This document shows, in pieces, positions 1 through 64,000 of a stretch of DNA of 64,000 nt. Every line of letters starts with the position of its first letter. Position 1 is the first letter of the stretch. This DNA is from Blastocystis sp. Blastoise. Lineage: Eukaryota; Protista; Bigyra: Opalinata. The notes under the pieces were generated by a model. It was not told the origin of the DNA and did not search any database. It saw only the letters and a program-made list of their open reading frames with translations. Made by a program: the position numbers and the translations under genes. The stretch is taken from the NCBI GenBank assembly GCA_039096225.1, contig JBBPEB010000025.1, positions 372,001-436,000 of the forward strand. The letters run 5' to 3'.

Positions 1-3
1 TAG

Positions 4-848
4 ATATTATGAAATAATGAAGACTAGTGGTTGGTATGATTCTGGAAAACTGATTGATATTCGCGGGAATCATGATAATACTAATTTATATTCGGATAAT
101 CGGCAAATATATAGTAAATATTCTATTTGTGGAAAAGAGAAATTTGTATATATACGTAAATATATTTATGGAAATGAAACAATATGTTTTATTGGTTATG
201 ATGGTACTTATAATCCTTGTATATATTATTATTATTATATATAATAGTTTTAAATGATATATATTATTTATTATTATATTAGTATTGCTATATTATAGTG
301 ATTATATATATATATATAGCGCAATCTATAAGTGAAACCTTTTTTGGTGTTTCTTCCAAATATCGTAATAGTATATTTAAATCATTAAATTTCACGTATA
401 TATATAAAGAATGATACTATTTATTATTATTCTATATATATGTTCATTTATAATCTATATGCATTTAAATTGTTTTATATTACTCTTTAAAGAATGATAT
501 ATATATATATATATATATATAGTGATTGCTCCTTTCGTACCTTCTTTACTCACTACCCAACAAGTTATATTGATTTATCCTCCATTTCTAAGACATTATC
601 TGCCTACCGACCACAGATTTACGCCGCAGGACATCTTCATACTCTCTTTGGAGTAGAAGAAAGAGCTTATTCAGAATGGGACGGATTACAAACAGTTGTC
701 AGTGACTGGAAGAAAAATAGAATAATAGCCTTGCATTCTTATTATTATGGTTTATATACATATTTTGATTTTTCTTATCATATATATAAACAACAACCAA
801 TTATATTTGTACAAAACCCACCTGTATATATATATTTATATATATATT

Positions 849-909
<61 letters not shown>

Positions 910-923
910 TATATATATATATA

Positions 924-981
<58 letters not shown>

Positions 982-1485
982 TATAATTATATATATATTA
1001 TTTATATAGGGAGCTCAATACTGGTTTAAACAACAAGATTTCTCACGAATATATAGTACTCCTGAAATATATATAACTATATACTCTTTATATACAGTCT
1101 CTACTGTCAATATTACTTTGGATAATGTTTCTCTATATATAAATTCTACTTCTACTACTACTCTTAATAATATCAATAATAGTATTATTATCAGAATTCC
1201 ATGGAATCCATATAAGTATTATATATATATATATATATTTAATTGTATAATTCTATTATTATCATTATTTTAATTCTATTTTTTTAAATATTTTATTATC
1301 ATTATATATATATATATATATAAATATACACCAGGATATCATGATATTCATGTTTCTCTTCTTTCGAATTCTTCTTCTTCTTCACATATTACTTATAAAC
1401 ATATATTCTATCTTCCGTCTAGTATGAATACTCTCTCTGATACAGTAAACACATCTATTGCAAATAATCATGATTATCTTTCTCA

Positions 1486-1537
<52 letters not shown>

Positions 1538-1540
1538 CAC

Positions 1541-1608
<68 letters not shown>

Positions 1609-2395
1609 TAATAATAATCCTAATCTTTTACCTGGCTCATCTTTTTCTCAATTTCTTTTTAATATACCTATTCCTACTTATATTTATATATTATCCTATA
1701 CTATTGCTATATTCCTTGTTCTTTTCTTATTCATTCCACGTTGCATTCTTCGTTATTATTATCACGTGACTCCAATGACGGGTATAAACACATCTGCTGT
1801 TGCAAATAAACGCTTATTATTATGGAACACTATTCGAAACACTATTCATGCTTCTTCTATACAACAAAGATTATATTTATTAGTATCTGATTCTGTTATT
1901 TATTATTATTTACTTATTGATATATATTGGCAATTATTTGGCTTTTATCGTATTGGAAGATTAGATACAATTTGGTTTATGCAATTTTTATGGGGAAATA
2001 TACAGTTAGAAGAAGTGATTGATGACCAATTATTGCAAGGATGTGATATTCATGCATTTCATATTGCCTTAATGGGAATGGACAGCATATGTAAAATCAT
2101 ATATTACTTAATTTATGAAGCACCAGAAACTAAAGTAGATTCGAAATGTAGTTCTTTTTCATTAATCTTTTTTAAATATTTTACTTTCTTCTGTTGTAGT
2201 ATAGCTTCTCCTTTATTTAAATCAGTCCTTATTGGTATGAATATACATATAATCTCCTTCTTATTCTCTCCTGTATGGCTATGGTCCTCTATTTTTACAT
2301 TATTCTTTACGATAAGAGAAATAATGATTAATAAGAAAATGAATAATCATATTGAAACCTATGTTGATAAAGAAAATGAACTTATTCCTATTTAA
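4..2395 (+). CDS. TMEM62-like calcineurin-like metallophosphoesterase with C-terminal TM helices (5' end outside window, multi-exon)
   Basis: Spliced exons 4-218, 320-396, 523-823, 1010-1215 and 1324-2395 give DIRGNHD, THYP, AAGHLH, VSDWKKNR and IPWNPYKYTPGYHDIHV, the motif order I recall for TMEM62. A poly-Asn insert and hydrophobic C-terminal segments follow. Intron 1216-1323 ends in AA rather than AG (see findings). Confidence 0.75.
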
Positions 2396-2631
2396 ATATA
2401 TATATATAGACTTTTGATTTGAAGTTATTCATATTCATGTTTTTCTTCTATTTTTATAAACAATTATAAGTTAATATAAATAAATAGTTTATAGTTTTTA
2501 ATATTTTTTTTGTATTTATAAATTATAATTTATTATATATACAATATATATATTTATATTTAACTATTATATTCCTTTTGATGTGTTAAGAATGTGTAAC
2601 ACTTTTTGTTGATAAATTATTATTTAATTTT

Positions 2632-2639
2632 TGTTTGTT
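2632..2639 (+). promoter_or_regulatory. TGTTTGTT, candidate Blastocystis-type polyadenylation-associated motif
   Basis: Exact motif about 240 nt after the TMEM62-like stop. Chance occurrence is possible in T-rich 3' UTRs. Confidence 0.3.
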
Positions 2640-2851
2640 CTTCTATATCATTCATAAAAAATGGTATCATTTAAATAAAAACAATATTATTATTTATATA
2701 ATAACATTTAATCTTACTTTCTAGAAATGAATATCCTTTAAAAACTAAACAAAAGCCATTTATAATAAGAGCAAGATAGAAATAGACTTAGATATCCTAT
2801 TTAATAAAACTATAAAAAATAGAATTCAATAAATAATATGTTTATAATATT

Positions 2852-3985
2852 TTATTCCATTTTGAGTGTAACATGATTGACAGAAACACCTGCCTTTTCT
2901 GTGTTTTCGCCTTGTATATCTATATTCGTATTTTTATTTAATAAACATAATGATATTTTTCTACTACCTTTTGTCATAGGTATAGAGTAAGTATATATAA
3001 TATATTCTTCATTAGTAACAGTATATTGATATATTTCATTTCCTTCATAACGTAAAGAAACAATAGGATATTCTCCATTAATAGGAATACCTTTCATTTT
3101 TATATATATAATATATTGACCATTTTCTGGAATAGAGAAATAACCATATATATAAGAATTATAAGTATATAATCGTATATGAGAACGAGTTACGTACTCC
3201 GTACCTGATCCACCACGTGTCATATCACATGCAAAATACCAGCTATAATACTTTAATATAGATTGATCAAATAGTTTATTTTTATATTCTTGTAAATAAG
3301 AGGTATATATATCTCTTGGATAAATAGAATGATCAATAGCAAAAGAAGAAGCAATACCTACTATTTCTCCCATCATTCCTGTAGTTGCTTGTACACGTAC
3401 AGGGCCCAAACCAAGGTGTGTTACGCTAATATCTCTACCTGCTAAAAACACATTCTTTAGATTTCTACTATATAGAGCTCTATAAGGAATAGCGAATGGA
3501 GGATCATAATGTTGAAATGTTGAATAAGCAATAAATTCATCACCTTCCCAATCTTTACTATATTTAGGATCAGGATAATGTATATCAATAGACCCCCATG
3601 TTGTCATTACCATTCCATCTTCTAAGAATGTTCTATTTAAAATCATTTGGTCATCCACTATAATATCTCCAAAGAATCGACGACTCTCTCTCATCCCTGC
3701 ATGATAACGTATATATAAAGAAGTATTTTCATGCTGCTTTTTAACTGTTTTCATTTGATACCAAACACCATATAATGCACGTAATAACCAATCTCGAATA
3801 TATTCTCCTATATATATATATATATATAGTTAGTTTGAATGAAATATATAGTGCATAGAATAATATATATAAATATATATAATAATATTAAGTATAACAA
3901 TATACAATAATATATATATATATACCTTCTTGAATAGGATCATGAGTAAATCCACATTCCCATTCCCATGATTCTACAGGATTTA

Positions 3986-4020
<35 letters not shown>

Positions 4021-5470
4021 TATAATAATTTCATAATCACATAAATATAAGTATATAATTATAAAATACACAAATATAAATATAATCACAGAAATAAAAA
4101 TATAATAAATATAAATAATATAAATATAAATAAATATAAATAGAATACTTCAAAATATGTTTTATTTGTGAAATCTAAAGCCCAAGGGACTTCAGGAATA
4201 GGAACGATATGATCTTTTTCAATAAAATTAAACAAAGTACTTGATCCTAAATGATTTTTAAGAGTCATATCAAAATCACCTTTTGCTTTATAAGCTAAAT
4301 CACCATTTCCGGTAGAATCAATAAACATTTTTCCTAATAAACGTTTGATATATGGACCATTATATTGATCTTCTATAAGAACACTAGTAACAAGAGAAGA
4401 ATCAGTTTTATCTGTTTCAACATCATAAACACGATAACCTCCAAAAACGTGAACTCCTTCTTTCAATACACTTTCTAAAAATTTATTTTGATCTTTTAAA
4501 ATTATTTCAGAGACAATAGAGCCTACATAAGGATAAGGATCTATATTACCTCGACCACCAATATACACACCTAGTTCTTTCTCAGAGTTTCCACCTAATA
4601 CTTTACGATCATGTATTAATGCTACAGATTTACCACCACGAGCTGCCGCTATTGATGCAGCAACACCAGCAACACCTCCGCCAGCTACGATAACATCAAA
4701 TTCTTCAGTTTCAGGCTCAGTAGGGATTGAAAGTAAATTTTGTCTAAAGATTCTTTGTTCTGGATTCTTTTCTGGGAAAGACACGGATGAATTTGTAGTG
4801 AATAATAAAGCATCACAACGACCATAGAAACCAGTTAAATCATGTAAAGAAACTGTATTATTATATTCAGTAATATCAATAGAACCACCATTTTGCCAAA
4901 ACCAATTATCACCAATAGTACCGAAGTGAATTTGAAGTGGTTTTTGATTAATAAGAACCTTGAAAAATATAATATAGTGAAATGATCTGTTTAAAAACGA
5001 AATAATATGTATAAATATTTGACAATATAAATAAATCAATTATAATTAAATATTAATTAATGGTATACACTATTTATAAAAATAAATAAGCAATAAAATA
5101 AAATAAAATAGAAAAAAGTGAGAAAAAAAATACTTCAAATTCACCAGGAGCATATGTAACATTCCATCGAGCAACCCAGTTATAGGTTCTTACATAGACA
5201 TTATAAATTCCAAGTGAAGGGAATTGAACTGTTGTTGTAGCATCTTCAACAGGAACACCGTCATTACCTGCTGCTATTAAGTATGGTGACATCATGATAG
5301 CTGCATATTGTCCATCATGTTTCCATCCACCATAATTTTGAAACGATTCAGCTTCAAGAAAAACATCATTTCCATCTAATAATAGAATAACATAGACTTT
5401 ATAGTCTACAATAATATATACAGATTCCGTTGATAAAGAGAATCAAAAGAAAAACTAAGGTACTATTCAT
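2852..5470 (-). CDS. Secreted bacterial-type FAD-dependent oxidoreductase (FAD_oxidored family) with N- and C-terminal beta-sandwich/CBM-like domains, ~705 aa
   Basis: Exons 5470-5422, 5375-5134, 4958-4149, 3986-3926 and 3807-2852 splice in frame with GT-AG introns. Signal peptide MNSTLVFLLILFINGIYG. Motifs: VFLEAESFQNYGGW, Rossmann DVIVAGGGVAGVAASIAAARGG, VLGGNS, FIDSTGNGDLA, RESRRFFGD, IPYRALYSRNLKNVFLAGRDISVTH, RVQATTGMMGE. Confidence 0.88.
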
Positions 5471-5570
5471 TTGTATTAACTATAATAAATAAAAAAATAG
5501 AATTACTTACAGTTAAGAAATAAATAGAATTCCGTCGTGAAGCATTTTAAGTGTCTGAAAATGAGCGAAA

Positions 5571-5580
5571 TGATTGGTTG
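5571..5580 (-). promoter_or_regulatory. CCAAT-box-like element (TGATTGGTT on +)
   Basis: Lies 100 nt upstream of the oxidoreductase ATG. The same TGATTGG core recurs upstream of the starts at 31682, 54045 and 63312. Confidence 0.4.
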
Positions 5581-8118
5581 ATATCTAGAATTGAATGGAG
5601 GAAATCCGTAGGAGTTATTCGAAATGCCTAATAAATGTTATTAAATAATAGGGAAAAAACAAGCGACAAAAACAACGTTTTGAGGATTTGAATTAGGAGC
5701 TTTCTTTTTTATTGAATAATGCATGTAATGATTGTGTTATAGTGATAAATGAGAATTTTTGAGATGAAGAATATAAATATGAATGAGAAGAGCTTTACTG
5801 GTTATCAATTGATGTGAAATGATTTTTGATAATCACTTTTATGATCTATTATATATATAAAGGAAGCAAAATAATTTTTTAATTAGCGTTTTAGTATTTA
5901 TGGAGAGCGATTTTTGTGCTTTTGTAAAGGAATGTTTATGAGTATCGCTTTTTTTTTATTGAATAAGAAGGTTATTCGCATGTAGTGTGTTACTAAAGAC
6001 TGTGGAGATAATAATTGTTGCTATCTTTAAATATTTTTATGCATTATTACAAGAATAATAAATAATTAATTATTGATTCATTTTTAACTTGTGTACTAAT
6101 AACAGGTTATAATTTTTTCTTATTATATAAACAATTTCATTTATAAATAAAGCAATAGATATGATAGAAAAACAAAACTAGATGAATGTAACATATTAAT
6201 CTCTAAAAAGAAGTCCTATATATATATCTATTATGATAATTATTATATTGAAAAATACTTAACAAAAACAAGAAATATATATATACATATATATGAATAG
6301 AAAAAGTAGTGTAATTAAAAAAAGTATGTAAATACGAATATATTATTATATATGTAAATTTCAATAGAAGAAAGAAAAACTACACCAATGTAAATATATT
6401 TATAACTTATATAAATATATATTAATTTTGAAAATAAATAAAATAGATATATATGTATATAATGACATAACTATATTAATATAAATATATACCTAAAATA
6501 AAAAAATCATATTAATATAACAATACTTTAATTTATAAATATAATAAAATTAAAGATTTTAGAATGATGATATATATATAAGTTGAGACTATATTAATAT
6601 GTAAAATATATATAGAATTATTGATCTTACTATGAAAATAGAAGAAGAAATAATTTAAATAATGTTATAAATATAAATATATACACGAATTGTGGGTATA
6701 TACAAAGATATACGGAATATATATATATCTTATATACATATATGTAAAATAAAAAATAAAACCTAAGAAATATATAGTTAAAAACAAATGTATAATATAT
6801 TTAAATATATATATATATATAAATTATATATATATATATATTAAAATGGATAAATATAAGTAGAAAAATAGAATATTAAATGCTACAAATAAAAAACTAT
6901 TATTTTTTTATTATTATTATTATATATATATATGTATATATATATAGAAGGGTACATATAAGATTAATGACAAAAAACATGAACAAAGATATCAGAAAAA
7001 GTATATATATATATATATATATATGAATTAATATTGAAAAAATGATACATGAGAAAGATAGAAAAAAAATAATATTTTTTTTTTATTTATTTAAAATTTA
7101 AAAAAATAATGTAAGAAAATTACAAAAAAAAAAAAATAATATATATATATATATTTGAGATTTATAAAGAAATAGAAGAATATAGTTTACTACATTATAA
7201 AATCAAAAAAATATATCAAATAAGAATATAAAGTTGATAATACTATTGTATATGAAATAACAAAGGATATATATATATATATATACATATATATATAAAT
7301 ATTTAAAAAAAATAGTTATTGTATAAACAAAAGAATATATATATATAATAATATATATATTTTTATAATATAAGAATAAAAAAATGGAAAGTTTGTGAAA
7401 TATATAAATGAAAAATAAAATAAAATAAAAATCTACAGATGAGTATATATATATTTATATACATATATATATAATCATCGAAAAATAAAATAAATCAAAA
7501 AAAAAAAAAAAGAAAAAGATAAAAATAAAAAAAAAAAATAATAATTATATTAATATATAAATATAAAAGAGAAATAAAAAATAAAATGATTTCATTAAAA
7601 AAAAATAATAAATAATATATATATAGATATATATATAATAATTTTCTATATATATATATAAACATATAAATAAACGTATTTAAAGAGAGCTTTTGATTCA
7701 TAAAAGCTTTTAATTATTAAAAATAAAAAGAGTGAAATATATACTTTAAAATAATATAGATATATATATATATAAACATATTATATATAAAGAACAAATG
7801 ACAAAAGAAAAAGTGTAAGACAAATATAAAAGAAATTGACATGAAATCTACATAAATAGAGATGAGGAACAGGAGAAGAAAAATAAAAAGTATAAAAAAT
7901 ATTAATATATATATATATATATTATTTTTATTAATATATATAGAAAAAAAACATTCAAATATGTGTTACTATATACATATAGATAGTCACATATAATAGG
8001 GTACAATTAATATTATAAATATAAAATGATTTATATATATAAATGTATAATAAAAAGATAAAGATAATAAAGTCAAAAAAAAATAGTTGTTCAATTAATA
8101 AATATATATATATATTAA

Positions 8119-8396
8119 TTATTCTTCATCATCATTATCATCTTCATCAGAATAAGTAATTTTACGACGCTTTACATGTTTACCGCGGGAATTCGATAAA
8201 CGTTTCTATAGATATTATTATTATTATTATTATAGGGAAAAAAGAAATAATAATATAAAAATACTTGTAAGTTTTTATCTTTATTAGTTAAGACAAATAA
8301 AGCATTTCTTAATTCTGCTAATTTTCTTAATTTATTAGCACGATCAATAAATACTCTTTCAGATATTTTTATATCCTATATATATAGTATATATTT

Positions 8397-8431
<35 letters not shown>

Positions 8432-9221
8432 TAATAAACATAATAAACATAATAAACATAATAATAATAATAATAAATATATATACATTAGACGTATCTT
8501 GGAGACTGAGTTTGGGGATAATAATACCATCAATTTCTTGTTTGCTCAGAGCATATTTCTCTTTATTCTTATTATGTAATAATCGAAATTCATCCGCACT
8601 TAGTGTATCTATAATAATAATAAATATAGTAATAATAAATATAATAAATATAATAAATATAATAATCAAAAAAAAAATACTTCCATCATTAATAATCATT
8701 CCATTCTTTCGAGTAACTCCTTTACGTTTAGAATTATCTTTACCAACAATAAAAGGATCCAAATTGATTTTTAAATATTCTAAACAAGAAAAAAAAAAAA
8801 TTACAAATAAATATATTCAATATAAATAACAAATTATACGATATAAATCAATTAAATGCTATCTATATACCTCTTAAAGATTGTTGTCCCATCATTCTTT
8901 GTACTTGTCCTACAATTTGAGTTACATTTTTACCAGGTAATATTTTTTCATCAGTCATTATTTTCCAACTTCCTACACCATATTTCATAATAGCTAAACG
9001 GAGGACATGTAATTCTTTTTCATTCCAACCTAAATATTAGAATGAAATACATTATGGATTTTGTTATAATAAAATGAAATCTATTTACCTGGAGATAAAG
9101 TAGCATTCCAAACAGACTCACTATCTGAACTTAACAATTTACTAATTCTTGCTATACATAAATTAAAAATTAATACCATAATGAGAAACAATATAAATTA
9201 AAAACATATACCAGAAGACAT
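8119..9221 (-). CDS. AMTP1: Homologue of p1/AMTP1, the Myb/homeobox-like subunit of the MTA1c/AMT1 DNA N6-adenine methyltransferase complex, 216 aa
   Basis: Seven exons (9221-9212, 9151-9089, 9029-8871, 8779-8681, 8608-8487, 8375-8265, 8205-8119), all GT-AG. Translation includes VWNATLSPGWNEKELHVLRLAIMKYGVGSWKIMTDEKILPGKNVTQIVGQVQRMMGQQSLREYLKINLD...RKNGMIINDG...KYALSKQEIDGIIIPKL. This matches my recollection of the ciliate p1 pattern (WNxTLSPGW, FGIGKW, LPGK, QRLLGQQSL, RKNxxIINxG). The C-terminus has a basic KRRK motif and an acidic tail. Confidence 0.8.
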
Positions 9222-9603
9222 CCCAATAAATCTAAAGTAATAATCTTAAAAATAAATGTCAATCTATTAGCTCTATTAATAGATATTCTATAATGCAATA
9301 GAATGACGAATTGAAAAGTTGTACAACATAAAATGGGAGCAAAAAATACAATAATCCTATATATATCTCATATATTCGTGGGGATTTATGAGAAAGACGC
9401 TCTTTTATACTGAAAATCATGTTTTATCGGGTCATCTAGCTTGTTTTTCGTCACATATTTTTTTAAATATTTCTGATTATTTTATTTATTTTGCGTGTTA
9501 TTTACATATTTCAAAATCTTAGATTTTTCCAAAAAATCAATTCTTTCTTTCAGCTATAATCAGGATATCTTTAAAAGAATTCAGACATTTCATGGTTTCT
9601 TAA

Positions 9604-9971
9604 GAAATTTCTAAAGAACAATTTCTAGAAAAAGAAAAGGAACGTATAAATGTGATGCTCTTTATTAATTTAAGTGTTTATTTCAGGTAGTCAATGTCTT
9701 TTCTATAATGTGTTTAAGTATATGAACTAAAGCGAAGACAGATGTGCTTTTTTTATCTTTAGAATAAAAAACTTTTGTTTTTGAAAAACAAAGAAGTCTT
9801 TTATATTAAGGATATCCACTAACAATATGAAATAATGATATGATGCTCTGTTTGAAGAAATAATAATTTCTGATCTGAAAGAAAATGATGAACTCATTTT
9901 TGATAATAATGTCTTATTTTTATTAAAAATCGTTCAACAGCACCTACTATTGTTTAAAAACTTATGTACAT
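9604..9971 (+). pseudogene. Possible degraded coding relic
   Basis: Coding-like fragments (EISKEQFLEKEKERIN; DALFEEIIISDLKENDELIFDNNVLFLLKIVQQHL) with intron-like GT/AG signals, interrupted by stops and frame changes. No intact model found. Confidence 0.25.
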
Positions 9972-10510
9972 GTAAGTTGACACATATATTGTCAAGTCAA
10001 TTTTGAAATATTTTTAATAATGTGTTCTCCAAGTTCATAGAATCTAGTATTTCAATGAATGATACAAATATCAAATAAATCGTAAGAGTAATCTTCTATG
10101 ATAGTCCTACTAATTTATATAAGTGTTAATATGAACTATTTAAAACATGAATAGAATAATATATATGAAGTATATATATGTAATTCTTCTATAAAATATT
10201 GATCATTAAAAAGTACAAACAAACAAATAGTAAATAAAAATAATAAGAGAATTTCAGAATATGTGAAAAAAAGAATGTACAAAAGAAAATAAAAATAAAA
10301 AAGTATTTCAAGAAATAATAGAAATAGAAAAAAAGTAATAAAAAAAAATTTACCAAATAAATAATTGGCTTAAAATGTATATATATATATACATACATAT
10401 ATATATATGTTAAAAAAAATATATATAAATTAAATACATATACAGTATAAGAATAATTGGATTTATTATCCATTATTATTATTATATATTATATCAGCAA
10501 AAGAAATATT

Positions 10511-10512
<2 letters not shown>

Positions 10513-10571
<59 letters not shown>
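10513..10571. repeat. (TA)n microsatellite
   Basis: About 29 uninterrupted TA units in intergenic/3' UTR DNA. Confidence 0.9.
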
Positions 10572-10574
<3 letters not shown>

Positions 10575-11389
10575 CATAATGAAAGAAAGATCATTGATAA
10601 ACTGAATAGAATAGATATATACTGAGTAATCATAATTATTCAGAAATGATAAAAACTATTTATTCATATATATTATATATAAGTTTATAAGAGAAAGAAT
10701 AGTATATTTAAAATAAATAAATAAAAAAATATGTATGAATAAATATTAAATTATATACATATTACATATTTAAAAAGTAATATATATATATATATATACA
10801 TAGATATACATTTATTTTAGAAAATTATCAAGAATCAAAGAAAATGAGAAGAAAAATAAAATTAAAAAAAAAAAATAATAATAATTTGATAAAATAACGA
10901 AAATGAGAAGAAATATAAATAATTTCATATATATATATAATATGATGATGATTTAATATATATATATATATTATATAATTAGGAAAAACAACAAAAAGTG
11001 TTTGAATGAAAGAAAAGAAGAAAATAAAAAAGAGTGTATATATTATTAGTGTATTTTTAAAACTATATTTATACATATATATACATAAAATAGTGAACAA
11101 TATAAAAAAAGGTATTCCATAAGTAAATAAAAGAATGTATATATAATTATAGACAACCTATGAATACATTAATATACTTATATAAAATTAAAATATTTAA
11201 AAAAAAGTTTAAAAAAATAATACCTAAAATATAGAAGAATACACTAATTATAACAAATTTATAAACTTTTAAATATTAAATAAAAATAATAAATGTAATA
11301 AAAGTAATAAAATAAAAAAATAGAAAAAGACACAAATATAGAATATAAATAAGATACTAAATAAAGCCTATATATAATAATTATACAAA

Positions 11390-18033
<6,644 letters not shown>

Positions 18034-19585
18034 TCGAGATGAATTGTATAAATAAAGTAAACCAAGAACTGACTATAATAAAATCAATCACAAATAACGC
18101 AAATGAATGAACTACAGAAGTAAAATAGTATAGAAGCAAACAACATACAACAAAGTCTAATCGAACCAACTAAATCTTAATTTTACTAAACAGCACAAAA
18201 TACACTCAAGGAATTAGGACACAAAGAAAGAAATGGATAATTCTATTTAAAGAATAAGTCTACATGGTTTTTTTTATTAAAAAATTGAATTAGAAATAAA
18301 CATGATAATATTGATTTTTCTCGGTGTTTTTCATTATTTTCACTGAGATCTCGTTGGTATCAGGAAACCTGATTACTCACGTTGGTTGGATAATAATTTG
18401 TGTTTTCTTCACTTTTTACTTATATGGAAATAGCCTTCTTTTTCCTCTATTCTAATTTTATTCTTCTTTATTATGCGTATACTTTTATTAAGATTTATTT
18501 TTGAATATATCTCTTGAGGATTATAATTTGTAGAGTGGTTTTTAAGTAAGAAAGAAAGAATAAGATATCATTGAAAGTATTTTATTGTAGGGATTAGTTT
18601 AAATTTTTTGTTTTTGTTTTGAAACTTAGTCTATTCATAGAATCATAATAATTTTAGTATTCTATTATATTGAAATCTGTGCTATATATGTTGTCTTTTT
18701 CATTTTTTTCTCATATTATTTCTTGAAGCATAGTGTACATAAAATCTATCGTTGCAAAATAGGCCCAGTAAACGTGTAAAGTGATATATTTGTGAAATAT
18801 TATGATACACTTATATTATAAGAAACAACTTTTAAATTTTTAAAGAAATCAACAACAAAGTCATATTTTTAATATTTAAAATGATAGCTTGAAATCAGAT
18901 ATCTTAATCACATATATAAATGTACAATTCTATAGTAGATGATAATTGATTATTCAAAAAAAAGCTGGGCTTATTTTTCGTATATTATGTCCTATCAATT
19001 ATGGATGTTTATGAAAATTATTATAAGCATTCAGTTACATATTCTATAAACAGTATTTGATGATTATGTTTTAAAGTATGAATAAAGTAGTATGAGGTAT
19101 TTCTATATTATAGTTCTTGTTGAGAAATATTTTAAAAACTAGCTGATTATCTATATAATACAGGTGAGGAATTATATCAAAAGAAATGAACGTTAAATTG
19201 TGTTTTTCATTATTTTTTTGTATAAATACGATATCTAAAGCACTCACAAAGTATTTCAAGTGTTTTGACGTTTACTATAATCAGCAATGAACTCTTCTTT
19301 GAATACAAAAAGAAGAATTGCAAAGAATAGTCATTTTTTTCCATGAATTTTCTGTTTTCGGATGTCAATCTATTTCTGAGTCACAAAAGAATGGAAACTA
19401 TTTTCATATTCTAATAAGTGTTCAAAATTCTAATAATTTGCTGCAAAACTTCTAAAAATGATAAGGTCTAATTAATTTCTTAGTATATGAGGAATACAAA
19501 AATAAATTATTTCTATATTTAGTCCTCAATTAATGGACAAAAAAAACATTAAAAAAATTTTTTGTTAAAAAGTAAAATAGAGGTA

Positions 19586-19609
19586 TAATTTCAGTTCGAA
19601 CTGAAATTA
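19586..19609. promoter_or_regulatory. Perfect 24-bp palindrome TAATTTCAGTTCGAACTGAAATTA
   Basis: Identical to its own reverse complement. It lies about 127 nt upstream of the MRM1-like ATG. Confidence 0.6.
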
Positions 19610-19735
19610 AATTTGAGCAATTTTTTCTATCATTTTTTAATGGTGATCAAATAATTCTTATTATAAGACTTTATTAGAACTCCCTTTTGTTTCCAAAGGA
19701 TTATAATAACATTATTCTATACGGTGTTTATTGAA

Positions 19736-21658
19736 ATGCTATCTATTTTATCTTCCATTGGACGTTCTGTCGTGATGACATCTTCTATTGTGTCAGTATC
19801 TCGTTTATCAACTAATTTTATTAGAGGATTTAGTGAGGTTGCTTCATCAAGTGATGTATTAGATCTTTCTAAGGTATCTTCTATGAAGAACATGGAGAGT
19901 AAGTCGGAGTCAAATGATTCTAGATCTGTAGAAAAGAGAAATCGTAATGATGATCGCCGAAATGATTATCGTGATGATAGAAGAGAGCGAAGAAGTGGTT
20001 CTTATAATCGTAATGGAGGCTATAGACGTGAAAGAAACGATCGTGATGATTATAGAAGAAGAGATTCTAGACGAAATGATCGTGATGGTTCTTATGAGAG
20101 AAGACCTAGAACTTTTGATAATGATGAGACTTCTCTAGATTCTACTAAGAAATCTCTTGATGAAGTAGAAGGTGAAAGAAGAGATAGAAGAGATGGTGAT
20201 AGAAATGATAGAAGAAGTGGTAGTCGATATGGTGATAGAAGAGATAGAAGAGATGGTGATAGAAGAAGTGGTAGTCGATATGGTGATAGAGATAATGGTG
20301 ATAGAAGAGATAGAAGAGACAGAGATGATAGAAGAGATAGAAGAGATGGTGATAGAAGAAGTGGTAGTCGATATGGTGATAGAAATGAAAGAAGAGATAG
20401 AGATGATAGAAGAGATAGAAGAGAAAGAGATAGAGATGATAGAAGAGATAGAAGAGAAAGAGATAATGGAAAAGAACAATTAAAAGATATCCGTGATTAT
20501 ATGAATGGATCTCCTTCTTCTCCTTCTCTTCCTAATACGAAAACACCTATTTCCAAAGACATTCTTTATACTAATATAAGTATATATTTTATTTTTTTTA
20601 ATTATATTTATTATATTTATTATATTTATTATGTTCATTATTATATATTATATTTATTATTATATATATAACTCCTGATATTGATCCTGTTAACGATACT
20701 GAAATTTTAAGTGGTCTTTTCCCCGTTTATAGTGCACTTCAAAATAATTCTAGAGATGTATATAAATATATGTTATTATTATTATTATTATTATTTAATA
20801 TATATATTTTTAAGAATATTATTTTAGACTATATAATTCCTTGATAGTAATAATAATATACATATATATATAGGTATATAATCTTATATATCGTGTAAGT
20901 GAAGCGACCAATCACCCCGAATCAAAAGCATCTGTATATAGCAAAATCATGGATATTATTAAAGAAAAAAATATACCTCTTATGTATATATATATATTAT
21001 TATTATTATACTTATTATTATATTTATTATTATTATTAATACTTATTATTATACTTATTATTATTATATAGTGAGGTACCTACCTTCTCTTTTGATGCTA
21101 CTTTTGGTAATCATAAGTATATATATAAGTTATTATTTTCTTATATATATACATATATATATACATATATATAGGAACCAAGGTCTTGCTCTTCGCGCCA
21201 AAAAGATAAATTGGCGCCCAATTTTAACTGTCGATGAAGTTGCTGATAAGAATATAACCAATTCACAAGGAAATAAACGTATTTTATTAATATCACATTA
21301 TTTATTATGTTTATTTTAATATATTATTGTTATTTTTTGTTAGTATTATTTATTAATTGCTATTCTATATATATATGTATATATATATCTCCCTTTTCTC
21401 CTCTTTAGAAATCCCTCTTGTGGTGTGTTTAGATCGTATTACAGATACCGTTAATATTGGTAGTATTATTCGTACTGCTGCCTTCTTTGTATATATATAT
21501 ATATATATATATTATAATTCTTTATTTTATTATATAAATATATTATGAATCTTGTTCTTATATATGTAAAAATTATTTTTATTCTTATTATTATATGTAT
21601 ATATTATTATTATTATTATATAGGGTATTAGCGGTGTTGTTACAGAAAATAAATTCAC

Positions 21659-21694
<36 letters not shown>

Positions 21695-21973
21695 CTATAT
21701 ATATAAATATATTTCTATATATATATAGCTCCTTTGAATGCTAGTGCTTCTATCTGTAGTGGTGGTGCTGTCGATTTATTATATAAATATAAACAATTAG
21801 CTTGTGTCGATGATATGTCCGAATTCCTCTTAAATGCTCAAGCTAATGATTGGGATATATTAACAACTTCAGTTACTGAGGGTACTCCTATAAATAATTA
21901 TATATCTACATCTCTTTCTAAACCTACTATTCTTATTATGGGAAATGAAGGAGTAGGTGTAAGATCTGCTATC

Positions 21974-22010
<37 letters not shown>

Positions 22011-22237
22011 TTATTATTTAATAAAAATCCATATTTTATTATTCAATATATATATATATATTATTCAATATATATATATATTATTCTCTATATATATAGA
22101 AATATTGTAATGGTAGTATTACTATTCCTAGACCTACTTCTCTTATTCCCGCGGTTACTCCTGAAGATTTTGCGACTACTGATTCACTTAATGTGAATGT
22201 ATCACTTGCTATTCTTCTTAATGCTTTAAGACACTAA
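19736..22237 (+). CDS. MRM1: SpoU/TrmH-family rRNA 2'-O-methyltransferase (MRM1/RlmB-like) with organellar presequence and Arg/Asp-rich repeat
   Basis: Eight exons. Ser/Arg-rich presequence MLSILSSIGRSVVMTSS...FIRGFS. Motifs: EILSGLFPVYSAL, NQGLAL, LDRITDTVNIGSIIRTAAFFG, ILIMGNEGVGVR, TIP, DSLNVNVS (SPOUT motifs 1-3). Intron 20580-20671 ends in AA. Confidence 0.85.
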
Positions 22238-22273
22238 ACAATATATATATAACTATGTTTATTTACAATTATA

Positions 22274-22281
22274 TGTTTGTT
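22274..22281 (+). promoter_or_regulatory. TGTTTGTT, candidate polyadenylation-associated motif
   Basis: Exact motif 37 nt after the MRM1 stop. It matches the downstream element known from Blastocystis poly(A) sites. Confidence 0.4.
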
Positions 22282-22602
22282 TTTAATATATCTATTACTA
22301 TTTCTCATTTTACAATTTACAAAATTGAACGTTATATCCTTTTTTTAAATCATATATATATATATTCATTTTTAATGCTTTATTTATTTGGGGATTTTAA
22401 ATAAAAGATCTTGTATTATAATTATATTGAATATTTTCATAAAACAATTCTTGTTTATGGATTTATACAAGTATTCATTTAATATATATATTTATATAAT
22501 TTCGTTATTTTATTTATACAAATTTGTGTAATTGTGGTCATATCTTCTATGTTACGTTGAAATTCTTCTTTATTTCGTTTTGTTTTATCTATTTAAAATT
22601 GT

Positions 22603-22686
22603 TTAAAGAATTATTTTTTAATGCTACTATTTAAAGAGTATTTTTTAATGTTAGTAGTTAAAGAATATTTTTTTTAATGCTAATAT
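22603..22686. repeat. Degenerate ~28-nt tandem repeat x3 (TTAAAGAxTATTTTTTAATGxTAxTA)
   Basis: Three successive imperfect copies near the left edge of the duplicated cassette. Confidence 0.5.
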
Positions 22687-24156
22687 CGAAAAATAATTTT
22701 TCTATCAATATTTATATCGCATTTTTGAATATGCAAAACTTATATTTTTCATGATATCATTCTTTACATATTTAAATACGATTTACTGCTATTATACATA
22801 TTCAATCTAGGATAGTATTAGTATATACTAGTTATATTCATTAAGAGAAATGTTAATAGTATTCAATTTGTTGAGTATATACCAATAAAGGATAAGCAAC
22901 TTTTATAAAATGTTTTATTTATAGAAACAATGACGGCATCATAACAAAAATATTGTAATATATTCAATATAATGAATAGTTTCATATATCCATTTTATTA
23001 AGGAATTCTATAAGTAAAAAGGATTTATTATATACATAGTTACTGTTTTGAAGAATTGACGAAACTATGTTTTTTTGATATAAAAAAATATATATTCTTT
23101 GAATAAGATTATAAGTAATATTAAGAAATAAAAGGAAACATTTATAGCTATTATTTCTTGTATATATATGAATACTTATAACAATGAAGACACATGTGAA
23201 TACATATTATATATAATAAAATATGTTCTTTATTAATAATATTCTTGAGGCATAATGCTAAATTTATAGACATATAGAAAGAGTAGAATAAAAAATATTT
23301 CTGTTCTAGAATAACACCATATAAATATTTACTATTAATAATACTTGTATATGTTTAAATTAACAGTATATAGAACATACTCTATTTTTAATGTATTTCG
23401 TATAATTTAAGATCTATGTGTAGATAATACTTATAAGATTGACTTCAATCATAATATTAGAAACATCTACATATGGTAATAAGATTTATTGAAGAAATTC
23501 TATGTATTAAATGTGATTTCACACTAGAATATATGTTCTAGGTCTTATTGATTACTATTTTAAAAGCAACAGTTTTTGATTTATATTTATGAGGCACATA
23601 AATGAATATATTAGAGCTTAAAATGCTTATCTTTACCAATTTGTGTTTAAAAAATGTAGTCTTAAGAAAATGCGTAAAAGTATGATAATCTCAATAATTT
23701 TCCAGACAGGATCTATACTTAGAAAACGCATATACTTTTAATCGATTATCTTATGGAAACAATCGTAACTAATTTTCGTATTCTATACTAGAAAGAGAAT
23801 TTATCACATTGATGAGAACATATACCAAATGTCTATTTGAAAAATACTTGATAATTCATCATGAAAAAAGAAAAATGCATTGTGGCTGAATTCTTAATGA
23901 TTCATGAAGAAGGTAATTCTCTGAAAATGACTGAATAAGAATCATGAAAATATAGTGTAAATGGAGTTATTTTTATATTATTCTCAGGATAATTATATCT
24001 AAAACTGTGTAAAGTTTTTTCTTTTTATTTGTAAGGATTCAGTTTATTAATAATATATAATATCAATTTGTATATTACTTATTTATTGCGTATGTAAAAG
24101 AATTATATAAGTTGAATAATATCTGAAAATTTTATTATTTTAGTTGGTTTTGAATC

Positions 24157-27100
24157 ATGTTAGATACTGAATCTCAATTAGCTAAAGAGAAATGTATCTG
24201 AATATGATTAAACTGTGTTATTCAATTTTTTAGATTTATTTACTTTTCAAGATGAGACGCAATTGTGGATTTCTAAAGAATTCATTGAGAAATATCGTCA
24301 ATTATCCTTTTATGATATCATTGAACACTCTGAAGAATATGAGGATGGTAGTTATTATATAGATATGCCTTCATTAGGCATGAAGAAAGTGATTCAATTT
24401 CTAATGGAAGGTAATATGGATATTGAATCATTAGATTTGAAAGATAGTTATGATATATATAAAACACTTTTTGAATACTCAGTTACGATCGATAAAGAAA
24501 TTCAAAGTGATTTATTATTTCATATAGAAGAATTATTCTATAAATATTTGAAAAATAATAATTGTCATGTAGATAGATATCGTTATAACTATGTCAAATC
24601 ATATATGCCTATGGATTTATTTGATTTCAATAGGACATCAGTATGTATAAGAGGTAATTCTATGATTATTATTTATAAATAATATTATATATATAGGATT
24701 ATTTACCCCTCAACGAAAAGATGAATTATTATATTATTATCTTCTTATTAGAATGATGAATATTACTAAAGTTGAACTTGAATATAATTATTCTTCGAAT
24801 ATTCCATTAGAATATATATGCCCATCGTGTATTAAAGATATATTCCCATCATTAGAAGAATTAAAGATAACTGTAACAACGCATTATAAGAAGACTGAAT
24901 TATTATTGAATTCAAATAGTGATGAATATATAATGGAATATAATCGGTTATTTAATAAATATGATTATAAAATAGGTCATCCTGAAATATATGAATATTA
25001 CACTGAATCAGAAATGAATGAATATAATAAGATTTCTTCTTTAGACCTGAATAAATTATATTATTCTCAGAATATGATTGATTCCTATAATGAGAAAAGA
25101 GAAAAGAATGAATTACCTAAATTATATAGATATGTCGTTAATGAAGCTATATATACAAATGATTATTCAAAAGTAGAAACTAATGAAATAGAAGATGAAT
25201 ATACATTAAATGATAAAGTCAGTATTAAATATGATGGTATATATTTATATTAAAAAATCATATATTTTATTATTATTATATATAGATAAAACAAATGATA
25301 AAACTTTCTCGTAAATAATTATATTATTTTTATTATACATTTTATTCTGATACATTAAATAGTATTCATGAAGTATCTACTGAACATGGTATATCTCAAT
25401 TATTACTTCTTCCTTCCTATTTGTGTATTTCAAAAATTGTTTTTTATGACTGTAAATAAATACATATATAATAAATATGTTAATTTATTTTAGATTGGGA
25501 TTTTGACTGTAATGTTATGGTTTTTATGAAATTATTTGAAGAAGGTGTTTTTGATTCTATAACTACGTTAAGTATTAAGTGGAGTATTTTCTTTTTGAAC
25601 TATTATTAATATATAATTCTGCATAGTTAAGAAATTAAGTAAACAAATTGATGAGAATTTATTTAACAAAATAATGACAACTCATATATTTCCTAATGTT
25701 ACTGAGATTATATATGATCATGATGATAATGGTATGCATATATATTTATGATTATTATTATTATTTATAGAATTATTCGAATTATCTTTAATAAAGAAAG
25801 AATGTTTCCCTAAATTACATATTATCAATTATGAAATAAAATTAAGTATATTTATATGTTAATAAAAAATTATTATTCTTAATTTAGCTACTGACAATTT
25901 TGATTCTCTATTTCCTGCTAGTTTAATATCTATGATTGATACTATTCGTATAAATGAAATTGATGATGATCAAGAAGAGGAAATATGTCTTCTATTAGAT
26001 GAAATAGCTTATACTCATTCAATTCATATTGATGCTCTTAGTATATATATATATTATATATATACATTTATTTTCATAATAATATATATAATTAGTTTTA
26101 TTTGTTTTTATATAGATGATTTTATTTATTATTTTCCACATTTAAAAGAATTATTAGAGAAAGATCTTGTTTCTATTGATAAACTTGAGATTTATTCTAC
26201 TCGTTCTGAAAACATAAAGAGATTAGATTCTATTGACAATTATAAGCACAGTATTAATAGTTTAGCTATATGGTTTTATGATGATGATGATGATAATGAT
26301 GATAATGATGATAATGATGATGATGATGATGATAATGATGATGATGATGATAATGATGATGATAATAATAATAATGATAATAATAATAATAATGATGATA
26401 ATGATGATGATAATAATAATAATGATGATGATGATAATAATGATGATAATGATGATGATAATAATAATAATGATGATGATGATAATAATAATGATGATAA
26501 TGATAATGATGATGATAATAATAATAATAATAATCGAGATGAAATTGATGCCAGAAATTCATTAGAAACATTCTTTAAGAGTAGTGTATTAGAACATTTA
26601 AATGAATTAACTGTTTCATTTGATGGGAATATAAGTATAGACTATTTAACATGGATATCAACTCTTTTTAATGACAATAAGTTTAATAATATTCAAAAAC
26701 TGACAATTTACTGTATATTCTATTATAAACATATGAATATATATAGTAAGTTTTATAAAAAAAGATTCATCATCTGAATATTTAAATGCATATAAAAATA
26801 TATTAGAGAAAATAATTTCAAAAGCTTCTATTGTTAATATAGTTTGTAATTATTTATATATATGTAATTATTTTGTTAATAAATAATTCATTCAATTAAT
26901 TTTTAATTACTATTATTATTAGTGTGCTATATGACTTTTATAAATCGATTAATTCCTAAAGGTTGTTTCCATAATACAACTCAATTAGATCTACGTATAT
27001 ATATTAAATGATATAATGTTTTACCTATAATATATTACGTTTCATCCTAATCTTTTTATGAATATTAATTTAGATATTAAGGATATACCAGATGATAATT

Positions 27101-27691
27101 TTTGTAAACTATATACTACAGATAATTTCCCTAAATTAAAATCTATCAAGATTTATAATGGTCTTGATGAATCGTGGGTTTATTTTATGAAAACAATTTG
27201 TAATTATATGAGTAATAATGACTTTCCATTATCATGTATTTTCCGATTAGGTATTATGTCATAAATAATATTATTCTACTCATATTCTTTAATATTGTTA
27301 TTCTATAGAATGGAAAAAGAGTTTTAATTTTGATGAATATATTTATAACCCAAATAATTCAATTCTTCGATGTAAATATGATACTAATTCATTTATAAAT
27401 ACATTTATTAGTAAAAAAGATCAAATGATAAGTACATTTGAGATAGAAACATTACTTGATTGTATAAATGAAAATAAAACTCAAAATATAAAAAGCTTAC
27501 AATTATATATTTATGATGAGGAACAATTATCAAAACTTATCAGTTTTATTATTAATGGAAAATTTCCTAAATTGAAAGAATTCTATTTTTGGTTAGGTTA
27601 TCATATTTATGAACAAAGGGATATATGTACACAACAATTAAATGATTCTTCGTTTATTCAAAACAATCACGTGGATTATGAATTTTTCTAA
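24157..27691 (+). CDS. BTB/POZ (KCTD-like) + divergent LRR solenoid protein, paralogue A, 13 introns
   Basis: Fourteen exons splice in frame from MLDTESQLAKEKYLFTFQDETQLW. BTB-like segment DGSYYIDM...VIQFL. LRR-like strands FPSLEELKITV, FDSITTLSIKW, FPNVTEIIY, FPKLHIINY, FNNIQKLTIY, FPKLKSIKIY, NIKSLQLYI, FPKLKEFYF. Internal Asp/Asn tract at 26279-26534. Confidence 0.75.
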
Positions 27692-29270
27692 TTATATTTA
27701 ATTCTTTTGTATATGTGATAATTTATATCTTATATTATTATATATTTTATAAATTTCTTCTTATTATTATTTTCAAGCATTGACGTTTCTATAATGTATT
27801 TATATATAATTTTATTAATACTCTTTCTTGTTTATTTGAGAATGAGAAACTACAAGTGATTAAATAAAATATAAACCTTTATAATATATATAAATAATAT
27901 ATATTATAGAATACCATATAATGTTTATTATGAATTTAACTTTATAGTTTTCATGAAGTTTAAACTTTATAAATATTTCTACATAATGATAATTAGTTGA
28001 ATAACATCTTCATATATAATTAAAATTGTTTTTAATATTTTAAAAATATAATATATAAAAGTGAATGACTTCTTGATAAACAATTTAATATATATTTTAA
28101 GATTATAAATAATACTTGTTTTTTTTTGTTTTATTTACTATTTTTATAAAACATTTTTTATACTTAGTAAAACAGTTCTTCAACAAATGTTCTAAAATAA
28201 TTAAAACACATATTTTAATGAAATACTTTTTTCACTTTCAATATATAATAGTTTATAAAGAAATATCAGTATAGATAATTAAATAAAAATACAAATAAAT
28301 CTAATCATAATTACATTATTATATATTTGGAAGAAATCTATTTTTATCAAAATGCATTGAGAGTAATAAAATATTTTATGATTTAATTCTTATTAGATTA
28401 TAATATTAAATAATTAAACAAAGAATATAATATGAGAATTATGGACTAATCATAGGTAAAATATTATCATATTTAATTATTCATATATTTGCGTATTAAT
28501 ATATAAGCGAAACATATAAATAATATACATTTCTATTACCAATAATATATGTTGTATAAAATATCAAAAATAGTTGTTATTCATCATATATATATGATAA
28601 TATATTATCTATATGAATATGATGATTTTGATATCTTCATAAATTATTGTAAAAAAACTATGAAAATAAAATAATATAAAAAAGAAATGGAAGAGTGAGA
28701 AGAAGGAGATAGAAAGAACAGGAGTGATAATTTTATAAAGAGACTATAGAAGTAATTCAATCTGAGTAATAGAAATATATTATATAAATATAATATAAAA
28801 ATAAATAATAATGTATTAAATATAGTCAGAAATTAGGAATGATTACCAAAAGAATATAGTAATTCATTTCTAGATAAATAATAGTTAGCATATACAAACA
28901 TATAAATATATATAAATAAAAATAGAAACGTATATATTAAAAATAAGAGACTTATCAATCAAAATGTAAATGATGTAAGAAATATAAATTGATTAGACAT
29001 ACAAATCTGTTTGTAGTATCCTCTATATGTTTAATTAGTATTCAATACATTATTTTAAGTAAAATATTTAGCGAAGATCCACACTGAGTTACCTATTTTT
29101 GGAAATTATTGAGATATTTTTGTAGATCATATCTAATGTTAATTATTTTAAATATTATGAATAATTATATATGTATAATAAGCGAATAATAAAAGAAATA
29201 AAAGAATAATAAAAGAATAAAATAAACAAGGGGAAACAAATATATTTATTTCATTAGCATTATTTCATTA

Positions 29271-29920
29271 ATGGTGAAAGGAAAGGCTTTATTTGATATT
29301 GATAAGTTTAATAGATTGAATGAAGATATCAATGTATATGAAGAATTGATGAAAGATGTAGTTAATGTATTTGGATCAGTAATGAATCTTGGTATACATT
29401 CTTTAATATCGATTAATAGACTTATAAAGAATATTGGTGATGATTGTATAGAAAAAGAAGGTGAAAATAATAAATTTGAAAACAAATCTGTTTATGAAAG
29501 TAATAATAATGTAGATAAGAATATAAATATGAATAATGATAATGATAATGATATGGATTTGATTCAATTTACGAATAATGGTCCTGTATTTCAAGTATCG
29601 AAATCAGTTTTAGATTCTTTAAGAGGTTCTTTTATTGAAGAGCAACGTGAAGAAGAATATAGAACAAATGATGGATCTATATATCTTGATTATAGAGGAA
29701 ATGATGCTTTTATTTATTATTTATTAGACTATTTGAATGGAAAGAAAGTATATTTTGATTCTTTTTGTTATGAAGAACAATTAGAATTATTAGATTTATT
29801 TGAATATTGTAATTGATCTCTTCCTATAGAATTACTAAATTGTAGGATAAGAAGAGATACTAAAAAGAAGAAATATGAAGAAAGCGATGAAGTTTCTTTG
29901 ATTATTAATGGAAGAAAATA
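29271..29920 (+). pseudogene. Truncated BTB-TLDc paralogue (nonsense codon plus deletion of the TLDc domain)
   Basis: Closely similar to 50362-51000. In-frame TGA at 29814-29816 where the intact copy has TTA. After ~29919 the sequence switches to similarity with ~52350 onward, implying a ~1.35-kb deletion. Confidence 0.85.
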
Positions 29921-30541
29921 TAATACATATAGAATTATGATGAATAATATTATTGTTTTATCTATACATATCACAAATTAATAAAAGTTAAGAGTATTAT
30001 CTAATTTATTTTGATTTATTATTCATTGAATCATAATATATATTCACATGATGAATTATGAAGAATGATTTATATAATAGAATTCTTATATTACTACCCA
30101 TCAGTATAAATAATTCAAAGTATTCCTTATCCTGTTTTATTTGACATTTATTCTATACTTTTGAAATTGATCATTTCTTAACGTTATGAATAATATTGAC
30201 TTATTATAGGTCGTCTATATATAAAAATAAACAAATACATTTTTATTTTAAAACAACATTTTTAACGATAATTCATTATAAACCTATATATATACTTTTA
30301 TAAAGACACTTGAGTAAAAACTGTAGTTAATTCTCAGTTCTTATAATGTTTTAACTAAAATAAATTTATTTTATAAATGAGTTGACAATAAGTATAAGAA
30401 ATACAATACATGTAGAGAAACAAAAGGCAAACAAAACAAGTAACTATTTGATACATTCAACTATGAAATAAGATAATATACACTTATCATATGATAATGA
30501 TTGATTTATAAAATAGATAGAAGAGACCTTGAGTATCTCAT

Positions 30542-30838
30542 TTAATAAGGACCTTCATTCTTTCTTGCCCAATCCTAAATAGTATAATAAATGAATCAAA
30601 TAATACAAATATAAGGAAATGAGATAATTTATGATCTATACAATGTATATACTTCGTAAATAGGTTCATATTGAAATCCATTAGGATCTAAAAAGAGGAT
30701 ATCGCAGATATGAATAGAAATAATCATAATATTGATGGTAGCAATTTGTATCCAGTAATCAGGGCATGCAAGAGATAATATGGCTACTACAATAATAGCA
30801 GCTAATGTAAGCTTCTGTCTAGCGTTGTCATACACCAT
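30542..30838 (-). CDS. Small two-TM membrane protein, 72 aa, unknown function
   Basis: Exons 30838-30653 and 30574-30542 with a GT-AG intron give MVYDNARQKLTLAAIIVVAILSLACPDYWIQIATINIMIISIHICDILFLDPNGFQYEPIYEDWARKNEGPY. GC is higher than in the flanks. Confidence 0.7.
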
Positions 30839-31681
30839 TTTAAATGAATAACTGCTAACAAATTGCCAAAAATTTAATGATTCTTGTTAATACTTTTTAT
30901 TTGTGAAAAAATAAATTCAGTCCATAAAAGAAAAGGAAAATCAAGAAAAAGTGAATCCAAGCAAACAACCTATTTTTCTAGGTTTTTTCCAGTTATTAGA
31001 AGACTTTGTATTTATAACCATTTTGTTTTGCTTTATTTCGTAATTGCTATAAAACATTAGACTTTTTAAACGAATCAGTTAAATGATACATCAAGAAATT
31101 GTGACTAATACATTTTAAACTGTTAAAAGCACACAGTAGTGAATTATAATCATGATAAAATAGAATTGATTACTAGTCCAATATACCCAAAGATAAGCAC
31201 ATTATGAGTCTCCTAAACATATTAATATTCAATTCTTTATTATAAATATTTCGTATTCTTTAAAAGAAACAAAGAAAAACGAAAAAATAAAACTCGATTT
31301 TCATTAGGGTACCCATATAGAATAGAAAAGAATAGGGTTAACTATTGATGACACATTTATTTATTCAAGAGTTTTCTGATGATGTCTCGGTGTTTAGCGG
31401 AGAATGAGGAACTTTTAAAACGAGTGACGCCATGACTCTATATGGTTTATGTTCTTCTCTATTTCTTTGTTTTGTACAATAAAAGGCTAATAAAAAGAAT
31501 AAAACAAAGATCCACGATATGATTGGTCAATGACTCATTTGGGTATTCCCTTTTTTCTCTTTTCTTTTATAATTTAGGACATTTTTTTATATCTATAGAT
31601 AATCGTGGGTTTTTAGTAAAATCAATTCACTTTCAAGAATTCAACAACATTTTTTAAATAAAATCTTTTTAATAAATAATT

Positions 31682-34600
31682 ATGAACATGAAATTTGTTT
31701 ATTTATTAATCTTGTTAGGTAAGTTCTTTGATCAATGTATGTCTAATAATTTGTATAGTATTGACCCAAGCTGTCGAGAATTGGGGAGATTACATTTCTT
31801 TTGATTCTTACAAGCCTGGTGAAACCTATGTTGAATCCTCTTGGAAACTTGATTTTTCTAATGATTTCTCTTTGATTTCTTGGATACGTGCTATTCCTAA
31901 TCCTGATAAGGAAAGTACTAGTCGTTTTGGTATTCTTTTTGCTTTAACTAATGATAACGAATATGCTTCTGGAAGTGGTGATCGTTTTATTGGTATTAAG
32001 AACGGTAAAGTTTATGCTGAAGCTCGTGGATTACTTGTTGAAGTACAAGGTTCTGAGACTGGTGTTTGTGCTAATGTTGCTGATGGTAGTTGGAGACATT
32101 GGAGAATTATATATACTAAGAATACCAATGATCTTAAGATTTATGTAGATGATACTCTTGTAAATATTTAATATTATTTTTTTATCAATTATTTAATATT
32201 ATTTTTTTATCAATTATTTATATATTATTTTTTTTATCAATTATTTAATATTATTTTTTTTATCAATTATTTAATATTATTTTTTTTATCAATTAATTAT
32301 TTAATATTACTTTTTAATTATTATTATTTTTTTAACAATAAATTTATAATAAATTGATATATTATAGTGTTTAACAACTGCTGAAATGACATCTAATGCT
32401 TTTAATACTCTTCCTGCTCCTACTACTAGTCAGAAAGTATCTTTAGGTTATATGAAATATTCTCGTTCTAGTACAACAGATCCTGTTCCTGATTTACTTC
32501 ATGGTGCATTTGCTAATGTAGTTGCTTTTCCTAATACTATTATTGGTGAAACTGAATTAACTCAATATAAAGGTACACAACCTAATGATACAGGTATGGG
32601 TATTCAACAATTAGTTGTTTCTGAAACTAATGTAAAAGCTTATGTATATGCTCATTATCCTGCTACTGGTGTTACTATTGGTTGTAAGAGTATTCCTGAA
32701 GGTACTACTGTACCTACTGTAGATGAAGTTTTAGCTAGTACTACTCAAATTGATCTTTCTGGATTTACTGGTAATTCTGCTATTACTCTGAATAGAATTA
32801 TTCTTGATGTTCCTTCTGCTGTTGGTACTAATGTTATTTATTGTGCTTCTAAAGTAGGTGATATTAAAACTGCTCAAAATATTATGGAAAATATGAAAAT
32901 TACTTATCATTCTGATTTTGAAACAATTATGCCTATGAGTACTTCTAATGGTAATACTATGTATGATTATGAACATTTCTGGATTTCTTCTCGTGCTGAT
33001 AGTGATTATTCTTATCATTTTGGTATTATTGGTACTGGTGCTAGTGGTCCTATTTTCTGTACACAACCTTATCCTTCTGCTTTTACTAGTGGTTCTAGAT
33101 GTCAATTAGTTGCTGCTAATAAAGCTAGATGGCATTATTTAAATAAAGCTGCTGCTTATAAATATAGTATTAATACTAAAAATATAAATGATGGTACTAT
33201 TCATTATATTGGTTTCAATCATCAGGCTTCTGGTCATGTGACACATCTTTATTTAGATAAAGCTAATATTTTCGAATATGTTATTGATGATACATATGCT
33301 CCTCTTCAACCAAATACTTGGGTATTCTGGAAGAATAGTGAATTTGGTACATTAAATGATATGACTATAAAATTTTTACGTGTTTATCATAAATATTTAC
33401 AAGATGCTGAAATGTTTGCTTTAGCTGATAATTTCCCTATGGATCCTATTGTTACTGTAACTGTTGATTCTGTAACCCCTAATCCTTCTTCTATTGATAT
33501 TAAAATGAAAATTACTGGTGTAGAAGATGTTAATTTATATGCTTATGTAGCTGCTTATTTTAGTAATAGTGCTATTCCTACTATAGATCAAGTGAAAGCT
33601 TCTTCTGCTTCTTATGCTATTCATTCTAATATTATAAATACATTATCTGTTCATGGTTTAGCTTCTGATCAAAGTTATAAAGTATATATGTATTTTGAAC
33701 AAGGTGGTAATGGTGTTATTACTCAAGAAGAAATGGCTAATAATGTTATTAGTGCTACTACTACTCGTTCTATTGGTTGTATAGGATTTAAAGGTACTTC
33801 TACATGTAGTCCTTATGGTACTTTAGATCCTTCTTTAGATTTATCTTGTTCTGCATTAGTACCTTCATCTTCTTCTGGTTATTGTTTATGTGATGGTAAT
33901 GTTAAAGTAAATCCTGTATATTGTAATCATGATACATTTACTTGTAATGATGCTTGTGTTTCTGGAAGTGTTTCTTTTGATATTACTGGTTGGTATACAA
34001 AAGCATTTAGACATTTTAGTACTGCTATTAGTTCTTTACCTACACCTATATCTGCTTATAGATCTATGAATCCTACATTTAATTTATATTATTCATCCTT
34101 AAATATTGTAGGTAATAGTAATAATGCTGGTAATTATGGTAGTATTCCTTATTCTACTTATGAAGGTATGATTCAATATCATAGTGGTATATTTACTGCT
34201 ACTACTTCTGGTACTTATCAAATTGGTGTTACTCAAGATGATGTTCTTATGGTATTAATAGATAGTTTTGATATGAATAATAATATTGTTTATTATACTT
34301 TATGGGGTCCAAGTGAAGTAAAAACTTCTGTTGATTTAGTTGCTGGTGAACATAAAATTATAGTATTATTTGGTAATGGTGGTGGTGGTTTTTCATGTAT
34401 TATTAATATATATGATCCTCAAGGTAATAATGTAAAAGATAATGTTAAAATTGGTTTAGGTAATAAACATGGTATTAATGCTTATTATACTAATCTTGAT
34501 GATGATAATACTTGTGATTGGCCTAGTTCTTCTATAATGAATGCTGGTACAAATAGTGGTGGTAGTAATTATGTTAGTGCTAATCAATATCCTGATGAAT

Positions 34601-37600
34601 TTAATTTTGATTTTGTTGCTTCTGATACTACTTCTTTCTCTTCTTCTGTTACTTTACCTGCTAATTTCTATTCTGTTTTTACTACACATTTACAAATACC
34701 TGTTACTGGTTCTTATACATTTACTCTTACTACTAATGGTGTAGCTATAGTTATTTTTAATGGTGTTACTCAATTAACAGTTACTGAATGTGGTGAAAAG
34801 ATTAATACTTTTACTGCTTCTCTTACTACTGGCTTACTTCCTATTACTATACGTTATAGAAGTAATAGTGCTACTAGTAAATTACAATTAGAATGGGAAT
34901 CTACTGATGCTAGTATTACAAAACAAATTATACCTAATAGTTATTTATATATTGAAGATATTGATATTCCTACTTATGAATTATCTTCTCCTTATAATGG
35001 ATTAAATAAAGTAACTGATCCTTATGCTATTATTACTCTTTCTTCTTCTAAACCTATTAATAATCTTCCTGAAAGTGCTATTACAGTTGAAGGTGCTACT
35101 ATTAGTGAAATTACTAAAGTTCATTCACTTAAATATACATTTAAAGTTACTCCTTCTAGTTCTGTATCTAGTGTCAAAGTATATATTGCTGCTAATGGTT
35201 TACGTTGTATAAATGCACTTAGTAATACAAATCCTAGTAATACAATTAATATTCAATTTGGTTATTTAGATTTTACTGCTACTATAAGACTGAAGGCTGG
35301 ATTTGCTCTTTCTTTATCTGATAATAAACCTTCTCAAGAATCTAATGTTTTTACTATTGGTTTAGATTCTACTGAACCTAATGCTTATGTATCTTTACCT
35401 ACTGGTACTGTAAATACACCTATTGTTAATGGTGAATTATATTTCTCTGAAGAAATGGCTTATGTTGATCAAGGTATTTTAGCTATTACTGGTGGTAATG
35501 TAGTTTCTAATTCATTTATTCCTATTCCTGATACACCTACTAATACTGCTTTTTCATTTAAAATACAAATAGAATCTTCTTCATTTGTTTATGTACGTGT
35601 ATCTATGGGTACTACTATGTATTATGATATTGCTGGAAATGCTATTACTTCTTTTAATGGTGGTTCATTTGTTTATAAGAGTGATTATGCTGTTCCTTTA
35701 CCTACTATTTCTACTTCTTATTATATGCCTGTTTCTAGTACAACTGTTCCTATTACTATTACATTTGATGCTGATATTACTGGATTAACTATTGATTCGT
35801 TTACTTCTACTGCTGGTACTATTTCTAGTGTTACTGGTAGTGGTATGATTTGGAATGCTATATATACTTTTTCTAATCCTTCTAGTAATACTATTACTGG
35901 TTCTGTTAAAGTAAATGCTAATAGTGTTAAAGGTGCTGGTGATATAGATAATGCTGAATCTAATTTATTAACTATTACTTATAGTCCTCAAGTTATGACT
36001 ATTACTAGTATTACTCCTATTAATGGTAAAGTTGATGTACCTGCTAATACTCAAACTATTCGTATAACATTTGATAGTACTCCTTCAAGAGGTTCTGGTT
36101 CTGCTGTATTTTCTAGTGGTACTGAAAGTAGTATTGTTTATGATGCTAATAGTAGTTTAATTGAATTTGATGGTTCTAGTGTTATTTTTAGAATTTCTCA
36201 ATCTTTAATTGGTGATAGAACATATACTTTAGTTATTCCTTCTTATTTCTTTATTGATACTACTACTAATAAATATTTTAATGGTTTTACTGGTTCTCAA
36301 TATAATTTCCATGTTGCTTGTAGTATGTGTGGATTACCTACTTTTACTACTGATTTACCTTCTACATTAAATAGTAATATTGGTTTTACTATATCACTTC
36401 AAGTTGTTGTTACTGCTGTTCCAGTTGCTACTTATCAATGGTATTTAGATAATTTACCTATTGAAGGTGCTATTTCTACTACTTATTCTAAAGTATTAAC
36501 TTCTACTGATTTTGGTGTATATACTGTTAAAGCTACTAATACTTATGGTACTTCAACTTCTAATAGTTTAATTATTATGAAAGATGATGTTAAACCTATT
36601 ATTACTATTACTCCTGTTGCTGAAGGTGCTACTTGTGCTACTTCTTATGCTATTAATCTTAGTTTTAATAAAGAAGTTAGTTCTATATCTTGTGATGCTT
36701 TTGAAACTAGTTCTACTATTACTTGTGTTAGTACTCAATTATTAACTTCTACTACTGCTATTGCTGCATTTACTATTACTCCTACTGGTTATAATACTCT
36801 TACTATTAAATTACTTTCTGATAAGATATGTGATACATTTAATAATTGTAATGAAGAAACTACTTATGATATTACTGTTGATTGTGTACCTCCTTCTATT
36901 CAATCTTATTCTCCTGCTCATAATAGTATTGATATACAATTAGATGCTGTTATTCAATTAACATTTAGTGAAACTATTCAATTTGGTAATACTTTTAATG
37001 TACAATTTATGTGTATTGGTACAAATACTTGTAATGCTATTACTGTTGATAGAACTGGTATTAGTCTTTCTGAAGATAAGAAAACTGTTGTTATTAATAA
37101 GAATTCTTTATTCTCTCCTGAAAAAGAATATACTTTAAGTATAGCTAGTGGATTAGTTATGGATATGGCTTCTAATATATATACAGGATTAACTGCTGGT
37201 GAATATAAATTTACTACAAGTGCTGCTTCTGCTCCTTCTCTTAGTACTCGTGTTCCTGCTTCTAATAGTATTAATGTTCCTCTTAATGGTAATATAGAAT
37301 TAACTTTTGATATGCCTGTTCAATATGGTACTGGTAATATTATATTAAGAGCTCAAGATCAAGAAGATATTAGTATTAGTTCTCTTTATGTTGTTATTCA
37401 ATCCAATATTGTTACTATTGTGTATTCTAATTTAATATCTTCTACTTTATATAATGTTATTATCCCTAGTGGTGTATTTACTGAAACTACTAGTAATATA
37501 GCTTATAATGGTATTGCTGCTGGTGAATATACTTTTACTACTGTTGTTCAACCAATTGTTTCTTCTTATTCTCCTATTAATGGTGCTATTGATATTGCTA

Positions 37601-40600
37601 TAAATGAACCTATTCAAATTACTTATAATATAGCTATTCAAAAGAATTCTGGTTCTATTGTTTTTACTCCTTCTTCTGGTAATGCTATTACTATTGATGT
37701 TATGAATCCTGTTGTTACTATTTCTGAAGATGAAAAAACTTTAATTATTACTCCTTCTCTTCTTACTGGTTTAACTTATACTGTTACACTTCCTGAAGGT
37801 ATAGTTGTTTCTAAAGAAAGTAATATTCCTTGTAATGCTGTTACTGATTATACTATATCAACTCCTTCTGCTCTTACTTATACTGTATCTCCTGTTGAAT
37901 CTTCTGAAAACTTAAAATTAAATTTTGTTATTACTTTAACATTTAATAGAGATATTGCTAGTTTAAGTACTACTAATAGTGTTACTATTGCTGGTACAAA
38001 TACTATTACTACTGTTGGTACTATAAGTACTAGTAATCCTAAAGAAGTACAATTTAGTTTTACAGAAAATTTAACTGCTAATTCTCAATATTATGTTTCT
38101 ATTCCTGCTGATTTAGTTACTGATATTAAAGGTGTTAAGAATACTGTAGGTATATTTACTTATCATACTGCTTCTGCTCCTATTGTAAGTAGTTCAGATC
38201 CAAGTAATAATGCTTCTAATGTTTCTATTAATAAAGTATTTGTATTTACATTCTCTTCTACTATTGTTGCTGGTACAGGATCTATTTCATTTACTGCTTC
38301 TGGTAAACCAACTATTACTTATTCTATTACTGATGGTAATTGTCAAATTAATGGTAATACTTTAACTATTTCTTTATCTACTGGTACTACATTAGAAAAT
38401 GGTTCTACTTATACATTAGATATACCATCAGGATTAGTACAAAATAATTATGATATAGGTAATACTCAATATATGTTAGTATTTTCTACTCCTTCATTCC
38501 CTACTATTTCTAATATATCTCCTCCTACTGGTACTCCTAATCTTGTTCCTTCAGGTGTTGTTATTATATTAACATTTAGTCAAGCTATGCAAAAAGGTAC
38601 TGGTTCTATTCAATTTGTTGGTCCTACTACTATTAATATTGATGTTACTAGTACTCAAGTTGTTGTTGATAATACTGTTGTTACTATTACTCCTACTTCT
38701 ATATTAACTCCTGGTACTTATAATTTAGTTATTCCTGCTAATAGTTTAAGTTCTACTAGTGGTGCTCCTTATCAAGGATTAAATTCTGGTGAATATTCTT
38801 TTACTACTTTATATGCTGCTGATATTAGTAAATTCTATTTAACTGGTACTTCTGTAAGTAATGGTCTTATTACATCTAATTTAGTTGCTGGTGCTACTGC
38901 TATATGGGAAATACATTTAAAGAATAGTAATGATGAAGATATTACTTCTTTAACTAATATGGTTTTAGGTGGTAGTTCTTTAAGTGATTTATCTATTACT
39001 GCTACTATGGTTGGTCCTAGTACTATTCCTGTTACTATTGGTCAATTAACTCAAAATGGTATTATTACTATTTCATGTACACCTGAATCTGCTGGTAGTT
39101 ATACATTAACTATTCAAGCATCTTGTGGTACTGTTACTAATACACATATTAATCATAGTCCTTTTACTTCTATTTCTGTTATTGCTTCTACTACAGCTGC
39201 TTCTAAGATTACTTATACTGGATCAATAAATGTTCAACAAAAGACTTCTTCTTTCTTTGAATTCCATACTTATGATCTATATAATAATCCTACTGATCCT
39301 ACTGATTATTCAAGTGCATTTGCTGTTGATTGGAATTTACCATTATCATTTAATTCTATAACTGATGGTGTATTTAGTAAATCTAGTACTGGTATATTTA
39401 GATATACTTATACTACTCCTATTATTGATGGTAATATTGATTATCAAACTATTTCTGTTTCATTTAAATTTAATAGTGAAACTATACCTAATCTTTCTCA
39501 AGTAACATTTACAAATCCTTATAATGCTGTTTGTCCACATAATTGTAATATGAGAACAAATCTTGGTGAATGTACTGCTAATGGTTGTACATGTATTTCT
39601 GCTGGTTATTATCCTGAAGCTGGTTGTACTACTTGTCCTAGTACTACTTTTGATCCTTTAGTTGAATGTAGTAATCATGGTAGTTGTTCTGCTAGTCTTA
39701 TTACTAAGACTGCTAGTTGTACTTGTGATATTAATTATAAAAATCAAAATTGTGGTACTTTAGATATTATTACTGGTGAAAATCCTAATGAAGCTGCTGA
39801 TGATTCTATGAGTGTTATTTTAACTAAATTTACTATTAGTGGTATTTCTGCTCCTGTTAGTGAAGAAAATATTCAAAGTATTAAATTAGCTATTGCTCAT
39901 GTCATGTCTATGAAATGTTGTTATGATATTCGTGTTACTAGTTCAACTACTACTTCTTATTTAAAGGCTTCTATTTATCAAAATCAAGTAGAATTTGATG
40001 TTCGTGTTAATGTTCCTAAAGATACAGCTGCTGAAAGTGCTACTTTATTAACTAATAGTTTTAGTGATGGTTCATTTGTTGCTGCTTTAGTTCAACAAGG
40101 TATTACTGCTTCTAGTGTTACTGTTAATTCTGAACCTGTTAATAATGGTCCTTTATGTACAGATAATGTACAAAATGGATTAGAAACAGATATAGATTGT
40201 GGTGGTAGTACTTGTTCTCCTTGTCCTAATGAGAAGAATTGTCTTGTTGATACTGATTGTCAAAGTGGTAAATGTGATCTTGAAACTATGAAATGTATTT
40301 TCGTTTTCCCTGTTTGGGCTATTATTCTTATTGTTGTTGTAGTTATCATTATTATTGCTGGTATTGTCTTCTTCTTTATTAACAAACAAAAGAAGATTAA
40401 TGCTAAGAAACCTAAGTTATCTAAAGTTAATAAGAATGCTACTGCTAAAGCTAAGAAAGAAGCTGCTGCTGCTGCTGCACCTGCTACTGTAGCTGTTACT
40501 GCTGTTCCTGCTACTAATGCTCCTCCACCAGCTCCTGCTGCTGTAAATACTCCTCCTCCTGCTACTACTACTTCTACTACTACTACTACTGCTCCTAAGG

Positions 40601-40617
40601 ATGAAGTCCAAATCTAA
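31682..40617 (+). CDS. Giant type I surface protein (~2895 aa): LamG-like, PA14 x2, multiple Big_5/SbsA-type Ig repeats, Ig, filamin-like, EGF-like, Cys-rich repeat, TM, Pro/Ala/Thr tail
   Basis: Exons 31682-31718, 31759-32159 and 32368-40617. Signal peptide MNMKFVYLLILLVLTQA. LamG-like VADGSWRHW. PA14-like SGTYQIGVTQDD and TGSYTFTLTTNG...LQLEW. Repeats SYSPAHNSIDI...IQLTFSE. Ig-like YQWYLDN...DFGVYTVKATN. EGF-like CSNHGSC. Cys motif CTDNVQNGLETDIDCGG. TM VWAIILIVVVVIIIIAGIVFFFI followed by a basic stop-transfer. Confidence 0.9.
32171..32300. repeat. Intronic minisatellite, ~26-nt unit ATATTATTTTTTTTATCAATTATTTA x5
   Basis: Five tandem copies within intron 32160-32367. A comparable ~15-nt tandem repeat lies in intron 54473-54706 of the other surface-protein gene. 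Confidence 0.8.
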
Positions 40618-41019
40618 ATGAATTTTTAATAATTTATTTTTTAATTATATTTTTATTATATTTTATATATATATATTCTATTATATTTTATATATGGAGT
40701 ATATTAAGATTTGTTTTAAATATATATTTTTTTGTTTTGTTATTGTGAGTAGTTATAATATATATATATTTTAAAAGAAAAATAATCAATTCGTAAGAAT
40801 TATTTGTGATGTTATTTAATAAATAAATTTAAAAGTAGTTGTTATGGCAATAAAAATTCTATTTATTTTCTTTTATTATCTTGAAATAATGTTTAAATAT
40901 AAAACCTCATTTTTTTTAATTCAATTCTTTATAATAAGAATATAGATTATCAATTACAAAATTGACTTGATAAGGGAAAGAAAAGGAGATTATTAGTTAG
41001 GTGTGATTTAATATTTTTT

Positions 41020-41530
41020 TATTCTATTTATAAAGAACAAGTGAATATAAGTATTCTAAAGATGATTTTTATAACTATTATGATAATAAAGGTGTAACAG
41101 TGACTTAAACATTTAGATCATGATAATTATATGAATAAATTTGGAAGATATACAGATCAAAGTTGTTATAATTCATATAGTATATTTACAAATTTCATTT
41201 TAATAGAATATTCAGTATATATTATATTGTTTGGAATTTATTTTTAATAGAGCTTCTAATTTAAGAAACGAACCTGGTATTCCTCAAACGAACTATGATT
41301 ATACTAATAGTAATAAAAAAGTAGTATATGTTGTTATTTATATTATACTGATTATATGAGTGATAATATAGAAATAAAAGAGGATGTTATAGTAATATAA
41401 AAGCTTCTTGTATTGCAAATCACTCTAGTATTTCAAATACTAATAAAGAGTATTCTTTATTTGTAAATATTGGCTGTTCATAGAAGGTGAATCTTTTTAT
41501 ACTAGAAGATTATGAAGTATAGGAAGAAAT
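41020..41530 (+). pseudogene. Degraded TLDc-domain relic
   Basis: Nucleotide similarity to 51370-51890 (GATAATAAAGGTGTAACAGTGA, TTTGGAAGATATACAGATCAAAGTTG, CTAGAAGATTATGAAGTATAGG), with stops and frameshifts. Confidence 0.75.
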
Positions 41531-44500
41531 CACGTTTATATATTATGAATTATTATAACAATTTTATAACTATTATATTATATAAATAAGATTATTTTAT
41601 TAATATGTTTTAGTATTTAAATTATTTTATATATTTATTTACTATATTAATAATTAATAGATGATTGATTTCTATTGGATTTTGTTTATAAATAGTTTTT
41701 ATAAAACTTAAATATATATATAATTATTTTTTATGATATTCTACAAATTAAACAATATATGTCAGTATCGTAAATTTAGCAGATGATACTATTCATTTTT
41801 TATACACTAATCGTTAATATATTTAATAGAAATATTTAAAAATATATTCATATAATAAAACTAGTAGAATATATATGTGATTAATTATTTAAATATATAC
41901 ATACATAATAGCATTATTAAAAAACAAATTGAGAAAAGTAAAAAGGCAATAAACTTATAGAATTATATATTTATTATTCAAAAATCACTAGTTATATATA
42001 AAAAAGATATATAAATAAGAGTTTGGATAATATAAATGTCTAATCATATTTTAAATAGCTATTTATAATCTATGCAAGAATTTTATTTTTTAATATAGTT
42101 TTTAAATATAGTTTTCAACTATATTAAATAATAGAGTATAAAACTATATAGAAAGTAAATAGTGTCTAAATTATTCTTTTAAAAAGATTTTATTACTACG
42201 AACTATTATTAATCTTTTCACATATATATATTCTATTTAAAAAATGAACTATTTTACATTAAATGAAAAGAATTGCTTCATTAAAAAACACTTTTTTTAA
42301 ATAAATAATAGACAAATATATTAGAAAAAAACATAAAACTTATTATTTCTCACATAATTTACATGATATTTTTTATTTGAATATGACACTGTTTCCAATT
42401 ATTTCAATGAAACTCTATTAACTAATCAACTAAAGAAAACCATATCTTTTACTACACTTTTACTCAATTATGTTATTCTTATCAAATGAATACTATTATT
42501 GTTGATTTAAAAATAAATGTATGGTTTTCTTTCAATATATATACTCCAATGATATTATTTCTTTTAAGATATCTCTTTATTCTTTATATCTTTAGTGTTT
42601 CTATTGTTATTTAGTTTTAATTATTTATAATATAATCCATAAATTACTCTTATATACTAGAATTTTATTTAACCTTTTATATATTACATTTTTTATCGTA
42701 TGTATCTTCTGTACACAATAGTTTTTGTATATAAAGTGAATAATAAACAATTATTATATAAAATATTTTATTATATATATATGTATACTTGCTAATAACT
42801 GTTCATCTTCTTAGTTCTATTTCTTATTCTCTTTCATAATTTACTTTCTTTTGAAATAGAGGTTTATATATTATTATTTTTATTCATTTTTTATTATTTT
42901 TTATGACTATATTTATATTACTTTATATCATATATAATTTTTCAAATCATTATCTAGTATTGTTATTATTATTTATATACATTAGAAACACTATATCATC
43001 ATTAATACTATTATCATAATTCTTTTTTTATTTCCAAATACTATAGATATATCTTTTTTATTTCTTGATATATCTTCTGGTATTACTTAATAATTTTTTA
43101 TGCTTTCTATTCATAGATTTCTTGATATTGATACTAATCTTTATATATATATATTAAAATATATATATATATCTTTCCATTTCTATATAATTATCTATTC
43201 TATTTATTATTCGAGATTTAACTTTAATTTTTTGTTTTGTTAGTTTAAATTTATATCTTATTATGATAGTTATATTTTATGAATAATTTAAGTGAAAGTA
43301 ATAAGTATTAATAAATATACTAAATTTCAATTTTATAAGATTTACAGATATTTCACACCAATTAAAGTAATGATTATTTTAAAAAAATAAAATGGTACTA
43401 TTATATATGTTTTTGTTAACATAGTTAATAATGTGTTATAATATGTATTCTAATAAGATATTCAAAGACTTTATTCACTTTTATGACTATATTTTAGTAT
43501 CACTTTCAGTTAAACTTATCTTTTATGAATAAGAAATGATATAATCATATTACTAAGACAACTATATTATTATTTTATTGTTGATAATTGCTATGAAGCT
43601 ATTCTTACTAGTGATATGACAAGAAAATGATAAATAGTTTTGTTAAAGAAAGTGTTGCTAGTTTTCTTTTTATTATATTATTATTATTTATATATATTTT
43701 TTTATAGATTTATTAATATTAATTAAGAGAGTAAATATTCTATTTTCTTTTATTGTTAAAGTTAAAAATATATATTATACATAGTAATAGTATTAATAGG
43801 TTATTTATATATATTAAAAAGTATCCAAATACATATTTTATTTATCATAGAGTTCATAGAAAATTATTATAATAAATATAATATAAATATATGTTTAAAA
43901 ATATTGTTAAAATATGTTTTTATGATTATAATTGATGGAAAGAATTAAATGAGTAGATTTTTAGAAATAAGCTAAATATAAAAAACTTTGAATATCTGTA
44001 TAATGATAAGAAAGAAATGTATTTCATAATATATGCATTAATAGCATAAATAATATCTATGTTTTTTAACGTATTTCATTTAATCTAAGGATTCAAGGAA
44101 GATAAGACTAATTAATAAGCTTGATTTTGATAAAGAAAAGAGTAGAGAATTTTGAATATAATAATAAGATTTGTTGAAGAAAGCAGAAATATTTAATGTG
44201 ATTCCACTTCAGAATATACGAGTGATGTTCCTTTGATAATCATTTCATATATAAGACTATGTTTCACATCTTAATAGATATCTAAATGATATTTTAAGAC
44301 AAATATTATTCATTTTTATTAATCTGTTTTAAAAAAATATAATGTTTGAAAGAATGATTAATGATTTGATAGTAGTAACATTTTTCTAGTTAATTCCAAT
44401 AATTTATACAAAGAATATATTCCATTTCAACATTTTGATTGACATAATTACAATTATTTTTCATTTTATTGAGAATAAATGTATTCTATACTATAATAGA

Positions 44501-44838
44501 AACATAAAGAGAATCTCATTTTCAATGAATACAAATAATATGCTTTAAAAAAGTGAATAATGTGTTGTTTCTGAAATTTAATATGAATCTCAAATAAGTT
44601 TATCTGAAAAAGACTGAATAAAAACCGCGAAAGTTGATGTTCAATAGAGTAATTTTTACAAAATTCTCATTAGTTTTTTTCAAAGGTTTTCCAAGTTTTA
44701 TTCTTTCTTATTTCAATGTTTCATGATAATTAGACTATATTCAGCAACTTTAGGATATTTATTTATTGATTAAATCAAGGTATATCTTTTAAGAATAATA
44801 ACATATTATCCTTCTGTAATTATAGTTGAATTCAAGTA

Positions 44839-47307
44839 ATGTCAACAACAGAATTTCAATTAACTGAAGAGAAATGTATTTGAATATTATTAATAATACC
44901 TTAATCTATTTTTAGATTTATTTACATTCCAAGATGAGACGCAATTGTGGATTCCAAAAGAATTTATTGAGAAGTATCCTCAATTTCCCTTTTATAATAT
45001 TATTGAGCACTCTGAGAAATATGATGATGGAAGTTATTATATAGATATGCTTCCTTTTCATATTGAACAAGTGATTTCTTTTTTAATGGAAGAAAACATG
45101 GATATTGATTCATTAGATTTGAAAGAAAGTTATGATATATATAAAACACTTTTTGAATACTCAGTTACGATCGATAAAGAAATTCAAAGTGATTTATTAT
45201 TTCATATAGAAGAATTATTCTATAAATATTTGAAAAATAATAATTGTCATGTAGATAGATATCGTTATAACTATGTCAAATCATATATGCCTATGGATTT
45301 ATTCAATTTAGAAGAGAAAAAAATATATTATGGTATATATATATTTATAATATTTATAATATATACATATATAGACTTATTTACATCAAAAAGAAAAAAT
45401 GAATTATTATATTATTCTCTTCTTATTAAAATGATGAATATTACTAAAGTTATAATTATATGTAAATATATATAATAATATAATATAAATAATAATATAT
45501 ATATAGATGATTATTCTTCGAATATTCCATTAGAATATATATGTCCATCGTGTATTAAAGATATATTCCCTTCATTAGAAAAATTAACAATTACTGGTAT
45601 ATATATAATTTTATAATAATAAATATACATATAGTAATTACACATTATAAGAAAACTGATGTATTGTTGAATCCAAATAGTGATGAATATATAATGGAAT
45701 ATATTCGCTTATTTAAAAAATATAACTATAAAATAGGTCATCCTGAAATATATGAATATTACACTAAATCAGAGATGAATGAATATAATAAGATTTCTTC
45801 TTTAGACCTGAATAAATTATATTATTCCCATGATTTGATCGATTCCTATAATGAAAGAAGAGAAAAGAATGAATTACCTAAATTATATAGATATGTCGTT
45901 AATGAAGCTATATATACAGATGATTATTCAAGTGTAGAAACTAATGAAGAAGGAGATGAATATACACTTGATGATGAAGTCATTATTATTTATGATGGTA
46001 TATATATACTATAGAATCATATATTTTATTATTATTATGTAGAAAAAACAAATGATAAAACATTCACGTAAATAATTATATATTATTTTATATTAATATA
46101 TAAATAGTATTGATAAAGTATATACTAAGCATTGTATATCTCAATTATTACTTCTTCCATCATATTTGTGTATTTCAAAAATCATTTTTGATGAATGTAT
46201 ATATATACATATATATATATATATATAATAATTTATTTTAGATTTATATAATCAAATTGATCCTATGTTTTTTATGAAATTATTTGAAGAAGGTGTTTTT
46301 GATTCATTAACTACATTCAGTATTAAGTGGAGTATTTTCTTTTTAAATTATTAATATTATCAATATTATAATTCTGCATAGTTAAAAGATTAGCAAATAA
46401 AATTGATGAGAATTTATTTAACAAAATAATGACAACACATGTATTTCCTAATGTTAGTGAACTAATTTATGGTGATTTTGATGATTATTATGATGATAAT
46501 GGTATATATATATATTTATTATTGTTATTATTATTTATAGAACATTTCCAATTATCTTTAATAAAGAAAGAATGCTTTCCCAAACTACATATTGTCAATT
46601 ACGACATTATAATAAGTATATTAATATATTAATAAATAAATTATTATTCTTAATTTAGCTACTGACAATTTTGATTCTCTATTTCCTGCTAGTTTAATAT
46701 CTATGATTGATACTATTCGTATAAATGAAATTGTTTTTGATCAAGAAGAAGAAATATGTCTTCTATTAGATGAAATAGCTTATACTCATTCAATTCATAT
46801 TGATATAAATGGTATAATTATGTGTATTATATAAATTTTTACATTTAAGAATATAATACTATATATATAATTTATTATATTTGTTTATTTATATATAGAT
46901 GATTTTATTTTTTTTCTCCCGCATCTAAAAGAGTTATTAGCCAAAAATCTTATTTTAAATGATTATTTTTATAGTATGAAATATTCTTTATTCTTTTGAT
47001 TGCTATTTTTTTTATATATATATTTTATATACTATTCTATAAAGTTGATTCTTCTCGTTCTGAAAATATTAATTTGTTTGAGTCTATTGAAAATAATAAT
47101 CAAAATATTGATAGTTTAGATATAATGTTTAATGGTATGTATAAAATATATTAATAAATACATGGTTGATATATAATATTAATAATACTTATTCATTTAT
47201 AGATGATGATGATGATTATTATTATGATGATTATTATTATGATAATAGTGATGATAATGATGATGATGATGATGATGATGATAAAGATAAAGATAAAGAT
47301 GATAATG

Positions 47308-47345
<38 letters not shown>

Positions 47346-48791
47346 CAACATAAAATTGATGTGAGAAATGCATTAGAAAGATTCTTAAATACTAATATAT
47401 TAAAACATTTGAATTATTTATATGTTTCATGTATATTCTTTCTTTAAATATATTATTATTCTATGTTTAATATCTATAGTTGATGATGATATAAGTATAG
47501 AATATTTAACATGGATATCAACTCTTTTTAATGATAATACGTTTAATACTATTCATAAATTAAGAATTAATTGTATATTATATTATAAAATAATGAATAT
47601 ATATATAGTATATTCTATCAAAGAAGATTCATCATCTGAATGTTTAACAGCATGTGAAAATATATTAGAGAAATTAACTTCTAAGGCTTCTATTGTTACA
47701 ATAAGAGGTAATTATTTATATAATTATTCTTTGTAAAGATAGTTTATTCACATATATTTAACTATTCGTTATAGATTGTACTGTGACTCTTTTAAATCGA
47801 TTAATTCCTAAAGGTTGTTTCCATAAAACAACTCAATTATTTCTAGGTAAATATATTAAATATACATATTATTTCAATTATAATATATTTTATATTTCAT
47901 TCAAATATTTTTTTATGAATATTAATTTAGAAGTTTATGATATGCCAAATGATAATTTTTGTAAACTATATACTACAAATAATTTCCCTCAATTAAAATC
48001 TATCAATATTTGTATATATTTTAATAATAATTTTTTTTCTCTATTATGAATCATATATATTTATGTAAAAATATTTCTTTATATAATAATTATTTTTATT
48101 AAATAATACATATATATATATATATAAACCTTACAATAGAAAATGGTGGTTAGATATTATTAAAACATTTTGTAGATTTATTAATAATAATGACTTTCCA
48201 TCTTCAAGTATTGTCCGATTAAGTGGTATATCATTAATAAAATGATCCTATTCATATTTATTAATATCGTTATTCTATAGAATATTATTATGATTCTGAT
48301 TATGATGAGTATTGTGTATATGACCCAAATTATTCTATTCTTCGATGTAAATATGATAGTAATTCATTTATAAATACAATTATTGGTACATATGGTATAT
48401 ATTTATATAATAACATATTATATATATAGATGAAACAATGAGTAAATATGAAATAGAAACATTATTTGATTGTATAAATGAAAATAAAACTCAAAATATA
48501 AGAAGCTTAAATTTATGTATATTAATATTTATTTTTTATAAGAAATTTCTTTTTTTATAGATATTTATGATGAGGAACAATTGTCAAAACTTATCAATTT
48601 TATTAATACTGGAAAATTTCCTAAATTGAAAACATTGAATTTTAGGTTAGGTATGTATATAGTTATTGAAATAATAATATTATATAGATGATGATATTTG
48701 TATACAAAGTGATATATATAAACAACAATTAAATGATTCTTCATTTATTCAGGAAAATCATATTAATTATGAATGTGATACATTTTATTAA
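44839..48791 (+). CDS. BTB/POZ + divergent LRR solenoid protein, paralogue B, 22 introns
   Basis: Starts MSTTEFQLTEEKYLFTFQDETQLW and is colinear with paralogue A throughout. It has all 13 of A's introns plus 9 more. The intron starting at 48012 has no in-frame AG acceptor, so the gene may be defective or the consensus may be in error. Confidence 0.7.
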
Positions 48792-50361
48792 TTCCTTTGT
48801 ATATATATATTTAAATCTTATATTATTATATTTTTTTTATCAATTTCTTGTCATTATTATTTTTTTATTTATTAACGTTTATATAAAGTATATATAAAAC
48901 TTTATTACTATTTCTTCATGGTTTATTTTAAAACATAAAAATATTAATGAATAAACAAAATATATTTCTTATAACATATATACATGACATACATATAATA
49001 GAATACTATTTAATGTGTATTATGAGTTTAATGTAAAGTATTTATGAAGTTTTAACTTTATAAATATTTCTACATAATGATAATTAGTTGCATAACATCT
49101 TCATATATAATTAAAATTGTTTTTAATATTTTAAAAATATAATATATAAAAGTGAATGACTTCTTGATAAACATTTTTATTAGTATATTAAGAAAATAAA
49201 TGAGATTTTAAATATTTTTGATGTTTTATTTATTATTTTTTATATAATATTTTAGTTTATATATAAAGAGTCGCTAAAAAGTGTTAAAAAAAAATTAAAA
49301 TGTATTATTTACTGAAATATATTTTTCATTTTCAATATAGAATAGTTTATAATGAAGTATTAGTTATATAATTAAATAAAAATACAAATAAATCTAATCA
49401 TAACTACATTATTATATATTTGGAAGAAATCTATTTTTATCAAAATGCATTGAGAGTAATAAAATATTTTATGATTTAATTCTTATTAGATTATAATATT
49501 AAATAATTAAACAAAGAATATAATATGAGAATTATGGACTAATCATAGGTAAAATATTATCATATTTAATTATTCATATATTTGCGTATTAATATATAAG
49601 CGAAACATATAAATAATATACATTTCTATTACCAATAATATATGTTGTATAAAATATCAAAAATAGTTGTTATTCATCATATATATATGATAATATATTA
49701 TCTATATGAATATGATGATTTTGATATCTTCATAAATTATTGTAAAAAAACTATGAAAATAAAATAATATAAAAAAGAAATGGAAGAGTGAGAAGAAGGA
49801 GATAGAAAGAACAGGAGTGATAATTTTATAAAGAGACTATAGAAGTAATTCAATCTGAGTAATAGAAATATATTATATAAATATAATATAAAAATAAATA
49901 ATACTTAGTAAATATAGTCAGAAATCAGGAAAGATTACCAAAAGAATAGAGCTATTCATTTCTAGATAAATAATAGTTAGCATATACAAACATATAAATA
50001 TATATAAATAAAAATAGAAACGTATATATTAAAAATAAGAGACTTATCAATCAAAATGTAAATGATGTAAGAAATATAAATTGATTAGACATACAAATCT
50101 GTTTGTAGTATCCTCTATATTTTTAATTAGTATTCAATACATTATTTTAAATTAAAAATGAAACGAAGATCCACAATGAGTTACCTATTTTTGGAAATTA
50201 TTGAGATATTTTTGTAGATCATATTTAATGTTAATTATTTTAAATATTATGAATAATTATATATGTATAATAAGCGAATAATAAAGAAATAAAAGAATAA
50301 TAAAAGAATAAAATAAACAAGGGGAAACAAATATATTTATTTCATTAGCATTATTTCATTA

Positions 50362-51894
50362 ATGGTGAAAGAAAAGGTATTATTTGATATTGATAAATTT
50401 AATAGATTGAAGGAAGATATCAATGTATATGAAGAATTGATGAAAGATGTAGTTAATGTATTTGGATCAGTAATGAATTTTGGTATACATTCTGGAATAT
50501 CGATGAATAGACTTATAAAATATATTAGAGATGATTGTATAGAAAAAGAAGATGAAAATAATGAATATGAAAAGAAATGTGTTTATGAAAGTAATAATAA
50601 TGAGAATATGAATATGAATTATAATAATAATGATAGTGATATGGATTTGATTCAATTTAAGAATAATGGTCCTATATTTCAAATATCGAAATCAGTTTTA
50701 GATTCTTTAAGAGGTTCTTTTATTGAAGAACAACGTGAAGAAGAATATAGAACAAATGATGGATATATATATCTTGATTATAGAGGAAATGATGCTTTTA
50801 TTTATTATTTATTAGATTATTTGAATGGAAAGAAAGTATATTTTGATTCTTTTTGTTATGAAGAACAATTAGAATTATTAGATTTATTTGAATTTTGTGG
50901 ATTACCTCTTCCTATGGAATTAATAGATTGTAAAGATCGAAATATGAAGAAATATGAAGAAAACGATGAAGTTTCTTTATTTATTAATGGAAAGAAAAAT
51001 GATATAATTAAAGAATATTTAATAAAGAATGACTTATGGAATACTTATGTAATGAATTATAATAATGGATTTATTAATTATAATCATATAGAAGATAGTT
51101 TATATATGGATGAGAAGTACAAATATATTTTATATATTACACAATATGTAAAGAATGGATATATAGATATAGAAGAAGATAAGATTATTGATATTGATAT
51201 AACACTATTAAAGAACGAAATGATTGAGTTATTTGGTAATCAAGGAAAAGAAGCTGTTAAAAAGCTAATTATGGGAATACCAAGTATATTTATAAACTCA
51301 AAAATAATTGAAAAGAAATGTTTTGAAACTCCTTTAGTAAATTGGCTTGGTACAGAAAAGAAATGGAAATTATTATTTAGAGCAAGTGAACATAATTATT
51401 CTTCCCAAGAATTCCATAAATATTGTGACAATAAAGGAGAAACAGTGATTCTAATTAAACATATAGGTCATAATAATCATATTAATATATTTGGAGGATA
51501 TACAGATCAAAATTGGGATAGTAATAGTTGTATATATATTATTATATACATACATAATTATTTTATATTCTTCTTTATAGATAATAAATATCGTTCTAAA
51601 GAGTTTCTATTTACTTTAACTAATGAACATAATATTCCTCCTACGCAATATCCACATGATGGAAATAATAATGGTATATATTGTTCTTCTTCTTATGGTC
51701 CTGTATTTGGTGATGGTTCTGATATATTAATAGGTGATAATTGTCATACTACTGATGATAATGCATGGACTGTTTCACAATCATTTACAACTGTGAATAC
51801 TCCTCAGAAATCATCCTTATTTGTGAATACTGATAATGCTAATTCTACTAATCACTTTATAGTAGAAGATTATGAAGTATGGGGAAGAATTTAA
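50362..51894 (+). CDS. BTB/POZ-like x2 + TLDc domain protein (~493 aa after removing the in-frame 51-nt intron 51530-51580)
   Basis: BTB-like segment DGYIYLDY...LLDYLNG...LFEFCGLP. TLDc motifs WKLLFRASEH, FHKYCDNKGETVILIK, IFGGYT, FLFTL, YGPVFG, VEDYEVW. Confidence 0.88.
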   Translation: MVKEKVLFDIDKFNRLKEDINVYEELMKDVVNVFGSVMNFGIHSGISMNRLIKYIRDDCIEKEDENNEYEKKCVYESNNNENMNMNYNNNDSDMDLIQFKNNGPIFQISKSVLDSLRGSFIEEQREEEYRTNDGYIYLDYRGNDAFIYYLLDYLNGKKVYFDSFCYEEQLELLDLFEFCGLPLPMELIDCKDRNMKKYEENDEVSLFINGKKNDIIKEYLIKNDLWNTYVMNYNNGFINYNHIEDSLYMDEKYKYILYITQYVKNGYIDIEEDKIIDIDITLLKNEMIELFGNQGKEAVKKLIMGIPSIFINSKIIEKKCFETPLVNWLGTEKKWKLLFRASEHNYSSQEFHKYCDNKGETVILIKHIGHNNHINIFGGYTDQNWDSNSCIYIIIYIHNYFIFFFIDNKYRSKEFLFTLTNEHNIPPTQYPHDGNNNGIYCSSSYGPVFGDGSDILIGDNCHTTDDNAWTVSQSFTTVNTPQKSSLFVNTDNANSTNHFIVEDYEVWGRI

Positions 51895-54044
51895 TGTGAT
51901 TTCTATAAATATACTTTTATTTATCTATTATTTATTTTTTTTTTTAAATTTTATTTTGTATAATTTATATTTAATATATTTTAATTTTTTAAACAATTTT
52001 TTATTATTATATTTCATTGAAACAATCATTTTTTTTATCTAATTTAATTTATATATATATATATATATATATATTGAATGAAAATATATAAACAAATAAT
52101 GATAACAATAAGAAGATGATATTTAAGTATTTTTTACATAAATATAAATTTTAAAATTAAAGAATATACAAACATTATAAATGAATCCATCATATGTTAA
52201 GAACTTGAATTAATAAATATTTTTTATTAGTTTAATTACTGATAAATGTTTATAAATAATACATGATAGAATAAATACTATATTATAGAATAAAGTATTG
52301 ATTACAAATAAATGAATTATTATTTTTCAAGAAATTTAGTTTTAAAAAAGATATATATAGAACTGTGATAGATAATTACAGTATTGTTTTACTATATATA
52401 TCACAAATAAATATAGTGTTAAGAATATTATATAGACTATTATGATTTATTATTAAACAAATCACAATATAGATTCATCTTTATATATAAGATATATATT
52501 ATATAATTAATTTTCTTTTAAATATGGAAAACTCTTTTATTGTATTATATATTTTTCTAATATATATATATTTTTGCTATAAGAATATCAACATATAATT
52601 ATTTGTTCGTATTAAATATATATAATACAAAAATAATATGTATATATAAATATCTATATATAGTGTACTGATACTAGTGAATATATATATATTAAAGAAT
52701 AGTCATATTATATTTCATATAAGATTCCTTATGAGAATCCTATAACTACATGAATATATGTAAAAATGAAAAATGTTGTGAAACTTAAATATTTTAACAA
52801 AAATATAAATATTTAAAATTTTGTTTTTGTAAATAATTTACATAAAAATACTTTTCATTTCTGTCTCTCTCGAAATTGTTAATTTCTAAAATAAAAAATG
52901 ATAAAAAAAATTCTTTCAATCTCAAATACACACAACAACACAATAATCCACTGTAAAGTCATATAAAATACCTTCTGTAATATTAATCGCTCATTTTCTT
53001 TCAATTATCGTCCTATATATTATATTTATGAAATGGCAACATTGATTCTATCTTTATTTAATACATATAGACTTAAAATTGTTAAACACCATCAATGACA
53101 AAACATATTATTCTTCTCTTTCAAGTCATTTTAATTTTATTATGCCTTACAAGGTTATTTGAAACACATACAAGTATTTAAATCAACGTCTTATGGATTT
53201 TAATAAAACAAAATAAAATCACATGTAATAATAGCAAGAAATATGAATCTGAAAATACACCACAATCGTTGTCATATCTTATAATAGACTTATTACTCTT
53301 TATAACTAAATATGATGATTTTGAAAAATATTTGACCTTTCTTTCTTCACAATTTTCATTTTGAACACCTTTGTGAATTGATTATCTTTATACACATTCT
53401 ATTGTACTGTCAATTTTGATTCTATAAATGAAAGAAATCATTTTTTCTCACTTGATTCAGTCCTAGCTTTTTCCTACAATACAAATCAGCTTTTTTATTT
53501 GTGCCTGGAGAAAGTCAATTGAAAACTAAACTGTCATTATTTGATTAAATAAATAATCTACAAAAAAAAAACAAAATGATTTCTTCTTCTTCTTCACAGT
53601 CTTCATGTTATTAATTACAAATCATATAATACAAAAAAAACAATTCAGTATTACACTATAGGCATATTCAAGCGAAACTAAATGTAAAGAAGGCATTTCT
53701 TGGTTCTGAATTACTCTTTTCTATTCGTTTTATTTCCGATTTTTTATTGGTTGCAATTGATTGGGTCATTTATGTCTGTATTTAAAAAACAAGGGAAAAC
53801 GATGATTTTCTTCATTTTTTAAAGGAATTCTTTTGAATGATGTTTTCCATGAAAAATGACGCTTCAAGAATCACTATTCTCTATATAAACAGATAGAGAT
53901 ATAACCAGTCATTTTTTCTGTATTTTGAAAAAGAGAAAACTCCAATTATTTGAGATAACCCTATATAACCATGTTGAGATTTTTTTCTCCCATTTCTTCT
54001 TTTTAAATAATTTAAATATTTATATTTATATTTCAAAAGACATA

Positions 54045-57000
54045 ATGAACTTTATTTTCATTTTGATTACTTTATTAGTTTCAGGTAAATCTATTCATAA
54101 TTATATGAAAACTTATTTGTTATATAGTTTTTTCCTGTGAAACAGGAGAAATTGAGTTAGTTGTTTTTAAGGCATATTCTAGATCTGCTAAAGAAGAAAG
54201 CTTTGATATCTGGAGAGGTAACGTTGATACTGGTGTTAAACTGTTGAGTGTTACAGGTGTTGCTGCAGATGATAATACTGAGCAAACATGGACTTTTTGT
54301 ACAACAGCTGCTGTTCATACTATCCATTTTATGGATAGCTATGGTGATGGTTGGGGTAGCTCTTCTAAAGCAGCCTATATGACTATTAAGAACAACGAAA
54401 TTGAAGTCTATCGTGGTACTATGAAATATATCATATCTAAAGATTTCAAAGATGACGTAAAAACATTTAACCGTATGTACTGATATTTTTTATATATATT
54501 TTTTAAATATATTTTTTTATATAATATTTTTTTATATAATATTTTTTTATATAATATTTTTTTAAATAATATTTTTTTATATAATATTTTTTTCTATATT
54601 TATTATTCTAATGATATATATATATAATTATCATGTATTAAAAAAATTTATTATAAAATAGGATTCTTATATATTAAAAATAAAAGTTAACTTTATTTTT
54701 CTATAGCTACTTTACATGTAAATTTTGGTTCTACTTGGAAATATTCTGATAATATTCAAGTAGGTACTAGTTGGACAGAACCTTCTTATGTTGATAATGA
54801 ATGGTTTACTGCTACTGGTGGTTCTTTTCCTGAATATACATCTATAACACGTTATTATCGTATGAATAGTCCTTTAATAGATCGTTCTGCTTTTTCTTCA
54901 ATGTTAATTCATATTAAAACAAGTGAAGGTATTGCTATGTATATTCAAGGAATAGAAGTATATAGATTTCAACTTCCTATAGATACATTAACAAGTATGA
55001 CAACTGCTACAAATTATACTGAATCTGATAATAGAAGAAGAATGTTTACTTTTAATAAATTTATATTACCTACAAATGGATTATATACAATAGCTATAGA
55101 AGTTCATCAATATAATACTACTAGTGGTCAATTAGATATATTTGACTATGCTTCATTTTTACAAGATCCTTCTGTATTCAATGAATGTTCTACAAATAAA
55201 TTTGTAGATGGAATAGGTACAAGTAGTATTCCTTCTTCATCTATTTCTTATAAAATTAGTGATTTATATGATGATAATGATTCTACTTATTGGTATAGTA
55301 CATCTAGTTCTCAAGCTACATTTATATATACATTTAATTATAATCGACTTGAATGGATTAATGGATATAGTCTTGTTTCTTCTCCTTCTACTAGTAATGG
55401 CTATTTAAAAAGTTGGAATATATATGGATCACAAGATGGAGAACATTGGGACTTTTTAGATGCTAAACAAAATGTACAATTTACTAAAGTAAAAGAAACA
55501 AAATTATTTCCTCTTCGTTCTATTGTAAAATCGTATAATGCTATTAAATTAGAAGTTACAGAAACAACTATTTTAAATAAAATTGCTATTAGTGGATTTA
55601 ATATACATACATGTAATTATGCTTCTATATTTAGTGAATTAACTTATCCTTCTACTACTATTAGTGGTTATGCATTTATTGATAATCTTGATATACAACC
55701 TATTTCAAATGGTTTTATGAATTATACTGTGACTCCTGAATTACCTTCTGGTTTAGTATTAAATAGTGAAACAGGTAGTATTACAGGTATTTCAAATGTT
55801 GTTTCTTCAGATAGTTTTACTATTTCTGCTATTCGTTTTGGTACGTCTACTGTATCTTCTGTTATATTAAACTTTAATATTATTGCTTGTTTACCACCAT
55901 CTAATTTCCAATTCCGTTTCCGTAAAATTAATAAAAGTTATGGTAACGAAGAATCATGGACATTTAAGAATTCTAATGATGATATATTATTTTCTTCACC
56001 TACTTTAGAAAGTAATACAGAAACTATATTTGTTATGTGTGTTCCTGTAGGTATATATACAGTTTCTCCAAGAGATACAAAAACTGATGGATGGAGTGTT
56101 AATTCTCGTTTATATATAGAATATTTTGATTATATTAATTCTTATTATACATTTGCAACTTTATTTGTAAGTGGTAATACTAAAATTGATTATACTTATG
56201 ATATGTCTTATAAGATTATTCCTAATTCTAATAATTGGTCTTATATTCAAGGTACTATTCCTTCTCAATGGTATTCACAAACTACTCTTCCTACTGGATT
56301 TAATACTTTATCTAGAAATACTCCTATTCCTACTACTTCTAATATATGGTTATTTAGACATGATTTCACTATTTCTACTATATCAAATTATAATGGTGCA
56401 GAAATTAGATTACTTGCTAAAGCTGGTTATCAAGTATATATTAATGGAGAACAAATCTTATCTAAAAACTTACCTGAATCTGATATTACTCTTTCTTCTT
56501 CTCCTTCTGCTGGTGATGAAATTGTTATGTATAGAACCATTCGTATTCCTAAATATTCATTAAAGAATGGTAATAATATATTAGCTATTGCTATAGTAAA
56601 TATTCAAGGAAGTAATCCAAATACTATTGAATTTGATGCTACTATTCAATTAATATTTGAAAATGAAAAAGAAATTGATTTATCTCTTTCATTTACTGCT
56701 GATCCTTTAGGAGAAGGTGTGGAAAATTTAAATGATTTAAGTCTTTATGGATTATGGCATGCTACTGTTATTTCAGGCAAAGAAGCTTCTATTATTGGAT
56801 CTTATTCTTCTTCTATATCGAAATATATTAATAAATATTGTATTATGTCAGGTACTTTAGCTTCTTCTTCAGATCCTTCTGATTGGGCTATTTATGGTAG
56901 TAATGATGATAGTATTACTTGGACTTTATTAGGTAATATTACAAATGCTTATTATTCTTTAAGAAAACAAACAAGATGCTTCTATTTACCATCAAATAGA

Positions 57001-59223
57001 AAAGTTTATAGTCAATATAAATTATTATTAACTGAAAATGCTGATCCTACAGTTATTCCTTATGAATATTCTATTTCTGAAATATCTTTTTCATCTGTTG
57101 ATCTTTCTACTTTAATTATTCCACCATTTAATTTTGTTCAATCAGAATATATAGGTTATATTGGTAGTTATTTCCCTGAAGTTACTCCTTCAAGTGATTT
57201 ATTCTTAAATTATCGTATATCACCTGCTTTAGAACTTCCATTAGAACTCGACACTACTACTGGTTCTATTCGTGGTATTCCTATAACTCCTATGACTTCT
57301 ACACTTTATACTATAAAAGCAACAGATATATTAGGAAATGAACACGAAACTTCTATTCATATCTCCATTTCTTATTGTCAATCTCCATATATATTATTCA
57401 CGATTCTTATACATACTGCAGATACTGGTAATGAACAAGGATTTACATTATATGATAAAAATGATAATATTATTATACATAGAGAAAGTTTTGCTAATAA
57501 TCAAGATAATTATTTCCCTATATGTGCATTTGCTGATATATATACATTTACTGCTTTAGATACACGTTCTAATGGTTGGGATAGTGGTTATTTTAAAGTA
57601 CTTTTACAAGATAATACAGAGATTCTTCGTGGTTCTTTAGGTACTAGTGAAGGTGAGAGAAGTTTCCCTATAGCTGTTGGTTATGTTATTCCTCCTACTA
57701 CTACAGAATGGAAATATTTAAATCGTGGGTCTAGTGCTCCTTCTGAATGGAATACTATTTTCTACAATGATTATTCATGGAAAGAAGCTATGAGTGGTCG
57801 TTATGAAGCTGCTACGGGTACTACTCAATATTTTAGATATAAATTTACTATTGATTCTGTTGAAAAATATGCATCTGCTCTTTATTCTGTAACTACTAAA
57901 TATGGTGTTATTATCTATATAAATAGTCAAGAAGTATATAGATATAATATGCCTTCAGGACCTGTTACTTTTGATACTCCTTGTATTAATGAAAAAACTA
58001 CTTCTATTTCTGTAGGATCTGCTATACCTATAACCTTTGGTAATATATATAATGGTGCTAATGTAATGGCTGTTGAAATTCATCGTTCTTCTACTACTAC
58101 TTCTACTCTAATTGATTTTGATGCTCATTTACTTGTTACAGTAGATAAGAGTTATAGAATTATGGATGGTGTTGCTAGTATTGATTCTGAATTAGATATT
58201 CCACGAATTGATAGTTTATTTGATAATACTGAAGCTAGTATGTATATATCTATTTCTCCTCGTTGTTTGGGTGCTACACCTACTTGGACTTATAATAATG
58301 GAAAACAAGAATATATTTCTTCCTATAGTTTTGTTACAGGTAAAGATTGTAATACAAGACATCCTAGTGGTTGGAATATAGAAGGCTCAAATGATGGTAT
58401 TCATTGGAGTATATTACATAGAGTTTCAAATCATACTTATACAAAATATTCTATGACTTATTCTGCTGATTTCTTTAATAATAAAGTATTTAATGCTTAT
58501 AGATTCCATGTTACTGAATGTAATAGTAAACCTATATCTCCTTATTCTTTCTTTGAAGGTGATAAATGTATAGTTGATCAAGAATCTAAGAAACATGGTA
58601 TTCAATTAGGTGATTTAAGTTTCTATTCAAAACGTATAATAACATCATGTCAACCAGAAGAACAAGAAGATTGGACTGGTGCTTTAGAAAATGATTATTC
58701 ATATAAAGATTGTCCTATATATTATGAAGGTAGAATACAAGCTTTATGTACTAATGGAACTAAAGGTGAAATTGAAACTTATTGTACTGTTATGAAACCT
58801 ATAGATATTCAATATTCTTCAGAAAATATTACTATTTATCAAAATAAATATTTCGAATTAAAACCTAATGTTTTAGCTGCAGAATATATATGTACAACTA
58901 ATTCTACTATTCCTGAAGGTATTTTATTTGATAATTCTACTGGTATTATTTCAGGTACTGTTTCTACTTTATTTGATCGTAATATTATTACAGTCACATG
59001 TACAAATCTTGTTGGTTCTATATCTACTACTATATATTTAACTTCAATTGAAGATCCTTCTCTTCCTTTATGGGCTTGGATTATTATTGCTGTTATAATA
59101 ATAATAATTATTATTATTATTATTATTATTATTGTTTGTACTAAGAAATCCAAGAAGAATAGTAAACTTGTGAATAGAAAAACTACTACAAATAATGCTC
59201 CTAAACCTGAAAATAAAGTTTAA
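54045..59223 (+). CDS. Type I surface protein (~1633 aa) with three modules of [DxxxDGW domain + jelly-roll + F5/8 type C-like + He_PIG putative Ig]
   Basis: Exons 54045-54084, 54128-54472 and 54707-59223, starting with a signal peptide. Repeated motifs DSYGDGW / DTKTDGW / DTRSNGW; AIEVH / AVEIH; WNIYGSQDG / WAIYGSNDD / WNIEGSNDG; LPSGLVLNSETGSITG / LELDTTTGSIRG / IPEGILFDNSTGIISG. C-terminal TM plus basic tail. Confidence 0.88.
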
Positions 59224-59719
59224 ATAGAAAATATATATTTATTTATTCATTTTTATACTTTGATATATTTTTTTCTTTCTTTAATAATTTCATTATTTTT
59301 GTTTTTATCTATTATTTATATTTTTGTCATTAATGTGTTTATGTTTTTTTATGTAAATGCATATATTCAACTATTTATTCATATGATATTTCATTTATTT
59401 TATTTTATCAATTCAATTATTTCTCAAACATAGTTCATTATTATTATTGTTTTGTTTATAGTGAAAATTATAAAATGTTTTATATACTAAATAAAAAAAC
59501 AAAACACTTGTAATCATAGCTATTATAAACTTAAATAGAATGCTAAAGAGTACAATACAAAAGTAAGATCTATAGTGGAAGAGAATTTAAATATAAAAAA
59601 AAAAGATCCATATATAGGCAAAATAAAAAAAGAGATAAAAATGTAGATATTATTTATAGTAAAAAATGGATTTATTATTAGTAATAATATTATAATTTGA
59701 ATAAGAATATAATTGTTGA

Positions 59720-62113
<2,394 letters not shown>

Positions 62114-63311
62114 TGTATATTAAGCCTAAAAACAATCAAAATATACACACACAAAATGTCATTTATTATTTTTGTCATTTACTTATTGGAGGAAAAGTTC
62201 CACTTTTTAATATCTAAGAAAATAATTTTCACATTTTTCTTTTCTTCCATGATTTTCTAGGAGGGTTTTTTGTGTGATAATTATTTCTATTTATTTATTG
62301 AATGAAATTAGTTAGATTAGTCTGTAGGTCCTTTATGAGAAATGTAAAATCTATTCTATGTTGATCTGTTCTAATTCATTAATAGTCAAAATGATTATTT
62401 TGAAATGCTTATATGATCTTATGATATTATACGCACGGGTATATTGATAGCATAGTCTATTTTAGATTATAATATTCAGAGATGAAAAAAAAAGGAAAAA
62501 TATTGTTCATACAAATTTGTGGAGATATCTAATTAAGTAGAGACTTTAAGACTACTGCTACATGCTCATACTTATTTACAGCAACTGGTTTCAATGATAA
62601 GTGATAATCTTCTTCATAATAAGATAGAAATAATGCAAAGTGACTTTTTTGTTTTTGATTTTAATTGTTCATATACGATAATCTTGCTACAGTGTATTTC
62701 TAAAAACTTCTTATTTACTTAATACAACGATTACTTATGGTTTAATAGATTTCAATTAAATAAGCGATTGAATATTTTATTTACGAATAGTAAATGCATT
62801 ATAATAAGCAATTTTTATATATGTGAATTGACTAATATTTAGAAAATAGCAATAATTAAAGATTTGATTTAAAAGTTTCTTTTTATATAAGCTTTTAAAA
62901 TCCAGAATCGCACTTTACATACCATACAATGTATTCTCTATATAATAACAATTTGAATATGACAAAGAAAGTAAAGATAGGAAATGAAAATTGAAAACCG
63001 GGTCTTTGAGAAAAGAACGTTTTTTAATCAGTAGTTAATGGCATGTATAGATTTTGTGATCAGACTGAGTTTCAAATGTCTTAGGTATCTATAAATATAT
63101 AGTAGTAGGAGTATATGTCAATGAAATAAAAATGAAAAAATGAAATGTAAATTTTCCAAGTGAAATGGAGAATCCAATGAAAACACTTAAAAGTCTATTC
63201 AGATTATTTGATTGGTTTCTCTAATTTAGGAAGAACACTAGACAAAAAGGAAATTTATAAAAAATAAAGAAAATGATATTGAATATAATTCTTTTATTGA
63301 TCTAGTTAAAT

Positions 63312-64000
63312 ATGAGTGATACAATAGAAAGTGAAGTTCCCTTAGTGTCTACTAAGGATAAGGCTAAGAATGATATAAAGTTACTTGGATTCTTTACTGC
63401 TTTAGCTGCCATTGTTAGTTTAATTATTGGTATTTCTGCTATGACAACATCTGTGCAAAAATACAATTCTGTAGTCATTGAGCCTGAAGGTGCTCAATGG
63501 AGTATACCTTATACCTTTGACTATCCTCTTACTCGTAACCTTACTGAGAATTTTGTCAATAAAACTGTTTCTTTTGATAACGATGGTGAACCATCTATTG
63601 GTGGAGGTATGTCTATTTACAAGGATGTTTATGTAGATAAACTTGCTGCAAAGCATCTTAAAGTTGCTCTTCATGGATCTAACGTTATTGTTGCTGCTTT
63701 TGATGGAACCATTCGTATTATGATTCTAAATGATAACGATAAAGTTGTTGAAACCAAAGATTTCTCCTTTACTGAATTCCCCAAAATATGTGATTTAGTT
63801 GAATTAAATAATAGAGTTGTTTTATTATTAGGTCAGAATACAATTCTTCCTTTAGTTGTAGAAGCTGTTCCAAACAATATTAACTTATTTTTTGGTCAAA
63901 GAACTTCCTTTGAAAATGAGCTTGATTCAACTCCTTATTTCGATACATTAGATGATAATAAATGTATAGTGATGAGTACTCGTGTAGATACAACTATTTA
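63312..64000 (+). CDS. Type II membrane protein of unknown function (runs off the window end)
   Basis: Open frame from MSDTIESEVPLVSTKDKAKNDIK, TM LLGFFTALAAIVSLIIGISAM, then a beta-rich ectodomain with NLT/NKT sequons. No stop before 64000. Confidence 0.8.
   Translation, partial: MSDTIESEVPLVSTKDKAKNDIKLLGFFTALAAIVSLIIGISAMTTSVQKYNSVVIEPEGAQWSIPYTFDYPLTRNLTENFVNKTVSFDNDGEPSIGGGMSIYKDVYVDKLAAKHLKVALHGSNVIVAAFDGTIRIMILNDNDKVVETKDFSFTEFPKICDLVELNNRVVLLLGQNTILPLVVEAVPNNINLFFGQRTSFENELDSTPYFDTLDDNKCIVMSTRVDTTI

Follow-up and report, generated by a model that had tools for sequence, protein, structure and literature searches.

In nematodes and plants, the BTB-MATH and F-box families are ubiquitin-ligase adaptors that have expanded under adaptive evolution and, as reportedly described by Thomas in 2006, combine a ligase-docking domain with a fast-evolving substrate-binding domain. 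The plant BTB/POZ domain-containing protein FBL11 (BTB-BACK-LRR; about 900 amino acids) also has a BTB domain followed by leucine-rich repeats (LRRs) and, to our knowledge, is not part of a large family. The PEX1 family of the bacterium Protochlamydia has 73 members with an N-terminal BTB domain and C-terminal LRRs, for which a connection to ubiquitination in the host was proposed (Domman et al. 2014, PMC4209131). At the gene level, the LRR exons of vertebrate NLRs and ribonuclease inhibitor are frame-neutral, with their borders at a constant point of the β strand, and in-frame skipping has been shown for exon 5 of NLRP3 (Hoss et al. 2019, PMC6642158).

We analyzed a window of 64,000 nucleotides (the whole stretch of DNA under study) from a tortoise-gut Blastocystis (Blastocystis sp. 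'Blastoise'). Two genes in this window, copies A and B, are members of a very large BTB-LRR family within one genome. A search with the BTB exon across the 33-Mb genome produced 246 candidates, 150 scored matches, and 122 matches at E <= 3.6e-34, giving at least 122 strong family copies, and the last exon of copy A had 177 matches. With approximately 4 kb per copy, the family fills roughly 1.5 to 2% of the genome. The high copy number and the presence of copies on most contigs could be explained by transposition if the family were carried by a mobile element. We regard this as very improbable, since the copies are 58 to 98% identical at the protein level, are often found in local arrays, and have kept host-like introns. 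A physical link to Helitrons was ruled out, as none of the 51 Rep loci adjoined a family member.

The family is unnamed and deposited as hypothetical throughout. All 95 deposited family proteins are called 'hypothetical protein [Blastocystis sp. Blastoise]', none of them has a Pfam domain of its own (the precomputed Pfam column is empty), and the published genome paper mentions neither BTB nor LRR. No paper using 'BTB-LRR', 'LRR-BTB', or similar phrasing was found in the literature searched. A profile search that covered 1.84 billion proteins yielded nothing beyond proteins of the same genome and generic BTB_2 proteins, with no sequence similarity to PEX1, and a search with a single exon as the query found no relative in metagenome contigs. 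Thus far, the family appears in this lineage only. Search and folding queries were single exons or deposited proteins; the joined models of copies A and B were used in local scripts only.

Both genes were rebuilt by hand, and copy B was rechecked with a purpose-written spliced aligner guided by protein A, which recovered all 22 introns, with two donors shifted in frame by 3 and 9 nt (Table 1). The phase counts in the first-pass annotation agreed with the rebuilt models: 12 of 13 introns in copy A and 21 of 22 in copy B are phase 1. The sole phase 2 intron comes after a 25-nt micro-exon in both copies. However, the exon that follows the micro-exon had been misread as 26 nt (donor at 25389 in copy A). 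Its true length is 89 nt in both copies, because deposited paralogue proteins read through GISQLLLLPSY..., and this correction changed the protein lengths to 953 (A) and 913 (B) amino acids while the intron counts and phases were unaffected. A conserved insert of 121 amino acids lies near the start of the LRR region of copy A, and the exon unit that carries the Asp/Asn insert in this copy is the only strongly length-variable unit of the family (30 to 113 amino acids).

Table 1. Positions of the features of copies A and B, counted from the first nucleotide of the window
Feature	Position	Strand	Description	Basis
Copy A	24157..27691	+	14 exons, 13 introns, 953 aa; intron-poor member	manual model
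Copy A BTB exon 2	24234..24653	+	T1/KCTD-type BTB/POZ fold (predicted), invariant F-x-F-Q-D-E motif	AlphaFold, PDB matches
Example conversion tract	24622..24720	+		sliding identity, informative-site runs
Copy A LRR solenoid region	24697..27691	+	about two dozen strand-helix repeats (predicted)	paralogue P0007 model, Foldseek, alignment
Copy A exon 5	25363..25451	+	89 nt; enters phase 2, leaves phase 1	remodelled
Asp/Asn low-complexity insert in copy A LRR exon	26280..26537	+		translation
Copy B	44839..48791	+	23 exons, 22 introns, 913 aa (full model); typical family plan	
Copy B BTB exon 2	44916..45332	+		alignment, structure
Copy B exon 3	45375..45461	+	87 nt, phase 1-1; intact yet omitted from deposited WA158_004548	
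Copy B exon 7	46108..46196	+	corrected length 89 nt	remodelled
Copy B exon 10	46541..46615	+	75 nt, phase 1-1; intact yet omitted from deposited model	
Copy B exon 12	46899..46973	+	75 nt, phase 1-1; intact yet omitted from deposited model	
Nine copy B introns absent from copy A	45462-45506, 45597-45634, 46974-47044, 47135-47202, 47431-47479, 48012-48153, 48386-48429, 48517-48560, 48651-48687	+		DNA alignment

Family statistics were obtained from 22 genes (copies A and B and 20 further paralogues). Together these contain 455 introns at 22 conserved sites, with 430 introns in phase 1, 25 in phase 2, and none in phase 0; each of the 20 further paralogues has 18 to 22 introns in the same pattern as copy B. 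The deposited models that mapped exactly gave 222, 12, and 1 introns in phases 1, 2, and 0, respectively. A rough ab initio call of the other introns in the window yielded phases of 47/45/23 (approximately 57/24/19% in the high-scoring subset), and therefore the phase 1 rule belongs to the family and not to the genome. When the 22 introns of copy B were mapped onto a paralogue structure predicted by AlphaFold, 17 fell between 1 residue before and 3 residues after the C-terminal end of a β strand, compared with an expectation of 16% (binomial, ~3e-10). These results uphold the earlier proposals that introns mostly lie directly behind LRR-like strands and that the exons are phase-symmetric modules of about one repeat. 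Introns that enter every repeat at the same point, almost all of them in phase 1, are the trace left when a gene grows through duplication of its exons. All 23 exon units were kept at near-constant lengths in 22 of 22 genes, and this fixed plan rules out a variable repeat number for the genes sampled.

Frame-symmetric LRR exons with a constant border point are shared with vertebrate NLRs and ribonuclease inhibitor. However, an exon of the Blastocystis family holds one repeat (72 to 105 nt), whereas an NLR exon holds two (171 nt). The two also differ in the partner domain, which is BTB here, in the absence of NACHT from the Pfam scans of family members, whose N terminus has the BTB fold in the models, and in the host, a stramenopile gut protist. 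The likeness to NLRs therefore goes no further than the LRR fold and how the exons are laid out. PEX1 resembles the family in the order of BTB and LRRs and in being a large, fast-diverging, lineage-specific expansion of 'hypothetical' proteins. In contrast to PEX1, which is bacterial and intron-less, varies in its number of LRRs (1 to 39 across those families), and comprises candidate secreted effectors, the Blastocystis family is eukaryotic, with 22 spliceosomal intron sites and a fixed repeat number.

Exact intron loss is recurrent in the family. The nine introns missing from copy A were lost by this copy, because each of the sites is occupied in 19 to 21 of the 22 genes. The ends of the copy B intron at 48012..48153 (+) align with coding sequence of copy A, and the deposited model has the identical intron. 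Splicing to the closer acceptor, at 48139, would introduce a stop, so copy B uses the one at 48153 and is short of about 9 residues in the repeat at this intron.

The first-pass annotation had proposed a BTB domain joined to an LRR solenoid, and AlphaFold models and structural matches bear this out: the predicted architecture is an N-terminal T1/KCTD-type BTB domain followed by an LRR solenoid of approximately 700 residues. The model of the BTB exon (pLDDT 77) matched KCTD10, KCTD7-Cul3, CP190, and KCTD17 in the PDB with VIA Z scores of 7.4, 7.2, 7.0, and 6.7, respectively, over ~90 to 115 residues. Nearly all rows at the top of the VIA list were BTB, T1, or Skp1 folds, with Z scores of about 7 being middling, and Foldseek also placed BTB-type folds first, but weakly (E about 0.07). 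By sequence, a PDB search with the BTB-exon profile gave chance matches only, and neither copy A or B nor any of ten full-length members had a Pfam match, LRR families included, the scans being of single exons of copy A and of deposited proteins. Among ten distant paralogues in the same genome (24 to 36% identity to copy A), five matched Pfam BTB_2 (PF02214), two of them with scores above the 21.4-bit cutoff (26.6 and 22.7 bits). In the model of a full-length paralogue, P0007 (pLDDT 86.5, pTM 0.85), strands alternate with helices all the way from residue 145 to the C terminus. It gave 89 Foldseek matches in the PDB at E <= 0.001, led by NLRC4, NLRP5, InlA, COI1, TIR1, and CARMIL, with E values of about 1e-6 for NLRC4, NLRP5, InlA, COI1, and TIR1. 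In a language-model search, the nearest clusters were those of FBL11, with scores of 0.83 to 0.84, which are below 0.9 and serve as leads only; unlike FBL11, the Blastocystis family showed no BACK domain, and there was no sequence-level match between them.

We found no signal peptide or membrane span in the family proteins, so any target must be intracellular. The reading we favor, and consider somewhat more likely than not, is that the family provides diversifying substrate or ligand receptors. In these cytosolic proteins, the BTB end would oligomerize and would probably dock to a cullin-RING ligase, as is common among KCTD and other BTB proteins, while the LRR face would bind varied targets; at least one cullin gene is present in the genome. 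Alternatively, a T1-type BTB domain might only assemble tetramers or pentamers, making the proteins LRR scaffolds or regulators that are multivalent but unconnected to any ubiquitin ligase. The top structural matches are to domains of the T1/KCTD type, known for assembling into tetramers and pentamers, the distant paralogues fall in BTB_2, Cul3 binding is not universal among KCTD proteins, and only a single cullin locus was detected (C15:291035-291924). However, the matches include KCTD7 in complex with Cullin-3 as well as Skp1-type adaptors, and the layout of an adaptor fold with an LRR solenoid mirrors that of Skp1 with the F-box-LRR receptors TIR1 and COI1, both of whose folds were matched. 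We therefore consider a scaffold without a ligase link unlikely. In TIR1 and COI1, the adaptor is a separate protein bound via the F-box, whereas the Blastocystis proteins have no F-box and the BTB domain is fused to the solenoid.

Over the predicted structure, copies A and B mismatched most often in strands (36%), less often in loops (29%), and least in helices (20%). The clustering of differences at strand ends noted in the first-pass annotation is real, although moderate, while its description of the helices as near identical goes too far. A crude Nei-Gojobori count over 11 disjoint pairs, made despite gene conversion and a genomic AT content of 80%, gave dN/dS values of 0.34 for the BTB domain, 0.64 for helices, and 0.78 for even offsets from the strand end. 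For the odd offsets (-3, -1, +1, and +3), a class picked after viewing the per-offset profile and only presumed to face the concave side, the value was 1.35 (bootstrap confidence interval, 1.05 to 1.75). The per-offset profile alternates around the strand end. The BTB domain is under purifying selection, and at alternate positions around the strand end amino acid change appears to outpace silent change.

A neutral birth-and-death family with weakly constrained repeats ('genomic drift'), in which strand-end variability reflects solvent exposure only, would fit the whole-gene dN/dS of about 0.62, the value of about 1.07 for the strand-end class taken together, and the stops carried by 4 of the 22 genes sampled and by several matches to the BTB exon. 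A similar reading is reported for plant F-box families (PMC3030570). We think that drift is a rather unlikely account here, as the alternate strand-end positions have a confidence interval above 1 against 0.78 at their neighbors, the BTB domain is held at a low dN/dS, and pure decay would not have kept the exon plan and exon lengths almost perfectly. The earlier suggestion of diversifying recognition is consistent with the faster change at strand ends and with dN/dS above 1 at alternate positions predicted to be exposed, the class being post hoc and the count crude. Like the BTB-MATH and F-box families, the Blastocystis family combines a conserved adaptor domain with a fast-evolving binding domain, occurs in tandem arrays, and undergoes copy birth and death; it differs from them in that its binding domain is an LRR solenoid joined to a BTB domain of the T1 type, with putative docking, and in the prominence of gene conversion and exon modularity.

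Under the receptor reading, the family would diversify by point changes and by conversion among its copies, with the skipping of in-frame exons as a further, tentative source. The paralogues are gene-conversion mosaics as judged by sliding identity and informative-site runs (runs test, p < 2e-4), and this patchwork conversion links paralogues on different chromosomes. In the tract listed in Table 1, which covers an exon end, an intron, and the start of the next exon, copy A is 99% identical to a chromosome 19 paralogue (L051) that is B-like on either side. The expectation that history would be incongruent along the gene is therefore supported. However, conversion tracts end inside exons with no regard to their borders, and the plan of 23 exons does not vary, so exon shuffling at the DNA level, which had also been proposed, is unsupported in the 22 genes sampled.

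Exon skipping, raised in the same proposal, survives only as a hint from intact cassette exons omitted in deposited RNA-guided models, unlike the skipping in NLRs. The deposited protein WA158_004548 (P0141) corresponds to copy B, with which it shares its translation exactly and in which it places an intron at 45333-45506, and the exon 10 unit of copy B is also omitted in the deposited model of a 97% identical paralogue (L052). In all, 9 of 12 exactly mapped deposited models, in addition to those of copy B and the P0004 gene, omit intact in-frame exons. These omissions might instead be gene-prediction artefacts, with one full-length isoform per gene and the symmetric phase a relic of exon duplication; short AT-rich exons of 72 to 99 nt are difficult for predictors, and small shifts of donors or acceptors also set the deposited models apart from homology models. 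We give this explanation a substantial chance, somewhat short of even, since the omissions recur, every omitted exon is a multiple of 3 in length, and the splice sites used are in each case donors and acceptors that belong to the family.

The family may have an E3-adaptor or immune role. A more specific and speculative version, which we hold to be improbable as it stands, is an intracellular germline-encoded variable receptor repertoire, in which more than 100 BTB-LRRs would recognize foreign or selfish proteins (viral, bacterial, or transposon derived) through a rapidly evolving LRR face and pass them to a cullin ligase, with new specificities arising via conversion and in-frame skipping. If true, the repertoire would be an independently arisen protist counterpart of NLR-type or F-box-type immunity. 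The family also provides a natural case for the growth of repeat proteins via exon duplication and for exact, one-at-a-time intron loss, with more than 100 paralogues in which 22 sites are open to scoring. Overall, it represents a candidate recognition system in one of the commonest gut eukaryote lineages, with hallmarks of immune receptor families, namely, modular exons, conversion from copy to copy, and apparent selection on the putative binding face.

The structures of copies A and B, the two genes of the BTB-LRR family in the window, were modeled by hand together with a DNA alignment of both copies. The window is strongly AT-rich, with approximately 20% GC, and its introns are short and of the GT-AG type. 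The strong phase bias reported by the first-pass annotation (21 of 22 introns in B and 12 of 13 in A in phase 1) was reproduced in the rebuilt models; the sole exception in both copies is a phase 2 intron that follows a 25-nt micro-exon. The next exon, previously read as 26 nt, is really 89 nt long, because deposited paralogue proteins read through the stretch that had been called intron, and this correction left intron counts and phases unaffected. A custom spliced protein-to-DNA aligner guided by protein A only recovered all 22 introns of B, with two donors shifted in frame by 3 and 9 nt relative to the hand model.

Features of the two gene copies, their surroundings, and related loci (window positions unless a contig is named)
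Feature	Position	Description
Window	C18:372001-436000	
Copy A	24157-27691	14 exons; 13 introns, 12 in phase 1; 953 aa
Copy B	44839-48791	23 exons; 22 introns, 21 in phase 1; 913 aa
BTB exon (exon 2)	A 24234-24653; B 44916-45332	
Conserved 121-aa exon	A 24880-25236	P0007 residues ~205-345
Corrected 89-nt exon	A 25363-25451; B 46108-46196	
Exons absent from deposited B model	45375-45461; 46541-46615; 46899-46973	Intact, phase 1-1
Inexact intron loss	48012-48153	Long B intron overlapping sequence coding in A
A-like tract of L051	24622-24720	28 consecutive informative sites
Open frame between A and B	29271-29816	T1-type-BTB-like end
Open frame between A and B	32386-40617	8.2 kb, single exon, 2743 aa
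L052	G000:C18:523719-528719	Minus strand
L017	G000:C23:573496-576912	Two BTB exons on opposite strands

The source, Blastocystis sp. Blastoise, is one of the tortoise isolates reported by Lind et al. (Genome Res 2025, PMC12129017), and its NCBI locus tags carry the prefix WA158_. The genome paper, which makes no mention of BTB or leucine-rich repeats, selected gene models by strict RNA-seq support of their introns, requiring three or more reads at each junction. One deposited protein, WA158_004548 (P0141), aligns to copy B with an identical translation; 13 of its introns are exactly those of our model, and three more use B-model donor and acceptor sites. Since the annotation was RNA-seq guided, P0141 provides independent support for the B splice sites. 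The deposited model of B leaves out three exons and that of L052, a paralogue on the same contig, two, while the P0004 gene model omits an intact 87-nt exon 3, and 9 of 12 other exactly mapped models lack one or two exons of 72 to 99 nt. Given the strict RNA-seq support for the introns chosen, these omissions make real exon skipping plausible, or they may be prediction error on short AT-rich exons.

Searches and folding took single exons or deposited proteins as inputs. No Pfam match was found in A, B, or ten full-length family members, and a profile search against PDB sequences returned none. Within the genome, distantly related paralogues of the first large exon reached Pfam BTB_2 (T1/KCTD type), twice above the cutoff. 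The AlphaFold model of the BTB exon (pLDDT 77) matched KCTD10, KCTD7 bound to Cullin-3, CP190, KCTD17, Skp1, and potassium-channel T1 domains, with Z scores up to 7.4, and BTB/T1/Skp1-type structures ranked before nearly all other matches. For P0007, a full-length deposited paralogue with 65% identity to B, folding together with 62 relatives gave a model (pLDDT 86.5, pTM 0.85) in which strands and helices alternated from residue 145 to the C terminus. Foldseek gave 89 matches at E values of ≤0.001, led by NLRC4, NLRP5, internalin A, COI1, TIR1, and CARMIL. Thus, the proposed BTB-plus-LRR architecture was right according to the predicted models and their structural matches, and the BTB domain can be further classed as T1/KCTD type. 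Neither a signal peptide nor a membrane span was seen in family sequences, an absence that suggests cytosolic proteins. The best-conserved part of the protein is the segment encoded by the exon after the first repeats, which measures 121 to 122 aa in all 22 genes modeled (A, B, and 20 further paralogues). It is predicted to form a long hairpin and helices that interrupt the solenoid, and it could serve as a functional site.

Across these 22 genes, 430 of the 455 introns were in phase 1, 25 in phase 2, and none in phase 0, with 22 of the 25 phase 2 introns at a single conserved site. There were 22 conserved intron sites, each occupied in 19 to 22 genes. The 12 deposited models that mapped exactly had 222 introns in phase 1, 12 in phase 2, and 1 in phase 0. 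Other introns of the window, called roughly ab initio and about one-third of them false positives as judged from shuffles, numbered 47, 45, and 23 in phases 0, 1, and 2, and the high-scoring subset was split approximately 57/24/19% by our count. The phase 1 rule is therefore a family trait rather than a genome-wide one. When mapped by alignment onto the predicted P0007 model, 17 of the 22 B introns fell within −1 to +3 residues of the C-terminal end of a β strand (chance, 16%), as claimed from sequence for the LRR-like strands. Thus, the exons are single repeat units cut at one point and in one phase, and the simplest reading is that the gene would have grown by exon duplication. As 19 to 21 of the 22 genes carry the nine introns found in B but not in A, their absence from A is due to loss. 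In other copies, one to four introns have been lost per gene, scattered over the sites, and the gene for P0007 is intron poor as well; most losses were exact, with one inexact case in A.

The A and B proteins are 73% identical, with mismatches at 36% in strands, 29% in loops, and 20% in helices, and column entropy among 24 proteins was highest at positions −3 to +4 relative to the strand end. The median Nei-Gojobori dN/dS over 231 pairs, obtained by a crude method in a compositionally extreme genome, was 0.35 in the BTB domain, compared with 0.60 in helices and 1.07 in the strand-end class. At offsets −3 to +3 the values were 1.15, 0.91, 1.07, 0.78, 1.37, 0.74, and 1.36, an alternation that a strand exposed on one side should produce. 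In 11 disjoint pairs, odd offsets had a dN/dS of 1.35 (bootstrap confidence interval, 1.05 to 1.75; the odd/even split was picked after the profile had been seen), compared with 0.78 at even offsets, 0.64 in helices, and 0.34 in the BTB domain. This pattern, with its post hoc classes and crude estimates, fits diversifying selection on the putative exposed face.

The four closest genes, A, B, L051 (contig 19), and L052 (contig 18, 528 kb), were clear mosaics. The first 750 bp of L051 are identical to B, after which it is A-like, then B-like, then A-like again, and onward; runs tests gave P values of <2e-4 for every trio tested. One of the variable segments singled out by the first-pass annotation (FNRTSVCIRG versus LEEKKIYYD) lies inside a swapped patch. 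The history is therefore incongruent along the gene, as had been predicted, but the exon shuffling proposed alongside it was not supported in the genes sampled. Tract ends occurred as often within exons as in introns, and the same 23 units of near-constant length made up all 22 genes, the sole strongly length-variable exon being Asp/Asn-rich (30 to 113 aa). These two observations speak against reassortment of exon modules, and ordinary homologous conversion is, on this sequence pattern, the cause of the incongruence.

The BTB exon gave 150 scored matches from 246 candidates in the 33-Mb genome, 122 of them with E values of ≤3.6e-34 and most of these open, on most contigs and often in local arrays; the last exon of A had 177 matches. 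Ninety-five deposited proteins (representatives at 90% identity) matched P0007, all named "hypothetical protein" and all from Blastoise. A BTB-exon profile returned 85 of 1.84 billion representative proteins; among those looked up, the full-length ones all came from the Blastoise genome, and those from other sources were either unnamed, short sequences or BTB_2 proteins of a generic kind. No relative was found in metagenome contigs.

L052 is an inverted twin of B, 97% identical and about 108 kb away, with flanks identical over at least 300 bp upstream; one patch near the intron at 48012 matches the contig-19 paralogue instead. Only two of the 95 deposited proteins lie on contig 18, belonging to B and L052, and the intron-poor copy A may lack a deposited model. 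At L017, two family BTB exons are arranged head to head with about 600 bp between them, which suggests divergent pairs with a common promoter region. The deposited P0011 (WA158_006655, 1174 aa) joins a family member to a downstream multispan membrane protein (PF10225) and is probably two genes merged in annotation. Between A and B, the shorter open frame ends in a T1-type-BTB-like stretch (DGSIYLDYRGNDAF...), had no Pfam match, and was absent from the family BTB-exon matches; the longer one encodes a protein with numerous Ig-like repeats, with Cys-rich modules, and with a membrane span at the C terminus. Genome-wide, 51 Helitron Rep-domain loci were found, mostly in open frames of ~1500 to 1650 aa, and their near-identical scores (~191 to 201 bits) indicate that this Helitron family would have been active recently.

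In vertebrate NLRs and ribonuclease inhibitor, exon borders lie at a fixed point of the β strand and exons are frame neutral, which in NLRP3 permits LRR exon skipping (Hoss et al. 2019, PMC6642158). The constant border is common to both systems, whereas exons hold two repeats there and one in the Blastocystis family. The same domain order is found in PEX1 of Protochlamydia, a 73-member BTB-LRR family viewed as host-directed effectors (PMC4209131), and in plant FBL11, the latter a language-model lead only (0.83 to 0.84). The layout, in which a fast-evolving LRR solenoid follows a conserved fold of the adaptor type, matches the logic of cullin-RING substrate receptors, and Blastoise has at least one cullin gene. 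Such a receptor role is a candidate function: the BTB domains may bind a cullin, may simply oligomerize, or may act in some other way, and a role in immunity or conflict would likewise be a hypothesis. Overall, the family is real, very large, and previously undescribed. Exon-modular LRRs, an expanded ligase-adaptor-like family, and gene conversion are known principles, and what is new is the organism and the arrangement in which they combine.

Follow-up and report, generated by a model that had tools for sequence, protein, structure and literature searches.

Precise loss of nine introns in one member of a large Blastocystis gene family, probably by way of reverse-transcribed mRNA

Results

The window, by which we mean the whole stretch of 64,000 nucleotides analysed here, comes from Blastocystis sp. 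Blastoise, a tortoise-gut isolate, and carries two homologous genes, copies A and B, whose models were curated by hand; criteria favouring the fewest or the shortest introns mis-modelled AT-rich introns without in-frame stops. The gene models, the duplicated cassettes in which the genes lie and the features discussed below are collected in Table 1. All residues of the NCBI product (794/794) map onto the curated model of copy B. Thirteen introns are common to the two copies in position and phase, nine are found only in B and none only in A, which bears out the statement of the initial annotation that copy A has no unique intron. The 3' flanks of the two cassettes are 90.7% identical, and many other family members carry the same flank.

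Table 1. Features of copies A and B and of their introns, junctions and conversion tracts (coordinates are those of the window)
Feature	Position	Strand	Remarks
Copy A	24157..27691	+	intact 953-aa gene, 13 introns, intron-poor; curated model free of stops
Copy A introns 1-7	24194-24233, 24654-24696, 25237-25285, 25311-25362, 25452-25493, 25584-25626, 25732-25770	+	curated model
Copy A introns 8-13	25846-25887, 26041-26115, 26713-26746, 26846-26922, 26995-27073, 27251-27308	+	curated model
Copy B	44839..48791	+	22 introns, 916 aa, no stops; NCBI locus WA158_004548 (P0062)
Duplicated cassette, A side	24166..29925	+	gene plus 2.3 kb of 3' flank
Duplicated cassette, B side	44848..51004	+	homologous to A-side cassette
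B intron 3, position 182	45462..45506	+	alignments; NCBI model uses acceptor 45506; absent from A
B intron 4, position 212	45597..45634	+	NCBI model uses donor 45597; exact intron annotated in L035; absent from A
B intron 12, position 537	46974..47044	+	NCBI acceptor 47044; homologous 67-nt intron annotated in L038; absent from A
B intron 13, position 567	47135..47202	+	exact in NCBI model of B; absent from A
B intron 14, position 680	47431..47479	+	exact in NCBI model of B; absent from A
B intron 18, position 795	48012..48153	+	spliced alignment, relatives, NCBI model; absent from A
B intron 20, position 864	48395..48429	+	alignments and NCBI model; absent from A
B intron 21, position 893	48517..48560	+	alignments and NCBI model; absent from A
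B intron 22, position 923	48651..48687	+	alignments and NCBI model; absent from A
A fused exon	24783..24874	+	junctions after 24783 and 24873; lost introns 182, 212
A junctions	26190..26281	+	junctions after 26190 and 26280; lost introns 537, 567
A exact junction	26619..26620	+	lost intron 680
A exact junction	27154..27155	+	lost intron 795
A last exon	27419..27597	+	junctions after 27419, 27506, 27596; lost introns 864, 893, 923
A tract identical to L041	24446..24738	+	293 nt, L041 on another contig; spans retained intron 24654-24696; DNA-level conversion
A tract common to A and L038 alone	25965..26290	+	97-100% identical; keeps intron 26041-26115, lacks the next two

The family of which copies A and B form part is confined to Blastocystis sp. 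Blastoise and has about 100 or more members. Its products are about 900 residues long and consist of an N-terminal alpha/beta domain followed by some twenty repeat units of 25-40 residues. Every repeat unit has a single frame-neutral exon of its own, which points to an ancestral plan of 22 tiny introns, 30-140 nt each and 21 of them in phase 1. Five exon translations of the family gave no Pfam matches. For the N-terminal 139 residues, a BTB/POZ identity, which has no Pfam support, is a weak lead only: the neighbours in language-model space include BTB clusters, at 0.88-0.91 only, and a Foldseek search with the AlphaFold model of the domain (pLDDT 66, that is, low confidence) returned nothing from the PDB at E<=0.001 and BTB chains only at E ~1.

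The two copies had been described as close paralogues, which overstates their relationship, as identity is 73% at the protein level and 86% over the coding DNA. The sister of B is a 97% identical copy (L035) situated 110 kb away, while A sits in a well-supported clade of ten members, with a branch of ordinary length in the unrooted tree. Neither copy is the sister of the other in this tree, and the two do not make a clean sister pair for comparison. Nor, to judge by its intact frame and its dN/dS of 0.62-0.73, similar to that of other pairs, is A a dead copy.

The nine B-specific segments are real introns that are precisely absent from A, as the alignments and the stop-free gene models agree. 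Eight of the nine lengths are not multiples of three and the 45-nt segment holds an in-frame stop, so that B has a readable frame only when all nine are taken out. The global DNA alignment gives B-only blocks at 45462-45506, 45596-45633, 46969-47039, 47431-47479, 48026-48140, 48389-48423, 48517-48560 and 48652-48688, where the block edges differ from the intron coordinates by alignment slide; the intron at 47135-47202 is masked in this alignment by a GAT/AAT low-complexity run and is recovered by the spliced alignment and by the alignment of A with L038. In the NCBI model of B, six of these nine introns agree exactly with the curated ones and three agree at a single boundary; in the model of its sister copy, eight of the nine are exact. 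These introns are spliced in the models that NCBI gives for B, L035, L038 and L050; in a unicellular organism such as this one, any expression would count as germ-line expression. According to the genome paper, gene models were selected for RNA-seq-supported introns, and poly(A) RNA-seq was produced for its isolates (PMC12129017).

One boundary has to be revised. The intron that starts at 48012 is real and absent from A, but the acceptor proposed for it in the initial annotation, at ~48123, does not stand: the ancestral acceptor, AG in five relatives, reads AT at ~48123-48124 in B. Of the alternatives, an AG at 48139 would break the frame, and the AG at 48152-48153, which is the one chosen by the NCBI model, keeps it.

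At each of the nine junctions, the sequence of A is what results when the two flanking exons of the closest paralogue with the intron are put end to end, with an excess length of zero. In other words, the codon colinearity that had been reported across the junctions is base-exact in 9/9 cases. Microhomology between the intron ends is lacking at five of these junctions and amounts to 1-3 nt at the other four. The missing introns are numbers 3-4, 12-14, 18 and 20-22 of 22 and thus form adjacent runs of 2+3+1+3 that include the last three 3' introns, just as first described.

The direction of the change follows from the rest of the family. Using a custom protein-to-genome spliced aligner, validated on B, we scored intron states in 29 other members, including 20 full and 8 partial further loci. 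The nine B-only introns occur at the same codon and in the same phase in at least 25/29 of these members, most of them in 27-29, with the exception of the intron at position 864, present in 17 of the 21 members scored there; at the low-complexity position 567, the count is 25/28. Because the nine introns occur in nearly all other scored members, the differences between A and B are, on this distribution, losses in A and not gains in B. No intron gain was seen among the family members scored.

By its pattern of local identities, copy A is a patchwork of short tracts acquired from several paralogues by gene conversion. Besides the tract identical to L041, it shares an exact tract of 151 nt with L032 that also spans a retained intron, and for most of the introns it retains, paralogues carry counterparts of 97-100% identity. 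Within the family, DNA tracts of ~100-300 nt are swapped between copies on different contigs, with introns carried along and intron states shuffled.

One tract dates two of the losses. In the region around codons ~490-567, A and L038 have a private haplotype in common: the intron at 26041-26115 is identical in 74 of 75 bases, and the 90-nt exon at 26191-26280, which lies between two lost introns, is 100% identical. Genome-wide, L038 is the sole near-identical match to this region of A, and it retains both introns, at positions 537 and 567, which its NCBI model likewise treats as introns. Since the two losses lie inside a near-identical tract whose partner keeps the introns, they are recent. 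The initial annotation had spoken of very fast intron turnover, but turnover is too broad a term, given that only loss, and no gain, is seen.

Missing introns are clustered in the family as a whole. They fall into 17 runs against 24.2 expected (P=0.00025, with genes treated as independent, though they are linked by conversion and descent), and leaving out the two intron-poor genes, A and L050, gives P=0.0125. Taken singly, L050 yields P=0.03 and A P=0.13, the latter not significant. The lost introns also lean towards the 3' end, with a mean ordinal of 14.3 of 22 against 11.5 expected (P=0.0013, under the same assumption of independent genes) and of 14.4 without A. Further members in which the match to the last exon of A runs on uninterrupted add to the number of 3' intron-less copies. 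The adjacency and the 3' bias that had been suggested as checks are therefore both found across the family. Losses come in bursts: nine introns are missing from each of two genes, and 0-3 from the remaining full-length ones. The sets lost from A and from L050 share four introns of nine each, where ~3.7 would be expected, and give no sign of a shared event. A few junctions in other members are inexact, with 3-12 extra bases, and could represent imprecise genomic deletions.

Finally, a search of the genome for reverse transcriptases, also proposed at the outset, found 20 matches to RVT_1 that pass the curated threshold; no fewer than 15 lie in stop-free open frames of >1,000 aa. These genes are candidates for a source of reverse transcriptase in the same genome.

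Discussion

We consider it probable that the nine introns of copy A were lost by an mRNA-mediated (cDNA) route together with short-tract recombination, amid DNA-level exchange. Namely, a retroelement enzyme would reverse-transcribe the mRNA of some family member, fully or only partly spliced, and the resulting cDNA would recombine in short stretches with a copy in the chromosome, so that each event would remove between one and three adjacent introns. As introns at positions 711-768 and 827 are retained 3' of lost ones, a single poly(A)-primed cDNA would be insufficient, and several events or patchy tracts would be needed. Similarly, the tract shared with L038 keeps the intron at position 512, which calls either for a template that was only partly spliced or for conversion at the DNA level with two losses soon after. 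The pattern expected of conversion by reverse-transcribed spliced mRNA had already been recognised in the initial annotation, and adjacency, 3' bias and exactness are as predicted; that said, the run pattern of copy A taken singly is not significant, and both cDNA as the agent and the number of separate events are what we infer.

One can go a step further and suppose that the cDNA-recombination route is unusually active in this Blastocystis lineage, erasing introns within the time in which paralogue tracts diverge by 0-3%, and that the transcript of a paralogue, perhaps partly spliced, can serve as the template. On this supposition, which we put forward tentatively and think possible but doubtful, the exon of A at 26191-26280 and both flanking junctions would have been written in one step from an L038-like RNA. 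If true, this would be natural RNA-mediated ectopic gene conversion.

The most serious competitor to the cDNA route is spread at the DNA level, by which intron-less segments were copied into A from intron-poor members, or by which A, at one time still more depleted of introns, recovered some of them from intron-bearing paralogues. Such conversion is demonstrably frequent here, given the exact tracts shared with L041 and L032 and the near-identity of most retained introns to their counterparts in paralogues. What is more, C33, which among non-self sequences matches the last exon of A best (88%), itself runs without interruption through positions 864 and 893, and 3' introns are missing from several other copies too. 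Some of the intron-less states in A, especially the 3' run, may therefore have been inherited or DNA-converted from intron-poor members. However, spread of this kind merely shifts the primary loss to another copy, where exact removal is still needed. At positions 537 and 567, moreover, the only close relative in the genome, L038, keeps both introns, so that these two losses are A's own, and A has no special similarity to the intron-poor L050 where the same introns are missing in both. As for a partial restoration, the introns of A at positions 711 and 827 have their best counterparts among sampled copies at 86-89%, with flanking exons at 80-82%, and in the lack of any near-identical counterpart they look like old residents. 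We therefore regard DNA-level spread as an unlikely source of the losses overall.

Less likely still is genomic deletion, through end joining or replication slippage, with selection retaining the in-frame, exact outcomes. Introns this tiny could be removed by small deletions, the 1-3 nt of microhomology at four of the nine junctions in A would suit such a process, and so would the extra bases at some junctions in other members. Against it, all nine junctions in A are base-exact, five of them without microhomology, while in-frame inexact deletions, which a repeat protein should tolerate, are not seen in A; adjacency and 3' bias are not expected from independent deletions either. We consider this explanation improbable.

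The two remaining alternatives can be set aside with near certainty. Intron gain in the lineage of B, for example by introner-like elements, with A ancestral, finds a footing in the raw difference between A and B and in the unrooted tree, which taken alone allows a root on the branch of A, but we rejected it, for almost every one of the 29 other members, distant ones included, carries the same, alignable introns, which occur on both sides of every supported split, the branch of A is ordinary, and three intron-rich copies have tracts in common with A at 97-100% identity. An artefact, with A mis-assembled or a cDNA contaminant, has nothing found in its favour and is equally far-fetched, as the 13 introns of A are interleaved with the lost ones and A lies within a 5.8-kb block colinear with B, including 2.3 kb of flank, on a contig of 874 kb from a long-read/Hi-C assembly (PMC12129017).

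It is instructive to compare the case with known systems. A processed retrogene or pseudogene would have in common with our reading its start in reverse-transcribed spliced mRNA, but A keeps 13 introns, is intact and remains in its cassette, with a 2.3-kb 3' flank homologous to those of B and of other members, and we rejected this candidate too. Closer to the losses in A is reverse-transcript-mediated gene conversion, for which PMC3652778 cites experiments in yeast (reportedly those of Derr, Strathern and Garfinkel, 1991, and Derr and Strathern, 1993): there, too, cDNA recombines with a chromosomal homologue and the intron is removed. The yeast case is a laboratory one, with a Ty element as the source of the enzyme, whereas that of Blastocystis is natural and argued from its traces, with the transcript of a paralogue as a possible template.

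Among natural cases, a review and test of the Fink model lists as its signatures exact deletion, loss of neighbouring introns, 3' bias and the presence of reverse-transcriptase genes (PMC3652778), all of which are found here. While the reports on this model use orthologues, the present comparison is among paralogues of one genome; unlike in those reports, two of the losses sit in a 97-100% identical tract and frequent DNA-level conversion is interleaved with them. mRNA-mediated intron loss has also been described in Cryptococcus, where internal loss was ascribed to recombination (PMC2395259), and here likewise internal runs have disappeared although introns lying closer to the 3' end are kept. 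Introner- or transposon-driven gain (PMC9860276) also yields presence/absence differences between close copies, but the polarity here is that of loss, and the introns are the old, position-conserved set of the family. In this sense, mRNA-mediated intron loss itself is already known, and copy A would be a clear, recent new example.

What the family offers in addition is a single genome in which ~100 or more copies are built on a 22-intron plan and have undergone dozens of exact losses, at least two of them bracketed by near-identical sequence in an intron-keeping copy. The loss rate, the tract length, the share of exact and inexact losses and the interplay with ordinary gene conversion can thus be counted in one data set. 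For annotation, the warning is that conserved intron structure is not safe to assume for paralogue-based models in this genome. The losses also bear on how Blastocystis genomes diverged so strongly in intron content and size, and, if the route is indeed as active as tentatively supposed above, the family would be a rare system for catching intron loss in progress.

Results

The nine intron presence/absence differences that the initial annotation had reported between the intron-poor paralogue A and its paralogue B (NCBI locus WA158_004548, protein P0062) are confirmed by alignment and by curated models (table). Namely, the models have 13 introns in common in codon and phase, nine in B only and none in A only, at 73% protein identity; named by family codon position, the nine are 182, 212, 537, 567, 680, 795, 864, 893 and 923. 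Eight appear in the global alignment as B-only blocks of 35-115 nt, agreeing in coordinates with that annotation, and the ninth, 47135-47202, is hidden there by a GAT/AAT run. All introns are in phase 1 save one after a 25-nt micro-exon, and exon lengths are divisible by three except in the two terminal exons and in this micro-exon and its 89-nt partner, whose lengths add up to a multiple of three; each exon of divisible length encodes one unit of about 25-40 aa. The window is strongly AT-rich (13-29% G+C per 2-kb step), and its source eukaryote has tiny GT-AG introns.

Coordinates of the features discussed (positions in the window, except for L050, given by contig C29 of the genome G000)
Feature	Coordinates	Strand	Description
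A	24157-27691	+	curated model: 13 introns, 953 aa
B	44839-48791	+	curated model: 22 introns, 916 aa
Cassette, A side	24166-29925	+	self-comparison
Cassette, B side	44848-51004	+	self-comparison
A tract identical to L041	24446-24738	+	293 nt across a retained intron; exact identity
A tract identical to L032	25568-25718	+	151 nt across another retained intron; exact identity
L050	G000:C29:629400-635233		missing introns in three runs: 153,182 / 401,436,461 / 827,864,893,923; NCBI model P0001 agrees

Self-comparison finds a block of 5.8-6.2 kb twice in the window, with 77-95% identity over the gene body and 90.7% over a 2.3-kb 3' flank. This flank (27692-29925 and 48792-51004) recurs at 77-95% identity after eight other full-length family loci (L031, L032, L033, L035, L041, L047, L049 and L050), so that the mobile or duplicating unit is the cassette rather than just the gene. 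Within the flank of B begins an ORF of 510 aa (50362-51894), and the 5' flank of A is unlike that of B, matching only that of L049.

The family is private to Blastocystis sp. Blastoise: every one of its 95 relatives in the database is a "hypothetical protein WA158_..." entry of this organism, only 27 representatives occur among 1.84 billion proteins, and one exon of A has 178 exon-level matches within its own genome. Five exon translations match no Pfam family, and the N-terminal domain gives only a weak BTB-like signal. With dN/dS of 0.6-0.9 among members, this is a fast-evolving repeat-protein family. In P0002 (WA158_006655, 1174 aa), an annotated member, a multi-pass membrane tail carrying Pfam PF10225 is fused to the family body, and this may reflect the merging of a neighbouring gene.

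Are the B-only segments spliced? The indications are indirect: the segments carry stops or disrupt the reading frame, and P0062 maps to B over 794 of 794 residues; according to the genome paper (PMC12129017), its gene models were selected for RNA-seq-supported introns. Six of the nine are exact in the P0062 model (47135-47202, 47431-47479, 48012-48153, 48395-48429, 48517-48560 and 48651-48687); of each of the remaining three, one boundary is used (acceptor 45506, donor 45597 and acceptor 47044). The model omits three complete frame-neutral exons (45375-45461, 46541-46615 and 46899-46973), two of them adjoining B-only introns, and takes alternative sites at donor 46170 and at the distant acceptor 45736, paired with donor 45597. 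The NCBI model of the sister copy of B has eight of the nine introns exact and also skips two of these three exons; the exons missing from P0062 could be repeat units skipped as cassette exons, or their omission could be a decision of the annotation pipeline. In intron 18 of B, the family acceptor AG, seen in five relatives, is mutated to AT near 48123-48124, and the NCBI model takes the next in-frame AG (48152-48153); the resulting 142-nt intron removes about 10 codons, which are still coding in the sister copy (97% identical).

Discussion

The initial annotation had suggested very fast turnover, perhaps through a cDNA route, to be checked by family-wide scoring on a gene tree, by adjacency and 3' bias, and by a search for reverse transcriptases. 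For the scoring, we wrote a protein-to-genome spliced aligner and ran it on 20 full-length (L031-L050) and 8 partial loci; on B it reproduces 20 of 22 hand-curated introns exactly, taking the in-frame 42-nt intron 2 as an insertion and placing one donor 3 nt off. The conserved family plan has 22 introns, with sequences that align from member to member. Of the 29 other members scored, at least 25 have each of the nine B-only introns; by position, most of these introns are present in 27-29, position 864 in 17 of 21 and position 567, which is low-complexity, in 25 of 28. In the maximum-likelihood tree A lies within a starred 10-member clade on a branch of ordinary length, and the sister of B is L035, 97% identical and 110 kb off on the same contig, not A. 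Taken together, these results identify the nine differences as losses in the lineage of A. In other words, of the supposed fast turnover between sister copies, recent recurrent loss stands; no gain was seen among the scored members, and the two copies are not sisters.

Each of the nine junctions of A is what results when the exon ends on either side of the intron, in the nearest paralogue that has it, are joined with zero bases gained or lost, and microhomology between the intron ends is absent at five. Moreover, A is a mosaic of tracts common to different paralogues. The two exact tracts, introns included, match loci on other contigs amid sequence differing by 10-25%, an indication that ectopic gene conversion over short tracts took place very recently. 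A further tract (codons ~490-567) is common to L038 alone: intron 26041-26115 is identical at 74 of 75 positions, and exon 26191-26280 is 100% identical along its full length. Both introns flanking the counterpart of this exon are annotated in the NCBI model of L038 and absent in A, and the rest of the genome has no copy close to the tract; both losses are therefore A's own and recent. The upstream intron kept there implies either a partly spliced template or DNA conversion followed by two quick losses. Some introns are better conserved among paralogues than the exons beside them: intron 26846-26922 is 99% identical to that of L032, with flanking exons at 83%, and intron 26995-27073 is 97% identical to that of a paralogue, with flanking exons at 93%. 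Given the dN/dS values, rapid diversification of the exons or patchy conversion is suggested.

Across the 30 genes scored for missing introns, most lack 0-3, while A and L050 lack nine each, with no special similarity where both lack the same intron. The missing introns are clustered, falling into 17 runs vs 24.2 on shuffling (P=0.00025; P=0.0125 without A and L050), though the four runs of A alone are not significant (P=0.13). They also lean 3' (mean ordinal 14.3 vs 11.5, P=0.0013), and contiguous DNA matches to the last exon of A reveal more members without 3' introns. Finally, the genome holds 20 RVT_1 matches, at least 15 within open frames >1,000 aa. Some lie in frames of 2,400-2,800 aa (e.g. 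C15:725695-747278, C10:55024-64433, C13:624268-633677 and C14:664277-682178), and several are ~8.6-10 kb apart, a spacing that suggests tandem or clustered retroelements. Clustering, 3' lean, exact loss and the presence of reverse transcriptase are signatures of the reverse-transcriptase model listed by PMC3652778.

On our best reading, the losses of A probably arose by short-tract recombination with cDNA of spliced family transcripts, atop frequent DNA-level conversion between copies. Spliced transcripts would be reverse-transcribed, and the cDNA would recombine with A over short tracts on several occasions. That said, other intron-poor members may have been the source of some 3' intron-less states, by inheritance or by copying. 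The family data also leave room for some genomic deletions: 3-12 extra bases lie at or near intron-less junctions of L032 (153), L037 (512 and 795), and L039 and L040 (827), which may stem from imprecise loss or from ordinary indels where exon ends vary. The earlier interpretation was largely right, and is properly worded as intron loss that is recent and recurrent, in a family prone to conversion. The process is a known one, and this is a new example of it, unusually clean.
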